DNA of 62,679 nucleotides from Alphaproteobacteria bacterium (GCA_027483385.1 JAIXUT010000195.1:1-62679), one strand, 5' to 3'. Shown: positions 1 through 62,679, numbered from the stretch's first letter. A program made the numbers and translations. The notes: generated by a model not told the origin, from the letters alone.

Positions 1-48
1 ACCAGCCATAGGAATAAGATCAGTTTAAAAAAAATTATTAAGCGGGCG

Positions 49-56
49 CAAAGGTA
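49..56 (-). promoter_or_regulatory. Host-side -7 promoter box (TACCTTTG on minus strand) pointing out of the window
   Basis: caaaggta at 49-56 is the reverse complement of TACCTTTG, a perfect TAnnTTTG match. A TTTG lies ~16 nt upstream on the same strand. The box is outside attL. Confidence 0.35.
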
Positions 57-98
57 CAGCGAGATTTTATTTCAAACTGCCCTCTAAAATACGTTTTG

Positions 99-119
99 AA
101 AAAAATAATATCCTGTTAA
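99..119 (+). repeat. attL core candidate (21-bp direct repeat)
   Basis: aaaaaaataatatcctgttaa is identical to 62561-62581. The A-run is 7 nt here and 12 nt at the right copy. Confidence 0.7.
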
Positions 120-210
120 TTTTAAACCACAAAAACAATTTATAAAAAACAGATAGTCAATAATATATGTATTAAATATAAAAAGTGGTACATAAAAAGA
201 TACATAACCA

Positions 211-615
211 CTACTTATTATTTTCTGATAACCGTTTGAGTAGATCAAAATTTTGTTGCTGCAACTCGTTGATACGCTTGTACGCTGCCAACAGTTCTTC
301 TTGCAACTTAATCATATTCACCGGTGTGTACTCGGCAGAAAGCTCTTTTACGACATTTCCTTCTTTTTCGTAAGAATTTCCAAAATATCCTGGCTCAACG
401 CCCATATATTTGTATATGGCGGTGGTAATTTTATCAAATTTCCGCTCCTCTCCCTTTTCGGCGGCAGTAAAGTCTGCCTGGTATATCAAAGAACCTTTTG
501 GTGGCTTGTTGTCGTAAGCCCTTTTTATTTCCATATTGATCAAGTTGCACACTTGCTCCATAGACATATTTTTGTCGTACTTCCGCCAAATTCGCAACTT
601 TTCATAATTTCTCAT
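211..615 (-). CDS. CI/XRE-like HTH repressor candidate
   Basis: 134 aa with ATG at 615. It has an HTH-like segment LRIWRKYDKNMSMEQVCNLIN and a C-terminal coiled coil IKLQEELLAAYKRINELQQQ. It is divergent from a Cro-like gene and is the first gene inside attL. Confidence 0.5.
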   Translation of the reverse strand: MRNYEKLRIWRKYDKNMSMEQVCNLINMEIKRAYDNKPPKGSLIYQADFTAAEKGEERKFDKITTAIYKYMGVEPGYFGNSYEKEGNVVKELSAEYTPVNMIKLQEELLAAYKRINELQQQNFDLLKRLSENNK

Positions 616-658
616 ATTATTTACGTTGAAGGGTTTGGTGTTATGAATTATGATGCAT

Positions 659-666
659 TATATTTG
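659..666 (+). promoter_or_regulatory. -7 box TATATTTG for the rightward early operon
   Basis: Perfect TAnnTTTG match. A TTTG at 634-637 sits at a plausible -33 spacing, and the box is 46 nt upstream of ATG 712. Confidence 0.45.
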
Positions 667-671
667 CCTAT

Positions 672-679
672 CAAAATTA
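672..679 (-). promoter_or_regulatory. -7 box TAATTTTG (minus strand) for the repressor-like gene
   Basis: caaaatta on the + strand is the reverse complement of a perfect TAnnTTTG. It lies face to face with the + box, only 5 nt away. Confidence 0.4.
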
Positions 680-711
680 TTAGGCACTATAATTGTATAA
701 ACGATCCCCAC

Positions 712-1071
712 ATGGCTGCTAATTCCAGAAGAATCGAACTTAAAGAATCTGAAGTGACCGTCATAAAGTTGTATTTATACTCAACGATAGGCGGGAATTA
801 CTCCGAGATTGCTAAGCAACTCGGGCTTGAACAGCATGAAGTTTCAGACGCATTGGAAGGGCGCTCCTTAAAAGCGCTTTTAAGGTTAAGGAAACTTTTG
901 GATGAAACAAAAATGCTTCCTACCCTTTTCTTGGTGCATTTGGCTGCAAAAATAGAAAATTTGCAACAACAAATCATTAAAAAAAATGATTTGGAACTGC
1001 AAGAACTGCGAAGTATGACCGAAAAAATGGACCTAATCTTAAAACAGCAAGCCGATGCAGTTCGAAATTAA
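712..1071 (+). CDS. Cro/antirepressor-like HTH regulator candidate
   Basis: 119 aa from ATG 712. The upstream part of track ORF 253-1071 overlaps the opposite-strand gene and the promoter, so it was excluded. HTH-like segment GGNYSEIAKQLGLEQHEVSDAL. Confidence 0.45.
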   Translation: MAANSRRIELKESEVTVIKLYLYSTIGGNYSEIAKQLGLEQHEVSDALEGRSLKALLRLRKLLDETKMLPTLFLVHLAAKIENLQQQIIKKNDLELQELRSMTEKMDLILKQQADAVRN

Positions 1072-1459
1072 CTTGGAAGGTTTGTCTGAGCAAATACAAC
1101 AAGTTGTACACGATGCTGTGTTGTCTGCGAAAGAACAATTAGCCGAACCACGGACTTGGTATTCCCACCATGATGCAGTAAACATCTTGGGATGGCCAGA
1201 AATACTCCTAAAAAAAGGAGTGCAGTATGGCGATTTATCACCAATAACTTTACAAGGCCGAGGCGGAACCCATTACTCATTCAAAGACTTGTCCGAATTT
1301 CACGATAAAATACTGAAAACAAGAAAATCAAAAAATCTTGACCCCAAATACTTGACTAACAATGACAAAGTTCTATCTATCAACGCTCCGAGAATCCGCG
1401 ATATTAGCAGGAATCCCCCTACCGACGAACCCGCTAAGGGACAAAAAAGAGCAGGATGA
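1055..1459 (+). CDS. Xis/MerR-type HTH DNA-binding protein candidate
   Basis: 134 aa. The segment WYSHHDAVNILGWPEILLKKGVQYGDLSPITLQGRGGTHYSFKDLSEFHDKI fits the excisionase-type HTH pattern. It overlaps the upstream gene by 17 nt. Confidence 0.4.
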   Translation: MQFEINLEGLSEQIQQVVHDAVLSAKEQLAEPRTWYSHHDAVNILGWPEILLKKGVQYGDLSPITLQGRGGTHYSFKDLSEFHDKILKTRKSKNLDPKYLTNNDKVLSINAPRIRDISRNPPTDEPAKGQKRAG

Positions 1460-1460
1460 A

Positions 1461-1607
1461 ATGATAGAATTTCAATTGCAGGCCGACGATTCAAACACTG
1501 CAATCGAAATGGCGGCCAGATTTGTAGAGCAATATCCCGCTCTTAAACCTGGATATTGGGAAGTAATTCAAGTCACTGTTACGGTGATTAGAGATAGCAC
1601 TGATTAG
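1461..1607 (+). CDS. Small hypothetical protein
   Basis: 48 aa from ATG 1461, immediately after the 1459 stop and in the same operon. The upstream part of track ORF 1362-1607 overlaps the previous gene. Confidence 0.3.
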   Translation: MIEFQLQADDSNTAIEMAARFVEQYPALKPGYWEVIQVTVTVIRDSTD

Positions 1608-1639
1608 AACAACATACTTTTTTAAATCTTTTTTACAAT

Positions 1640-1658
1640 AATCGTTGCAAATAAGGTT
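1640..1658 (+). repeat. 19-bp operator-like element AATCGTTGCAAATAAGGTT (copy 1)
   Basis: An exact inverted copy lies at 12560-12578. This copy covers the -33 region of the 1668 promoter. Its GTTGCAAA core forms an 8-bp dyad with TTTGCAAC at 1672-1679. Confidence 0.5.
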
Positions 1659-1667
1659 ACTATACGA

Positions 1668-1675
1668 TACATTTG
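1668..1675 (+). promoter_or_regulatory. -7 box TACATTTG(CAAC) for the replication operon
   Basis: Perfect TAnnTTTG match in the 188-bp intergenic gap, followed by the GCAAC extension shared by other promoters in the element. Confidence 0.5.
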
Positions 1676-1751
1676 CAACACACTTCCCGAAAAACGCCAA
1701 AGCGACCCCGCTTAACAATACGCGACCCTTTACAGCAGAGTACACATATAT

Positions 1752-1783
1752 CGTGCGTGAAAATATCTTTCACGCACGTTTTT
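1752..1783 (+). terminator. Intrinsic terminator/attenuator in the leader of the replication operon
   Basis: An 11-bp perfect stem (cgtgcgtgaaa/tttcacgcacg) with a 5-nt loop is followed by TTTTT. It lies ~80 nt downstream of the 1668 promoter and 13 nt before ATG 1796. Confidence 0.6.
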
Positions 1784-1795
1784 AAACCTTACAAC

Positions 1796-3631
1796 ATGGA
1801 AGCAGCTATATTGAGCGCACCCAAGGCCTCAAAAAGCCGTCCTCAAACTATTGAGGAGAGTTTAGGCATTGACTTCAATTTCGAGCGTGAGGCGCTCAAA
1901 GAGGCGCTCCTTGCTTATGAGGATGCCAACCCAGGCAACAACTTGGTAGGCTCCAAAGTGTATGAATTTTTGCGCCATGTGCAGAACATCGTATGGAAGG
2001 AGTTACTTGCGATCAAGAACTCCTCACCAGAGGAGTATGAAAAGTGGCGCACTGGCCAGAATGGATACTACCCATTAAAAACCAACAATACATCGCACGG
2101 GACGACGCTTCGTTTGAGCGAAAAGCGTCGCATGCAGAATACAGAAGCGCCCGGTGAAGGCTATGAAGGCGCAAAAATATCTAAGGTGTCTGATAATGTA
2201 CGTCGCACCGTACAGAATTGGCGCAAGAAAACAACCGCTACCTGGATTCAACAAAACGGTGAGGTTTATAAAGGTTTCCCGTTCTTCATAGAATGGACCA
2301 GATTGAACCGCAAAGGAGAAGTTGACCCAAAAGGCCGGGGCAACGTAGTAGGCTATGTGAACCTCCAGTGGATTTTTGGAGGGGATTGGTGCGCGGTAAG
2401 CGAAAATCAAAAAAGTGATGAAAATCAGACCGTTGCGGGCCAGCAACCGGAAAAATTTTCCACAATTCCCCATTATTATAAGTTCACACCTAAAGGTGAG
2501 AAGATAGAAGGAAATGTGGTGTTGCTACGCAACGACGCTAGTGGATCGGCTTTGCCGATGTTACCAAATAAGACCGCCCCACAGCAGGGTACAGTTGCCC
2601 TAGAAACCGAAAAAAATAAAAAAAAGGTTGCGGCGGCGGCGAAAAATGCGGCTGAGGCGGCTGAACCGGGGCCGGGCGGCAGCGCGGACGCACAAAATGC
2701 TTTGCGGATCCAAGACTATGCGGTCCGTTTGTGGAACCACTTGATGATGGTGGTATATTTCCCGCTTTTAGGCACTGGCCGCATTCGATTTGGATCGGAT
2801 TCGCCAATGAATTGGACGGAATTTACTGAAAGTGATTTCAAAAAATGCCTTCCGATGCTGGTTAAAAACCTGCATGAAGCCAGAAATGCGGATGAAATTA
2901 GCCCTAAAGAGGCATTTGATCGGTTAGTAGAAGCCTGTGATAAACAGGCTGAATATTTGCATAAAAATGGGAAAGCATGGGTATTAGTACCTGATAAGTT
3001 CCTAAAAATAGACCGTGCGCACGGTAATTTGCTATCCGCATTGCGCATTTTTGGCAGCATAGATGCCCCTACCCCCTTGATAGGCCGCGAAGAAGATCAA
3101 AATGCGACGACCAGCCAGCGCCGAAAGCGGCTGTATGAACGTCTTTTGGCGGCAGGAGCAACCCGCATACACCCTGGAACATGGGCAAAATGGTACACGC
3201 AATACGGGCATGAGCACCTTAATGCCTGTATTGACTACATGATTGGCCAGGCAAAGCGAAAACAGCAGCAAACCGGAGGGCTATCCGGGTTTGAAAAAAA
3301 CAAAGGCGGTGCGAGCGCCTATTTTGCCAGTTTGGTTGCACGATTTGATTCAAGTGCGCTATTAAAAGAGGCAATTGCAGATAAACGCCGGGCGACAAAA
3401 CATCAGCTTTGGCAGGTTGCAGAGGAGTGGAAAAAAGATAAATCTTGCGAAGGATGGAAAGAGTTGGGAGTATTGGTTGACAAAATGCAAAATGATAGCC
3501 AGTTTTATCAATTGGTTATTAAACAAACCCAAGACTATTTTGGCATTTCAATCGCCGAGCCTTACAAAGTGAATACATTGATTTTAATATATTTTGTGGA
3601 CATTAACCTTAATAATCAAAAGCAACAATGA
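1796..3631 (+). CDS. Large early protein of unknown function (possible replication initiator by position)
   Basis: 611 aa from ATG 1796. The TTG at 1673 lies inside the promoter. No NTPase motif was seen. It is the first gene of the operon that contains dnaB. Confidence 0.55.
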   Translation: MEAAILSAPKASKSRPQTIEESLGIDFNFEREALKEALLAYEDANPGNNLVGSKVYEFLRHVQNIVWKELLAIKNSSPEEYEKWRTGQNGYYPLKTNNTSHGTTLRLSEKRRMQNTEAPGEGYEGAKISKVSDNVRRTVQNWRKKTTATWIQQNGEVYKGFPFFIEWTRLNRKGEVDPKGRGNVVGYVNLQWIFGGDWCAVSENQKSDENQTVAGQQPEKFSTIPHYYKFTPKGEKIEGNVVLLRNDASGSALPMLPNKTAPQQGTVALETEKNKKKVAAAAKNAAEAAEPGPGGSADAQNALRIQDYAVRLWNHLMMVVYFPLLGTGRIRFGSDSPMNWTEFTESDFKKCLPMLVKNLHEARNADEISPKEAFDRLVEACDKQAEYLHKNGKAWVLVPDKFLKIDRAHGNLLSALRIFGSIDAPTPLIGREEDQNATTSQRRKRLYERLLAAGATRIHPGTWAKWYTQYGHEHLNACIDYMIGQAKRKQQQTGGLSGFEKNKGGASAYFASLVARFDSSALLKEAIADKRRATKHQLWQVAEEWKKDKSCEGWKELGVLVDKMQNDSQFYQLVIKQTQDYFGISIAEPYKVNTLILIYFVDINLNNQKQQ

Positions 3632-4350
3632 GCGCAACGACCTTGACTACAAAAGTGCCCCAAAAAGCCAAAAGTTACCGCAAAAAGCGGGTTAAAAAGT
3701 GGATTTACGGCAAAGAAAGCGATTTTAAGTTGGTAGTAAAAAACCCAGATGGTTGGGTTACATTTTACAGCCATGACACAACCAGCAAGTTCAAAGCAAA
3801 AGGCGGATCCGCAGATCGCACCGAAACTGAAAAAATACAAAAGTTGCAAGAATTGTTGGAAAAAGGAGGCACCCGTGGACAGCGTATTGACCCGGAATTT
3901 GCCGCAATCATTCCAGCGGACGGCAAAGTAAAAGATGCCGTGAGCATCTACCGCCCAGGCAAAGGTTGGTTGCCCGCAGAATGGCGAGAATACGTCAAAA
4001 ATGCAGATTACAAATTGTGGCTTGCAGCCGACCCGGCCAAAAAAGTAAACAACGCTACTATAACCTTTGCAGAAGGTCCAGATTTTAAAACATTTTGCGA
4101 CAAATTACTTAACCCCGCTTTACTTGAAAAGTATGTCGATCAAGATGGTATGGTCCCAAAGGCCGTATTTATTTGCTTATACCTGTCCTATGTGGCCCGC
4201 AAACAAGGCGAAAGCGGTAACTATTGTCGAGCATACATATACCGGTCAGGAAACGACACTCCATTTTTGAGGGTTAATTTACGCACCGGAGTAATGTCTG
4301 AACAAGGCGTATCCACTTGGGCACCTGCTTCATTATTTTACACAATTTAG
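3628..4350 (+). CDS. Hypothetical early protein
   Basis: 240 aa with an ATGA overlap onto the upstream gene. It directly precedes dnaB. Confidence 0.6.
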   Translation: MSATTLTTKVPQKAKSYRKKRVKKWIYGKESDFKLVVKNPDGWVTFYSHDTTSKFKAKGGSADRTETEKIQKLQELLEKGGTRGQRIDPEFAAIIPADGKVKDAVSIYRPGKGWLPAEWREYVKNADYKLWLAADPAKKVNNATITFAEGPDFKTFCDKLLNPALLEKYVDQDGMVPKAVFICLYLSYVARKQGESGNYCRAYIYRSGNDTPFLRVNLRTGVMSEQGVSTWAPASLFYTI

Positions 4351-4353
4351 GTC

Positions 4354-5865
4354 ATGGGCGCAACTGCTACCAAAAAAACGGGCAAATTGATGCCCCAGGC
4401 GCTCGAGATAGAAAAAGCGGTGCTTGGAGCATTGCTCATTGACCGCGAAGCGCTGGTAATCGTGATTGACATTTTGATTGTCGATCACTTTTATTCAAAT
4501 GCGCACAAAATAATCTACCAAGCAGTAAATGAATTGTACCAAAAAAGCGAGCCGATTGACTTGCTTACGGTGACGAATCATTTGCACAAGGCTGATTTGA
4601 TCGCAGAAATTGGAGGCGGCGGCTACCTGGTGGAATTGACCAACATGGTGGCATCCAGTGCCAACATAGAGTTTCATGCCCGCATCATTGTTGAAAAGCA
4701 CATCAAACGTGCTTTGATTGATGTAGGTCATAAACTTGTTTCCGAGGGATTGGATGATGGTGTTGATTGCTTTGACCAATTGGACGCCAGTGAACAGGCT
4801 TTATTTGCCGTAACTAGCAGTGTGAGCACAAAAGCGACCACTGTGATTATGGATGTGGCGATGGACTTGCTCAAAGACATTGAGCAAGCAAATAATCGGT
4901 ATTTGAAAGGCATTGGTGTATCAGGTGTGTCGTCGGGACTGACAGCGCTTGACAAGGCAACCGGAGGATGGCAAAACAGCGATTTAATCATTATTGCGGG
5001 TAGACCAGGTATGGGTAAATCCGCGATTGTTACGACAATTGCATACAATGCGGCGTATTTACACAATACACCTGTGGCTATTTTTAGTCTTGAAATGAGC
5101 AAAAAGCAAGTTACAGCCCGCATTTTGAGCCTAATTACAGGCATTTCTACCACCAAAATGCGAAACGGAAATATAAAAGATCATGAATGGCAAGCATTGG
5201 GTGAGGCTATTGAAAAATTTGATAAGTTGAAAATATATATTGATGATACACCAGGTTTAGGAATTAATGAAGCGCGCGCAAAGTGCCGCAGGTTGAAAAA
5301 AAATAAAGGTGTGCAACTTTTTATTTTTGATTACCTTCAATTAATGACAGGTTCGTCAGATAAAAACCCGGCTTTTGGCAACCGAGAGCAAGAAATTGGT
5401 AAAATAAGCCGTGGTTTGAAAGGACTTGCAAAGGAGTTGGATACTCCGGTGATTGCGTTGGCGCAATTAAGCCGTGCAGTGGAAACCCGTGGTGGTGCAA
5501 AGCGTCCGCAATTGAGTGACTTGCGCGAATCAGGCACTATTGAACAGGATGCCGATATGGTATCTTTTCTGTACCGACCTGAATATTACGGCATCATGGA
5601 GGATGAAACGGGAACAAACGTTGTAGGTATGGCTGAATTTATTATTGCCAAACACCGGCATGGAAGCATGGAAACGGTAAAATTAAAATTTGAATCTGGC
5701 AGTACAAAGTTTGAAGATTGGCCTGATGAAGATCAACAATATTTTTCAACACAAACTAATGCCCTTGTCGTTGCAAATAATGCGTCAAGCGCCGCACCTC
5801 CAGTGATTAGCGCTACTACAATTGCAGATATGCGGTCAGTTGACCCAAAGGACATTCCATTTTAA
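4354..5865 (+). CDS. dnaB: Replicative DNA helicase DnaB
   Basis: 503 aa. DnaB N-terminal signature ALEIEKAVLGALLIDREA, Walker A GRPGMGKSA, Walker B-like IFDYLQLM, and the ALAQLSR and ESGTIEQDAD motifs. Confidence 0.92.
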   Translation: MGATATKKTGKLMPQALEIEKAVLGALLIDREALVIVIDILIVDHFYSNAHKIIYQAVNELYQKSEPIDLLTVTNHLHKADLIAEIGGGGYLVELTNMVASSANIEFHARIIVEKHIKRALIDVGHKLVSEGLDDGVDCFDQLDASEQALFAVTSSVSTKATTVIMDVAMDLLKDIEQANNRYLKGIGVSGVSSGLTALDKATGGWQNSDLIIIAGRPGMGKSAIVTTIAYNAAYLHNTPVAIFSLEMSKKQVTARILSLITGISTTKMRNGNIKDHEWQALGEAIEKFDKLKIYIDDTPGLGINEARAKCRRLKKNKGVQLFIFDYLQLMTGSSDKNPAFGNREQEIGKISRGLKGLAKELDTPVIALAQLSRAVETRGGAKRPQLSDLRESGTIEQDADMVSFLYRPEYYGIMEDETGTNVVGMAEFIIAKHRHGSMETVKLKFESGSTKFEDWPDEDQQYFSTQTNALVVANNASSAAPPVISATTIADMRSVDPKDIPF

Positions 5866-5885
5866 ACTTAATATCATTCAAAAAA

Positions 5886-6587
5886 ATGAAAAATTACACC
5901 ATTATCGGCATTGAAAAAGCACAATCCCTAACCGATTTTTTTAAATCGGATAAGGAAGTATTTAAAATTAAAACCTCAAAAAGTTTTTCCGGCAACGATA
6001 GAGTTGCGGTGAAATACCGTTACGGGCAGGAAAATGTAAGTATAACACTACCCTGTGATCGGCAAGGTGAATTTTGTGTAGCCAAATGCACAAATAGTAA
6101 CGGAATTGATAATCCCATTTTTATCGTTTTTAAAAATGATTCCCCGCTTTTTTGGGCTAATTCCCCGGAATTTTGCAATTTATTCATCGCGATCAATAAA
6201 AAAGGTATAAAGTTTGCAAACCAGGTCAATTGGTTTGTATTTGACCCGAAAACTAAAAATTATTGTAACTGTGTTTTGGAATCCAAAGCCATAAAAAGCC
6301 GCAAATTACAAGTAGGAGGATATGAGTTTGTTACCGTTAAAAACCCTTTTCCAGTTTCAGGACGCGAATATATTGTAGGGGAATTTGGTTGCGGATGGGT
6401 ACTTGAATACGGCGAAACAGAAGAAGCGGCAATTTTAGCCGCAAAGGCTAAGATTGGTGATTTATCACAAAGCGACATTGGTTGCTATGCCAGGGGGCAT
6501 ATCGACCTAATAACCAGATTTTGCGGGAAAAATCCCGAATTTATTGCGCCCACCATTTACAAACGCCGCGCCGAAACAGCCCTATGA
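5886..6587 (+). CDS. Hypothetical protein
   Basis: 233 aa with an ATGA overlap onto the downstream methylase gene. Confidence 0.6.
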   Translation: MKNYTIIGIEKAQSLTDFFKSDKEVFKIKTSKSFSGNDRVAVKYRYGQENVSITLPCDRQGEFCVAKCTNSNGIDNPIFIVFKNDSPLFWANSPEFCNLFIAINKKGIKFANQVNWFVFDPKTKNYCNCVLESKAIKSRKLQVGGYEFVTVKNPFPVSGREYIVGEFGCGWVLEYGETEEAAILAAKAKIGDLSQSDIGCYARGHIDLITRFCGKNPEFIAPTIYKRRAETAL

Positions 6588-8095
6588 CCCATATACCAAA
6601 AAAACAAGAACAAGTCGACCTGATTATGGTCGACCTGTTCTGCGGCGCTGGTGGTACAACCCAAGGCGCTGAGCAAAGCGGACGGTGCAAAGTAATTGCT
6701 GCGGTAAACCATGACCCAATTGCAATTGCATCGCACAGCGAAAATCATGGCGATGTGTATCATGCAACAGAAGATGTACGCACACTTGACCTGAGCATTT
6801 TAATTCAGATTGTACAAAAAGCAAGAAAAAAATACCCACAGGCCAAACTCATTATTTGGGCAAGCCTGGAATGTACTAACCACAGTAAAGCCAAAGGAGG
6901 CCTACCGCGTGATGCGGATAGCCGTACCCTTGCGGAACACTTACCTCGATATGTTTTGGCTTTGGATCCTGATTACGTTTTAATTGAAAACGTTGAAGAA
7001 TTTATGAGCTGGGGGCCACTGGATGAAAGAGGTAAACCGATATCCAGAAAATGCGGCTTGGATTATATGCGTTGGATTAAATCTATCACAGATTTAGGAT
7101 TTACCTACGATTACCGTCTTTACAAGGCGGCTGATTTCGGAGCCTACACCATTCGCGAGCGCTATTTTGGCGCATTTGTGAAGCCAAAAGCCGCATTTGC
7201 ATGGCCCACCCCTACCCACCGCAAAGTAAAAGCAAGTGGAGACTTATTTGAGGATAACCGGCCAGGCTGGAAGCCAGTTAAGGATGTGTTGGATTGGTCG
7301 GATTTAGGGCGCTCTATTTTTGATCGAAAAAAGCCATTAGTAGACAAAACATTGACGCGTATTTTAGGCGGGTTGAAAAAGTTTCACGGATTGGAGCCAA
7401 TGCTTATGACCTGCAATAATCCCGGTTATTGCAAGGCTATTACCGAACCTGCAGGAACAATCACTACACGGGGCCATAAGGCACTGGTATCGCCGATGAT
7501 GTTTACTTATTATGGCAACAGCAGCGAATGCGTAAGCATACAAAATGCAGCGCCAACGGTGACAACAAAGGACCGGATAGCCTTGGTAAATTCTGTTCAT
7601 TGGATGGATTTACAGTTCTCGAGTGGCCAAAAATACCATGGGCTAAATCGTCCCGCAGGTTCCGTTACAACGGTACCAAAAATGGGATTAATAACCGCCT
7701 TTATCGTGAATCCTCAATACAACAACATGGGTAACTCGGTGCAGTTGCCAGCGCCTACGGTGATCGCATCCCAAAAAGGGAGGCCTTTATCCCTCGCATC
7801 CGCAATTTACCAACCCCATGTTTCTCAAAACTGGATGGTAAAAGATGGGGATACCGAAGTGATGCGCCAACTGAAAATATTCATGCAAGAAAACCTCATT
7901 CATGATATTTTAATGCGCATGCTTAAAATACCGGAACTGAAAAAGATTCAGGGATTTCCGGAGGACTATATCCTGAAAGGAAATTCCAATGACCAAAAGA
8001 AATTCCTGGGAAATGCGGTAGTTCCCGATGTTGTAACACATTGGATGTGGGCAATTAGCGCCCAAATCCGGCAAAAAAGCACTTATGAACATTAA
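6584..8095 (+). CDS. DNA (cytosine-5)-methyltransferase
   Basis: 503 aa from ATG 6584. Motif I DLFCGAGG, motif IV-like ASLECTNHS, motif VI LIENVEEF, motif VIII TIRERYF, motif X GNAVVP. Confidence 0.85.
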   Translation: MTHIPKKQEQVDLIMVDLFCGAGGTTQGAEQSGRCKVIAAVNHDPIAIASHSENHGDVYHATEDVRTLDLSILIQIVQKARKKYPQAKLIIWASLECTNHSKAKGGLPRDADSRTLAEHLPRYVLALDPDYVLIENVEEFMSWGPLDERGKPISRKCGLDYMRWIKSITDLGFTYDYRLYKAADFGAYTIRERYFGAFVKPKAAFAWPTPTHRKVKASGDLFEDNRPGWKPVKDVLDWSDLGRSIFDRKKPLVDKTLTRILGGLKKFHGLEPMLMTCNNPGYCKAITEPAGTITTRGHKALVSPMMFTYYGNSSECVSIQNAAPTVTTKDRIALVNSVHWMDLQFSSGQKYHGLNRPAGSVTTVPKMGLITAFIVNPQYNNMGNSVQLPAPTVIASQKGRPLSLASAIYQPHVSQNWMVKDGDTEVMRQLKIFMQENLIHDILMRMLKIPELKKIQGFPEDYILKGNSNDQKKFLGNAVVPDVVTHWMWAISAQIRQKSTYEH

Positions 8096-8987
8096 AATAG
8101 TTGAACATAACGGCGAAACATGGGCCAGCATATCCGACATAATGCGGGAGGCTGGAAACCTGGACTTGTCTACCCTGAAGGATAAGTTGGCCTTCGAGCC
8201 TATTATTACCACCATTAAAATACCTGGGCAAGATGGCCGCATTAACTGGATTAAAACCAGTGATTGCCCCACATTGTTTGCGCGGTATGCCAAACCCAAA
8301 GAGGTGTTTGCCCATATTGTTGCCCATATTTCTTCAGAACAAGATGGGGTAAACAACATGGGCAATAACACGCCTACCCCACCTTTACCCCATGTTTCTC
8401 CAGAACAAGATGGGGTAAACAATATGGGAAACAATGTGGGGTTGCCCAAGCCTACCCCATCTTTCCCCCCGCTTACCCCGGATAGTTTACCCCAAAATAC
8501 CAAGGGTAAAAAACATGGGGTAAAACCGGACAACCCCATGTTCTTTTGGGATGCCTGGGGTATTTTGCTCGGGCGGTTCTTGTCCTCATCTTTGGTAGCG
8601 TATTTGGCACTGCTTTGCCTTATCATCACTTTGTCTATTCTACACAGTGTTGGAGCGGCCAGGTTAATCACCAACATTGCCTGGATAGAATTGTGGGCAT
8701 TATGCCTGCTGATCCAGTCTATTATATTAATCGGCACGGTCAATAGCAACCATTTCGGGAACGATGCCGGATACCGTTTGTTTCTAGCCGGATTTGGAAT
8801 CTATGACAGCTGTATGACGGCAGTAAATTTCTTTTACGGTTGGGACCCTAGCCCACTTTGGTCACCCGTTCCAGCGGAGTTGATTTCGGCTATTATTGGG
8901 CTGGTGGTCCGCATTGCATTCACCATTTCATTTACGATAGGTACCATTTTCTTTGCCACATTGGTTCGGAAAATGCGGGCTGTATAA
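8085..8987 (+). CDS. Membrane protein with soluble N-terminal domain and 22-aa tandem repeat
   Basis: 300 aa. The N-terminal ~75 aa could be DNA-binding (KilA-N/Bro-N-like; weak). The unit SxEQDGVNNMGNN occurs twice, followed by a Pro-rich linker and 4 hydrophobic segments at the C-terminus. Confidence 0.5.
   Translation: MNIKIVEHNGETWASISDIMREAGNLDLSTLKDKLAFEPIITTIKIPGQDGRINWIKTSDCPTLFARYAKPKEVFAHIVAHISSEQDGVNNMGNNTPTPPLPHVSPEQDGVNNMGNNVGLPKPTPSFPPLTPDSLPQNTKGKKHGVKPDNPMFFWDAWGILLGRFLSSSLVAYLALLCLIITLSILHSVGAARLITNIAWIELWALCLLIQSIILIGTVNSNHFGNDAGYRLFLAGFGIYDSCMTAVNFFYGWDPSPLWSPVPAELISAIIGLVVRIAFTISFTIGTIFFATLVRKMRAV
8334..8434 (+). repeat. 66-bp in-frame tandem duplication
   Basis: cagaacaagatggggtaaacaa starts at 8334 and again at 8400 (period 66 bp). 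The ~35-bp conserved cores are ~90% identical. Confidence 0.8.
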
Positions 8988-8997
8988 AGTTAAAGCC

Positions 8998-9240
8998 ATG
9001 ATAACTAAATACAACGGCAGCCTAAAGTACTTTACTCGACAAGTTATAATACTCTATTGCAATGCATGCGAAGATGGGTTTAGTTTGTCATATAAAGATG
9101 TTGGTAACAGAAATTTTGCTACTGTTACTAATGTGGCAACCGAAGCAAGAAAGGCAGGCTGGAAAGTAAAAACAGGCAAAGGAAGTTACGCCTACTGCCC
9201 TATTTGTAAATTAAACCATAAAAAAGCAGCTTATGAATAA
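8998..9240 (+). CDS. Small Zn-ribbon protein
   Basis: 80 aa from ATG 8998 with CNAC...CPIC cysteine pairs. Confidence 0.5.
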   Translation: MITKYNGSLKYFTRQVIILYCNACEDGFSLSYKDVGNRNFATVTNVATEARKAGWKVKTGKGSYAYCPICKLNHKKAAYE

Positions 9241-9433
9241 GGAAACACAAGCACGAAAAAAGTGCTACAACTGCCAATATGCAGGACAGTCATTTTTATT
9301 GGGAACGGTAAAGCATCATCATTGCCAACGCGAACGAATTATTGAGCACAAGGAAGAAGTTTCTCCCTGGGACACTTTGCAACGCGTGTTTGATACATGC
9401 AACCATCATCAATTTAAAATAACGAACCCATGA
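9233..9433 (+). CDS. Small Cys/His-rich protein
   Basis: 66 aa with CYNC...HHHC...CNHH. It overlaps the upstream gene by 8 nt. Confidence 0.5.
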   Translation: MNKETQARKKCYNCQYAGQSFLLGTVKHHHCQRERIIEHKEEVSPWDTLQRVFDTCNHHQFKITNP

Positions 9434-9483
9434 GCATAGATTTGTTTGAACTTACATAAAAACAAAAAGCCGCGTTCGAAGCC

Positions 9484-9693
9484 TTGCGCAAGGCATTAAA
9501 AGACTGCGAAAAATCCGGCTTAATGATGTATAACAACTACGGTACGATCGGTGTATGTGACAAAAAAAGAGTTGCCAGATATGACGATCAACCGAGTGAA
9601 TACAAACATGGATTTAATGCTTATAATCCGAATGAAGTAAAATTACCCTGTAATGAATGGGCCGACGATCAACACTACTTTCATCCAGCATGA
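9484..9693 (+). CDS. Small hypothetical protein
   Basis: 69 aa if the TTG at 9484 is used. An alternative ATG lies at 9523. The ORF ends in an ATGA overlap with the next gene. Confidence 0.35.
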   Translation: MRKALKDCEKSGLMMYNNYGTIGVCDKKRVARYDDQPSEYKHGFNAYNPNEVKLPCNEWADDQHYFHPA

Positions 9694-9902
9694 GCAAAAT
9701 AATACACGTTCCCGGAGGAACCATAACGATGGCAGAATCCCAAGCAATATGCCCGTATTGCGAACATAAATTTCCGTTTGACTTCATTGAAAAAAAATGG
9801 ACTAGACAGGAAAAGCAATTTATTAAAATAAAGTGCTCATGCGGTAAAAAAGTGGGCATAACATTGGATTATCGGGGTGACTTTGTTGCCTATGACCTTT
9901 AA
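9690..9902 (+). CDS. Small Zn-ribbon protein
   Basis: 70 aa from ATG 9690 (ATGA overlap) with CPYC...CSCG. Confidence 0.5.
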   Translation: MSKIIHVPGGTITMAESQAICPYCEHKFPFDFIEKKWTRQEKQFIKIKCSCGKKVGITLDYRGDFVAYDL

Positions 9903-9919
9903 ACCTAAAATCTTTAAAA

Positions 9920-10372
9920 ATGAATAACTCAACTATATTTGAAAAATATTGCCAAGACTTTATTTTAAAGTCTGATTTGATTGCTCGTTTAGACTGGTTT
10001 ATTGAACAAGCAAAAGAAGCACAAGAGAGTTTTAAACTACATGGTATGCCAAATTCTGAATTATCTTCTTCGGCAATGGCTATGGCTTATGAACAGGTAA
10101 AAAGGTGGTCAACAGAAGAAATTATGACCCGCTTATGGATAAGTTTTTCGGATGAATTACCCGATGAAAATGAAACCGTTTGGCTTTACAATGAAGGAAA
10201 TAAATTTGTCGCTTTAGGTTGCCGCGTATGGACCGGAGAAGATGGTGGATGGCTTTACGCTTTATCAAACGGAAATATTTACAATGAATCCGGCAAAATA
10301 GTATCCGAATGTGAAGTGGATGATGATTACGAGTTTACCCATTGGAGTAGATTGCCCGCTTTACCTTGTTAA
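9920..10372 (+). CDS. DUF551-like phage protein
   Basis: 150 aa. The C-terminal WISFSDELPDENETVWLY...FTHWSRLPALP resembles the DUF551 pattern, recalled from memory. Confidence 0.5.
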   Translation: MNNSTIFEKYCQDFILKSDLIARLDWFIEQAKEAQESFKLHGMPNSELSSSAMAMAYEQVKRWSTEEIMTRLWISFSDELPDENETVWLYNEGNKFVALGCRVWTGEDGGWLYALSNGNIYNESGKIVSECEVDDDYEFTHWSRLPALPC

Positions 10373-10393
10373 CTAATCACAAAATTCAACAAA

Positions 10394-10825
10394 ATGAAAA
10401 TTTGGGGTATTCACAAAAAATATCATGGTCTTTCCTGGTTTGAGAACTTCATAGGCGGGCATGTTTCGATTGGACCAATTACCATTTTTGGGGCAAACGC
10501 GATGTGTTGGACTGTCAATATTAGTACCAAGTGGGGTTATTTGTGTTTTACACTTCCGGTAATGGCTCGATGGCGCATTAATTCACGTGGGCAAAAGTGG
10601 TGGCAGTGGTATATCTACTTATCGCCCAATGGTACACCGTGGGCCTCAACCTTTTACCGAGGTTCTGATAAAAATGAAGTTATTAGGGCAAAGATCAGGA
10701 AAAGAAATTTTGGGCATGGATTTGATACAAACAAATTCAACAATGAATTATACACCTTAAACCAAAAATTTGATGGGTTTATAATTAGCGAATATGATGT
10801 TGAATGCTTTGGTCACAAAGAATAA
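10394..10825 (+). CDS. Hypothetical protein
   Basis: 143 aa, Trp-rich. It is the last gene of the rightward early operon. Confidence 0.55.
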   Translation: MKIWGIHKKYHGLSWFENFIGGHVSIGPITIFGANAMCWTVNISTKWGYLCFTLPVMARWRINSRGQKWWQWYIYLSPNGTPWASTFYRGSDKNEVIRAKIRKRNFGHGFDTNKFNNELYTLNQKFDGFIISEYDVECFGHKE

Positions 10826-10826
10826 T

Positions 10827-11003
10827 TCATTGCTTTACTTCATTTTCCTTGCCTTTGTGATCCAATGCCTTCTCCATCGCCATACCCACCCTACCCCATG
10901 CACTTTGCAGCATTGCTTTAGGCGCTGCTTGCTTCAAAATATCATCGTAGTTGGATGTAGTCCCAGTGATGAAGCCTGGTAACTTAAAAGTGAATTTGAC
11001 CAT
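10827..11003 (-). CDS. Small hypothetical protein (doubtful)
   Basis: 58 aa from ATG 11003 with balanced composition. It lies downstream of a bidirectional terminator and has no promoter of its own. Confidence 0.3.
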   Translation of the reverse strand: MVKFTFKLPGFITGTTSNYDDILKQAAPKAMLQSAWGRVGMAMEKALDHKGKENEVKQ

Positions 11004-11022
11004 GGTGTAGTAAGTATGATTT

Positions 11023-11056
11023 AAAAAAAGCCCCGTGGTGATCACGAGGCTTTTTT
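11023..11056. terminator. Bidirectional intrinsic terminator
   Basis: An A7 run, the stem gccccgtg/cacgaggc (7 of 8 bp) and a T6 run. It lies between the convergent + early operon and the minus cassette. Confidence 0.6.
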
Positions 11057-11068
11057 GTTTATTGAGGG

Positions 11069-11491
11069 TTAATTTTTAACGTATCCATTTGTCAAAAGCC
11101 AAACCTCAATAGATGGAAAGGTCCGTCGAATTACATCGTAAGTTAAAGAGCCTAAACCCTTCCCATATATTTTAGCATTTGAAGCATAAGCAAAGATGAT
11201 AATTATAGCCAAAGATCCCCAAATATAGGATTGTTGGTTTTGGCCTTTTTGTAATTTAACGTAGGAAAAGTATAGTGAAATAAATAATAAAACAGGAATT
11301 AACAAAATAACTGAATAAAATACAATTTTTTTATTTTGAACGCCTTTTTGATGTTCTAACATACGTTGCTTTTCGGCTTCAATTTTTTCTTTTTCATCTT
11401 TTAGTTCTGCTTCTGTTTTAACTTTTGCAGAATCATATTTTACAATAATTGGGGACTTCCCACTCGTGAAAATTGGGGACGTTTCTGTCAT
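11069..11491 (-). CDS. Two-TM membrane protein with N-terminal coiled coil (moron; superinfection-exclusion-type candidate)
   Basis: 140 aa. KTEAELKDEKEKIEAEKQRMLEHQ is followed by two hydrophobic segments. The gene has its own promoter box and terminator. Confidence 0.55.
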   Translation of the reverse strand: MTETSPIFTSGKSPIIVKYDSAKVKTEAELKDEKEKIEAEKQRMLEHQKGVQNKKIVFYSVILLIPVLLFISLYFSYVKLQKGQNQQSYIWGSLAIIIIFAYASNAKIYGKGLGSLTYDVIRRTFPSIEVWLLTNGYVKN

Positions 11492-11565
11492 GATTTTTGA
11501 GGTTTTGTTTTGAGGAGTTTACACCGTAAAAAAATTACGGATGGTTTTGAGTTCATTTATTGTTG

Positions 11566-11573
11566 CAAATATA
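11566..11573 (-). promoter_or_regulatory. -7 box TATATTTG(CAAC), minus strand
   Basis: caaatata on the + strand, embedded in ttgttgcaaatata. It lies upstream of ATG 11491. Confidence 0.45.
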
Positions 11574-11589
11574 CTTGGTTTTGTTTGTT

Positions 11590-11628
11590 TTACAAAACAG
11601 GGAGCCTTCAGCATGGCTAAAGACTCCC
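11590..11628 (-). terminator. Intrinsic terminator of the 12343-11641 cassette
   Basis: On the minus strand, a gggagtctt/aaggctccc stem (8 of 9 bp) is followed by a tgttttg T-rich tail. Confidence 0.45.
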
Positions 11629-11640
11629 CTATTCGTATCA

Positions 11641-11985
11641 TTAATCGTTGTGCTTTATGGCTTTTTGCCCTGCGGCGATCAAGAGCGCATTAAGTCCCAA
11701 GCGTTCTCGAGCACTTAATTTGAACGCTTTCCCTGGTGCTGGCCAGTTGCTTGTATTGCGGTATAACCATATCAGGTAGTGCATGCCCGCCATAAATTCG
11801 CCTACATTCACCGGGTTTTTAGCCGCAATTGTGGCGCCGATCACTTTCAGTTTTTCGCGCAACTTGTTTTGCGCTTCCAGTACCGTAATTTTCTCAAATT
11901 GTACGCCGTGTTCTTTCAGTGCCGGACGGTCGTAGTCTACATCAAGCGGTTGCCGTCCTTTTTTCGATTTAGGATTGAGCGTCAT
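11641..11985 (-). CDS. Hypothetical protein
   Basis: 114 aa from ATG 11985. The track start at 12012 is a TTG. It overlaps the upstream gene by 17 nt. Confidence 0.5.
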   Translation of the reverse strand: MTLNPKSKKGRQPLDVDYDRPALKEHGVQFEKITVLEAQNKLREKLKVIGATIAAKNPVNVGEFMAGMHYLIWLYRNTSNWPAPGKAFKLSARERLGLNALLIAAGQKAIKHND

Positions 11986-12343
11986 GGCTTCCCGATTGAG
12001 CAGGCTGCGCAAGTGGTTGGTGTATGCTCATGTGTCCCTGATTGTAATGCTGCACATACTTGAGGTACTGTGCATGCAATTCAATCACAAACTGCACCAT
12101 GATTTGATTGGCATACACCCGGTCAAATACTTCGGGTTCGTTCATTGCACAACGATCACCCATCCATTCAGACGGATCCAGTTGTTGATTCAGGCTTTCA
12201 TGCAGGTACCTTACCCACTCCTGCGGGGTATTGTACTCATAAAAATCCTCAATACATTGAAAAAATGATAGCCGGTTGCTATCCAGGTGTGCCAGTGACG
12301 GCGGGATGGTGGCAAGTAGATTGCCGGGTTTGAACATTTCCAT
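11969..12343 (-). CDS. Hypothetical protein
   Basis: 124 aa with ATG at 12343. A hairpin lies immediately upstream. Confidence 0.55.
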   Translation of the reverse strand: MEMFKPGNLLATIPPSLAHLDSNRLSFFQCIEDFYEYNTPQEWVRYLHESLNQQLDPSEWMGDRCAMNEPEVFDRVYANQIMVQFVIELHAQYLKYVQHYNQGHMSIHQPLAQPAQSGSHDAQS

Positions 12344-12344
12344 T

Positions 12345-12397
12345 GTGAGTTAGCAATAAATGGAGGTGAAAAAAAGGTACGGTCACTGCTAACTCAC
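12345..12397 (-). promoter_or_regulatory. Hairpin/operator abutting the start codon
   Basis: An 11-bp perfect inverted repeat gtgagttagca/tgctaactcac with a 31-nt spacer ends 1 nt before ATG 12343. A third copy of the arm lies at 12498-12508, next to the -7 box. Confidence 0.5.
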
Positions 12398-12511
12398 TCG
12401 ATGTACAAGACAAGGAAAGGAATAGGGACTTACACCCATGTGCCGTACCAGGCTCTTTAATCCAGTCTGTGATTGTGGTATTTATGTACATTTAATCGTA
12501 AGTTAGCACCA

Positions 12512-12519
12512 CAAACATA
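12512..12519 (-). promoter_or_regulatory. -7 box TATGTTTG, minus strand
   Basis: caaacata on the + strand is a perfect TAnnTTTG match in the 335-bp intergenic gap. Confidence 0.4.
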
Positions 12520-12559
12520 CGGGACTATTGTAAAGATACAAAAAAATAAATTATATAAG

Positions 12560-12578
12560 AACCTTATTTGCAACGATT
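12560..12578 (-). repeat. 19-bp operator-like element (copy 2, inverted)
   Basis: aaccttatttgcaacgatt is the exact reverse complement of 1640-1658. Confidence 0.5.
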
Positions 12579-12623
12579 AGAAACATATTTTTATGTAATA
12601 TTTATTTTGTGCTGAATAGTAAT

Positions 12624-12657
12624 AAAAAAGCCCCGATACTTTTACGAGTATCGAGGC
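12624..12657 (-). terminator. Intrinsic terminator of the lipase cassette
   Basis: On the minus strand, the stem gcctcgatact/agtatcggggc (10 of 11 bp) is followed by TTTTTT. It lies 22 nt after the stop codon. Confidence 0.65.
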
Positions 12658-12678
12658 CTGTAAAAATGCAAGGATGCT

Positions 12679-14376
12679 TTATTCTTTGACCAATTTAAAG
12701 GTTTTTGTTCCTGCGGCACATTCTAAAAATACAATATAAGTTCCAGTTGGAAGATTGGAAACGTCCATATATTTTGTAAACCCGTTTGTATTTTCAAACG
12801 TAAATGTTTCGATCAATTTACCCGTTAAATCGGTCAAGTTTACATTTCCTGTTTCTGGATTTTGAAAAATTGCATTGACGCAAAACTTATCAATTGCCGG
12901 ATTTGGGCCTATTGTTGCTTCAAATACAGGCTCGATTGGTTCATTTGCATCGGTTGTGGTGGTCACTGAAAACCGGTGCGGTGATAAATAATCTTCATCA
13001 TCCGGCACAGCGGCAAATTCTAAATAGTAAGTCCCAGGTGTGAGGTATATGCCTTTTTGTACGGTGCTGGCTCCATTGCTTTCCACCTCAAATAAGTTTT
13101 GAAAGGAACTATTTAAGACTTTCATATTGATGCTTTTATTGGTGGGCAACATTAAACCTTTTGCTGTATAATACCCACCCGTAGTCACTTTAAACACATA
13201 ATCGTCATAGTCAATGCTTGGATAAGGCGCTCCCTCCCCTTGTGCCGTAAACGTACCGTAGTAAGTTTTGTTAAAATCTATTTTGTAGGCTCCTGTAAAA
13301 TCGTCTGGATCATCCAATAAAAGACTGATTTCAGCAGTGTTTTTTGGCATTTGTATATGAGCTAATAATGAATATGCTGTATTACTAAACCCTTCCATAG
13401 GAAGATTAACATAATTTGATAATTTTTCTTTTTCATCAGCAACTACCCAGTCTAAAACACCTGAGGAAATGGAATACGCTAATTCAATATTATCAGGAAA
13501 TGGATAATTGTTTAATCCATATTCTATAAAGGTATTAAATCCATCACAATCGACATCAGAATTTACAAAATATCCTAATACGCTATCATGCATATAATCT
13601 AAATCTTCTTCTCCTCCATTTAAAAAAACACCTTTTTCAAAAGAATAAGTATATGATGTTCGTAAGTCTCGAACGGCTTCACTAAATTCATTATAATTGC
13701 TAAAAACAGAAGCAGAAGTAAATGAAAAATTAGAGCCTCCATTTGGCGTACCCATGGTAATCAATTTAGCAACATGATGTTGACCATCGGCTTGCCAAAA
13801 TGTTTGATCTTGCACATATTTACGAATAGCAAGTCCCCCCATCGAATGTCCAAACAAAATAACTTTATCTTTGCCGGTAATGGCCATTATATCGGCAATT
13901 GAATTTCTTACCGCTAAAGCTTGTTTTACAGCAGCACTTTGACTGCTTATATCTCCAGGTGAATCTTGGTTGACATTATTTACTTCAAAATTTATTATGT
14001 AAAAGTCTCCTGGATTAAATGTATAGATTCCACTTCCAACAAACGAAGCAACATCTTCTTTGCCTTCATCATAAATATTGCACGTACTGTTATTGCCATC
14101 AAGGTTCAAATTGTATCGCATATACCCACCAAATGAAACGCCTTGTTGTGTGAAAAAGTCTCGGGCCGCTTGCCAGGTATCGCCGTTTCCTGTAAATCCA
14201 TGTACAAAAAGTACTGGATAGGGCCATTTGGTAGGTACTACTTCCCTATCCAAATTTAATTGCCCGTTTTTTTCAAATTGGGAATGTACTAAAATTGGCT
14301 TTTGGGCCAATATCGTAGTTTGTGAAAAGAATACCGCGATAAGTACGGCGAAAGCAATGGTTTTTTTACTGTTCAT
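12679..14376 (-). CDS. Secreted alpha/beta-hydrolase (lipase/esterase) with T9SS C-terminal sorting domain
   Basis: 565 aa from ATG 14376. Signal peptide MNSKKTIAFAVLIAVFFSQTTILAQ, nucleophile elbow GHSMGG, and a C-terminal ~80 aa of Por/T9SS CTD type (GPNPAIDKF...NLPTGTYIVFLE...KLVKE). Confidence 0.8.
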   Translation of the reverse strand: MNSKKTIAFAVLIAVFFSQTTILAQKPILVHSQFEKNGQLNLDREVVPTKWPYPVLFVHGFTGNGDTWQAARDFFTQQGVSFGGYMRYNLNLDGNNSTCNIYDEGKEDVASFVGSGIYTFNPGDFYIINFEVNNVNQDSPGDISSQSAAVKQALAVRNSIADIMAITGKDKVILFGHSMGGLAIRKYVQDQTFWQADGQHHVAKLITMGTPNGGSNFSFTSASVFSNYNEFSEAVRDLRTSYTYSFEKGVFLNGGEEDLDYMHDSVLGYFVNSDVDCDGFNTFIEYGLNNYPFPDNIELAYSISSGVLDWVVADEKEKLSNYVNLPMEGFSNTAYSLLAHIQMPKNTAEISLLLDDPDDFTGAYKIDFNKTYYGTFTAQGEGAPYPSIDYDDYVFKVTTGGYYTAKGLMLPTNKSINMKVLNSSFQNLFEVESNGASTVQKGIYLTPGTYYLEFAAVPDDEDYLSPHRFSVTTTTDANEPIEPVFEATIGPNPAIDKFCVNAIFQNPETGNVNLTDLTGKLIETFTFENTNGFTKYMDVSNLPTGTYIVFLECAAGTKTFKLVKE

Positions 14377-14452
14377 TTTTGCCAGTTTTTTGAATGTGTG
14401 AATAATGCAACAAAGATTAAAAAACACGGTCCAAAAAACAAAAGGTACGGGC

Positions 14453-14488
14453 AAAAAAAAGTCCCGATTGTTTACAGACAACCGGGAC
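14453..14488 (-). terminator. Intrinsic terminator of the 17220-14535 operon
   Basis: On the minus strand, the stem gtcccggttg/caatcgggac (9 of 10 bp) is followed by T8. A second hairpin cactggtg/caccagtg lies at 14509-14526. Confidence 0.65.
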
Positions 14489-14534
14489 GCGACCTTTAGT
14501 ACACTTGCACTGGTGAGCACCAGTGGTAAAACGG

Positions 14535-14861
14535 CTACTCGTTTGCAACCGCTTTAATTTTCTTGAAAATATCAATGGATACTTTGTTTTTTAACTTCAA
14601 ATCGGGCAATTTTAGTTCCTTGCCGGTATTTTTTACGATTCCTTGATAATAAGCGCATGCCCTATGGAAGCACTTGCTTTGTTCGAGGTCTTTCTGCATG
14701 ATGCGGCAGTCTGCAATTCTTGCCTTTAGTCGGGAAAGCGCCACTTTGGCGCTGATTACTTCCCTCTTATCACTCCCCCACTCAAAAACGATTAGTCCAT
14801 TTTTGATTTTGGCTAAGTCCGTTTGAATAACGACGGCACCGCCGCTTTCAAACGGAGCCAT
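14535..14861 (-). CDS. Hypothetical protein (or C-terminal part of a -1 frameshift fusion)
   Basis: 108 aa. It overlaps the upstream ORF by 49 nt, and its reading frame stays open upstream through the A10 tract to a TGA at 14937-14939. Confidence 0.5.
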   Translation of the reverse strand: MAPFESGGAVVIQTDLAKIKNGLIVFEWGSDKREVISAKVALSRLKARIADCRIMQKDLEQSKCFHRACAYYQGIVKNTGKELKLPDLKLKNKVSIDIFKKIKAVANE

Positions 14862-15142
14862 ATCATACGAAGGAATCCTGGTCTGCGGTTGCCCAATAAT
14901 GCTGGCACGTCCACTGGAATTGGATTTTTTTTTTGCTCAAATTCAGTGGCAGGTTGATCGTTCACCGCAACTTTAAACGTATGCGAAGGATTGCTTTCCT
15001 GCTCAATTAAGGCATTGAGTTTATTTTGAGCATTGGCAATGCCTTGTTTGATAACGATTTTAATTTGATCGGTGGCATATTCATTAGTAAGGCCTTCTTT
15101 CGCCTCTTTAATGTATTGGATGAGTTCTTCTTTAGTATGCAT
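14813..15142 (-). CDS. Hypothetical helical protein containing an A10 slippery tract
   Basis: 109 aa from ATG 15142. The track start at 15148 is a TTG. The A10 run lies at 14925-14934. Confidence 0.5.
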   Translation of the reverse strand: MHTKEELIQYIKEAKEGLTNEYATDQIKIVIKQGIANAQNKLNALIEQESNPSHTFKVAVNDQPATEFEQKKNPIPVDVPALLGNRRPGFLRMIWLRLKAAVPSLFKRT

Positions 15143-16613
15143 GGCCAACTGTTTTTTGCAAAATGTTTATTAATTGATCAATTTCAACTTTATTATCCAC
15201 GAGTGATCGTGTCAATAAAAGCACGTCAATTAGTTTTAAAATCATTGCTTCTACCCCACTTCCGGTAGTAAAATTACGCGTTTCATGCGTAAATGCGGCG
15301 CTTTCTGGTGTATTTTTTTGAGTTACGTTTGGGTCAAAAAAAAAGCGCTCATGGTTCTTGTCGGCTTGCCATAACCCTGAATTTTCGAATGCTAGTTTGG
15401 CGGTTTTTAGCACTTTCAGGCAATGGCGTACATCTTCCAATCTTTGTGCGTTGAAGCCATAATAAATTGCCATTTCGTTACATCCCTGATTATCAAGGAT
15501 AAAACGATACACATCGCGGCAAAGGCCGGTTTTTGCCTGTTCTAATGCTTTTAAACTGGTCAGCCCACGGACCTCCTCCTCCGGCATCCAGTCATAGATG
15601 CGGGCTTTGGCTTTCCAAAGCATGTTCGACATACCATTTCCTAGGGTTTGTGCAATGGCCAGCACCGGGTTCCCGCCTTCCGGGTGTACTTCGTCATACA
15701 CCAAGGCGCGAAACGCTTTGAATCCATGGCACAAATGCCATAGAAGCATTGCTGCCAAGTAAATAAAGAATAGTCCCCCTTTGTGTTGCTCTATTTTGGT
15801 TTCGTATTTATGCTGATTTTCCGTATTGATGGTATCTGCAACTGCCGTTTTTACCGCAACGGCGCTGCTTTGTGATGCGAGCACTTCTGCCAGTGCGGCT
15901 TGTTTTTTTGCCACGTCTGATTTCTTAGCAACGAATTGTGCTTTTCTCAATTTTCGCGCATCCTCCAGACCTGCAAGTTTTTTACCAATCAACTTCACCT
16001 CATTGATAGCCCATTTTTGCCCACTGATTTGCGTTTTGCGGGCCTCAAGTGTGCGCCGCTGCTTTGATATGTCGGCATCCACACTTCGATCCCAAGCAGT
16101 CTTTTCAGCCGCCTCAGCCGCCTTTTCGGCCTCTACGGCTTGGTTGGCGGTTTTGATAATGAAGTCATGCGGCGTTTTGTCCACTTTGACCACTTCTTCC
16201 TTTTTTGTGGCTTTTTCGGCCAGGAACTCATTACCACGGGTATTCGCCACAAAGTCCACGTACATGATCGTCGCGGTTATACCCAGGCACACCACCCCCA
16301 AAAAGTAATCAGGGTTGGATACCTTTTGATGCTGGTTTGTTGCAATGGTTTGCCGTCCCGCAAATATGGCAGCGATCATTCGGGTAGAAAAATGTACCGA
16401 AACACTGTTCAGCCCTTGCACCAATAGCGCAATAGCCGCGCCTATAATGTAGGAAAGTTCCGGGTATTGGGGTTCCAGCATTTTCTGGATGCCATATACG
16501 CTTCCTAACCAAACGATTAGAAAGCACATATAACTAATAGCGGGGTTGAGGATTAGCCGGAAGCGGCTGTTGAAGGAAGCCCACCCTAGAGCGTCTTTTG
16601 TTGGAATTGCCAT
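15132..16613 (-). CDS. Polytopic membrane protein with central coiled coil
   Basis: 493 aa with ~4 N-terminal TM segments, an Ala/Lys-rich coiled coil (AEKAAEAAEKTAW...), another TM segment and a soluble C-terminal domain. Confidence 0.65.
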   Translation of the reverse strand: MAIPTKDALGWASFNSRFRLILNPAISYMCFLIVWLGSVYGIQKMLEPQYPELSYIIGAAIALLVQGLNSVSVHFSTRMIAAIFAGRQTIATNQHQKVSNPDYFLGVVCLGITATIMYVDFVANTRGNEFLAEKATKKEEVVKVDKTPHDFIIKTANQAVEAEKAAEAAEKTAWDRSVDADISKQRRTLEARKTQISGQKWAINEVKLIGKKLAGLEDARKLRKAQFVAKKSDVAKKQAALAEVLASQSSAVAVKTAVADTINTENQHKYETKIEQHKGGLFFIYLAAMLLWHLCHGFKAFRALVYDEVHPEGGNPVLAIAQTLGNGMSNMLWKAKARIYDWMPEEEVRGLTSLKALEQAKTGLCRDVYRFILDNQGCNEMAIYYGFNAQRLEDVRHCLKVLKTAKLAFENSGLWQADKNHERFFFDPNVTQKNTPESAAFTHETRNFTTGSGVEAMILKLIDVLLLTRSLVDNKVEIDQLINILQKTVGHAY

Positions 16614-16647
16614 TTTTGCCGTATTGATTTTTGAAAATATATTTTAT

Positions 16648-17220
16648 TTAAAATCCTTCTTCTGTTGTTCTTTCGAAGGGAATTTGAGTACTGCTCGATG
16701 CCGTTTCCTTTACGAAGAACTTACCTATTTCGGCATCGCCAAAATGGTATTCACTTTGCTTTACCGTGTTTTTAATGAACTCAGGTTGTTGAAGGTGATC
16801 CATTATGTAGGTTCGTACCTGATTGAGCACAGTAGCATCCGGTTCGATTGATTCCGCAAGCATCATTGCCGTAAGCTGCTCAATCATGAATTTCGGGCCC
16901 TGGCGGGTGCGGCGAAACCGGATTTTGGTCCCGACCATCTTTTCTTTCAGCCAGTGCTCATATTCAGCCGCGCAAGGCACTTCTACCCTACTGCCGGTCA
17001 AATCTGAATTTGTCAACATGCTGATGCGCGAAAATCTTAAAGACGTAGGGATTAGCTGGATGATAAACCGTGCCCTTCTTTCGCCGCCTTGGAATGATTC
17101 CAAGCATCTTAATTCAAATAACCAAAAGCCGGCTACTCCGGTACCCCGAATGCCCTTAAATTCAAGGTGGTGGTTTTTTAGTTTTCGGTCCGAAAAACTC
17201 ATTGTTTTTTGCTGTGTCAT
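16648..17220 (-). CDS. Hypothetical protein, first gene of the leftward operon
   Basis: 190 aa from ATG 17220. The TTG at 17250 falls inside the -7 box, so it was not used. Confidence 0.55.
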   Translation of the reverse strand: MTQQKTMSFSDRKLKNHHLEFKGIRGTGVAGFWLFELRCLESFQGGERRARFIIQLIPTSLRFSRISMLTNSDLTGSRVEVPCAAEYEHWLKEKMVGTKIRFRRTRQGPKFMIEQLTAMMLAESIEPDATVLNQVRTYIMDHLQQPEFIKNTVKQSEYHFGDAEIGKFFVKETASSSTQIPFERTTEEGF

Positions 17221-17247
17221 TTTATTCCCCTTATAAATACGTTTCCA

Positions 17248-17255
17248 CAAAAGTA
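17248..17255 (-). promoter_or_regulatory. -7 box TACTTTTG, minus strand
   Basis: caaaagta on the + strand is a perfect match ~28 nt upstream of ATG 17220. Confidence 0.5.
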
Positions 17256-17287
17256 CAAAATAAACTCCTTATGTGCAACGATGCGCA

Positions 17288-17295
17288 TAAATTTG
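17288..17295 (+). promoter_or_regulatory. -7 box TAAATTTG for the late/structural operon
   Basis: Perfect TAnnTTTG match, followed by a ~180-nt leader that carries nested inverted repeats before ATG 17485. Confidence 0.45.
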
Positions 17296-17360
17296 TACGA
17301 AAGACATCAAAAAAACCCGAAACGTTTTTGGATGGCTTGCTTTTAAAAATACTCGGTTGT

Positions 17361-17477
17361 TTTTCGGTAAATAATTTTCTACTTTTCGATTAATCGGAAA
17401 ATGTACGAAAATGCGGCGAAAAGTAGACGAAAAACAAACGAGGATTTACCGGAAAATAGAATATTTCTTACCGAAAA
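17361..17477 (+). promoter_or_regulatory. Nested inverted repeats and CG(G)AAAAT iterations in the late leader
   Basis: Outer pair ttttcggtaa (17361-17370) / ttaccgaaaa (17468-17477). Inner pair tctacttttcg (17378-17388) / cgaaaagtaga (17417-17427). CGGAAAAT/CGAAAAT occurs four times. Confidence 0.55.
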
Positions 17478-17484
17478 TTAACCG

Positions 17485-18075
17485 ATGGACATCAACAACT
17501 TAGGCAATGATTCAACCGTAACAAGTGTCGGAAAAAACGAATTGCAGCAGTGGCTTTCGAATATTCCCCGACACGAAAACGACCTGATTGAATCCATTAA
17601 AGCGGGCCGGGTAAAGGTCACGACCACATCTGGATTCAATCAAATTGCCGATAAAGTAAAGGAGTACGCACAGTTGTACGCCAACACTGAATTTGAAAAA
17701 AGTATTGTAACGACCGACCGCACAGTGCTTATCAATACCATTTTTTATTTATTGAAGAGCTGTGAGGGTATTGCCCGCAATGCCAATTTGATCGGCGACA
17801 TTACTGCGGTTGTGCTCGCCAATGGCAAAGAACCCAATTTGAAAAGTATCATTACGGCCTTGCTGGTTGATACTGGCAAATTGAATCGGCTGATTAATGC
17901 CGTTCAAGTGTTGTGCTCCGGGTTTGATCCTACCTACCTGACGCGCATTGATTTAAAATCCCTTGCGCCAATGCTCAAAGAAATCGGCATTGATACGGAT
18001 ATGTATGAGCAGATTCCTGCTCAATTAAGCATGTCGATTTTGCCCACCTTACCCACCGAAACCCCTGCATCATAA
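17485..18075 (+). CDS. Hypothetical helical protein, first late gene
   Basis: 196 aa with a TAATG overlap onto the next gene. Confidence 0.6.
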   Translation: MDINNLGNDSTVTSVGKNELQQWLSNIPRHENDLIESIKAGRVKVTTTSGFNQIADKVKEYAQLYANTEFEKSIVTTDRTVLINTIFYLLKSCEGIARNANLIGDITAVVLANGKEPNLKSIITALLVDTGKLNRLINAVQVLCSGFDPTYLTRIDLKSLAPMLKEIGIDTDMYEQIPAQLSMSILPTLPTETPAS

Positions 18076-18992
18076 TGGAAAATCCTGAAGGACAAGTACC
18101 AGTAGAAACGACTGTTGCAAAAAGGGGGAGGCCCGCTGGCAAAACATTCAAAGATAGCGTTGCTTCCAGCCTAAATGATGTGTTTGAAGGCATTCCGCTT
18201 GCCGGGGATGATCTACTTGATCAATTGATCGCGACCACCAGCGACCGGACCGTAGAGCCTCAACCCATTGTACAACAAGTTGCGCCTGGTGAAGAAGCCA
18301 AACAAAACAAAGTAGGGGCCGAACACTTGGGTGATGAAATCGCGGTCGATGGTGCATTTGTAGAACAAATGAAAGCCGCTGAAAAAGGTGGCGCCGATGT
18401 GTTTGCAGCGCGTGAACAGATTTTCAACACGCCAACCCCTCCAGCAGGGCAGGGCACTTTCCATACCGATGAACCTACGCCTAACCCTGAACCGACCGTT
18501 TTCACCGATGGGGACAGAGGCAACAACCGCATTTTTGCGGAAGAAGTGGTCGATTGGTACGATGTGTTGCAATCGGTTGCCAGCATGTATGCTTATGACT
18601 ATTTTTCCAGTCCAGCAGAAGCGACAAAAACCGTGGATCGGTTGCATCCAAAGGTCATGGATAACACTGCAACGCCCCAGGAAAAGCAGTTGTACAATGA
18701 TCTGCACAAAAGCGTAATGCACTTTGCTACGCGCAAAAGCACGTTTGCACAATCGGTGAGCATGAGCGTACCACTCAAACAGCGCATTGTCAATTTGATG
18801 AATGCGGTATTTGAGCAACGCGGTTACAAAATGCAGCCGGAGATATTGTTGGGCATGCTGATGCTTACCCCTTTGATCGTGAACGGTGGCCGCATTTTGT
18901 TGGAAAAGATGGGATTTGAGCAGGCTGATCAGTTGGTAGGTAAATTCTCGGAGTTTGTAGCAGCCCAGGAACAACAGTATTATCGACAATAG
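18075..18992 (+). CDS. AT-hook protein with C-terminal hydrophobic segment
   Basis: 305 aa with an AT-hook KRGRPAGK near the N-terminus, an acidic/Pro-rich middle and the hydrophobic segment ILLGMLMLTPLIVNGGRILL near the C-terminus. Confidence 0.6.
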   Translation: MENPEGQVPVETTVAKRGRPAGKTFKDSVASSLNDVFEGIPLAGDDLLDQLIATTSDRTVEPQPIVQQVAPGEEAKQNKVGAEHLGDEIAVDGAFVEQMKAAEKGGADVFAAREQIFNTPTPPAGQGTFHTDEPTPNPEPTVFTDGDRGNNRIFAEEVVDWYDVLQSVASMYAYDYFSSPAEATKTVDRLHPKVMDNTATPQEKQLYNDLHKSVMHFATRKSTFAQSVSMSVPLKQRIVNLMNAVFEQRGYKMQPEILLGMLMLTPLIVNGGRILLEKMGFEQADQLVGKFSEFVAAQEQQYYRQ

Positions 18993-18995
18993 GGA

Positions 18996-19104
18996 GGGCA
19001 CTCGCAAAAGATGCCCCAACGGGTATCCGCAAGGGATACCCCGACGAATACCCAAACGCCAAAAAACCAGCATTTGTAAGAGCACCCGCAAGGGATGCCC
19101 CGAC
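18996..19104 (+). repeat. Late-gene hairpin repeats, 3 copies
   Basis: gggcactcgcaaaagatgccccaac (18996), gggtatccgcaagggataccccgac (19021) and agcacccgcaagggatgccccgac (19081). Confidence 0.8.
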
Positions 19105-19118
19105 GATGTTCCATAACC

Positions 19119-19970
19119 ATGATTAAATTACGCCAAAAAACCTCGCAAGTACAGGCCGCGCAACAGGTGAGTTCTGCTTTCGGAAGCATCTTTGCCGGTC
19201 TGGACAACGCGAAGGATCCAACACAGCGCGATTATTGTTCGATGGTTGTGTTTGGAGATTTAGGGACGGGAAAATCAACATTTCTTTCGCAGTTTGCGAA
19301 ACAGTATGTTGAAAAGAACTCAAGCAAAAAAGTGCCGCGTCGGGTGTTGATTGCGGATCCAAGTCGGGCCAAAGGGTTTGACATATATCCAACCATTACG
19401 CTTTCGGAAATTATGTACGGTTTTCACGACATAAAAACCGGCAAAGTGCGGCGCTGGACAAATGGAATTATGGTATTGCGGGATGTAGCCTGGAATAAAC
19501 CGGATTGGTTCAAAGTATTGACCGACCATTTTCAAAATGGTTTGGTGATCCTGGATGAATCGCGGAATTATATTCCAACAGACAAGTCGATGAATGCGGC
19601 GCAAAAGGAGTTTTTCACCATTCATCGTAATGCCTGTGTAGACGTGATGGTGGTGAGCCATGATTTTATGTCGCTTCACCTGGATTTGCGCAAAGCGTTT
19701 CGGGTGTATGTGGTATTTCGAACGGGCGATAAACCCAATAATGAGGCCTGGTTCACTACTCGAAGTTTGCCAGAAGATTTGTACAAGGCATGGAGGGTGG
19801 TGAGCCGCTTTCGTTCGCCTTCCGCAAAAATGTCGCCATTTGTTGTATTTGATCGAACGCTGCTAAAGTGGAGATTATATGCAGATACGGAGCGATTAGA
19901 GGTAATTGTACCGGACGAGGACAATCCGGGTAAAAATAAGATTGTCCCCTATAAATCTTTGAAACATTGA
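19119..19970 (+). CDS. Zot/pI-like P-loop NTPase (candidate assembly/packaging ATPase)
   Basis: 283 aa from ATG 19119. The ATG at 19095 lies inside a hairpin repeat. Walker A GDLGTGKST, Walker B LVILDES, and HRNACVDVMVVSHD, which resembles the Zot HRHxGxD block. Confidence 0.65.
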   Translation: MIKLRQKTSQVQAAQQVSSAFGSIFAGLDNAKDPTQRDYCSMVVFGDLGTGKSTFLSQFAKQYVEKNSSKKVPRRVLIADPSRAKGFDIYPTITLSEIMYGFHDIKTGKVRRWTNGIMVLRDVAWNKPDWFKVLTDHFQNGLVILDESRNYIPTDKSMNAAQKEFFTIHRNACVDVMVVSHDFMSLHLDLRKAFRVYVVFRTGDKPNNEAWFTTRSLPEDLYKAWRVVSRFRSPSAKMSPFVVFDRTLLKWRLYADTERLEVIVPDEDNPGKNKIVPYKSLKH

Positions 19971-19986
19971 AAAAATAACCAAAATC

Positions 19987-20679
19987 ATGGATAATAAAAA
20001 TTCAAAAAGCAAACCAACTCAGGCCAAAACCAAAGTTGCACCGCAAAACACTACACCACCACTCCAAAAGTTTCAATCACCCAACGAGGCTCATCCAAGT
20101 GAACGTATTGAGCGGCCAGTAGGACCAGTGTCAGAATGGACGGAAGAACAGGTAGAGCGCCGGTACCACGAAATAAAACATATCAAAGTAGAAACTATGC
20201 CAAGCGACGACCTTGACATTGTTTCAAGATATGGTTTAATTGCCAGCAAACGCCGCGAAAGTGCGGAAACCGCAGGCTTTCAAGCCGAAGTAACCAAGGT
20301 GCGTCGGCAGGTAGAAATTCATGCCAACCGTTATGCAACGGCCCAATTTGTCTTGGATCGTGCCAAAAAAAGTATCGGTGATGTGAAGCGGGGTGGGGCA
20401 CCAGTGCATGAAGGTTCAATTACCATCCAGTATGGTGACATTGCCGTTTCGGTGAAGTTTTCGGACGTTGTTGAAGCTTCGGCTTCGCCTAACAATGCCC
20501 TAACTGGCCAGTACGAAACCCTTTTCAAAAACGTGTGCGAACTCATCAAGAGCACATCCCAAATGGGACGTTCTCGGGCTGAGCGCAGCAACAAGAAGGA
20601 TTGGACGCCTTACACCAGTGATATCCGGTGGGTAAGCCACCTGAATGAATTGAACACATTGGAGGAGCAACCGTCGTAG
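19987..20679 (+). CDS. Hypothetical basic protein
   Basis: 230 aa with a Lys/Pro-rich N-terminus. Confidence 0.6.
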   Translation: MDNKNSKSKPTQAKTKVAPQNTTPPLQKFQSPNEAHPSERIERPVGPVSEWTEEQVERRYHEIKHIKVETMPSDDLDIVSRYGLIASKRRESAETAGFQAEVTKVRRQVEIHANRYATAQFVLDRAKKSIGDVKRGGAPVHEGSITIQYGDIAVSVKFSDVVEASASPNNALTGQYETLFKNVCELIKSTSQMGRSRAERSNKKDWTPYTSDIRWVSHLNELNTLEEQPS

Positions 20680-20748
20680 GGGCGACCTTTACGGTCGACC
20701 AATGATTAAAAAACCGTAATAATGGGCAGCCGCGAAGGCTGCCCCGAC
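20679..20748 (+). repeat. Late-gene hairpin repeats, 2 copies
   Basis: A variant ggggcgacctttacggtcgacc (20679) and gggcagccgcgaaggctgccccgac (20724), which has a perfect 8-bp stem. Confidence 0.7.
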
Positions 20749-20761
20749 AAACCAAAAAACA

Positions 20762-20959
20762 ATGGAAATCAGTATTCCCAAATGGCTTTTCATGGCATTG
20801 CTTGCAATGATTTTTTTGTCATGCAGCATTAGCATATACGCATCCATCAAGCGCATTCGTAACGAAAAAAAGGTACGATCCTTGCTTGATGCTGGAACTG
20901 TGCAGGTAAAACTGTCTGATTCTGAAATCGCCAAAATCGCCAAAGAAATCAAACAATGA
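20762..20959 (+). CDS. Small membrane protein (1 TM)
   Basis: 65 aa with the hydrophobic segment WLFMALLAMIFLSCSISIYA. Confidence 0.55.
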   Translation: MEISIPKWLFMALLAMIFLSCSISIYASIKRIRNEKKVRSLLDAGTVQVKLSDSEIAKIAKEIKQ

Positions 20960-21480
20960 TGGACCCTATTGCATCAACCCAAAATAAGCATATCAAAATT
21001 GAGTATATCATCATTGCGGGTTTACTGGCATTGATTATATTGTTGATACTGCGGTTATACTCAAAATTGATAAAAGAGCGTAAGCATAAGGCATTTTTGG
21101 CAGCAGAATTGGCTTGGCACCATAAAGCGACTTTGGTTAAGGAAATAAACGATGATCTTGGTTTAAATCAAGAAACTTATAAAAAACAAGGTGCTTATCT
21201 TCAATTGAAACCTACTTTATCCTTTGGGATAAAAATAGATACTGCATTTCCGTTTATTATTGAACGAAAAGGCAAAATGGTTGAAGTTAGAATAACGCAA
21301 TTTAAAGATGGAATTTCGCTTGGTTTGTCTAATGGTTCCGAAACTTGGTTCACAAATTATGATTTGGAGGACAATAACCAAGATTTAACTCTAACCAAGG
21401 AGGTTGTGGACAAAATCAATCTAATGCTTACCGATAGCCCACCCTTTGAAGAACCTGCTGACCATGAACCAAAATCCTAG
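20956..21480 (+). CDS. Membrane-anchored protein (N-terminal TM)
   Basis: 174 aa with an ATGA overlap and the segment IIIAGLLALIILLILRLY. Confidence 0.6.
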   Translation: MMDPIASTQNKHIKIEYIIIAGLLALIILLILRLYSKLIKERKHKAFLAAELAWHHKATLVKEINDDLGLNQETYKKQGAYLQLKPTLSFGIKIDTAFPFIIERKGKMVEVRITQFKDGISLGLSNGSETWFTNYDLEDNNQDLTLTKEVVDKINLMLTDSPPFEEPADHEPKS

Positions 21481-21760
21481 TACACATTACGAAGTCTGGC
21501 TGCAAGAAAACCCAATTAGATTGAAAATGGTCGATGGGTTTTATGTTTACAAAAGTGACATAGCGGCAGCTGTTTCCATGTCAATGAAGCACTTTTGGGA
21601 CAACATAAAAGTGATAGGGGATGCAAACCCGGAAATTGGCGATGAAATTGTAAAATTTAGAACAGCGCGGAAACTACCAATTCCCCTGGCTGAAAAAATT
21701 ATAAAGGAGTTGTTTTTGGGAAGCGATTTTCTTCGAATTGAATATCAAAACGCAACTTAA
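21464..21760 (+). CDS. Hypothetical protein
   Basis: 98 aa from ATG 21464. The track start at 21446 is a TTG. Confidence 0.5.
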   Translation: MNQNPSTHYEVWLQENPIRLKMVDGFYVYKSDIAAAVSMSMKHFWDNIKVIGDANPEIGDEIVKFRTARKLPIPLAEKIIKELFLGSDFLRIEYQNAT

Positions 21761-21805
21761 AGAGTTCATTTTTGCCGAATGATGATTATTTTAAGCATGT
21801 TATTG

Positions 21806-21834
21806 AAAGGGCCGCTGTAAAGTTGGCCCTTTCG
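21806..21834 (+). other. Stem-loop in the spacer before the major-protein gene
   Basis: A 9-bp perfect stem gaaagggcc/ggccctttc with an 11-nt loop and a weak T tail. Confidence 0.45.
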
Positions 21835-21998
21835 CCATTTTATACGGGGTTTTGAACCAAAAAGCAACTTTATCGCACTAAAACGCCACTGAAAACCCGA
21901 AAAACCCCGTAACGAACCCGGCATAAAAAGGTGAATCATTGAATTTTGGGCTTGCTAATAGGTACTAACCTTCAAATCACCAAAAGAAAATTTTTACA

Positions 21999-22691
21999 AT
22001 GACTCCATCTACGCTCCCAAGCCATATTGCGAAGCAAATTGCCGCTGGATTAGATTTTACCAAAGTCAAAACCGCTGGCGACAAAGTGGCAACCACTGCC
22101 GAGGTAACTGGACCACAAGTGACCCCGCAGGGTTCGCCTATTGATGGCCAGGTTGCAGTAACCAAAGGAAGTCCAGTCGAGCAATACGTCACCATCATTG
22201 TCGATACCACTGCGTTCGACGAAACGGACGACGTAACCGCAGTTATCGGCGATGCAAGCGGCGTTCACGAAAGCGATACTACCGAAGCGCTTGGTTCTTC
22301 CAATTTGGCTACGGTTTATATCGACAATTCTACGTCGACCAAGTACCAGGCTTTCCTGAACCGGTTGTGCTCAACACCTTACACTTTGACTGCGTTCAAT
22401 TTGCAAGTGACCAAAACCGCAGGTGCAGGTTCTGGCACTACCATCAATTTGCCGCAGTACATCAAGTTCAGCCGCAAGAATTTGAACGGCGTTGGCAACA
22501 ACGGCCGCATCGACGTTGCGAACTTTGAAAACCTGGAGGCATTCCCCCGGAATGACGTTCGCTACACGGATATCGCTTTGAACAGCGAAGCAAATCTGTT
22601 TGATCGCGACACGCAGTGGACCATCCCAGGTTTGGTAGGAAAACGCCTGTACAAGTTCACGTTGTACGTGGGCTTCCGCAAAGACAACTAG
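21999..22691 (+). CDS. Candidate major structural (coat) protein
   Basis: 230 aa, beta-rich, with no TM segment or signal peptide. It is preceded by a 238-bp spacer and followed by a strong intrinsic terminator. Confidence 0.45.
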   Translation: MTPSTLPSHIAKQIAAGLDFTKVKTAGDKVATTAEVTGPQVTPQGSPIDGQVAVTKGSPVEQYVTIIVDTTAFDETDDVTAVIGDASGVHESDTTEALGSSNLATVYIDNSTSTKYQAFLNRLCSTPYTLTAFNLQVTKTAGAGSGTTINLPQYIKFSRKNLNGVGNNGRIDVANFENLEAFPRNDVRYTDIALNSEANLFDRDTQWTIPGLVGKRLYKFTLYVGFRKDN

Positions 22692-22719
22692 GGTTGTTTT
22701 ACCCCGGATCCAAAACACG

Positions 22720-22755
22720 AACCGGCCCTCCAAACGGTTGGCCGGTTTGTGTTTA
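22720..22755 (+). terminator. Intrinsic terminator after the major-protein gene
   Basis: An 8-bp perfect stem aaccggcc/ggccggtt with a 12-nt loop, followed by tgtgttt. Confidence 0.6.
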
Positions 22756-22783
22756 AACGTACACTTTCAGCGCGAACGCAACG

Positions 22784-23257
22784 ATGCAATACAACACCCC
22801 GGAGTTGATCTCCATGATAACCACAAACAGCCTGTCAGCGATTCATTATCGCCTGGTGGAGCAAGGACGAATCAGTGGCACTAGCCAAGTGACGGCTGAT
22901 GCTGTCACTTACGCAATTCAGGAACGTATGGACGCGCTTCCTGCCGAGCAGTTCCTTGCCTGGTTTGAGCAATTGCTGGATGTACCGGTAGATCAACAAC
23001 ATTTATATGCATCCGAGTTGAATACCATTCGTGATCGTACTGGACAGTCGCCTGCATCTATTGTTGTAGATCAAATGCGCAAAGACCTAGGATTAACAGA
23101 CCCAAATGCCCCCGAAAACAAGTCCGTGCTTAAGGCACAAACAGCCAAAAATGTAAAGGTAGGACCACTTGGATTAGTGATGCTTGCCTTTGCGGCAATT
23201 GGCTTTTTGGCGGTGTTGCGGATTTTATTCAAGGTCATTTCAAACGCAATGGATTAA
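22784..23257 (+). CDS. Tail-anchored membrane protein
   Basis: 157 aa with the C-terminal TM segment LGLVMLAFAAIGFLAVLRILF. Confidence 0.6.
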   Translation: MQYNTPELISMITTNSLSAIHYRLVEQGRISGTSQVTADAVTYAIQERMDALPAEQFLAWFEQLLDVPVDQQHLYASELNTIRDRTGQSPASIVVDQMRKDLGLTDPNAPENKSVLKAQTAKNVKVGPLGLVMLAFAAIGFLAVLRILFKVISNAMD

Positions 23258-23273
23258 CCATATTTAAAAATTT

Positions 23274-23297
23274 GGTACCCGCAAGGGATACCTTGAC
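23274..23297 (+). repeat. Late-gene hairpin repeat
   Basis: ggtacccgcaagggataccttgac: a 7-bp stem with a bulged A and a GCAA loop, 10 nt before ATG 23308. Confidence 0.75.
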
Positions 23298-23307
23298 CCA
23301 TAAAACC

Positions 23308-23538
23308 ATGAAAAAAATGCTCAAACAGCGTTGGGTAATTGCCCTGCTCGCCGTTCTGGCCACTGCCGGAGCCATTTGGTATTACAACAAAATGAAAAAA
23401 GACGGCGCTGCCGATGCGGCTGGAACCACAACCACCGATACCAAAACGGCACCAAAAACGGCCCAAACTACCCCGCAGAAAATGGTAAACCCAAATTCTA
23501 CGTCGGCGGCATCGTTGACTGCAATTCGCTTGCGGTAA
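23308..23538 (+). CDS. Small membrane protein (1 TM)
   Basis: 76 aa from ATG 23308. The track start lies inside the repeat. TM segment WVIALLAVLATAGAIWYY, then a Thr/Ala-rich tail. Confidence 0.55.
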   Translation: MKKMLKQRWVIALLAVLATAGAIWYYNKMKKDGAADAAGTTTTDTKTAPKTAQTTPQKMVNPNSTSAASLTAIRLR

Positions 23539-23558
23539 TTGCAAATTAAAAAATTCAC

Positions 23559-24023
23559 ATGGCTTCATTATCGGTATTAAGCGCACTTAACGGTAGTAAA
23601 TGGGTTCAACGAAACTCAGCGATTATCGGCGCGGTGATAGCGATCGGGCTATTGTGGTATTTTTTTAAGCCTTACTTCAAAATCATTTTCGGGCTGATCC
23701 CCGAGGATGCACAGTTTACTCAGGGCGGCGGCGACATTACGGCTGAATTTTATGCAAAACGGCGCAATATCGCCGCCAACTTGAAATCGGTGCTCAATTC
23801 AAATGCTCTTTTGGCTTCTGGTCGATGTGATGCTTTGTACGATTTATTGCAGCGCAACGATAACGAAATTCGATTGATTGCGAATACCTACAAAAATCGG
23901 TATGGAACAACGCTGGTCGTTGAGGTAAACCAATTGTACACGGATGATTGTGGCTTTTTTGGCCTGTCACAAGGCCTGAATGTGACCTTGTTAAAACGGC
24001 TGAACGGCCTTCAACTTGCATAA
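23559..24023 (+). CDS. N-anchored membrane protein, paralog family member 1
   Basis: 154 aa with the TM segment SAIIGAVIAIGLLWYFF and the C-terminal motif C..LYDLL...NEIRLIANTYKNRY...C. Confidence 0.6.
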   Translation: MASLSVLSALNGSKWVQRNSAIIGAVIAIGLLWYFFKPYFKIIFGLIPEDAQFTQGGGDITAEFYAKRRNIAANLKSVLNSNALLASGRCDALYDLLQRNDNEIRLIANTYKNRYGTTLVVEVNQLYTDDCGFFGLSQGLNVTLLKRLNGLQLA

Positions 24024-24024
24024 C

Positions 24025-24219
24025 ATGAACGAAAAGCCAATTGTGACCATCGCCAGAATATTGCTGATTGTATCCGCAATTGGTGTTGCCGTGATATTGA
24101 TTATTCGAGTACCACGGGCATTATTGCGCAGCAATGATGCCCCAGGAACCCAAAAAAAATGCAAGAAGGATAACCTGTACCACTATAAAGACCCCACAAA
24201 CCACCCCTATGACTGCTAA
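24025..24219 (+). CDS. Small membrane protein (1 TM)
   Basis: 64 aa from ATG 24025 with the segment IARILLIVSAIGVAVILII. Confidence 0.5.
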   Translation: MNEKPIVTIARILLIVSAIGVAVILIIRVPRALLRSNDAPGTQKKCKKDNLYHYKDPTNHPYDC

Positions 24220-24754
24220 TAAAGTATCAAAAAAAGTATGGATTTGGGCGCTTGCCATTTTTGGCGGTTTGCTCATACTTACTGCTGTATTGGCAATCAT
24301 TACCTCTAAAAAGAAAAAGGGCGCTGCTAAAAAGCCGCAAACGGGTAGTGGTACACCGGTTATTGATCCTTCGTTGCCTCCATCGAGCGGAAATACCCAA
24401 AATCAAACCCCAAAACAAACACCTCCAGTACAGACACCAGCACCGCCTAAGCCAAGCCCCGGCACCGTGCCATACGATGTGTACACTATTCATTGGGATT
24501 ATGTGCAAGGTTTGTGCTGGAAAATGTATGCTACAAGGTGGGATGCCAATTCAACGCAACATACCTGTGAAATAACGAATGGCATCATCGGAATGGGCAT
24601 AGATGATCTGAAAGCATTGGTAGATACCTACAAACGCTGGTACAACCGCTCATTTAAAGATGATTATTGCGACCGTGTAAAAAGTAGCGGTTGTTGGGAT
24701 TCTTGGTGGAGCACCAAACCAGCACAAGCATGTAAACGCCTTCAAACCGTCTAA
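24209..24754 (+). CDS. N-anchored membrane protein, paralog family member 2
   Basis: 181 aa from ATG 24209 with the TM segment VWIWALAIFGGLLILTAVLAII, a Pro-rich linker and C...IDDLKALVDTYKRWY...C. Confidence 0.55.
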   Translation: MTANKVSKKVWIWALAIFGGLLILTAVLAIITSKKKKGAAKKPQTGSGTPVIDPSLPPSSGNTQNQTPKQTPPVQTPAPPKPSPGTVPYDVYTIHWDYVQGLCWKMYATRWDANSTQHTCEITNGIIGMGIDDLKALVDTYKRWYNRSFKDDYCDRVKSSGCWDSWWSTKPAQACKRLQTV

Positions 24755-24757
24755 AAA

Positions 24758-25243
24758 ATGGCCAGTACACCCAACGCAATCCAGCAAGTTTTTAACCCGA
24801 ACACACAGCGCATTTTGCTGCGGGTAGGCCTGTACTTGGGTATTGCAATTGTGCTGTCCTTGATTGTGGCACTTATCATCAAATTGTTCAAAAGCGCTAC
24901 TGGAAGTGGCACTGCTGATACCGGAAGCGGTGTAAATGCAGACGGAACCCCCACAACAACGCCATCCAACATAAAACGGTTGGCCGACGATTTGAAAGCC
25001 ACAAGCGGGTGGTTTTTCCCGCCTTGTTGGGCAAAACGATGCGACACGATTTTGGCTATGGCCGAACTGCCCGATTCTCAATTATTGCAAATGGGGCAGT
25101 ACTACCAGGCAACGTACAGTGAAAAAATGGTGGATGTATTTGCATCGTTTACCTTCAGTGGGTGCTGCTTCAAGTCTGCTGAATCCGTGGTAGAAGCAAA
25201 ATTAACCCAGGTACAGGAACGCGTAACAAGGCTGAATGTATGA
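24758..25243 (+). CDS. N-anchored membrane protein, paralog family member 3
   Basis: 161 aa with the TM segment VGLYLGIAIVLSLIVALII and C..ILAMAELPDSQLLQMGQYYQATY...CC. Confidence 0.6.
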   Translation: MASTPNAIQQVFNPNTQRILLRVGLYLGIAIVLSLIVALIIKLFKSATGSGTADTGSGVNADGTPTTTPSNIKRLADDLKATSGWFFPPCWAKRCDTILAMAELPDSQLLQMGQYYQATYSEKMVDVFASFTFSGCCFKSAESVVEAKLTQVQERVTRLNV

Positions 25244-25374
25244 TCCTAGGTAGTAGCACGAAATACATGGTCAAGTGGACCATTATCAATATCGTATCAT
25301 CGGTCATAGCATCGTTGATTGTGGCACTTATCATTGAACATCTCTTTCAAAAAAAAGAAAACAAAACCTCTTAA
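25240..25374 (+). CDS. Micro membrane protein (44 aa)
   Basis: ATGA overlap with the upstream gene. Sequence MILGSSTKYMVKWTIINIVSSVIASLIVALIIEHLFQKKENKTS. It is below the 60-aa cutoff of the ORF track. Confidence 0.5.
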   Translation: MILGSSTKYMVKWTIINIVSSVIASLIVALIIEHLFQKKENKTS

Positions 25375-25384
25375 AATCTGAACC

Positions 25385-25504
25385 ATGAACAAACTTGTCG
25401 GATCCCTGAAATTATGGCAATTCATTTTGGTTAACGTAGGCATCATGTTGGTGTTCGCGTTGGTAGCCAAACAAGTGGAAAAAGCCAAAACCGCAACGAA
25501 GTAG
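25385..25504 (+). CDS. Micro membrane protein (39 aa)
   Basis: MNKLVGSLKLWQFILVNVGIMLVFALVAKQVEKAKTATK, 10 nt after the previous stop. Confidence 0.5.
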   Translation: MNKLVGSLKLWQFILVNVGIMLVFALVAKQVEKAKTATK

Positions 25505-25507
25505 TAT

Positions 25508-25675
25508 ATGACCTTGATAGACGCACTCAACAAACTCAGCCAGGACGGGCTGAAAGTAAATGTCGCTTTTGACGTAAAAACCATTCAGCAATTCATGTTG
25601 TGGGGTGCGTTGGCCGCTATTGTAGCAGCCACTATTTCGGCCATTGTTGCATCATTTCTTGCCAAAAAAATGTAA
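25508..25675 (+). CDS. Micro membrane protein (55 aa)
   Basis: MTLIDALNKLSQDGLKVNVAFDVKTIQQFMLWGALAAIVAATISAIVASFLAKKM, 3 nt after the previous stop. Confidence 0.5.
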   Translation: MTLIDALNKLSQDGLKVNVAFDVKTIQQFMLWGALAAIVAATISAIVASFLAKKM

Positions 25676-25681
25676 GAATAG

Positions 25682-25837
25682 ATGAACGACGACCTGCTGA
25701 ATTTGCTCCAAACCGGTGATATAACTTACAAGTATGAGTACGATACTTATACTGCTGCTTATTTAGCCGGAGCAATCGTGCTGCTAATTTTTGTGTATGT
25801 GATTGCGCAAAACATAGTGCGCCGGTTGATCAAATAA
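25682..25837 (+). CDS. Micro membrane protein (51 aa)
   Basis: MNDDLLNLLQTGDITYKYEYDTYTAAYLAGAIVLLIFVYVIAQNIVRRLIK. Confidence 0.5.
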   Translation: MNDDLLNLLQTGDITYKYEYDTYTAAYLAGAIVLLIFVYVIAQNIVRRLIK

Positions 25838-25855
25838 CCTCAAAAAGTAAAAACC

Positions 25856-26281
25856 ATGCCCAATCCAAACGGATATTTTCAATCCGCATGTCGCAAGCGT
25901 ATCAAAACCCGCTTGGTTGATATTACCGATAAAGACTTTCATTTGAAGGTTACCACAAGTGCTGGCGGTTCTGCGGGACAATTCAACGTGCGCGTTGAAA
26001 TTTCGGCCAACAAGCCATTCAGCGACGTAGGTGGCATCACTCAATCGGGTACCGCGTCCTTGTTTGATGAGGATCCATGGACTGCTGCGGTGAAAACTGA
26101 CGCAGGCCCGAACGCTGCCAGTGCAAATGTACTTCCCCTCACTTTTACCAATGTGGTACAAACCTCCTCCAACGTGGGTAACACTTGGAAAATTACGGTT
26201 GTAAACTTGGTAATCACCGGTAAAGGTGGCCAGACGCTTACAGTACCAAGCATTACTTTTTCTATTCCTAGCCCTTTGTAG
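25856..26281 (+). CDS. Small beta-rich structural protein candidate (minor coat/vertex)
   Basis: 141 aa, Thr/Val/Ser-rich, with no TM segment. Confidence 0.45.
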   Translation: MPNPNGYFQSACRKRIKTRLVDITDKDFHLKVTTSAGGSAGQFNVRVEISANKPFSDVGGITQSGTASLFDEDPWTAAVKTDAGPNAASANVLPLTFTNVVQTSSNVGNTWKITVVNLVITGKGGQTLTVPSITFSIPSPL

Positions 26282-26302
26282 GGTAGGGGTATTTAAATAA
26301 TT

Positions 26303-26352
26303 GGGTACCCGCGAGGGATGCCCCGACTGGCACCCGCAAGGGATGCCCCAAC
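26303..26352 (+). repeat. Late-gene hairpin repeats, 2 tandem copies
   Basis: gggtacccgcgagggatgccccgac (26303) and ggcacccgcaagggatgccccaac (26329), 11 nt before ATG 26364. Confidence 0.8.
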
Positions 26353-26363
26353 GATAGATAAAA

Positions 26364-27383
26364 ATGAGCGGAAACTGCGGTAATAAACCTCCAGTACTAC
26401 GCCTGACACGCCGTACGGTGTATCAGGTAGTGAACCTTGTGTGGAATGATCGGAACAAATGTGCCGGTGCTCCAACACAGCGCCGTTTGCGCTGGAATTT
26501 TTACCGCAAAGGCAATTTGATTTATCAAACTGCTTTTGGAGCCACAGGTGCTTCTTTGCCCATCGGCAACGGTAGTACATACTTGTACCTAAATGCTACG
26601 CCTGCCGAAATTTCCGCTTATTTGATTGCACAAATGGTAAGTATTTCCGAAGGGGAAGTGCTTACCATTCGTGTGCAAGCCGTGAATTGTGATGCAGAAT
26701 ACGCGCTAAGCAATCCAATGCTTTTTCAGGCTACTATTCCTGTTTCGGGGTGCGATTGTGTGTATAACCGAACGCAAGTTACTGGCCTGACTGGTAATAG
26801 CGCATCGCTGCCTAGCCCCCTGAATGGCACCAATGGCATTTTGGCCTTCAAAAACGGAGTGCTGAATTACGGCGGATTGAATTTTGCCGCAAATGTGTTG
26901 GAAAGTGAAAACGAAGTGCAGTTCGTCACCATCGAAAACTGCACGACACCGCTTACCATATCATCGGTGGTAACGGGTATTACAGGCGGATCCGTACCAA
27001 TACCATCGGCATTTTTGCCATTATCTAATACCGAATACATGGTGTTCCGTAATGGGTTATTAGTGCGATCCATTGCTATTTTATCCGGGAATCTCGTGCT
27101 GGAAGGCACTTTGTCTGTACCTGAAGATGAATGGCTGTTTGTAGCGCTTAATACAAATCCGGCCAATGGATGTGTATTTGGCAAAATTACGATCGGTGCA
27201 AATATTTCAGGCGCAACGGCTATGCTTCCTTCAACCTATTCCGCTTCTAACCAAAACAAATGGCTGCTATTCAGGAATGGCGTTTTGCAGCATCCTGGTA
27301 ACGCATATACCGTTTCCGGCAACATGTTGTCGTTTGTCGACGCATTAGTTGGGGATGAACTTTGGATACAAACAATTGAGTAA
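26364..27383 (+). CDS. Structural protein with three internal ~70-aa repeats
   Basis: 339 aa. The repeated motif F(K/R)NG(V/L)L...SGN(L/M)...(E/D)EW(L/I) occurs three times. Confidence 0.55.
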   Translation: MSGNCGNKPPVLRLTRRTVYQVVNLVWNDRNKCAGAPTQRRLRWNFYRKGNLIYQTAFGATGASLPIGNGSTYLYLNATPAEISAYLIAQMVSISEGEVLTIRVQAVNCDAEYALSNPMLFQATIPVSGCDCVYNRTQVTGLTGNSASLPSPLNGTNGILAFKNGVLNYGGLNFAANVLESENEVQFVTIENCTTPLTISSVVTGITGGSVPIPSAFLPLSNTEYMVFRNGLLVRSIAILSGNLVLEGTLSVPEDEWLFVALNTNPANGCVFGKITIGANISGATAMLPSTYSASNQNKWLLFRNGVLQHPGNAYTVSGNMLSFVDALVGDELWIQTIE

Positions 27384-27408
27384 GGGTACCCGCAAGGGAT
27401 GCCCCGAC
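27384..27408 (+). repeat. Late-gene hairpin repeat
   Basis: gggtacccgcaagggatgccccgac, 16 nt before ATG 27425. Confidence 0.8.
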
Positions 27409-27424
27409 AACAAAGACCAAAACC

Positions 27425-28564
27425 ATGAACTTATCTCGCATTCTTTTTTCAATGATTTTTGCGCTTTTGATGGCTTTCGGGCTTTCGGCACAAAAGGTCA
27501 ATCCGGCTACTCAAATCAAGCAAAACGGCGCTACATCAGGCCAGGTACTTCAATGGACCGGAAGCGGATGGAACCCGGCAACCGTAGTTAATACCGTAAG
27601 CAACGGTTTAACTAAAACAGGCAGTTCCGTCGTATTGGGCGGTGCACTTACGGGTAATACCTCAATTACGGGCGCAGATCTTTACGAATTGAATATTTCG
27701 GCGATCAATCAATTTTCGCTTACCAAAGGTATTAATTCATTGATTTTTAAGCCTAAGCAGTTTTTTACCCAAGTTGCCACAGCGAGCGATAAGATCAGCC
27801 AAATTGATATGAACAATGCCCAGGTAAATCTTGTGGTAAGTCATTTTGGCTTTCTTTTGAAAAAATTTATGATTGACAGCTCGGGGTATAGTATCCTGAA
27901 TTTGCCATATAAAAGCGGTGGTAGTTTATTGCTTTGGGATAGTACCACTAACAAACTAACCCAACTTCCTGCCTCTTATTTCAAAACGGTGTCAACCGGT
28001 GCAACACTTACCGGCACTGGTACTCCTGCAAGTCCGCTTGGTATTGCGCAACAAAGCGCAACATCAGGCCAAGTTTTGCAATGGAATGGAAGTGCTTGGG
28101 TACCTGCTACAATTGCGTCAGGAAGTTTAAGCACATACAGCGCCGGGAGCGGGTGTATTGTAACCGCTACGGGCACGGGCATCACTTTTGTACGCACTAC
28201 GACCAGCGAATGGGTAATTAATATCCCGAGCGGTGTAGAGTTACTTTCCTTCGAAATATACAGCACTTCGGGCCAAAATCCGGGTGCTTCAGCCTACCTG
28301 AACTTTAACTATTCAGGCACTAGGCCATACAACAACAATACGGACGGCAGCGATGCCAACCCGCCTATTATGAAGGGCGTGAACCTGAGTGCCAATGGAA
28401 CGGCCATTACCCGCAGTAACGAACAGCCCTACGACCTCACCACAGGTGCAACCAACCTTATTTTCAAATTGAGCGCGGTAGGTAGTGCCGACCTCGAGGT
28501 AAAAATTGAAAATTATACCACTGTGTTAGGATCGGGCGCAAGCCTTTTGAAAGGTCATTTGTAA
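27425..28564 (+). CDS. Fibre/spike-like protein with Sec-type signal peptide
   Basis: 379 aa. N-terminus MNLSRILFSMIFALLMAFGLSAQ. The motif ATSGQVLQW.GS.W.PAT occurs twice. Confidence 0.6.
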   Translation: MNLSRILFSMIFALLMAFGLSAQKVNPATQIKQNGATSGQVLQWTGSGWNPATVVNTVSNGLTKTGSSVVLGGALTGNTSITGADLYELNISAINQFSLTKGINSLIFKPKQFFTQVATASDKISQIDMNNAQVNLVVSHFGFLLKKFMIDSSGYSILNLPYKSGGSLLLWDSTTNKLTQLPASYFKTVSTGATLTGTGTPASPLGIAQQSATSGQVLQWNGSAWVPATIASGSLSTYSAGSGCIVTATGTGITFVRTTTSEWVINIPSGVELLSFEIYSTSGQNPGASAYLNFNYSGTRPYNNNTDGSDANPPIMKGVNLSANGTAITRSNEQPYDLTTGATNLIFKLSAVGSADLEVKIENYTTVLGSGASLLKGHL

Positions 28565-28643
28565 GCAGAAATTGGCATATATGCCGGTTTGATAGCATTT
28601 ACAACGCCAATTTTGATCAAAAAAAATACTCCAAATAACCACC

Positions 28644-31600
28644 ATGCGTAAATATTTGATTCCAATTATAATGTTGCTTATGGCCGTGATGCATGTAGAT
28701 GCACAAACGGTCAATGAGCGATTTTCGGGCTACGGCGTTATACAGGGCCGCACCGGAACTGGTCCATCTTATACCCTCAATATTGTTTCTTTTCAGGGCA
28801 GCCCCCGTTTTCAGCCCAACGGCACCTGGTTAGGTACCGATGTGTTGGTCGGCGATGTTGTATGGATTGATTGTGGCCGCTATGTTATTACGGCCAAAAA
28901 CTCAGCAGGCATAAGTAGCATGAACGTGACGGTGCAAATACCAGCCGCCGATGTTACAGCAGGTGTTACAGAACCGCCAACCGGGCAAGTGTGCGCGGTT
29001 ATGCGCGAATTGCCAGGGGCTATTCCGGCGTTTCCCGTTTCGGGCGACAATGCGGGCAGTGGGATACCGATTACGCTTAGTTCTTGTATTTTGAGCCATT
29101 ATGCGGGGATCCCAAAAGTGGATTCGGTGCGTACCACCTCGAGTAATGGAGGCGTGGTTGTTAAGGTGAATACCGTATCGGCACCGGCTGTTGAAATTTT
29201 GCCTGGTGCGATTGCTTCGGGTGGGGCTACGAGTGGGCAGGTATTGAAGTTCGATGGGAGCAATTGGGCTCCTGGTACTGACAATAATAGTGGAGGAAGT
29301 AGCGGCGGGAATCTATATGCTTTAGATACTGTAACACAAACGGCACATGGCTTTCGGGTAATGGATGCTGTTTTAGATACTTCAACTACGAGTACAAACA
29401 AATTCATAAAAGGCAATACAAGTAATCAAAACCTTCTACCTTCTCATTTGGTAGTAGATAGTTTGTCGGCAAATACGTTTGTTGTGCAGCGAGGAGGCTA
29501 CGTAAAGAAGAATCAAACGCGATTCACTGCTCGACAGGTGTACTATCTGCGGGATGATGGCAATTACGCATCATTGCCTGATGAAAACTATAATTTTCCT
29601 GTTTTTTCAATTACAGCTACCACTACGCCGATTTATTTAACCCCTTTTGTCGGAGGAAGTGGTGGTGGAAGTGGCATTGTCGATTCAGTTCGCGCAAGTT
29701 CTACCAATAACGGTATTGTGGTAAAAGTAAACCAGACATCTTCTCCTGCGGTGGAGATACTACCTGGCGCTATTGCGCAGGCAGGTGCTACGAGCGGAAA
29801 TGCACTTAAATGGAATGGTAGCAATTATGCACCCGGAAACATTGCAGCATCTGAGGTTACTTTTTCACCAATTACCAACATTACAGCTATTACTACACAG
29901 GAAGCAATAACTGAAACATCGGTAAAAAAAGACCTGTATTACAATCAGCTAAGAGATACCTTACCATGGAATGTTATAAAGGGGGAAGGAACTGCGACCG
30001 TTACGAGTGGGCCAATTCCTCAATCATATACCGGCGCCGGTTGCAACGTGACTTACGTATCTGCTCCATCATCAATACCAAATTCTGTTCGCCTTAAATA
30101 TAATCGGCGAATAAGAGGAAATGTGGCAACAGGCTCGTGTTTTGCATCTCGGACAATAACATGGCCAAGTCCTAAGCCTACAAAATTTGGGTGGGGATTT
30201 TGGGTCAACAATTTGCAGGTAGATACAATCTATCCTGGCACAACTGCTATGCAATGGTGGTTATACACGACTACAATAGTGGGGCTTCCTTCGTTTGCAA
30301 TCAGAGATATGATACAAAAAATAGGGAACAGCGCTACGGCTAACTTTTCGGTGGCCAGCAATTTCTCGGGTACTTGGACGGCGACGTGTATTGATAAAAA
30401 AGATGGCTACTCTTACATTGCAATAAATATAACTAACTTGGTGTATGATCCAGCATACACATCGCCAACCTGGGTACTTTACGACATTAAAAACAACGTA
30501 ACAGCAAGCCTGAATAACCGAAACTTTGATTATATCGGTTTTACTTGGCTTTGGGGCGAAACTATAACGTCTTCATCGGTTTACCCGGATGGCGGTGTAG
30601 TTCTCCAGTATCCGTACCCAACAGAAAAAGCGACAACCTCTGTAACATCGTTTAACGGGCGAGGAGGTGCAATTACACCGGTAAGTGGAGATTACACTGC
30701 CAGTACAATACCCTATACTCCGTCTGGAGGAAGCATAAGCACCGCATCAACTACAACTCAATTAGCGGTTGATGAATTATCAAAAGTAACAAGAAATAAC
30801 CTGTTGGCAGCAGGCGATACCCTACCATGGAACGTCATAAAAGGGGAGGGCACCGCAACCATTACAGGCGGGCCAATACCACAGTCTTTAGGAACGACAG
30901 GATTTACCAGCGCCTATGTCCCTACGACCTCTAATATGCCTAATTCGCACCGACTAAAATATTACAGACGGTTGATTGGTAACGCGGCATCTGGAAACTG
31001 CTTTTGGGTTACCCCTTCAATCACTTGGCCAACACCCAAGCCTACACAATTTGGATGGGGTTTTTGGGTTAGCGATACGCAAATAGATACAGTATTCCCA
31101 GGAACTACACAAAAAGTATTTTGGATATACCAAGCAAGTTTTGGGCAGGTTATTGAACCCTCTTTTCAAATCAGAAATCTGATACAAAGGGTAGGGAATA
31201 CCTCTACGGCAAATTTCAACTCAGTAGGGAAAGTATCTGGCACATGGACAGCAACTTGCCTTGACAAGCGTAACGGATACTCATATATTGCAGTCAATAT
31301 CACGAATCTTGTATTTGGTGTTGATATTGCAACGACATTTACTTTTTACGATTACATGCAAGGCGTTGTTGCCAATTTAAATGGGCGTAGACTAGACTAT
31401 ATAGGATTCACATGGCTTTGGGGTAACACAATAAATACATCATCGGTGTATCCAGATGGCGGTGCAGTTCAGCAATATCCAGTTCCAACCCAATATGTGG
31501 ATAAAAAATTTGGCGCAATAGACGCTACTTTGGCAACTTCACTAACATCGCAAACTGCCGGTACTATAATTGATTCCTTGTATAGCGGTATTTCAGTGCT

Positions 31601-33056
31601 AAAATCAGGATCATCTATATATGTAAGGTCGCCATACAATTCAACGCAGGACTTAGTTCATGTGCTTGGTTACAGCACTGGATCACAGATTAATCTTGGC
31701 GCAAGGGTAGTCCCTAAATCATCTTCAATTAATTTATCTGTTTATAGCGCTGCTGAGGTAATTAATTCGGGCAGCGACGATGCGGCCCCAATTAGCGTAA
31801 ATGGGACTTATATTGGAGCAAACCACGGGTGCAGTGACCTTAGAGTTGTTACTGCTACGGCGCACGGGAAAACAACGGCTGATGTTGGCAGTAAATGGAG
31901 GGATGCTGCCAGCAAAGACTTTTTTCTTGTCAAAATAGTAAACGCAAACGATCTTTGGTTTTTGTCGGTAGATACCTCATCTTCCGGCGATATATGGAAG
32001 CACGTGCTCACAATCACCGGAAACTTGACGCACGTTTCGGGCGCTACAAATACAGGTACCATTACAGTTGCATCCTATGTTGGCGGCCAAATGATGCCAG
32101 CAATAAAAAATTGTACGAACCAGTATTTGCTGGACGGCAAAAAGCCAATTACAGCAGATGGGATATATTATGGCCAATTCTTAGACATAATCAACAACTA
32201 TGATATTGTAGACCCTTCTAGTGCGGCTCTATACCTTAGCACACACATAGGGACGACGGACCTTACACAAGGCGACACTTTTGTAGGCCAAAAAATTGTA
32301 CATAGAATTGATAAGTGGGGGACCGTTCTTATAATGAACGATGTGGTTTTTTACAAAACTGCAAATCTTGGATACTTTGGATTTACACAGGTTTCTCCAT
32401 TGTCTACGGCGACTTACCCGAACAGGAAATTTTATTATCCTCGTACCCTTCCGGTATCAGATGGTGCAACAAGTTGGGATTTTAGAACGCTGAGAGATTT
32501 TACCACGTTTCCAGCCGCCGCCTTAAACTTTACGTCAGCCTTTTGGGAAACATCTGGCTTTGTTCCTGAAAGGGCAATTGAGTACATAGCAAATGGAAGC
32601 AATCTAATCCATGGTTTTGCACATGGATTTGTTCCTACTCTTGGTGTTGGGGATAGCATACAAAGGTTTGCGAGCGTAAATAATGCTGGTTTTATATTCA
32701 CATCAGGCAAGAACTATCCTTTTGGGATAGATACAAAAATAGGCTCTCCGGTAACAGCCGGAACATGGAAAAGCGCTGTGGCATACCGCCGATACTTTGA
32801 CGCAAGCGCAAATAGTCTTGGCAAGAAAAGTAGTTTGTACTACTATACCGTTGGAAGTGAAACATTTGTATATGTTGATTACCATACGACGGTAAAAGGG
32901 GATAAAGTATCGCTTCCTGCGGAGTTGCGCGGGAAAAAGATATCGGTAGTCTACAAATCATCAAACCTTACAATCAACAGTCAATTCTCAACGGATGGCA
33001 TATTTATCAGTATGCCAACGGGAAGTTACGGTTTTGTTTGCCTAAAATTAATTTAA
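28644..33056 (+). CDS. Giant fibre/spike-like protein with Sec-type signal peptide and internal duplications
   Basis: 1470 aa. N-terminus MRKYLIPIIMLLMAVMHVDAQ. The GATSGQVLKFDGSNWAPG-type motif occurs twice, and there are two ~225-aa homologous domains ~287 aa apart (DTLPWNVIKGEGTAT...WLWG.TI..SSVYPDGG). Confidence 0.7.
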   Translation: MRKYLIPIIMLLMAVMHVDAQTVNERFSGYGVIQGRTGTGPSYTLNIVSFQGSPRFQPNGTWLGTDVLVGDVVWIDCGRYVITAKNSAGISSMNVTVQIPAADVTAGVTEPPTGQVCAVMRELPGAIPAFPVSGDNAGSGIPITLSSCILSHYAGIPKVDSVRTTSSNGGVVVKVNTVSAPAVEILPGAIASGGATSGQVLKFDGSNWAPGTDNNSGGSSGGNLYALDTVTQTAHGFRVMDAVLDTSTTSTNKFIKGNTSNQNLLPSHLVVDSLSANTFVVQRGGYVKKNQTRFTARQVYYLRDDGNYASLPDENYNFPVFSITATTTPIYLTPFVGGSGGGSGIVDSVRASSTNNGIVVKVNQTSSPAVEILPGAIAQAGATSGNALKWNGSNYAPGNIAASEVTFSPITNITAITTQEAITETSVKKDLYYNQLRDTLPWNVIKGEGTATVTSGPIPQSYTGAGCNVTYVSAPSSIPNSVRLKYNRRIRGNVATGSCFASRTITWPSPKPTKFGWGFWVNNLQVDTIYPGTTAMQWWLYTTTIVGLPSFAIRDMIQKIGNSATANFSVASNFSGTWTATCIDKKDGYSYIAINITNLVYDPAYTSPTWVLYDIKNNVTASLNNRNFDYIGFTWLWGETITSSSVYPDGGVVLQYPYPTEKATTSVTSFNGRGGAITPVSGDYTASTIPYTPSGGSISTASTTTQLAVDELSKVTRNNLLAAGDTLPWNVIKGEGTATITGGPIPQSLGTTGFTSAYVPTTSNMPNSHRLKYYRRLIGNAASGNCFWVTPSITWPTPKPTQFGWGFWVSDTQIDTVFPGTTQKVFWIYQASFGQVIEPSFQIRNLIQRVGNTSTANFNSVGKVSGTWTATCLDKRNGYSYIAVNITNLVFGVDIATTFTFYDYMQGVVANLNGRRLDYIGFTWLWGNTINTSSVYPDGGAVQQYPVPTQYVDKKFGAIDATLATSLTSQTAGTIIDSLYSGISVLKSGSSIYVRSPYNSTQDLVHVLGYSTGSQINLGARVVPKSSSINLSVYSAAEVINSGSDDAAPISVNGTYIGANHGCSDLRVVTATAHGKTTADVGSKWRDAASKDFFLVKIVNANDLWFLSVDTSSSGDIWKHVLTITGNLTHVSGATNTGTITVASYVGGQMMPAIKNCTNQYLLDGKKPITADGIYYGQFLDIINNYDIVDPSSAALYLSTHIGTTDLTQGDTFVGQKIVHRIDKWGTVLIMNDVVFYKTANLGYFGFTQVSPLSTATYPNRKFYYPRTLPVSDGATSWDFRTLRDFTTFPAAALNFTSAFWETSGFVPERAIEYIANGSNLIHGFAHGFVPTLGVGDSIQRFASVNNAGFIFTSGKNYPFGIDTKIGSPVTAGTWKSAVAYRRYFDASANSLGKKSSLYYYTVGSETFVYVDYHTTVKGDKVSLPAELRGKKISVVYKSSNLTINSQFSTDGIFISMPTGSYGFVCLKLI
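29955..31490 (+). repeat. Diverged tandem domain duplication inside the 1470-aa gene
   Basis: Unit 1 spans ~29955-30620 and unit 2 ~30815-31490 (period ~860 bp). A shorter duplicated module lies at ~29110-29280 and ~29680-29850. Confidence 0.75.
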
Positions 33057-33058
33057 AC

Positions 33059-34597
33059 ATGAAACAGATTTTAATTCTTTTGTTTTTATTGCTTGCCAGC
33101 ATAGGCTATTCGCAACGACTTAATGTACCCATTGCAGGAGGATGGTCTTTGGCTGGTAATGCCGCTACGGCGGGTAGTAATTTTATTGGAACGACTAATC
33201 TTACATCGTTACGGTTTAGGACAAATAATGTGCAGCGAATGATTTTAGACTCGCTTGGTAATATTGGCATTGGCACGTTATCACCCAGCGATAGGCTTCA
33301 TATAGTAGCGACTGCCGGAACAAACCCGAAGATAAAAATAGGTGATTCAGACCTAATAAACCCTTTTTCCTCAATCGAGGGGATTTCAAGCACAGTTGGG
33401 GTTATTGAAACATTCAATACTGCATCGGGCGGTATGCTTTACCGTGGCTATTCTATGAATAGTAGTACTCCGGGATTGGTGTTTTTAGGCCTTACGGGTA
33501 GTAACACTCCATCTGTTTCGGCTGTTGAGTTCCGTGCCGGGAAATTATCAGGTACGACATTTGCGCCGTTGGGTAACACCGAAATAGCTTATAATTTCAA
33601 AAATAACGATGGAACACAAAGTTATATGACTATTTTAGGTTCCAGTAATGTGGGTATAGGTGTATCAAGCATAGGCGCTCGTCTTCACGTTGCTGGTTCT
33701 ATTCGTGCAGATAGTATGCTTATCGTTCGCGGTACAAACGCTACCGGGGCGGGTATTGAGATGATTAATACGACTGCAAGTACAGGGGTTAATTGGAGTT
33801 TCGAATCTCGTAACGCTGGCGATTTGCAATTCTGGCGCAACGGCACTTATCGGGGCAGATTTGCAGGAACCGGATTTTTCTGGCAAGGTGCAGGTAGTTT
33901 TGGCGCTGCCAATTCCACCGTAGCAGAATCATTGATTTCTGCTACGGATTCCAGCGCATCCACTAATGCAATTGCTGTTGAAAATAAGTTGACCGGCGAC
34001 GCTACGTTTATCGCAAAAACAGCCACATCGGGAGGCGATCCGAAACTATTATTTGTGAACAACACTACTACTGCGGGGTACATTGGTGCTGATCGTACTG
34101 ATTCTCTTGCGGTTATTATGGGATTAGGTAGTGCAGTAGGCACAAACGCCAGAATGCGCGGATCTGCTGCTGGTATTGCTTTAGGCATAAACCCGGCTCC
34201 TCCTACAAACGGTGCTGAAGTACGCTTACAAGGGGATGTTATCATTGACCGGGTAATAGCGAACTCGCCAAAACCAAGTTGCTTGTATGTTGCAGCAAAC
34301 GGTTCGTCAGGCACTTGTACCGTAACCTATGGAGGTGACTTGGCGTTCCATTTTGAGGCCCAATCGGGTAACACACCATCCTTGGCGGACTACCTTACTA
34401 TTACTTTTGCTAATCCGCTGCCTTTGAACCACAAGCCCGTCGCTTCAATTACACCCGCGCTTTTAGGAGGAGTTGGCTCCGTTTACCAATTGTATGTGGA
34501 TGAACAGAATAAGTTTAATACAGGTTTTAGGATTAAGCGGGACGGTACAAGTTCGTCAGCCTTTGGAGGCGACGTACACGTTATTTCAGGCTATTAA
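33059..34597 (+). CDS. Fibre-like protein with Sec-type signal peptide
   Basis: 512 aa from ATG 33059. N-terminus MKQILILLFLLLASIGYSQ. Recurrent motifs GNIGIGTLSPSDRLHIV and SNVGIGVSSIGARLHVAG. Confidence 0.6.
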   Translation: MKQILILLFLLLASIGYSQRLNVPIAGGWSLAGNAATAGSNFIGTTNLTSLRFRTNNVQRMILDSLGNIGIGTLSPSDRLHIVATAGTNPKIKIGDSDLINPFSSIEGISSTVGVIETFNTASGGMLYRGYSMNSSTPGLVFLGLTGSNTPSVSAVEFRAGKLSGTTFAPLGNTEIAYNFKNNDGTQSYMTILGSSNVGIGVSSIGARLHVAGSIRADSMLIVRGTNATGAGIEMINTTASTGVNWSFESRNAGDLQFWRNGTYRGRFAGTGFFWQGAGSFGAANSTVAESLISATDSSASTNAIAVENKLTGDATFIAKTATSGGDPKLLFVNNTTTAGYIGADRTDSLAVIMGLGSAVGTNARMRGSAAGIALGINPAPPTNGAEVRLQGDVIIDRVIANSPKPSCLYVAANGSSGTCTVTYGGDLAFHFEAQSGNTPSLADYLTITFANPLPLNHKPVASITPALLGGVGSVYQLYVDEQNKFNTGFRIKRDGTSSSAFGGDVHVISGY

Positions 34598-34644
34598 TAG
34601 AACCTTTTTAAAATAAACTCAGCATAACAACAACCAAATTAACC

Positions 34645-35520
34645 ATGAAAAACCAAACAATCATCTTTCTCTTGCTCGCGCTCTTTTCAGGCCATTTTGC
34701 AAGCATTGCCCAGGCACAAACCCAAAGTACCCCAGATTTTTCAATCGGAAAAATCATCATCATTTCGCAAACGCACCGGATCGACAATCCCGATGGCACC
34801 ACCAGTTACCATCCCGATACGCTGGAAATTGAATCCCGCAAATGGGACGATGGCACCAGTGCGGATCAATATTATATTCAAGGCAACTTGCCTTTTGATT
34901 TTAACTCAGTAAAAGGAAATGGGCACTACATGGTCGATGGGCATTATGTGCCTTTTACTTCTCGACCTACTACGCTTTTGAATATCAATCCGGCATTCAA
35001 AACGGCTGAATACGTAACTACCGCAGATGTTAAGCAGGTTTACAAAACGGCTGAATACCATACTGCTCAAGATAGTATTGTATCATCCAGCCCCATTGTA
35101 ATGGCCGTACACGATGGCGATTCGTACAAAATAAAATCGGTTGTTACGGAATGGGTGCGCATTATGGGCATTGATTGTCCCGAAGTGATCAGCAACCATA
35201 TCAAGGCCAACCAAGCCTTTGGTGTAGCCATTGGAGATAGTATTCGGGCGCTTATCAAAGGCAAGCCGGTTACCATGAAAACGTATGGCAAGGACCGGTA
35301 CCATCGCACCCTGGCGCAAGTATTTGTAAATGGGCGTGACATTGCAGAGATCATCCTGGAGCACGGGTGGGCTTGGTATTATACTTCTGATTTGGATAAA
35401 GATACCCGCAAAAAGTATCAAAAATTGCGGGATTACGCGAAGAAGAATAAATACGGAATTTGGTCGGTCCCTAATCCGGTAAAGCCTGCTGATTTTAGGC
35501 GTGCTAACTGGAAGGATTAA
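34645..35520 (+). CDS. Secreted thermonuclease (SNase-like) domain protein
   Basis: 291 aa. Signal peptide MKNQTIIFLLLALFSGHFASIAQAQ. The C-terminal half carries VHDGDSYKIK...VRIMGIDCPE...GKDRYHRTLAQVFVNGRDIAEIILEHGWAW, the staphylococcal nuclease pattern. Confidence 0.7.
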   Translation: MKNQTIIFLLLALFSGHFASIAQAQTQSTPDFSIGKIIIISQTHRIDNPDGTTSYHPDTLEIESRKWDDGTSADQYYIQGNLPFDFNSVKGNGHYMVDGHYVPFTSRPTTLLNINPAFKTAEYVTTADVKQVYKTAEYHTAQDSIVSSSPIVMAVHDGDSYKIKSVVTEWVRIMGIDCPEVISNHIKANQAFGVAIGDSIRALIKGKPVTMKTYGKDRYHRTLAQVFVNGRDIAEIILEHGWAWYYTSDLDKDTRKKYQKLRDYAKKNKYGIWSVPNPVKPADFRRANWKD

Positions 35521-35540
35521 AGTACCCAAACCCTAAAAAT

Positions 35541-35605
35541 CGCACCCGCGAGGGATGCTTTGATAAACCACCCTAAAAACGGGCACCCGCTAGGGATGCC
35601 CCGAC
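35541..35605 (+). repeat. Late-gene hairpin repeats, 2 copies
   Basis: cgcacccgcgagggatgctttgat (35541) and gggcacccgctagggatgccccgac (35581). Each is preceded by ccctaaaaa. Confidence 0.8.
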
Positions 35606-35617
35606 CAAACCACAGCA

Positions 35618-36013
35618 ATGTCTACCTTCAAAATACCCAAAGCAGCCAATATTATCCGTGATGGCGATCCTGTGATTATCACTGGCATGGGCCTTCAATC
35701 TATACGTTCGGAAGATATCTTTGTCGAAACCGGTTTTGCTTTTTTGTACGACCCAATTAAGCGAAAGTTCAATATCTACCACTACGCCAAAGTAGGGGAG
35801 GTAACCTCTTTTGAGTTTGCAACGCGCTGCGCTGCTGATCGTGAAATCCCTTTCAGCATTATTTCCAACCGAAACGGTGCAAAATTCAACCTGGTCGTTG
35901 GTGATTATGAAAAATCGACTGTGTACGGTACCAGTTTAAATAAGAACACCAAACTTATCAGCATTGCGCCCGAGCAACGCGAAGGTTTATCTGCTGAAAT
36001 ATTGAACCCCTAA
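35618..36013 (+). CDS. Hypothetical soluble late protein
   Basis: 131 aa with no TM segment. Confidence 0.55.
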   Translation: MSTFKIPKAANIIRDGDPVIITGMGLQSIRSEDIFVETGFAFLYDPIKRKFNIYHYAKVGEVTSFEFATRCAADREIPFSIISNRNGAKFNLVVGDYEKSTVYGTSLNKNTKLISIAPEQREGLSAEILNP

Positions 36014-36023
36014 ATCCCGTATA

Positions 36024-36359
36024 ATGGAAATGTTGCACAAAATATGTGTAAATGTACTGGCCGGAATACTTGGATGGGTATTCATATCGCTGCCCAAAGT
36101 TGCATCTAAAAGTATGACTTGGATCATGCTTTTATCCTCAATCGGTTTAGCCGGTGTAGTAGGTTTTGTAAGTAGCAGTTTTATCACTTACCTCATACCA
36201 AGCGCTCCGGTTGATGTTGTTGCCGCTATTTCGGCGGTATTGGGCGCATACTGTAATCATTTTATGGAGCGCATGTGGAATATCGCCGATATGGTTGCCG
36301 ATAAAATTGAGGACCAAATACACCCAGATCATACCGACAAGGATAAACCCCAACAATAA
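36024..36359 (+). CDS. Membrane protein (2-3 TM)
   Basis: 111 aa with the segments VLAGILGWVFISL, IMLLSSIGLAGVVGFV and VVAAISAVLGAY. Confidence 0.6.
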   Translation: MEMLHKICVNVLAGILGWVFISLPKVASKSMTWIMLLSSIGLAGVVGFVSSSFITYLIPSAPVDVVAAISAVLGAYCNHFMERMWNIADMVADKIEDQIHPDHTDKDKPQQ

Positions 36360-36365
36360 ACCATT

Positions 36366-36382
36366 GCAGCCGAAAGGGCTGC
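36366..36382 (+). repeat. Hairpin variant with GAAA loop
   Basis: gcagccgaaagggctgc, 30 nt before ATG 36413. Confidence 0.5.
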
Positions 36383-36412
36383 TGCTACTGTCACCAATTT
36401 CAATTTTATCAA

Positions 36413-36856
36413 ATGAAAAACATTTTAAACTTCATCAAATTCACCTGTGCAATCATTGCTTGCATGTTTGTTGCAATCATGCCCGCAATGGCGCAATCCG
36501 TTGTTGATCCTACTACGGTGGTCGATCCAACCAACCCATTGTCTTTTGTTAGCCAAAACGCCGTGGATGTGCTTACCGTAGCGCTTACCGTAATACTTGC
36601 ATTTTTCTCCGGGGCTATCCCGGCGTTGAAAAAAATCAATGCAGGTTTTTTGCGGGCATTGGCTTCTGCAATCATCATTGTAGCAGGTACGGCAACGTTC
36701 AAATTCGGTTTTTTGAACCAAGAATCGGTTGATTTTGTGTTCAAAACCTTTTTACCAAACTTCGCCTATTCCGGGCTGATATGGGAAGCAATCAAGTTTG
36801 CGTTCAAATTAGCCGGGGTTGAACTGAAAAATTATACCCCCAATACCGGCGCATAG
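36413..36856 (+). CDS. Polytopic membrane protein
   Basis: 147 aa with a signal-like N-terminus and 3 further hydrophobic segments. Confidence 0.6.
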   Translation: MKNILNFIKFTCAIIACMFVAIMPAMAQSVVDPTTVVDPTNPLSFVSQNAVDVLTVALTVILAFFSGAIPALKKINAGFLRALASAIIIVAGTATFKFGFLNQESVDFVFKTFLPNFAYSGLIWEAIKFAFKLAGVELKNYTPNTGA

Positions 36857-36871
36857 TACTCCAAAAAATTT

Positions 36872-36900
36872 GGTCCCGGTTCAATTATTGAGCCGGGGCC
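36872..36900 (+). repeat. Hairpin variant before ATG 36921
   Basis: ggtcccggtt...agccggggcc forms a 10-bp stem with two G-U pairs, followed by an A/C-rich spacer. Confidence 0.45.
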
Positions 36901-36920
36901 AATCCCAAAAGCCAAACTCG

Positions 36921-37580
36921 ATGAAACCCTCCGTTAAAGATATCTTTTTGTACCTGCTGGCTGGTGTCAGTGTGTACGCCATGCTGCATGCGCACCAATG
37001 CACCAATATCGGGACCAATAGCCCTATTGATCAGGCACCAATTGTGCTTACCGATACAGAGTACGTGAAAACCGTTATTGATCGCATCATAATTATCCGG
37101 GATACGGCAATTCAGTACCTTCCTAATCCGGATTCATCGGTGCTCATCATACAGGCAGAACCGGATACCACAGGTGGCAACAACGAGTATATGAATATCA
37201 TGGAAGGTACTTTGAAAGGGGAACAGTGTACCTATCACTATCAGGCTGGCATATCGCAGGATTCATTGCAGTTCCTTTACATAGATTCCGAGTGTACCTC
37301 AACAATACCTGAAATTGTAACATCGGAGCCTGACTATTCATTGCCTGATCCTCCAGTATTTTCAAACAAAAGCGGGAATTATCCATGGGTAGGATTCAAA
37401 TCTGGCTGGTCCCCATGGGCACCGTCAAAGGGATCCAGTTTTGGCATACACGGTGGGGTAGGTGTGTTTTATGGCGGCGTCAATATGCTCACCGGCATCA
37501 ACGCCATTCAGTTTGAAGCCGGTATGCAGTTCGTTATAAAACCCAAAGCCCGGTTATTTGCTGAAAAACCGCCCAAATAA
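36921..37580 (+). CDS. N-anchored membrane protein
   Basis: 219 aa from ATG 36921. The track start is a TTG inside the hairpin. TM segment IFLYLLAGVSVYAML. Confidence 0.55.
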   Translation: MKPSVKDIFLYLLAGVSVYAMLHAHQCTNIGTNSPIDQAPIVLTDTEYVKTVIDRIIIIRDTAIQYLPNPDSSVLIIQAEPDTTGGNNEYMNIMEGTLKGEQCTYHYQAGISQDSLQFLYIDSECTSTIPEIVTSEPDYSLPDPPVFSNKSGNYPWVGFKSGWSPWAPSKGSSFGIHGGVGVFYGGVNMLTGINAIQFEAGMQFVIKPKARLFAEKPPK

Positions 37581-37656
37581 TCAACAAAAAGCATAAACCC
37601 CAATCAACAAGTCACCTGAAAAACGCTAAGTTGCTGAATTTTAGGGCTTAATAACA

Positions 37657-37680
37657 GGTAGCCGCGAGGGCTACCGCAAC
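37657..37680 (+). repeat. Late-gene hairpin repeat
   Basis: ggtagccgcgagggctaccgcaac with a perfect 7-bp stem, 18 nt before ATG 37699. Confidence 0.75.
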
Positions 37681-37698
37681 AACGAATCCTCCAAGATT

Positions 37699-38043
37699 AT
37701 GAAATGTAACCCTGATCAAATCGAAATTAACGGGAAATGCCAAGACGCATACATGCAAGGCGATTATAACCTTGATGGTACACCGGACGTGCCTGGAAGC
37801 AGTAACGACGGCAGTAAATTTTGGGGAAAATTTGGCAGTTTTTTCGATAAATACGGCGAAGTAATTGTCAACAGCGCTGGTGAAGTGATAAAAGCCAACC
37901 AAGGCCAAGGGAAACAAACCCCTCCTCAACCTTTGCCGTCCACTACGACACCAACCAATCAAGTACCTAAATGGGTATGGGTTGCAGGAACGTTGGGGCT
38001 TGTGGCAGTAGTGGTTTTGGTGATCCGCAGCCGGAAAAAATAG
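37699..38043 (+). CDS. Cys-containing tail-anchored membrane protein
   Basis: 114 aa. The N-terminal ectodomain-like part begins MKCNPDQIEINGKCQ. C-terminal TM segment WVWVAGTLGLVAVVVLVI. Confidence 0.6.
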   Translation: MKCNPDQIEINGKCQDAYMQGDYNLDGTPDVPGSSNDGSKFWGKFGSFFDKYGEVIVNSAGEVIKANQGQGKQTPPQPLPSTTTPTNQVPKWVWVAGTLGLVAVVVLVIRSRKK

Positions 38044-38115
38044 GCTGCAAAATGCCTGTTTTTTATTCCCCAAAAAACCGAGAAAATATTCCTCAACCCA
38101 AAACATTGCCCAAAA

Positions 38116-38280
38116 ATGGCTAAGAAAGCAAAAGAAATGCCCGTCATGTTGCATGGTATGTTCAAAACCAAAGCCAAGGCTGAAGAGCGTATGGCGAAGG
38201 TAAGAAAAGAGCATCCGACGCGTAGCGTAATGGTAAGAGCCACAACGAATGGCAAATATTTCGTGAAAAGTATGGCGTAA
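38116..38280 (+). CDS. Small basic protein (54 aa)
   Basis: MAKKAKEMPVMLHGMFKTKAKAEERMAKVRKEHPTRSVMVRATTNGKYFVKSMA. It fills a gap in the track and is below the 60-aa cutoff. Confidence 0.45.
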   Translation: MAKKAKEMPVMLHGMFKTKAKAEERMAKVRKEHPTRSVMVRATTNGKYFVKSMA

Positions 38281-38360
38281 GGGCTGCCCTTGCGGCTGCC
38301 CCCCGGCAAGCGAAGCAAGCCGGGCGACCGAAAATGGGCGACCGCAAGGGATGCCCCGAC
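38281..38360 (+). repeat. Late-gene hairpin repeats (one degenerate, one extra hairpin, one canonical)
   Basis: A degenerate copy gggctgcccttgcggctgcccc (38281), the hairpin cccggc/gccggg (38302-38324) and gggcgaccgcaagggatgccccgac (38336). Confidence 0.65.
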
Positions 38361-38384
38361 GATAACCCAATAACCAAACAACCC

Positions 38385-38552
38385 ATGTGTAAACAAAAAG
38401 AAGGGGCCGAACTCGACCCAAATCAGCCCGATTGTGGCTGCACCAGCTGTAACAATCGCCGCAAATGGATGATCGGCGCAGCAATCACCGTGGCTGCATT
38501 GTCGGCAATCGGCATCTGGATGTACTTCAAACGCCGTAAGGCTGCTGCATAA
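38385..38552 (+). CDS. Small Cys-rich tail-anchored membrane protein
   Basis: 55 aa from ATG 38385. Contains CKQ...DCGCTSC, then the TM segment WMIGAAITVAALSAIGIWMYF. Confidence 0.5.
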   Translation: MCKQKEGAELDPNQPDCGCTSCNNRRKWMIGAAITVAALSAIGIWMYFKRRKAAA

Positions 38553-38908
38553 TGTCCTGCAAACTCGGTCAGTTCGATCAACAGGGCAACTACGTGTGCC
38601 CCACAGGATACCTTTCTGTGATTTTGCCCAATGCGCAACGTTGTTGTGTATTGGGTAAAGACATTACAGACGAAATGATCATTGACGCAGGCAACTTGCC
38701 GGAAGTAGTAATTTCATCAAACAAAGTCCAAGATCCTTCAATCCCCGAAAATCCAGCGAAGCCTTCAGGCACCTGGACAACTTGGATCAAAAAAAATTGG
38801 TACTGGATTGTGATGCCGTTTGCGCTTTCACTGGTGTATTACGCGTATCTGAAATTTTCACAACGTAAACGGGTAGCCGCGAGGGCTACCGCAGCAACCC
38901 CAAACTAG
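38552..38908 (+). CDS. Cys-rich tail-anchored membrane protein
   Basis: 118 aa with a TAATG overlap. Contains MSCKLG...VCPTG...RCCVLG, then the TM segment WYWIVMPFALSLVYYAYL. Confidence 0.6.
   Translation: MSCKLGQFDQQGNYVCPTGYLSVILPNAQRCCVLGKDITDEMIIDAGNLPEVVISSNKVQDPSIPENPAKPSGTWTTWIKKNWYWIVMPFALSLVYYAYLKFSQRKRVAARATAATPN
38871..38895 (+). repeat. Late-gene hairpin repeat (inside the 3' end of the preceding CDS)
   Basis: gggtagccgcgagggctaccgcagc, 13 nt before ATG 38909. Confidence 0.75.
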
Positions 38909-39337
38909 ATGGCTAAGTGCGGTCACCCTATATGTCCTGATACCAACTGCGCATTGAAGCATCCATTCAATCGCGGACGGCGCAATACGTGTAATGCCGT
39001 ACAACGTTGCATTTCAAATAGTTGCTCTACCCTCAAAGCATTGGGACCATCCGGGTTTACGTTGTACGATGTATGTATTGGCCACTGCAATGGTAGCCCT
39101 ACATCTGCAAATTACCCGACGAAATACGCAACACCTGATGCCTATTTGTGCGCGAATTTTAATGCAGTCGACCTGGTAGATTACTTTGGAATCAACCCTT
39201 GTCAAGCCAATGAATCCGATACCAAAGTAGGTCAATTGAAGGCAACCACAGCATCCGATAACACGCAAACGCAAGTAGCCTTACTGTTTATAGGCGCTGT
39301 TGCCGCAATATTGCTCATTATTTTTTACAACCGATAA
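38909..39337 (+). CDS. Cys-rich tail-anchored membrane protein
   Basis: 142 aa with 11 Cys residues in the N-terminal 100 aa and the C-terminal TM segment VALLFIGAVAAILLIIFY. Confidence 0.6.
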   Translation: MAKCGHPICPDTNCALKHPFNRGRRNTCNAVQRCISNSCSTLKALGPSGFTLYDVCIGHCNGSPTSANYPTKYATPDAYLCANFNAVDLVDYFGINPCQANESDTKVGQLKATTASDNTQTQVALLFIGAVAAILLIIFYNR

Positions 39338-39340
39338 GCC

Positions 39341-39649
39341 ATGGCCGAAACAACCGCATCCAGTAGCAGCGCTGCCGCAGGTATGGCAGCAGGTGGCGCC
39401 GATCCGGTTACCGCCATTGCCAATGCCATTGGCGAGTTATCCAAACTTACCAATAGCATACTTCAACCCGGTATAGTATCCACAAAAGCATATTTCCAGC
39501 AATTACTTAATGCGCAGGTGGTTTTTCAAAATCCATTTGCCGCACAGCAGGAAGGGCAGCGAAAAACCAATCAAATACTGGTGTATGCAGGAGTTGGTAT
39601 TATTTTTTTGATGATTGTTGCCATTTTATTTAAAAAATCCAGCAAATAA
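39341..39649 (+). CDS. Tail-anchored membrane protein
   Basis: 102 aa with the C-terminal TM segment ILVYAGVGIIFLMIVAILF. Confidence 0.6.
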   Translation: MAETTASSSSAAAGMAAGGADPVTAIANAIGELSKLTNSILQPGIVSTKAYFQQLLNAQVVFQNPFAAQQEGQRKTNQILVYAGVGIIFLMIVAILFKKSSK

Positions 39650-39651
39650 CC

Positions 39652-40188
39652 ATGAAAAAGTCCCCAAATAAAGTATTCATGATTATTGGCGTACTGGTGG
39701 CAACGGCAGTAGCCTATTTTTATTTGAGTGCTAAAAAAACGAGCACCACAAAAGACGATAAGGCGCAACCCGGCGCAACGGCCAGCAATACCGATGTTAA
39801 ACAAGATAAAACCTCCGGCCTGCAACAACAACTCGAGGAACAAGCCGCCAATGAGCGCATGACCGGGTGCAAGTATGTGCTTGATACTTTCCGGAAATTC
39901 CCGACCGATACTACCAACATCGAAGAAAAGTTCTTGAATGATGAATTTTATGCCAGTTTGAGGCAAAAAGGTATCAACAAGCAAGAAGTGACAAATGATA
40001 AATTGTTAGGCTTTTTTAAAGCCTACGATGTGGAACCGACCATCGAAATGTTAGATTATTTAGGCCTTAATCGGTTTAGCCTGTACTTGAAAAAAGATAA
40101 AACAGCTGGTAATATACCCTACAATCACGTTGTAAAGGGTAGCATGCGCTGTTTGCCCCTAGGTACACAGGCTTACCGGCTCGTATAA
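39652..40188 (+). CDS. N-anchored membrane protein
   Basis: 178 aa with the TM segment VFMIIGVLVATAVAYFYL. Confidence 0.6.
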   Translation: MKKSPNKVFMIIGVLVATAVAYFYLSAKKTSTTKDDKAQPGATASNTDVKQDKTSGLQQQLEEQAANERMTGCKYVLDTFRKFPTDTTNIEEKFLNDEFYASLRQKGINKQEVTNDKLLGFFKAYDVEPTIEMLDYLGLNRFSLYLKKDKTAGNIPYNHVVKGSMRCLPLGTQAYRLV

Positions 40189-40220
40189 AAACGATTTTGG
40201 TTAATTGGAAATGCGGGGAG

Positions 40221-40245
40221 GCCCGGCTTTTGTCGGGCTTTTCCT
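40221..40245 (+). terminator. Terminator-like hairpin before the caspase-like gene
   Basis: The stem gcccggc/gtcgggc (7 bp, one G-U pair) with a tttt loop is followed by ttttcc. Confidence 0.4.
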
Positions 40246-40270
40246 GTTCCTACAAAAACAACAAAAAACC

Positions 40271-48364: not shown

Positions 48365-48418
48365 TGCCGATTCAGAAATTCAACAATAAAACACGATAAT
48401 CAAAATCATTTCAGCATG
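48365..48418 (+). repeat. Gene-end/junction repeat, copy C (short)
   Basis: ttcagaaattcaacaataaaac...aatcaaaatca parallels the ends of copies A and B and precedes ATG 48416. Confidence 0.55.
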
Positions 48419-48595
48419 AGAAACATTACACGCATCATTGTAATCTACGCCTTCCTTGGAGGCTTAATCGAAGTGAAAAAGGCGCAAAATCAGCAGCCGG
48501 TTCAACCACATTTTCAAAAAAATGTAGGAAGCATTGAGGCTAAACCCTTAGTGCGGTCAGTCCATCCCGGAACCACTGAATTGAAACCGCGCTAA
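48416..48595 (+). CDS. Small exported/membrane protein
   Basis: 59 aa from ATG 48416 with the hydrophobic N-terminus ITRIIVIYAFLGGLI. Confidence 0.45.
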   Translation: MRNITRIIVIYAFLGGLIEVKKAQNQQPVQPHFQKNVGSIEAKPLVRSVHPGTTELKPR

Positions 48596-48616
48596 AATTG
48601 ATTCCTTCCTGTCAAG

Positions 48617-48655
48617 GCCCGTTCAACCAATTGTTGAGCGGGCTTTGCTGTTTTT
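48617..48655 (+). terminator. Intrinsic terminator
   Basis: The stem gcccgttcaac/gttgagcgggc (11 bp, one G-U pair) is followed by tttgctgttttt. Confidence 0.6.
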
Positions 48656-48722
48656 AATACCCTTTTTTATCCCAAAAACACCTAAATTAACCGCATTATT
48701 TGTGTGTTTCAAAAATAGGAAC

Positions 48723-48730
48723 CATATTTG
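48723..48730 (+). promoter_or_regulatory. -7-like box CATATTTG(CAAC)
   Basis: Same 13-mer as at 41391. It lies 5-11 nt before candidate ATGs, implying a leaderless or near-leaderless transcript. Confidence 0.4.
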
Positions 48731-48734
48731 CAAC

Positions 48735-49040
48735 ATGAATATGGACGATCCTACCATAATTTTCTGGAAAACGATGTACCAAACCGCGCTCAAGCACGGG
48801 TTGAAAGCATGCATGCCAGGTATTGATCCAACGATCAATAAGGTTTGCCAGTGCTATATATTTCATATCCCTTTGGATGCGGCCGAGTTTGCTGCCGAGG
48901 TTGTGAAAAACAAAAAACTACCCAAGTTTTTCATTTACTTAAGTATGGATCATTGCCTTACCGGGATTCGAACGGTGGTCAGCGACGAAGAAGAAATCGC
49001 TTACGATGCACAAGTAAATGCGTTTCATGCTCAAAACTAA
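48735..49040 (+). CDS. Hypothetical protein
   Basis: 101 aa (ATG 48735 or 48741) with a TAATG overlap onto the methylase gene. Confidence 0.5.
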   Translation: MNMDDPTIIFWKTMYQTALKHGLKACMPGIDPTINKVCQCYIFHIPLDAAEFAAEVVKNKKLPKFFIYLSMDHCLTGIRTVVSDEEEIAYDAQVNAFHAQN

Positions 49041-50050
49041 TGGATACTAGCGCCTACATAAAGCAAATTTTATCCGCCTTCAAAAAAGGCGAGAAACTCA
49101 ACATTACGCATTTGCGTAAGTTGGGAAAGGCGGCTGGTTTGACCGAAAATGACCGGTACCTGATGGAGTTGGCCGAACTGGCCTGGACGAAATACTACCG
49201 GGATATTGTCCTTAATTCATACGATATTCAGCCGATAGAAACCTATCAAAAAATCGTTGAATTTTACAAAACCGTTCAACCCTCGTACACGGTCAAAGAT
49301 TCAACAAAGCGCATTTTTCAGCAATACTCAACCGCAGCGCCCATTGGCTACCTGATGGGTTGGTTTTGTGACCAAGGATTGCAGGAGCCGAAAGTATTTG
49401 AGCCAAGTGCCGGTAACGGTCTGCTTACGATATACTACCCACCAAAAAATGTGTCGGTCAACGAACTTGATAATATTCGCCGCACAAACTTGGAAGGGCA
49501 GGGGTATGCAGCCGTAACCAGTATGGATGCAAGTGTGCGCTTTCCGGCAAGCATGAAGCAGCAATACGATGTGATTATTACCAACCCGCCGTTTGGCAAG
49601 TTGGGTGAAACGGATCGCACATTTGGCTACCCGTTCAAAGAGATAGATCACATCATGGTTGCCGTTGCCCTGGAAACCATGCGCGACACTGGTCGTGCTG
49701 CCATTTTGATCGGCAACCATACCGAATACAATGAGGACGGCCGTATCAAAAGTTTTCGGGCATTTTTCGATTACTTACACCGGCATTTTAATGTGGCTAC
49801 CATGATCAACATAGATGCCGCCAAACTGTATTCAAAGCAGGGCACCTCTTTTGATCTTCGCTGCATCCTAATCAATGGGCGCAAAAAGCAGCCCATTGGC
49901 TACGCTCCTACAAAAGTACAAGCCCCCGAGTATGAATGGGTGGTGGATGATTTTGAAGGTCTGTATGAAAGAGTAGAAACGGCCAGGAATCGGGAATTTA
50001 TAAGCATTGAGCAACAACTTCAACAGTACAAAAAACAACTTTCGATATGA
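49040..50050 (+). CDS. N6-adenine DNA methyltransferase (NPPF, gamma-type)
   Basis: 336 aa from ATG 49040. Motif I VFEPSAGNGLL and motif IV VIITNPPFG. Confidence 0.8.
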   Translation: MDTSAYIKQILSAFKKGEKLNITHLRKLGKAAGLTENDRYLMELAELAWTKYYRDIVLNSYDIQPIETYQKIVEFYKTVQPSYTVKDSTKRIFQQYSTAAPIGYLMGWFCDQGLQEPKVFEPSAGNGLLTIYYPPKNVSVNELDNIRRTNLEGQGYAAVTSMDASVRFPASMKQQYDVIITNPPFGKLGETDRTFGYPFKEIDHIMVAVALETMRDTGRAAILIGNHTEYNEDGRIKSFRAFFDYLHRHFNVATMINIDAAKLYSKQGTSFDLRCILINGRKKQPIGYAPTKVQAPEYEWVVDDFEGLYERVETARNREFISIEQQLQQYKKQLSI

Positions 50051-50484
50051 TTCTTTTCGCTTTCAAAAAAGTATTTGAAAACACTACCGATGCGCTTTTA
50101 GGCGCTGCTTACACCAATAAATTTCATTGGGAAGGCATTCAACAAGCAATTTCGGATCGAGTGTATTTTTTAATCGAAGATAAGATCAAGGAAGAACCTG
50201 GGTTTATGCTCGAGGATATGAATGATGCCGAAAATATACATTATTCAATACTAAATTCAGATGAATACTGTAATTTCCTCATTGAACTAAAAGGGAAATT
50301 TGACCAGATACCGGAGGAAGAAATATCGAATTATGTTCGACAAAAGTATGAATACATGGAAAGTACAAAGTTCGATGGCCAGGCATTTAAATTCAACCTT
50401 GATGCGGAAGTGGACGAACAGGAACGTGAATCGTTGACATTTGACCAGTTTTGGCAAATGATTCAAGACCGAAACAACGCATAA
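50047..50484 (+). CDS. Acidic hypothetical protein
   Basis: 145 aa with an ATGA overlap. Confidence 0.55.
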   Translation: MILFAFKKVFENTTDALLGAAYTNKFHWEGIQQAISDRVYFLIEDKIKEEPGFMLEDMNDAENIHYSILNSDEYCNFLIELKGKFDQIPEEEISNYVRQKYEYMESTKFDGQAFKFNLDAEVDEQERESLTFDQFWQMIQDRNNA

Positions 50485-50500
50485 AACCACCCCAACCCAA

Positions 50501-53500
50501 ATGACCGACATAAAAAAACTACAAGCCCTGGACGTACAAGCCAGGGTACAGGCTACCCAACAAGAAGAAGAAGAAACCGAGTATGTGGGCGGTTTACTTC
50601 CTTATCGCCCCATGAGCGCTGGTACTTCATTGGAAGTAAGTACGCCATCGGGTATGGCCTACGAAATCCGACAAAGCCTGTTGCGCCTACGCGATGAGGT
50701 GTATGATATTGATTGGTACGTTACCAAAAAATTGAAGTACACCAACCCACAGGAGTTGTATAAATATTTCAGCGCCGAACAAATTGATGCACTCGCATTG
50801 GGTATTTACAACAGCGAACGCGGGGAGGGTATCATAGTCGGCGACCAAACCGGCATCGGTAAAGGTCGTATCGCCGCAGGTATGTTGCGATATGCTGCCA
50901 AAAATGGAAAGCCGGGTATCTTTTTCACCGTAAGCAGCTCGCTTTTTAGCGACATATACCGTGACCTATTCGACATCGGCACCCGTGATTTGGTCCCGCT
51001 TGTTATCAACACAGGCGACAAAGAAGCCCTGATTACCATCCAACTTGATGCAGACACAAGCATGTACCTGCACGAAATGGACGAGTACCAAGGCGACCAG
51101 CGGTATCAACCAAAGACATACCAACAATTAAAAAGCCTTATTGAAGGACGCGAAAGCATGCCCAAAGGGTATGACATCGTGTTGGTGACATACAGCCAGG
51201 TCAGTTCCGATATGGTAGCAAAAGAGGCGCTTTTAGGGGCCAAGAATAGCAGTAAAAAAGTAAAAGAGAATGGATCGCAATGGAAGCCGGACTTTGTCAG
51301 TGCGGTGGCCAGTGGTGCAGTGATCATCATGGACGAGGCGCACAAAGCGGCTGGTTCCGATAGTATCATTGGCCAATACTTCAAAACCAGGGTATTGAAC
51401 AACTGCGATGGATGCCTGTATTTGTCGGCCACATTTGCAAAGCGGCCCGATAACATGCCGGTTTTTGCCATCAAAACTTCAATATCCCATACAAACCTGT
51501 CTTCAGAAGGATATAAGTTAGCCTTTGAAAAAGGCGGTGTCGCCTTACAGGAAATTGTTGCCGGAGAATTGGCCAAGAGTGGACAAATGGTGCGCCGTGA
51601 ACGCTCCATTGACCCGGATGCCTTCGAATACGTCTTTTTAGACGAGGATGCTGAAAAGCATAAAGTGATCTATGATGCCGTTGCCCGATTAGTTCAGCGT
51701 ATTTCACAGTTTGAGCGCGACTACATCACGCCGAAAATTGCGGAAATTAAAAAGGTCTATACGGACCCGGAAACAAAAGCCCTAAGCAAAGGATTGGGTG
51801 ACCGGAGGAGTGAGTTCTTCTCCAGTGCGCACAACCTAGTACGCCAGGTGTTTTTTGCCATTAAGGCGAATGAAGTAGCACAGGCGGCTATCCGGTTGCT
51901 GAATGACAACAAAAAGGTGGTGATCGCTTTTGCGCGCACCATGGCCAGTCAAATCCAGCAATTAGGCTTAAGCAACGGCGACGTTGTTGAAAATGATTCA
52001 TTCCAAATTATTTTCAAAAAAAATTGGGATAAAGCCCGTCAATACAGCATTGTTGAAAAGGGCGAAGAAAAAAGCGCTGCAAAGGAGGACGACCAAAATC
52101 AAAGCGATGAGGATGGTGCTACCATTGATCCAAATTCAAAAGTTGTACAAAGTTGGCAGTTCGAATTGGAAGATTTTGAACCGGAGGCACAGGCCGAATA
52201 TTTGGCGATTGAGGAAGATATTACTTCTTTAAGCCAATTAGATATGTCGATCAGCCCAATTGACGTACTGATCAATACCATCCAAGCGGCAAAAAAGCCC
52301 GCGTATGTAGATGGGCATGAAAACGGCAACTATATTGTACATGAATGCACCGGGCGATCCATGCAATTACGGCGCGATGGGAAGGATCTGGTGTATAGAA
52401 ATTACAAAGCAAATAAGGTCGGATTTTTTGCCGATTTTAACCGGGGTGATGCGGATGTTTTACTTATCAACCAAAGCAGCGCTACCGGAGTATCAGCCCA
52501 CAGTTCAGCAAAATTCAAAGATAAACGTCAGCGCGTGATGATTATTCACGAGCCAGAATTGGACGTAAATATTGAGGTGCAAAAATGGGGACGTATCGAC
52601 CGCACGGGTCAGGTGAATCGTCCTAAATACTACTACTACTCCACCAGTATTGCGGGCGAAAAACGCCTGTTTATGGTACTGAAAGGGAAATTGCGTTCAC
52701 TTTTTGCCAACACTTCCGGCAACCAAAAAGCGAGTGATACACAGTTAGAAAGCCCTGATTTTTTCAATAGGTTTGGCGATAAAGCAACACGCGCATGGCT
52801 GGATGCCAATATTGATATTGCCTACAAAGTTCGATTGAGCAAAGAGCAAATGGAAGATGCAGCCGCTCGAAATTGGCGCGACAAAAATGCCGGAGCCGAC
52901 CTGGTGAACGGAATTGCTGAAAAATTCGCCAGGTACATTGCTTTTTTAGAAACAGACGAGCAAGACCGCGCTTATTCAGAAATTTTGTCGGAATACGACG
53001 GATTGATAAACGAGGCAAAATCATCGGGCACTTACGACCTGGAGGCCGAATATATCGACCTAAAAGCGGAAGTACTCGAAAGAAGCATTTTTGTGTTGGG
53101 TACCGGAAAGAAGTCCCCATTTGGCAGGCATGCCGTCAATAATAAGGTATCGGCACGGGTAACCAAGCGCCCTATGTCATTTATAAAGGTCCAAGAGGCA
53201 ATCATTCTTGGGTTAAAAGGCGGTAATGTATCATCCATTGCTCCATTTGTAAATGAATTTGTGAACGAGTATAAGCAAGGCCGTGCTGCTTTGCTTGATT
53301 CAAAATTGGCGGATCTTTCTGAAAAAATGGCCGAATTACAAGAGAAGAACGCCTCCAGACAGGCTGAATATGAAAAGAAATTAGCGAAATATGAGGCTGT
53401 GAAAGCAAAAGGAGAAGAAGGTGAAAAAGAATTAAAAGCACTAGAGGTAAGTGAAGCATCAGTCAAAAATACACTTACTAAAATAAGCGATTTAGAGGAT

Positions 53501-54850
53501 AATATAGACGCTGCGAGGGCGAAAATTATATCCGAAACTAACAATGGTGTTTCAGTGCTAAATTTCTTTTACCCAGGCCGACCAGTAGTGTATGACGACC
53601 AACAAGGCGTTACACACAACATGGTAGTAACAAGTGTGGAGTACGTGAAAAAGCCGGGTGAAAGTACTCGGTATAATGCAGCAAACATAGTGGTTAAATG
53701 TGCAGTGTACGGACCGGACCGGACACGAACTATGAAATTAAATGATGATCGTATAAGCCGGTGTATGGCAGTAACCCAGGCAACGCCAACGGACTATCTT
53801 GAGAACATTCTATACAATTGGAATAAATCGGATGAAAGCGGTGGGCGTAGGGAAGAACGTAACATCATTAATAACAATATCCTTTTAGCAATTGGGAAAG
53901 CGGCAGAAGGGAAATTGGTTCGCTACACGAGCGATAAAGGCGCGTTGCTGAACGGTATTTTGTTGCCCCCAAGTGATAAAACGGCAACGGGCGTTCCTAA
54001 AAAAATAAAAACGTTATTGCCTCTAAATAAAGGCATTGACAAGGTAACAAGTTTAGGTAAAAATGAACTGTTTTTCCCAAGTAGTGATTTTCATACGGTC
54101 AAAGAACCCCATTTTAATGGTGCAGGATCGGCAGGTGTTTATTTTAACCTTCCAAGCACCTCAAAGTATAAAACAGTGTGGGGGAATGAAGTATTAATTG
54201 ATTTAATCCTTCAATCGGAATCTGACAAAAATGCAGGATTACCCAAGGCATTTCAGAAATACACGGGTAATTTGTTTACCTGTGCCATTTTGATGAAAAA
54301 TGTACCCGAATTTGTGGAAGAACTATACCGGGTAACCGGATGGGAGTTTGAAAGCGGTTCAATTGCATACGTTGAAACAGACGATGCGCCATTACCCGAA
54401 GTAACCGACGACCGTGTAGTTACAATTAGCCGGTATATCCTTTCAGATACCACCAAGGAAATACCTACCATCCAAGGGTATTTAGGTCAATATGATGAAA
54501 ACGGCAAAACAATCGTAGAATTTATTGATCTGTTGTCTACCAAAGAAAAGATTGAGTATGGCTTGCAGCCTTACTTCAAAAACATGCACGAAAGTGTATC
54601 AAACTGGTATCGAGTTGCAAAAAGCAACGGTGTCCCTATGCCTACCATCCCGGATCAATACGATTATGATGCAATGATCCAAACGTTGTCCGAATTTTTG
54701 GCCGCGAACAGGAACGAGGCTGGCAACCGCGAGTTTGAGTTTGGCCCATTTTCATTCAGAGTGTTGGCCACTGGCTTACTCGAAGTGCTGAAAGGCCGTA
54801 AAACAAGCAACGAAACCCTAAAGCATTTTAAATCCCAACTAACCGTATGA
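50501..54850 (+). CDS. Strawberry-notch-like SF2 helicase, giant
   Basis: 1449 aa with the P-loop GDQTGIGKGR, the DEAH box IIMDEAHKA, the helicase-C block LINQSSATGVSAHS, and VQKWGRIDRTGQ. Confidence 0.8.
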   Translation: MTDIKKLQALDVQARVQATQQEEEETEYVGGLLPYRPMSAGTSLEVSTPSGMAYEIRQSLLRLRDEVYDIDWYVTKKLKYTNPQELYKYFSAEQIDALALGIYNSERGEGIIVGDQTGIGKGRIAAGMLRYAAKNGKPGIFFTVSSSLFSDIYRDLFDIGTRDLVPLVINTGDKEALITIQLDADTSMYLHEMDEYQGDQRYQPKTYQQLKSLIEGRESMPKGYDIVLVTYSQVSSDMVAKEALLGAKNSSKKVKENGSQWKPDFVSAVASGAVIIMDEAHKAAGSDSIIGQYFKTRVLNNCDGCLYLSATFAKRPDNMPVFAIKTSISHTNLSSEGYKLAFEKGGVALQEIVAGELAKSGQMVRRERSIDPDAFEYVFLDEDAEKHKVIYDAVARLVQRISQFERDYITPKIAEIKKVYTDPETKALSKGLGDRRSEFFSSAHNLVRQVFFAIKANEVAQAAIRLLNDNKKVVIAFARTMASQIQQLGLSNGDVVENDSFQIIFKKNWDKARQYSIVEKGEEKSAAKEDDQNQSDEDGATIDPNSKVVQSWQFELEDFEPEAQAEYLAIEEDITSLSQLDMSISPIDVLINTIQAAKKPAYVDGHENGNYIVHECTGRSMQLRRDGKDLVYRNYKANKVGFFADFNRGDADVLLINQSSATGVSAHSSAKFKDKRQRVMIIHEPELDVNIEVQKWGRIDRTGQVNRPKYYYYSTSIAGEKRLFMVLKGKLRSLFANTSGNQKASDTQLESPDFFNRFGDKATRAWLDANIDIAYKVRLSKEQMEDAAARNWRDKNAGADLVNGIAEKFARYIAFLETDEQDRAYSEILSEYDGLINEAKSSGTYDLEAEYIDLKAEVLERSIFVLGTGKKSPFGRHAVNNKVSARVTKRPMSFIKVQEAIILGLKGGNVSSIAPFVNEFVNEYKQGRAALLDSKLADLSEKMAELQEKNASRQAEYEKKLAKYEAVKAKGEEGEKELKALEVSEASVKNTLTKISDLEDNIDAARAKIISETNNGVSVLNFFYPGRPVVYDDQQGVTHNMVVTSVEYVKKPGESTRYNAANIVVKCAVYGPDRTRTMKLNDDRISRCMAVTQATPTDYLENILYNWNKSDESGGRREERNIINNNILLAIGKAAEGKLVRYTSDKGALLNGILLPPSDKTATGVPKKIKTLLPLNKGIDKVTSLGKNELFFPSSDFHTVKEPHFNGAGSAGVYFNLPSTSKYKTVWGNEVLIDLILQSESDKNAGLPKAFQKYTGNLFTCAILMKNVPEFVEELYRVTGWEFESGSIAYVETDDAPLPEVTDDRVVTISRYILSDTTKEIPTIQGYLGQYDENGKTIVEFIDLLSTKEKIEYGLQPYFKNMHESVSNWYRVAKSNGVPMPTIPDQYDYDAMIQTLSEFLAANRNEAGNREFEFGPFSFRVLATGLLEVLKGRKTSNETLKHFKSQLTV

Positions 54851-55782
54851 CACTTGAACAAAAAATAAAGTCCATTATTGGAGAAGGAACAGGGATTAAA
54901 CTTACCCGTCCTCCAAAGTCTGATTCAGTATTGGCCGATGATCCAATTTTTTGGAAAGTAATCGACGACATACAAATAGGTAACAACGTGTTTCTGGTAG
55001 GCGAGGCCGGTACTGGTAAAACCGTAATGGCTGAATCAGTTGCGCGTGCCCTGGTGCGTGAATTTGTAACCATCAACTGTTCACAATGGACCAGCCCTGG
55101 CGAAATCATTGGCGGAGAAACAATCACCGGATACCGGGAAGGCAAATTGTTCACATGTTGGCGCAAAGGGAAGTTGCTGGTGCTCGACGAAATGCCGAAA
55201 CTGGATCCAAATACTGCGGGCTTGTTCAACGATGCCTTGGCAAAAACAGCGGCGCCGAAAGGCATGGGGATTCTCACTGATCCCAATGGCGAAACCTACG
55301 ACAAAAACCCAAAATTCGGGTGTATTGCAACGGGTAACACCACGGGCAAAACCGTAAGCGCCAAATACGGCGGTAATAACCAGCAAGATGCTTCTCTTTT
55401 GGACCGTTTTTCGGGTTCCTACTACTTCATTGGGTATGATGAGAAAAAAGAGGCAAAACTGACGTTCAGAGCAGTATTCAATATTTGCAGGTCAATCAGG
55501 AACGTAATAATTGCACAGCAGGGCGACGACATTATGACCTTGCGCACCATGCTCAACCTAAATCGCGCATACGACCTGGAAATGCGCCGTGAACTTGGAG
55601 AGGAGCCTGAAAATGAATTTGGCAAAACCCTCAAAGACGCAATCGAAAGTTACCTGGCTACTTGTGATCCCGATATTCAGGTAGCGATTCGTGAAAGTGA
55701 AGATATTGACCTGGAAAAATTCTACAATTCATACCGAAATACCAAGCAATACTTGGAAGATCGGAAGCGCTTTGAAGGATAA
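54847..55782 (+). CDS. AAA+ ATPase (MoxR/CobS-like)
   Basis: 311 aa with Walker A GEAGTGKTV, Walker B LLVLDEMP, and the ATGNT sensor-like block. Confidence 0.75.
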   Translation: MTLEQKIKSIIGEGTGIKLTRPPKSDSVLADDPIFWKVIDDIQIGNNVFLVGEAGTGKTVMAESVARALVREFVTINCSQWTSPGEIIGGETITGYREGKLFTCWRKGKLLVLDEMPKLDPNTAGLFNDALAKTAAPKGMGILTDPNGETYDKNPKFGCIATGNTTGKTVSAKYGGNNQQDASLLDRFSGSYYFIGYDEKKEAKLTFRAVFNICRSIRNVIIAQQGDDIMTLRTMLNLNRAYDLEMRRELGEEPENEFGKTLKDAIESYLATCDPDIQVAIRESEDIDLEKFYNSYRNTKQYLEDRKRFEG

Positions 55783-56933
55783 TGGCGAGGCTTATAGGTC
55801 AAAAGGCACTTGATATTACTACCGCGAAATCAAAAGCAGGTGGTGGCAATACAAAAGCCAAGGGTGGTACATCATCTAAGGCTTCGAAGCCTGTTGCTCC
55901 AGTTCAGCAGCAAAATGCTTTTTCACAAAGTGAACAAGTTAAACAACCTGAACCACCCCAAAAGGTGGTTTTATATAAAAAGATAAATGGCGTTTATTAC
56001 TTTGAATTTCAAAGTATTAAAGCAATAGAAAACTGGACTGAGCGTAAACTAAAATCATTAAGCGCTGAAGGGGAAAAAGTAATAGGTCTACTTAGGCAAA
56101 CCGTTGAAAGTAATTACAATTCAAGCGAATTTTATTATGCCAATAGTCCAGAAGAAGTTTACAACGCACAAAAGTTTTGTGCTTGGAATTTAGTTCAAAA
56201 ATATCGAATTAGGCTACGTTCAGAGTTGAAAAAACTTGTAAACATCAAGCAAAAAAATGATGTAGAAACAAAACGGCTTGAATATAATGATCGTGAATTA
56301 GGAGCCTTTTCATTTGATCGGGCTGCTATGCGATTGCGAACCCAATACCCGCCAAAATCGGTTCGACAACTTCGTATTGCATTGAATGGAAGCGATGGAA
56401 GCAAGATTGTGAGTGACAATAAACGATCATTTGCGTATTTCAAAAATATTCTAAAGCCAAAACCAAGTATTCGTATTTTTTTGGAACAATCAGGATATGG
56501 GGATGGCGTTGTGTACCAAGGACTAGCACCTTATTTTCTTGCAGAAATGTTAATGCAAAAAGGATACAAAGTTGAAATAAATGGAATTAGGGCAATCGAG
56601 AATGATGGAGTGTCTGTTTTCACAAAAACATTGTTGAAGAAATTCAATGGGGAATTAAATGCAAATACAATATTGTTTGCATCATCTGACCCAAGGTATA
56701 TAAAATGGAAGATGTGGAACTACACAGTATGTCAATTAGATGATTTAAATCTTACACCTGGACGTTGGGGAATCCATAGCACATATTTTTCGAGATATTT
56801 TATAGAAAAAAATCTTATAAATCCGCGCGAAATTCCACTTTTAATGCAAAATGCAGATTCGGAAGAATCTATGTTTTCGGTCATTGAAGAAGCCTACGAT
56901 TTCATCATAATGTCACAAAACAACCAACGATGA
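55782..56933 (+). CDS. Partner of the AAA+ ATPase (degenerate vWA/CobT-like?)
   Basis: 383 aa with a TAATG overlap. IRIFLEQSGYGDG occupies the position of a MIDAS-like DxSxS block (weak). Confidence 0.45.
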   Translation: MARLIGQKALDITTAKSKAGGGNTKAKGGTSSKASKPVAPVQQQNAFSQSEQVKQPEPPQKVVLYKKINGVYYFEFQSIKAIENWTERKLKSLSAEGEKVIGLLRQTVESNYNSSEFYYANSPEEVYNAQKFCAWNLVQKYRIRLRSELKKLVNIKQKNDVETKRLEYNDRELGAFSFDRAAMRLRTQYPPKSVRQLRIALNGSDGSKIVSDNKRSFAYFKNILKPKPSIRIFLEQSGYGDGVVYQGLAPYFLAEMLMQKGYKVEINGIRAIENDGVSVFTKTLLKKFNGELNANTILFASSDPRYIKWKMWNYTVCQLDDLNLTPGRWGIHSTYFSRYFIEKNLINPREIPLLMQNADSEESMFSVIEEAYDFIIMSQNNQR

Positions 56934-57268
56934 AAAACCAAAGTTTCATGGACAAGATAATCGCGGATTTGACCACAGACTGTAAGGAATGTGACCACTA
57001 TTGCGAGGAGTTCATTTTGTTCAAAAATAACATTGTACAAAACCAGTGGTTTGCGCGATACCGGCGCACTGACGTATCCGGGGGCACTGGCCGCGAAGAG
57101 TTTCGATGGATATGCTACGACCTAAAAGGAAACCGGATTGAATGTGATCCGGTTTTTACTGATACACAAATACGTTGGCATTTTTACAATGCCATGGTGC
57201 TCGTAAAGCACTTGCCAAACTGCAAAAACAACTACCAGGCAATCACCCAAAAATCACACAATGTATAA
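56930..57268 (+). CDS. Cys-containing hypothetical protein
   Basis: 112 aa with an ATGA overlap and CKECDHYC. Confidence 0.55.
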   Translation: MKNQSFMDKIIADLTTDCKECDHYCEEFILFKNNIVQNQWFARYRRTDVSGGTGREEFRWICYDLKGNRIECDPVFTDTQIRWHFYNAMVLVKHLPNCKNNYQAITQKSHNV

Positions 57269-57662
57269 ACTATCAACATTAACCCCACTTGAATTGGTCC
57301 AGTTGGGTAAAATGCCCATTCCAAACCAACAAAAGATAATTGAAAAAACAGGCGAGCCGTTGTTGCCCCTAGAAGTATTCAATTACCTCAAAGACCTTAC
57401 TGGAGGATTCCAAAAGTCAAATGATTTGGCCCTAGAGGTCGATACTTTGCTCTACGAACTGGCAGAACGCCAGGGCGTATTGAAAGGCGCTTCAAAAACT
57501 ACACCTGCACCCAAGCCAGCGCCCAAGCCGGTAAATCCCAAGGAAGAACTCACAGGAGCCATTGAAACACTGGAGGTATCCCTTGAATTTGTTTCAGGAC
57601 CCGATAAGGATGCCATTCAAAACGCGATATCTGCTTTGCGCATCGCCCTTGAATTTTCGTAA
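57261..57662 (+). CDS. Hypothetical protein
   Basis: 133 aa. Confidence 0.55.
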   Translation: MYKLSTLTPLELVQLGKMPIPNQQKIIEKTGEPLLPLEVFNYLKDLTGGFQKSNDLALEVDTLLYELAERQGVLKGASKTTPAPKPAPKPVNPKEELTGAIETLEVSLEFVSGPDKDAIQNAISALRIALEFS

Positions 57663-57676
57663 ATTTAGAAAAATTT

Positions 57677-57704
57677 ACATAAACCACATAAACCACATAA
57701 AAAC
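57677..57704 (+). repeat. 9-bp tandem repeat in an A/C-rich leader
   Basis: acataaacc occurs twice, then acataaaaac, directly before ATG 57705. Confidence 0.7.
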
Positions 57705-59087
57705 ATGACACAAGAAGAACTACAAGGCAAAATTTCCAAAATGGAAAGCGGCCTGAAATCCGGTGCAATCCCGGAGGGCGCTCGCGCTAGCGTGGAAGCC
57801 GCTTTAAAAACGGCTAAAGCAGAACTTGAAAAAATGTCAAGTGCTGCACCTGCTGAACCTGCTCCTGCCAACGATCCAGTACCCAAAGCAAAGCCAGGTC
57901 CAAAAGCCCGTGAAAAACGTGCAAAAAAGAAGGCTGCCCCATTTACCGGCAAGGCGGTTGATCGTGATGGCAACGAAATTGAGGTAGGCGATATGGTTGA
58001 AGTACTTGTCAAAGGCGAAACATTTGATGCCCAGGTAATCAACTTGAAAAAGGTTGAAGGCGGCGGCCACCAGGTACGCTACAAAGATGCTTCCGGAAAG
58101 GTGAAAACGCCCATGCTTCAGCCCGGTGCAATCATGCTGAAAACCAAAGGCGCTGGTGTACTCGACATTAAAAAGCCAATGCCGGCAGATAAGGTAAAAA
58201 AGGCAGAAACGCATGATCGCGTAGACTGTGAAGACAATCAAAACATCTTGATCACGCCTGAGGGCATTGTAGAAATTGACGTACCCAACGTCGCGGATCC
58301 AGCAAAAGGCGACCGCATTTTGGCGCATCCCGATGGAACCCCAATTGCAGTAATTGAAGGCGCTGAAAAAGGAAAGCATTTCAAGAAAACCAAAGAAGTA
58401 AAAACGAGCACAGACAAAAAAGGTCAGGTTAAAATTGACATCGAGGACGCACCGGAGGATGCAGCCAAACAAAAAGATAACGACGATAAAACAAAATACA
58501 CCAAGGTGAAGGCTAAAAAGCCTACCGGCAAGTGTGAGTTTACCCGCGAACAAGCCAAGTCACCATCGCTCATGACATTCCTGGAAGGCATGCGTATGAT
58601 GTGGCATGATGGTGAGAGTAAGGACAAGATTGTAGGCGTGTACTACATTCGTGAAACGAATAAAATTGTGCTCAAAATTAAGGTGTATGACTTTTTGGAC
58701 CTTTTTGGCACCATGAAATACTTTGCCGTATGCCCTGAATCGGGCAAATTGACAAAGCACGAAAAGCCCGTGCGCGGTACCTATTCCGTCCTGCTTGGTG
58801 AAGATGCAATGAAGGAATATTACCGACACCCATTTAGCGCATCTTGTAAGCGCGTAAGCCGTGCACTGTACGTCGAGTGTTACAAAAACGGCGCATGCAG
58901 CACAGAAAAGCAGCAGCGGTTGTACCAAATTTTTGCACAGAAATGCAGCCGAAAAGAAAACGAGTACAGCCGCGAATACATGAAGTACGCGCATGCCAAA
59001 ACCGCTGAAAAGTGGGATGGCTACACTGGCAAAAAAACCTACTCGCAGATTTTCAAAGAAGTCCTTGCAGATTTGCGCAAGGCATAA
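57705..59087 (+). CDS. Lys/Ala-rich basic protein
   Basis: 460 aa with a low-complexity AxPAxP/KAK N-terminus and a Cys-containing C-terminal domain. Confidence 0.6.
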   Translation: MTQEELQGKISKMESGLKSGAIPEGARASVEAALKTAKAELEKMSSAAPAEPAPANDPVPKAKPGPKAREKRAKKKAAPFTGKAVDRDGNEIEVGDMVEVLVKGETFDAQVINLKKVEGGGHQVRYKDASGKVKTPMLQPGAIMLKTKGAGVLDIKKPMPADKVKKAETHDRVDCEDNQNILITPEGIVEIDVPNVADPAKGDRILAHPDGTPIAVIEGAEKGKHFKKTKEVKTSTDKKGQVKIDIEDAPEDAAKQKDNDDKTKYTKVKAKKPTGKCEFTREQAKSPSLMTFLEGMRMMWHDGESKDKIVGVYYIRETNKIVLKIKVYDFLDLFGTMKYFAVCPESGKLTKHEKPVRGTYSVLLGEDAMKEYYRHPFSASCKRVSRALYVECYKNGACSTEKQQRLYQIFAQKCSRKENEYSREYMKYAHAKTAEKWDGYTGKKTYSQIFKEVLADLRKA

Positions 59088-59189
59088 ACCCTGAAACCAA
59101 TGCTTATACTTTCGATTGTGCTGGTAGTTGTTTCTATGTTTAAGGACGATCTTTCAAAATGAAACCCACCACTAAACCAACCTCAAAAA

Positions 59190-59903
59190 ATGAGTTTTTT
59201 CAGTGATATATTGAAACAAAAGATATTTGACGCTGAGCGCGAATATCAAGAAGATGTACTTGATGAAGGTAATAAAACCCGATGTGGCACATTTTCAGGC
59301 ACCAAGTTCGGTATAACGCCAAATGCCTGGCAAAACTATACCGGAGTGAAATGTCCTGACAAGGCTACCATGCAGGCGATTACCTTTGAACAGGCAGTTA
59401 AATTCATGAACTGGTATGGCAAGTTTTACCGTGTTTGGGAAATAGCCGATCAGGATTTTGCCGAATTGGTATTCAATTCATTTTATGGAAATCCAACAGA
59501 AGCGGCAAAAACGCTCCAACAAGTATTGAATACGCGAAACTACCGTCTTGCAGAGGACGGCATTATGGGCAGCCGAACTATTGCGGCCGTAAATGTTGAA
59601 GCAAGTAAGGATAAGGTAGGCTTATACAACCAATATCGCCAGGCTTGGGCCGACTATCTTGCCAGTATTGGCAGCATAAGATTTGGTGTTGGCTGGAAAA
59701 ACCGTATGGATACCTATTTCCCACCGATCATCGAACAACCGGATTATGTGCAACCTTCCGCACCCAAAAAGTATGGATGGGAGTTGTTCAAAGCTCGCTT
59801 ATCGGGAGCGCTTAAAAGCCGAACTGATGCCATTTGGGTGTTTGGTAGCCTCATTGGTTTAGGGATGGTTGTTGTTGCTGTTCGAATGAATGCAAAAAAA
59901 TAG
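59190..59903 (+). CDS. GH108/PG_binding_3-like muramidase candidate with C-terminal TM anchor
   Basis: 237 aa. The N-terminal GTKFGITPNAWQNY region and the LAEDGIMGSRTIAAVN peptidoglycan-binding motif are present. C-terminal TM segment IWVFGSLIGLGMVVVAV. Confidence 0.5.
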   Translation: MSFFSDILKQKIFDAEREYQEDVLDEGNKTRCGTFSGTKFGITPNAWQNYTGVKCPDKATMQAITFEQAVKFMNWYGKFYRVWEIADQDFAELVFNSFYGNPTEAAKTLQQVLNTRNYRLAEDGIMGSRTIAAVNVEASKDKVGLYNQYRQAWADYLASIGSIRFGVGWKNRMDTYFPPIIEQPDYVQPSAPKKYGWELFKARLSGALKSRTDAIWVFGSLIGLGMVVVAVRMNAKK

Positions 59904-59906
59904 ATC

Positions 59907-60545
59907 ATGCTAAAAGGCATTTTAAAAAACCAAAAAATTCAATTAACCCTGTTTGCCATCGCGTCAATCGCGTCAATTATTGCTACTTGGTTCCTATACC
60001 GCCGATTATTCCGGGATGGTATAGGAGCCACTGGCTATTTTGACGATGAGGGAGGCCTTGGCGACGAAATAACAGAAGATATGGCAAAATATCCCACTTA
60101 CGGGCAACAGCCCGTTATTCTCGACCATTTCAAAATCAGTGAATTTGACAGCCCTGATGCGCCTGGTTCTGGTAATAAGATGCGTGTACAGTTTCTTATG
60201 ATGTACAACGCGGCCAGAAACAAAGCGGGCATCCCCTTTGTAATCAATAGTGGATATCGCACAACGGCTCACAATATCCAAGTAGGAGGCGTTCCTAAAT
60301 CGTCGCATACTCGGGGATGGGCAGCCGATACAAAAGCTTTGACTATTGATCAACAGGCTGCAATCGTACGCGCTGGACGTGAAGCGGGATTTACGCGGTT
60401 TGGTATCTACAAGACATTCATCCACATGGATTGTGATCCGGCCAAAAAAATGAACGTTGCTTGGTATGGGAAAAACACGAATGTTGTAGCCAAAGGAGGC
60501 GATTTTGTGAAAGCAGGATTCCCGTTTGATCCATTTACGGTATAA
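59907..60545 (+). CDS. Peptidase M15A (L-Ala-D-Glu / D-Ala-D-Ala type) endolysin with N-terminal signal-anchor
   Basis: 212 aa with SGYRTTAHNIQVGGVPKSSHTRGWAAD and FIHMDCD zinc ligands. N-terminal TM segment LTLFAIASIASIIATWFLY. Confidence 0.8.
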   Translation: MLKGILKNQKIQLTLFAIASIASIIATWFLYRRLFRDGIGATGYFDDEGGLGDEITEDMAKYPTYGQQPVILDHFKISEFDSPDAPGSGNKMRVQFLMMYNAARNKAGIPFVINSGYRTTAHNIQVGGVPKSSHTRGWAADTKALTIDQQAAIVRAGREAGFTRFGIYKTFIHMDCDPAKKMNVAWYGKNTNVVAKGGDFVKAGFPFDPFTV

Positions 60546-60587
60546 TAAAAAATATAATTATAATTTGTATGATTCCATGTAACACAT

Positions 60588-60595
60588 TATATTTG
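60588..60595 (+). promoter_or_regulatory. -7 box TATATTTG in the convergent gap
   Basis: Perfect match, with a TTG 20 nt upstream and the terminator hairpin ~38 nt downstream. Confidence 0.35.
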
Positions 60596-60632
60596 TGTCA
60601 TTCATGAGATTATATACAATTGGAAAACACAG

Positions 60633-60670
60633 CGCCCGACAGGTAAAGACCTGGCGGGCGTTTCCTTTTT
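60633..60670. terminator. Bidirectional intrinsic terminator
   Basis: The stem cgcccgacaggt/acctggcgggcg (11 of 12 bp) is followed by tttcctttttt. It lies between the convergent endolysin and regulator genes. Confidence 0.6.
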
Positions 60671-61194
60671 TATTCTAAGCGAAAGGATACCGTCCCTACG
60701 CTAGTTTTTACTATATGATTTTGAGTATCAATGCCCACCATTACCGATATTAGTAGGTACAGTGGCGTTTGCATGTATAGCCAAGATTTTCGGGCTATTT
60801 TGCCCGAGCTGTACCCCGCAATTTCGGCAATAGCGCTCCATGGAACGTTACCATGAAGGTACCTCCGTTCCATATCTTCAGATCCTTCCTTTAAAATCGA
60901 AGGCTTCATCTCCTCTAAAAAAATATCAACTTGTTGGGTGGTAACTAAACCCGATTCAATACTAAATCCAGGGACAGATAGACTTTGTGTTTTTGTGAGC
61001 ACCATTAACTTTAGCACATCTTCTACACTAAATCGGTCTTTGTGTAGCGCCCGGTGTACGCTGCTTTTGTTCGCGTATCCCAACGGTTCAGCCGCATCGG
61101 ACATGCTTACACCTGTGTCAAGCATTGCATTTCGGACAGCACTTTGTAGTTCCGATACTATATGCATTATTTGCAATATATTTGTTTGTTTCAT
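60670..61194 (-). CDS. Putative DNA-binding regulator next to the integrase (Xis/recombination directionality or regulator)
   Basis: 174 aa with two HTH-like segments (VSMSDAAEPLGYANKSSVHRAL and WSAIAEIAGYSSGKIARKSW). Confidence 0.4.
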   Translation of the reverse strand: MKQTNILQIMHIVSELQSAVRNAMLDTGVSMSDAAEPLGYANKSSVHRALHKDRFSVEDVLKLMVLTKTQSLSVPGFSIESGLVTTQQVDIFLEEMKPSILKEGSEDMERRYLHGNVPWSAIAEIAGYSSGKIARKSWLYMQTPLYLLISVMVGIDTQNHIVKTSVGTVSFRLE

Positions 61195-61225
61195 CTTTTG
61201 CCAAATGTACCCACGAAAGGTTACA

Positions 61226-61233
61226 CAAATATA
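61226..61233 (-). promoter_or_regulatory. -7 box TATATTTG, minus strand
   Basis: caaatata on the + strand, 32 nt upstream of ATG 61194. Confidence 0.4.
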
Positions 61234-61238
61234 AGGTT

Positions 61239-62432
61239 TTATTTTAACTCCATAGATGCAACGGCATCATAGAATTTTCTGATACTATCCAGCGCCTTAC
61301 GTTCGGCGTAAATTTCAGACACTTCGGTGGACTTAATCCCTAGGATATTTTTCACATCGTCACGATCCATGGCGCGGTCATTAATGATAATTTCACCAGC
61401 AAAGTGACGGCCGTAATGTGATGTGATAGGTCTACCAATAACCAATACGGAAATAGCCTGTAATTGAGCTATGAAGTTATTGTAAGTTGATCGCTTCAAC
61501 AAATAACCATCTTGCTGAAAATCTAGCAAATTTTCAGCATCCCATTGGGTAATGGGCACCACCGCTGCGGTTTTCGTCTTTTTTTTGGGCTTTATAAAGT
61601 AACGATACATAACGCCATCTACCTCTTCCTGTGTGTAATGCTGTTTTTGAATAAGCATACTTTCACTCCAACGCGCGCCACGGCAACAAATGAAAAAGCA
61701 TTTCAGTGTTTCCTTTTCATTATCAGTTGCTTTTTGCATAAAATAGTCTTTTAACAGCAAGTATTCATTAACCGTAATCTGCTTTTTATCAGACAAGCGG
61801 TTTATTTTTAAGGTTCTTTCAAAAGGGTTTTTTATATCTATTTGTTCTGATTTTAGCACTTTGTTAAATACTACTTTTATATTCCTACAATATTGGGCAG
61901 CGATGTTATCATTATGCTTTTCAGTCAATATGCTCATAAAATTGGTAACATCTTGATTTTTTATATCAAAGATTGAAGTGTTGCCTAAAATATTAATATA
62001 GGCTTTAACAGCAACCTTATACGCCTTATGGGTTGCCTTGCTAATGATTCCTTGAGATTTCTCTTCATCCAACACTTTGACAAAACTTTCGTAGAGCATG
62101 ATAGGTGGCTTTTCTTCACCAGATAAAAAAGCCTTGAATGTTTGAAACGAAAACTGTTTTTTATCATCTGACATTTTTAAAACTGCCAGCGTTGCTTGCT
62201 CAAGCAAGTTATTCAAAGCCATGTTTATACGTGCAGCACTTTCCCCGCCTAACATTGCTGACCTGGAACGAACTTTTGTTGCAATGGGATCCCAATCTTT
62301 TTCAAGTACCTTAAAGCCAGTACTTATGTAGTTTGTCTTATAGTTATGTGCATATCGAATGTATAGCACCTTCCTCCCGTAACGATCTTTACGGCCATGC
62401 AACACAATGGTAACGGTAGGTAACTGTTTCAT
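61239..62432 (-). CDS. int: Tyrosine recombinase/integrase
   Basis: 397 aa from ATG 62432. The track start at 62435 is a GTG. Bacteroidota-type N-terminal arm-binding region, CRGARWSE (Arg), HYGRHF (His-x-x-Arg) and a C-terminal SEIYAE (Tyr). Confidence 0.85.
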   Translation of the reverse strand: MKQLPTVTIVLHGRKDRYGRKVLYIRYAHNYKTNYISTGFKVLEKDWDPIATKVRSRSAMLGGESAARINMALNNLLEQATLAVLKMSDDKKQFSFQTFKAFLSGEEKPPIMLYESFVKVLDEEKSQGIISKATHKAYKVAVKAYINILGNTSIFDIKNQDVTNFMSILTEKHNDNIAAQYCRNIKVVFNKVLKSEQIDIKNPFERTLKINRLSDKKQITVNEYLLLKDYFMQKATDNEKETLKCFFICCRGARWSESMLIQKQHYTQEEVDGVMYRYFIKPKKKTKTAAVVPITQWDAENLLDFQQDGYLLKRSTYNNFIAQLQAISVLVIGRPITSHYGRHFAGEIIINDRAMDRDDVKNILGIKSTEVSEIYAERKALDSIRKFYDAVASMELK

Positions 62433-62505
62433 CACCAGTCAATAAATTGGTAAAGAATATAATAGGCAATAGCGCCTAATAAAACCCACAAGACAAAAGA
62501 AAATG

Positions 62506-62513
62506 CAAAAATA
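62506..62513 (-). promoter_or_regulatory. -7 box TATTTTTG, minus strand (integrase promoter)
   Basis: caaaaata on the + strand is a perfect match. Confidence 0.4.
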
Positions 62514-62516
62514 CCA

Positions 62517-62548
62517 ATAAACGGCCTGATAAAACGAGATAAACGGCC
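62517..62548 (+). repeat. Direct 10-bp repeats ATAAACGGCC x2 (candidate arm-type sites)
   Basis: Copies at 62517-62526 and 62539-62548 (period 22 bp), between the integrase gene and the attR core. Confidence 0.4.
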
Positions 62549-62560
62549 AATTATGAAAAA

Positions 62561-62581
62561 AAAAAAATAATATCCTGTTAA
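62561..62581 (+). repeat. attR core candidate (21-bp direct repeat)
   Basis: Identical to 99-119. Confidence 0.7.
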
Positions 62582-62605
62582 CCTTCGAATGCATACGAAT
62601 TGCCG

Positions 62606-62613
62606 TACTTTTG
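62606..62613 (+). promoter_or_regulatory. Host-side -7 box TACTTTTG pointing out of the window
   Basis: Perfect TAnnTTTG match 25 nt outside attR. Confidence 0.35.
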
Positions 62614-62679
62614 CACGCTGCTAAAGCAATCGGCAGTTCAAATCAAAGCCCCATTCCACTCTTTCTTACCAGCAGCAAT

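Follow-up and report, generated by a model that had tools for sequence, protein, structure and literature searches.

REPs are short, G+C-rich imperfect palindromes in which one base is bulged, the loop has 4 nt and a 4-nt head stays unpaired; in bacterial chromosomes, RAYT transposases spread them by working on single-stranded DNA. Descriptions are available for GTAG REP families (Di Nocera et al., 2013; PMC3733652) and for REPINs (Bertels & Rainey, 2011; PMC3116915). The E. coli RAYT cuts at GTAG, and cleavage is abolished when GTAG is mutated (PMC3733652). RAYT/REPIN systems are reported to be inherited vertically and not to occur on horizontally moving elements (bioRxiv 10.1101/2021.07.10.451892). 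An intercistronic position of REPs has been documented (Higgins et al., 1982, Nature 298:760, as cited in PMC12306157), as has the stabilisation of mRNA by them (Newbury et al., 1987, Cell 48:297, as cited in PMC7509114), and binding of gyrase and nucleoid proteins has been reported for the BIMEs of E. coli.

The prophage and its putative hairpin-bearing operon

The window, that is, the whole 62.7-kb stretch of DNA analysed, is taken up by one entire temperate phage in integrated form, about 62.5 kb long (101-62580), with a direct repeat, AAAAAATAATATCCTGTTAA, at 101-120 and 62561-62580. The same genes were found on a circularly permuted 62,492-bp contig, and an uninfected relative has an intact attB between a recJ-like gene and ndk, the two genes that flank the prophage. 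These flanks, with NDK proteins of Saprospiraceae, Saprospirales and Lewinellaceae as the closest named matches, point to a host of Saprospiraceae-type lineage. No RAYT gene is encoded in the window.

Every hairpin copy lies in a putative single transcription unit on the + strand (17288-41290), delimited by sequence motifs only. A Bacteroidota-type -7 box, TAAATTTG, is found at 17288, no intergenic + strand TAnnTTTG follows before 41169, and canonical hairpin-plus-T8 terminators occupy 41213-41290 (41213-41255 and 41262-41290). On these grounds 17.3-41.1 kb looks like one transcription unit, and the copies are limited to this one of several co-oriented gene blocks. The only matches pointing to a structural role for its genes are weak, tail-fibre-like ones, and the label "late" given to them in a preliminary description is not retained here.

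Number and arrangement of the copies

Using a 25-nt consensus as query with up to nine mismatches allowed, a Hamming scan of the whole window returned 15 matches on the + strand and four on the - strand, compared with about two on both strands together in shuffled sequences. A covariance model trained on 14 copies and run against the 62.7-kb window with filters off recovered 14 + strand matches at E < 1e-3, starting at 18996, 19021, 19080, 20724, 23273, 26303, 26328, 27384, 35540, 35581, 36364, 37656, 38336 and 38871. On the - strand it gave one clear match (38275-38303, 21 bits) and one weak match (20674-20702). No further copy was found by this search in the window outside 18.9-38.9 kb, so that both the existence of a repeated hairpin family and its confinement to one operon region, as first described, are confirmed. 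The consensus of the co-oriented copies is GGGYACCC-GNRA-GGGATGCCC-CRAC (n=14, within 18996-38897). No match to Rfam 15 was obtained at the gathering threshold for the whole window, nor at E <= 1 for site A.

The 16 copies are oriented 14:2 in favour of the gene direction, and all are held in ten intergenic gaps between co-directional genes. The earlier statement that all are on the + strand holds for 14 of them; what had been listed as looser variants at 20679 and 38281 proved to be inverted copies, with CTAC and TTAC tails when read on the - strand, and the structure at 36872 is a separate hairpin outside the family. Inverted doublets occur at two of the ten sites, the rest being singletons or head-to-tail arrays. 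The sites are given below together with their state in a related, 82%-identical phage.

Site A is a head-to-tail array of three on the + strand (18996-19020, 19021-19045 and 19080-19104; 23.5, 40.9 and 41.4 bits), after the stop (18992) of a 305-aa gene and before an ATPase gene (probable start 19119); the relative has two copies (L148, 1022 and 1044). Site B is a REPIN-like inverted doublet with its heads outward. Its - strand copy (20676-20700, 10.8 bits; GGTCGACCGTAAAGGTCGCCCCTAC in the Hamming scan) has a GTAG head and overlaps the stop at 20679, its + strand copy (20724-20748, 39.6 bits) is followed by a start codon at 20762, and the relative carries one inverted and two direct copies. 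Site C has a single + strand copy (23273-23297, 34.4 bits) 10 nt before ATG 23308, with two in the relative. Site D, a + strand head-to-tail doublet matched by the covariance model (26303-26352), lies between a 141-aa and a 339-aa gene (ATG 26364) and has three copies in the relative. Site E, a single + strand copy (27384-27408), is the top-scoring match at 43.1 bits; it abuts the stop codon at 27383, its end is 16 nt from ATG 27425, and one inverted and two direct copies occupy the site in the relative.

Site F has two + strand copies, likewise covariance-model matches (35540-35564 and 35581-35605), between an SNase-domain gene and ATG 35618, with four in the relative. Site G (36364-36388, +, 28.4 bits), noted earlier as a looser variant near 36366 and recognised here as a family copy, has a GAAA loop, a perfect stem and a CTAC tail; it lies 24 nt before ATG 36413 and is represented by two copies in the relative. 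Site H (37656-37680, +, 36.9 bits) is the variant GGTAGCC-GCGA-GGGCTACC with a CAAC tail, 18 nt before ATG 37699, and differs from the relative by a single tail change (G to A), stem and loop being identical. Site I is a second inverted doublet with outward heads (38277-38301, -; 38336-38360, +) ahead of a small ORF with a probable start at 38385, and the relative has one additional direct copy there. Site J, a variant kept in the relative (38871-38895, +, 33.4 bits), overlaps the final 38 nt of an ORF (38552-38908) and lies 13 nt before ATG 38909.

The distance from the last copy of an array to the start codon is 10-24 nt, in line with the 10-30 nt first reported, after two start corrections: ATG 19095 and ATG 38334 lie within a hairpin or on its margin, and translation probably begins at 19119 and 38385 instead. 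Among the 14 + strand copies the tails are GAC in eight, AAC in three, CTAC in one and other variants in two, and the heads are GTCG or GTTG in 11, GTAG in one, and GCTG and ATCA in two.

Fold of the hairpins

All copies fold into a stem of 6-8 bp with a GNRA-type loop (-8 to -18 kcal/mol), replaced by a pentaloop in the G6:C16 variants. In each unit a 4-nt tail follows a stem-loop of 21 nt, and 86.5% of cells are paired. Across 36 distinct copies, taken from the window, the related phage and a host-lineage MAG, two-sided stem changes were counted in 14 cells, a number reached in none of 500 shuffles; they include C:G to U:A at columns 6:20 and A:U to G:C at 7:19. The stem covariation noted earlier is therefore real but modest. 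Within the phage copies G:U is found in 8 cells and A:C in 4, and such a slight excess does not demonstrate strand-specific selection on RNA.

A U-tract is absent 3' of every + strand copy, and none of these copies was listed on the + strand in the terminator scan. CGAC or CAAC tails followed by A/C-rich sequence take its place, and identity with intrinsic terminators was ruled out, as had been argued before. A related proposal is that the copies terminate antisense transcription, or act in DNA as cruciforms or as binding sites for gyrase or nucleoid proteins. The A-rich tract 5' of some copies does form a T-run on the - strand, four copies were listed as hairpin-plus-T sites on that strand in the terminator scan (35601, 35558, 23292 and 36382), and REPs are reported to bind DNA-acting proteins (PMC3733652; PMC2817692). 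Yet a - strand run of T4-5 accompanies only 4-5 of 14 copies, GNRA loops form on the + strand only, and strict co-orientation with transcription is not predicted by a role in DNA. Such functions appear very improbable.

Membership of a GTAG-type REP family

The 22-nt core, GGGYACCCGCRAGGGATGCCCC, was present in at least 120 unrelated metagenome contigs with GC contents of 0.34-0.65. Among the metagenome matches listed, 101 of 112 distinct copies (90%) end in CTAC, the reverse complement of GTAG; 33 copies have an inverted partner starting GTAGGG within 70 nt; and a RAYT gene lies beside or around the REP at seven loci (L038/L118, L138, L143, L086, L068 and L096). Two of the RAYT proteins, at 83.6 and 80.7 bits, exceed the NCBIfam cut-off of 80 bits for REP-associated tyrosine transposase, and the RAYT gene of L138 has two inverted copies, one on each flank. 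Family copies were also found elsewhere inside ORFs and inside RAYT genes. In chromosomal pieces of the Saprospiraceae MAG C1_MAG_00026, picked for containing matches, there are eight copies in 16 kb, in settings that include the vicinity of tRNA-Gly genes, a position beside a housekeeping gene, one 13 nt before an ATG and one inside an ORF. In two relatives of the host, at 80-85% nucleotide identity, some 31 kb surrounding attB was free of copies.

The occurrence of the core in unrelated contigs, its chromosomal and RAYT-linked settings and the CTAC ends identify the phage hairpins as members of a GTAG-type REP family that is widespread in bacteria, and not as a phage promoter or operator. 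They are short imperfect palindromes of 25 nt that can form a stem-loop, within the 20-40 nt of REPs, and are extragenic between co-directional genes, as REPs are. Association with RAYTs holds for the family at large and not within the window, and the phage copies are not chiefly the inverted pairs expected of REPINs or BIMEs.

The preliminary description had suggested a phage-specific promoter, operator or regulator site, and had itself set against this the case of a common chromosomal REP, which is largely what was found. In its fuller form the suggestion is that a phage regulator binds the copies as RNA or DNA hairpins, in the manner of the stoperators of mycobacteriophages, of MS2-type operators or of antitermination sites of the boxB type, or else that a phage polymerase or sigma factor uses them as late promoters. 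The strong sequence conservation, bulged A and tail included, the presence of about 15 co-oriented copies just 5' of genes in one operon, and the confinement of the RAC tail to the phage and one MAG are all in keeping with it. Nevertheless, an identical core is dispersed over many kinds of bacterial chromosome and is linked to RAYT genes, phage relatives with the same genes carry none, variable tandem copy number would be odd for operators or promoters, Rfam gave no match, and among the phage proteins, most of them unannotated, nothing was recognisable as a polymerase, a sigma factor or a protein that binds RNA. Regulatory sites of this kind are hardly to be expected here. What stands from the earlier proposal of an RNA role is that these are structured intercistronic hairpins, for which an effect on stability or processing is the most plausible; binding of a phage regulator does not stand.

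Gain and turnover among related phages

The same eight sites are occupied in the 82%-identical phage, with differing copy numbers. Relatives that have the same genes at 41-65% protein identity carry no copies; their intergenic gaps are short and unstructured, which indicates that the module works without the elements. In two of the distant relatives (L147 and L151) a canonical hairpin-plus-T-run terminator was found at the gap syntenic with site D. The hairpins are thus a lineage-specific gain with copy-number turnover.

These comparisons bear on the view that the copies are selfish or neutral passengers, inserted by a host RAYT, amplified by slippage and of no function to the phage, which survive only where they are harmless, that is, in intergenic gaps and in the orientation that makes no terminators or start-site blocks. 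In its favour are the unequal copy number at six of eight sites, the plain gaps of distant relatives and the insertion of the family elsewhere into ORFs, even RAYT genes, which is typical of mobile DNA. The same view does not readily account for retention of eight of eight sites over 18% nucleotide divergence, for the 14:2 co-orientation, for the occupation of only one of several co-oriented gene blocks or for the paired changes by which orthologous copies at site D preserve the stem. With a mutated head, moreover, the copies should have lost mobility. Their density in the operon, about 0.7 per kb, is far above that at every chromosomal locus seen, so passive spill-over from the host would be insufficient. 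Passengers are accordingly a possible but doubtful explanation.

Proposed origin and function

By analogy with enterobacterial REPs, we somewhat favour the reading that these are REPs acquired from the host and kept as intercistronic RNA stem-loops that act as barriers to mRNA decay. REP copies would have entered a temperate Saprospiraceae phage, most likely at the prophage stage, with a host RAYT supplying transposition in trans to a phage that has none, and tandem duplication would then have raised their number locally, in ten gaps of one operon of about 24 kb. Since 14 of 16 copies are in the orientation that places GNRA loops in the mRNA, the gaps are expected to be transcribed into stable stem-loops, one to three very stable ones per gap and without a U-tract. 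Their most likely effect would be to block 3'-to-5' exonucleolytic decay and to form a cap at the 5' end of each downstream segment released by processing. Without terminating transcription, they would in this way set how stable the segments of the long polycistronic mRNA are relative to one another, and how strongly each is expressed. With GTCG or GTTG in place of the GTAG head, the phage copies would be poor substrates for RAYTs and hence stay frozen in place.

Head-to-tail arrays and a non-GTAG head are atypical for REPs (PMC3733652), and this was counted against the favoured explanation, as were the density above chromosomal loci that passive spill-over does not explain, the slight excess of G:U over A:C, the hairpin-free module of distant phage relatives and the copy-free attB surroundings in relatives of the host. 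The altered head, the arrays, the strict co-orientation and the density together make the phage copies unusual for REPs.

Comparison with known systems

Like intrinsic (Rho-independent) terminators, the hairpins are G+C-rich and lie 3' of genes, and a true terminator stands at site D in distant relatives; the + strand copies differ in having no U-tract, and the phage's own canonical terminators lie elsewhere in the window. The stoperators of cluster A mycobacteriophages, reportedly described by Brown et al. in 1997, resemble them as numerous (about 20-30), co-oriented short motifs in the short gaps of a phage operon. Stoperators, however, are asymmetric 13-14-bp DNA sites for a repressor, phage-specific and without a hairpin, whereas the present motif is palindromic and common to bacterial chromosomes. 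Stoperator-like repeats and repeats resembling promoters of a single-subunit RNAP are not supported, the core being present in unrelated chromosomal loci and absent from relatives with the same genes.

Repeated, very stable stem-loops between the cistrons of long phage transcripts are a feature shared with T4 and T7. Tuerk et al. are said to have reported intercistronic C(UUCG)G hairpins in T4 in 1988, and Dunn & Studier intercistronic RNase III sites in T7 in 1983; these elements determine where processed transcripts end and how stable their segments are. The T4 and T7 elements are intrinsic to the phage, while the hairpins here belong to a host mobile repeat family. The T7 sites, which RNase III cleaves, are long duplexes, compared with stems of only 8 bp here, and the loop is GNRA rather than the UUCG of T4.

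The nearest system is that of GTAG REPs and REPINs with their RAYTs, as in the REP/BIME elements of E. coli and Salmonella and the REPINs of Pseudomonas. In contrast to these, the hairpins are carried by a temperate phage that has no RAYT of its own. Of the 14 + strand copies, 11 have GTCG or GTTG as the head. Most copies form singletons and head-to-tail arrays, uncommon in chromosomes (PMC3733652), and they are strictly co-oriented at about 0.7 per kb. In common with them, the phage hairpins are 25-nt imperfect G+C-rich palindromes with an unpaired 4-nt head, extragenic between co-directional genes and arranged at two sites as outward-headed inverted doublets. Their core is identical to that of GTAG-ended, RAYT-flanking chromosomal copies, and the role proposed for them is the one documented for REPs as mRNA-stabilising intercistronic stem-loops.

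Structure and position of the hairpins

Fourteen copies of the hairpin were used to build a covariance model (R1; structure ..((((((((....))).)))))......), which was searched against the full window with all filters disabled. On the + strand 14 matches (E < 1e-3) fell between 18996 and 38897; the - strand had one clear (38275-38303) and one weak (20674-20702) match, and the rest of the 62.7-kb window had none. A Hamming scan with the 25-nt consensus GGGCACCCGCAAGGGATGCCCCGAC (<=9 mismatches) gave 15 matches on the + strand and four on the - strand, against about two in shuffled sequence with both strands summed. The preliminary description had proposed a family of co-oriented hairpins, all on the + strand and confined to the late operon. 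The family was borne out by the 14 significant matches and so was the region, no match lying outside 18.9-38.9 kb, but two copies are inverted. These had been listed as looser variants at 20679 and 38281; another such variant, at 36872, is a separate hairpin outside the family.

The proposed stem-loop is formed by every copy, with energies of -8 to -18 kcal/mol. Among the 14 window copies 86.6% of the stem cells are paired, compared with 37-58% once the 3' partners are slid. Across 36 distinct copies (window, related phage and a Saprospiraceae metagenome-assembled genome, MAG), two-sided changes were found in 14 cells, a number equalled in none of 500 shuffles; hence the structure is genuine, and covariation is present, as claimed at the outset, but modest. 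A U-tract on the + strand is absent from all copies, which agrees with the initial view that they are not intrinsic terminators. A promoter was also rejected, since a sigma-70 scan stayed at chance level and TAnnTTTG boxes were not associated with the copies, as were an integron attC, an RNase III site and boxB/nut, on the grounds of size, copy number, the absence of partner features and the spread of the motif through chromosomes. The Rfam scan suggested in the preliminary description recognized no family, either in the whole window at the gathering threshold or at the first site (18996-19104) at E <= 1.

Fourteen of the 16 copies are co-oriented with the genes, so that the mRNA loops read GCAA or GCGA. 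The copies lie -4 to 75 nt from the preceding stop codon, and the last copy of an array is 10-24 nt from the next start codon, within the 10-30 nt first described, when the starts 19119 and 38385 are used. These are probably the true starts of the ATPase gene and of a small ORF, respectively, because the ATGs at 19095 (within GGGATGCCC) and 38334 sit inside a hairpin or at its edge. For annotation this means that an ATG inside GGGATGCCC yields false gene starts and that the hairpins yield spurious antisense ORFs, for example 18213-19091, 26293-26580 and 37648-38484, as had been suspected. The window copies are arranged as singletons and head-to-tail arrays, plus two doublets with outward heads. 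On the + strand 11 of the 14 copies end in GAC or AAC (GTCG or GTTG on the other strand), one in CTAC and two in other variants (AGC, GAT); the inverted copies end in CTAC and TTAC.

Copies in chromosomes and metagenomes

The motif with the GAC/AAC (RAC) tail was scanned against 185,579 genomes, one per species. Single chance-like matches in high-GC genomes were found, together with two contigs of one Saprospiraceae MAG (C1_MAG_00026), the only genome in this set with RAC-tailed cores, which ties the phage to a Saprospiraceae lineage; the relatives of the NDK flank agree. The two MAG contigs are chromosomal (SusC/SusD, MiaB, MsrB, an ADP-ribosylglycohydrolase and two tRNA-Gly genes) and hold eight significant copies in 16 kb on both strands, including copies 4 and about 40 nt before the tRNA genes, one 13 nt before an ATG, one three-copy cluster, and an inverted doublet (locus L002, 7777-7843) within what reads as an ASPIC/UnbV-like coding region. 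No copies occur in about 31 kb around attB in two relatives of the host with 80-85% nucleotide identity there, reached via the prophage ends and NDK homologues.

When the tail was left off, the 22-nt core was found on at least 120 metagenome contigs with a GC content of 0.34-0.65. Among the matches listed, 101 of 112 distinct core copies carry the tail TAC, so that the other strand reads GTAG-GGGCATCCCTTGCGGGTGCCC, and 33 have an inverted partner starting GTAGGG within 70 nt. A REP-associated tyrosine transposase (RAYT) lies beside or around the repeat at no fewer than seven core loci; two of these proteins exceed the NCBIfam cut-off for this transposase, and at one locus (L138) the RAYT gene is flanked by two inverted copies. 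A GTAG head, linkage to a RAYT and flanking copies are the defining features of GTAG-type repetitive extragenic palindromes (REPs) and their RAYTs (PMC3733652, PMC2817692, PMC3116915), and the window hairpins are very probably palindromes of this family. Dense, covarying, co-oriented hairpins before phage genes may thus mimic a new regulatory RNA, yet be a host-type mobile palindrome. The window itself encodes no RAYT, as judged by an HMM built from three RAYTs and searched against six-frame ORFs.

In three diverged RAYT genes (L143 8-652, L096 408-1034 and L086 612-1223), REP sequence codes for an in-frame insert that closely follows the HUH motif, in the same position in all three, and gives peptides of the GASLAGA/GAGLAPA type. 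It was also observed that the 22-nt core is identical across the metagenome loci (L027-L146) though the linked RAYTs are only 33-55% identical; for a REP, this means either conservation of unusual strength or horizontal spread.

The phage copies differ in density from those elsewhere. They reach about 0.7 copies/kb over 20 kb, and only about 20 further copies were found in 614 kb of loci picked for holding a REP. Within IMG/VR the 22-nt core occurs on one of 2.9 million contigs, in an unrelated, high-GC context, and the RAC-tailed motif on none; a megablast against the GenBank phage collection gave no relative.

The phage element and its operon

A direct repeat of 20 bp, AAAAAATAATATCCTGTTAA, delimits the element at 101-120 and 62561-62580 of the window (also L158 9560-9590). 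The element is a complete temperate phage in its integrated form, about 62.5 kb long, and takes up the whole window. The same genes occur in circularly permuted order on a 62,492-bp metagenome contig, with the integrase beside the left-end genes. The phage sits between a recJ-like gene and ndk, and in an uninfected relative the attachment site is intact, with these genes on either side. DnaB, two DNA methyltransferases, a Strawberry-notch-like helicase, a GH108/M15 lysis pair and the integrase are encoded. The element also carries (12679-14520, - strand) an alpha/beta-hydrolase (lipase-like) gene with a type IX secretion C-terminal sorting domain, which is likely a cargo (moron) gene and indicates a Bacteroidota host.

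The block bearing the hairpins (17.5-41 kb) is nearly blank in Pfam and PHROGs, with only a Zot/FtsK-like ATPase, an SNase domain and weak tail-fibre-like matches; a K1-lyase_C tailspike domain is present in a distant relative's counterpart of the large protein. Across the phage, Pfam and PHROGs recognized no terminase, portal or major capsid protein, but only the Zot/FtsK-like P-loop ATPase. PDB sequence searches with the module proteins were empty. The AlphaFold model of a 230-aa protein (pLDDT 71) has a beta-sandwich or jelly-roll-like fold, and its look-alikes of that kind in PDB and BFVD are non-significant, so that the 'late/structural' label of the block (17485-41029, for example 19119-19970, 21999-22691 and 28644-33056) is a plausible inference. 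The virion may be that of a very divergent tailed phage or else of a non-tailed phage.

Intergenic -7 boxes of the Bacteroidota type (TAnnTTTG) on the + strand occur at 17288 and next at 41169, and two canonical hairpin-plus-T8 terminators follow at 41213-41290; all the hairpins therefore seem to lie within one putative transcription unit of about 24 kb. Repeated TACCGRAAAT boxes immediately 5' of its first gene (17447-17478), shared with a relative of 61% identity (L155 3695-3745), may serve the unit as operator or activator sites. Directly 3' of the 230-aa gene, a hairpin with a T-run (22715-22765) is kept in every relative examined (L147 6449-6560, L151 1555-1638, L155 10697-10766, L156 10706-10778) and resembles a conserved attenuator or terminator within the operon, the protein probably being abundant. 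The stretch 41169-41290, in which the promoter-like TATATTTG precedes the two terminators by about 40-120 nt, may be a small RNA gene between the two rightward operons.

Evolution among phage relatives

In an 82%-identical phage (contigs L035/L148 and L116) the hairpins occupy the same eight sites with differing copy numbers. The window has three copies at 18996-19104 (two in the relative), one inverted and one direct at 20676-20748 (one inverted and two direct), one at 23273-23297 (two), two at 26303-26352 (three), one at 27384-27408 (three), two at 35540-35605 (four), one at 36364-36388 (two) and one at 37656-37680 (one). Some orthologous copies, those at 26303-26352, differ by paired changes that keep the stem. 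Four more distant relatives (L147, L151, L155 and L156), with anchor proteins 41-65% identical, lack the REP family apart from one weak look-alike in L156, and most of their intergenic gaps are short and lack structure. In the gap before the 339-aa gene the window phage has a REP doublet, and a canonical hairpin-plus-T-run terminator takes its place in L147 and L151. The hairpins are therefore a recent lineage-specific addition whose number turns over at fixed sites.

The separate hairpin at 36872-36900 (GGTCCCGG...CCGGGGCC, without a U-tract; L116 4365-4395, L147 20751-20776) has compensatory changes that keep its stem in the syntenic gap of both close and distant relatives.

Origin and possible function

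The REPs would be delivered by a host RAYT acting on single-stranded DNA of the prophage and then amplified locally. Copies with a mutated head would be poor RAYT substrates, because cleavage by the E. coli RAYT depends on GTAG (PMC3733652). As RNA, the hairpins might block 3' exonucleases and cap processed ends, like REPs of enterobacterial operons (Newbury et al., 1987, cited in PMC7509114; Higgins et al., 1982, cited in PMC12306157); such barriers and caps could tune segment stability along a very long mRNA. We consider the chances of an RNA-stability role in the phage to be about even. In favour of some selective value are site retention, co-orientation, confinement to the single putative transcription unit and the replacement of a terminator; in favour of a large passenger component are the flux in copy number and the fact that relatives dispense with the hairpins. 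The copies lie in the intergenic gaps of the putative transcription unit, the deeper relatives have the genes and not the hairpins, and the phage has no transposase for REPs.

A bolder and rather unlikely possibility is that host REPs were captured and domesticated by the temperate phage, being head-mutated, uncleavable by RAYT, co-oriented and tandemly amplified, and now serve as its own intercistronic RNA punctuation, one ancestral terminator having been replaced. If so, it would be the first clear example of a virus that harbours REPs as a population, and phages would become plausible carriers of REP families from one bacterium to another, in keeping with the identical core on contigs of such different GC content with diverged RAYTs.

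Comparison with known systems

To our knowledge, REPs and REPINs are regarded as chromosomal companions of a single-copy RAYT gene and not as residents of plasmids or phages. RAYT/REPIN systems are reported to pass vertically and not to occur on horizontally moving elements (bioRxiv 10.1101/2021.07.10.451892). A set of REPs resident on a temperate phage is thus an unusual variant, though not a new class of element, and REP transfer by phage would contradict the view of strictly vertical inheritance. With about 15 copies in one operon, a density several-fold over that typical of chromosomes, an altered head, strict orientation and conserved sites, it offers a natural experiment on REP action as RNA and on viral carriage between hosts.

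Among chromosomal REPs, singletons and head-to-tail arrays are rare (PMC3733652). The GTAG-REP/RAYT system is the closest known one, sharing the palindrome structure, the extragenic position and the RAYT linkage of the family; it differs in that the phage copies are not mainly inverted pairs. The intercistronic tetraloop hairpins carried by T4 resemble the phage arrangement in function, and the stoperators of mycobacteriophages have a comparable distribution, with common ancestry in neither case.
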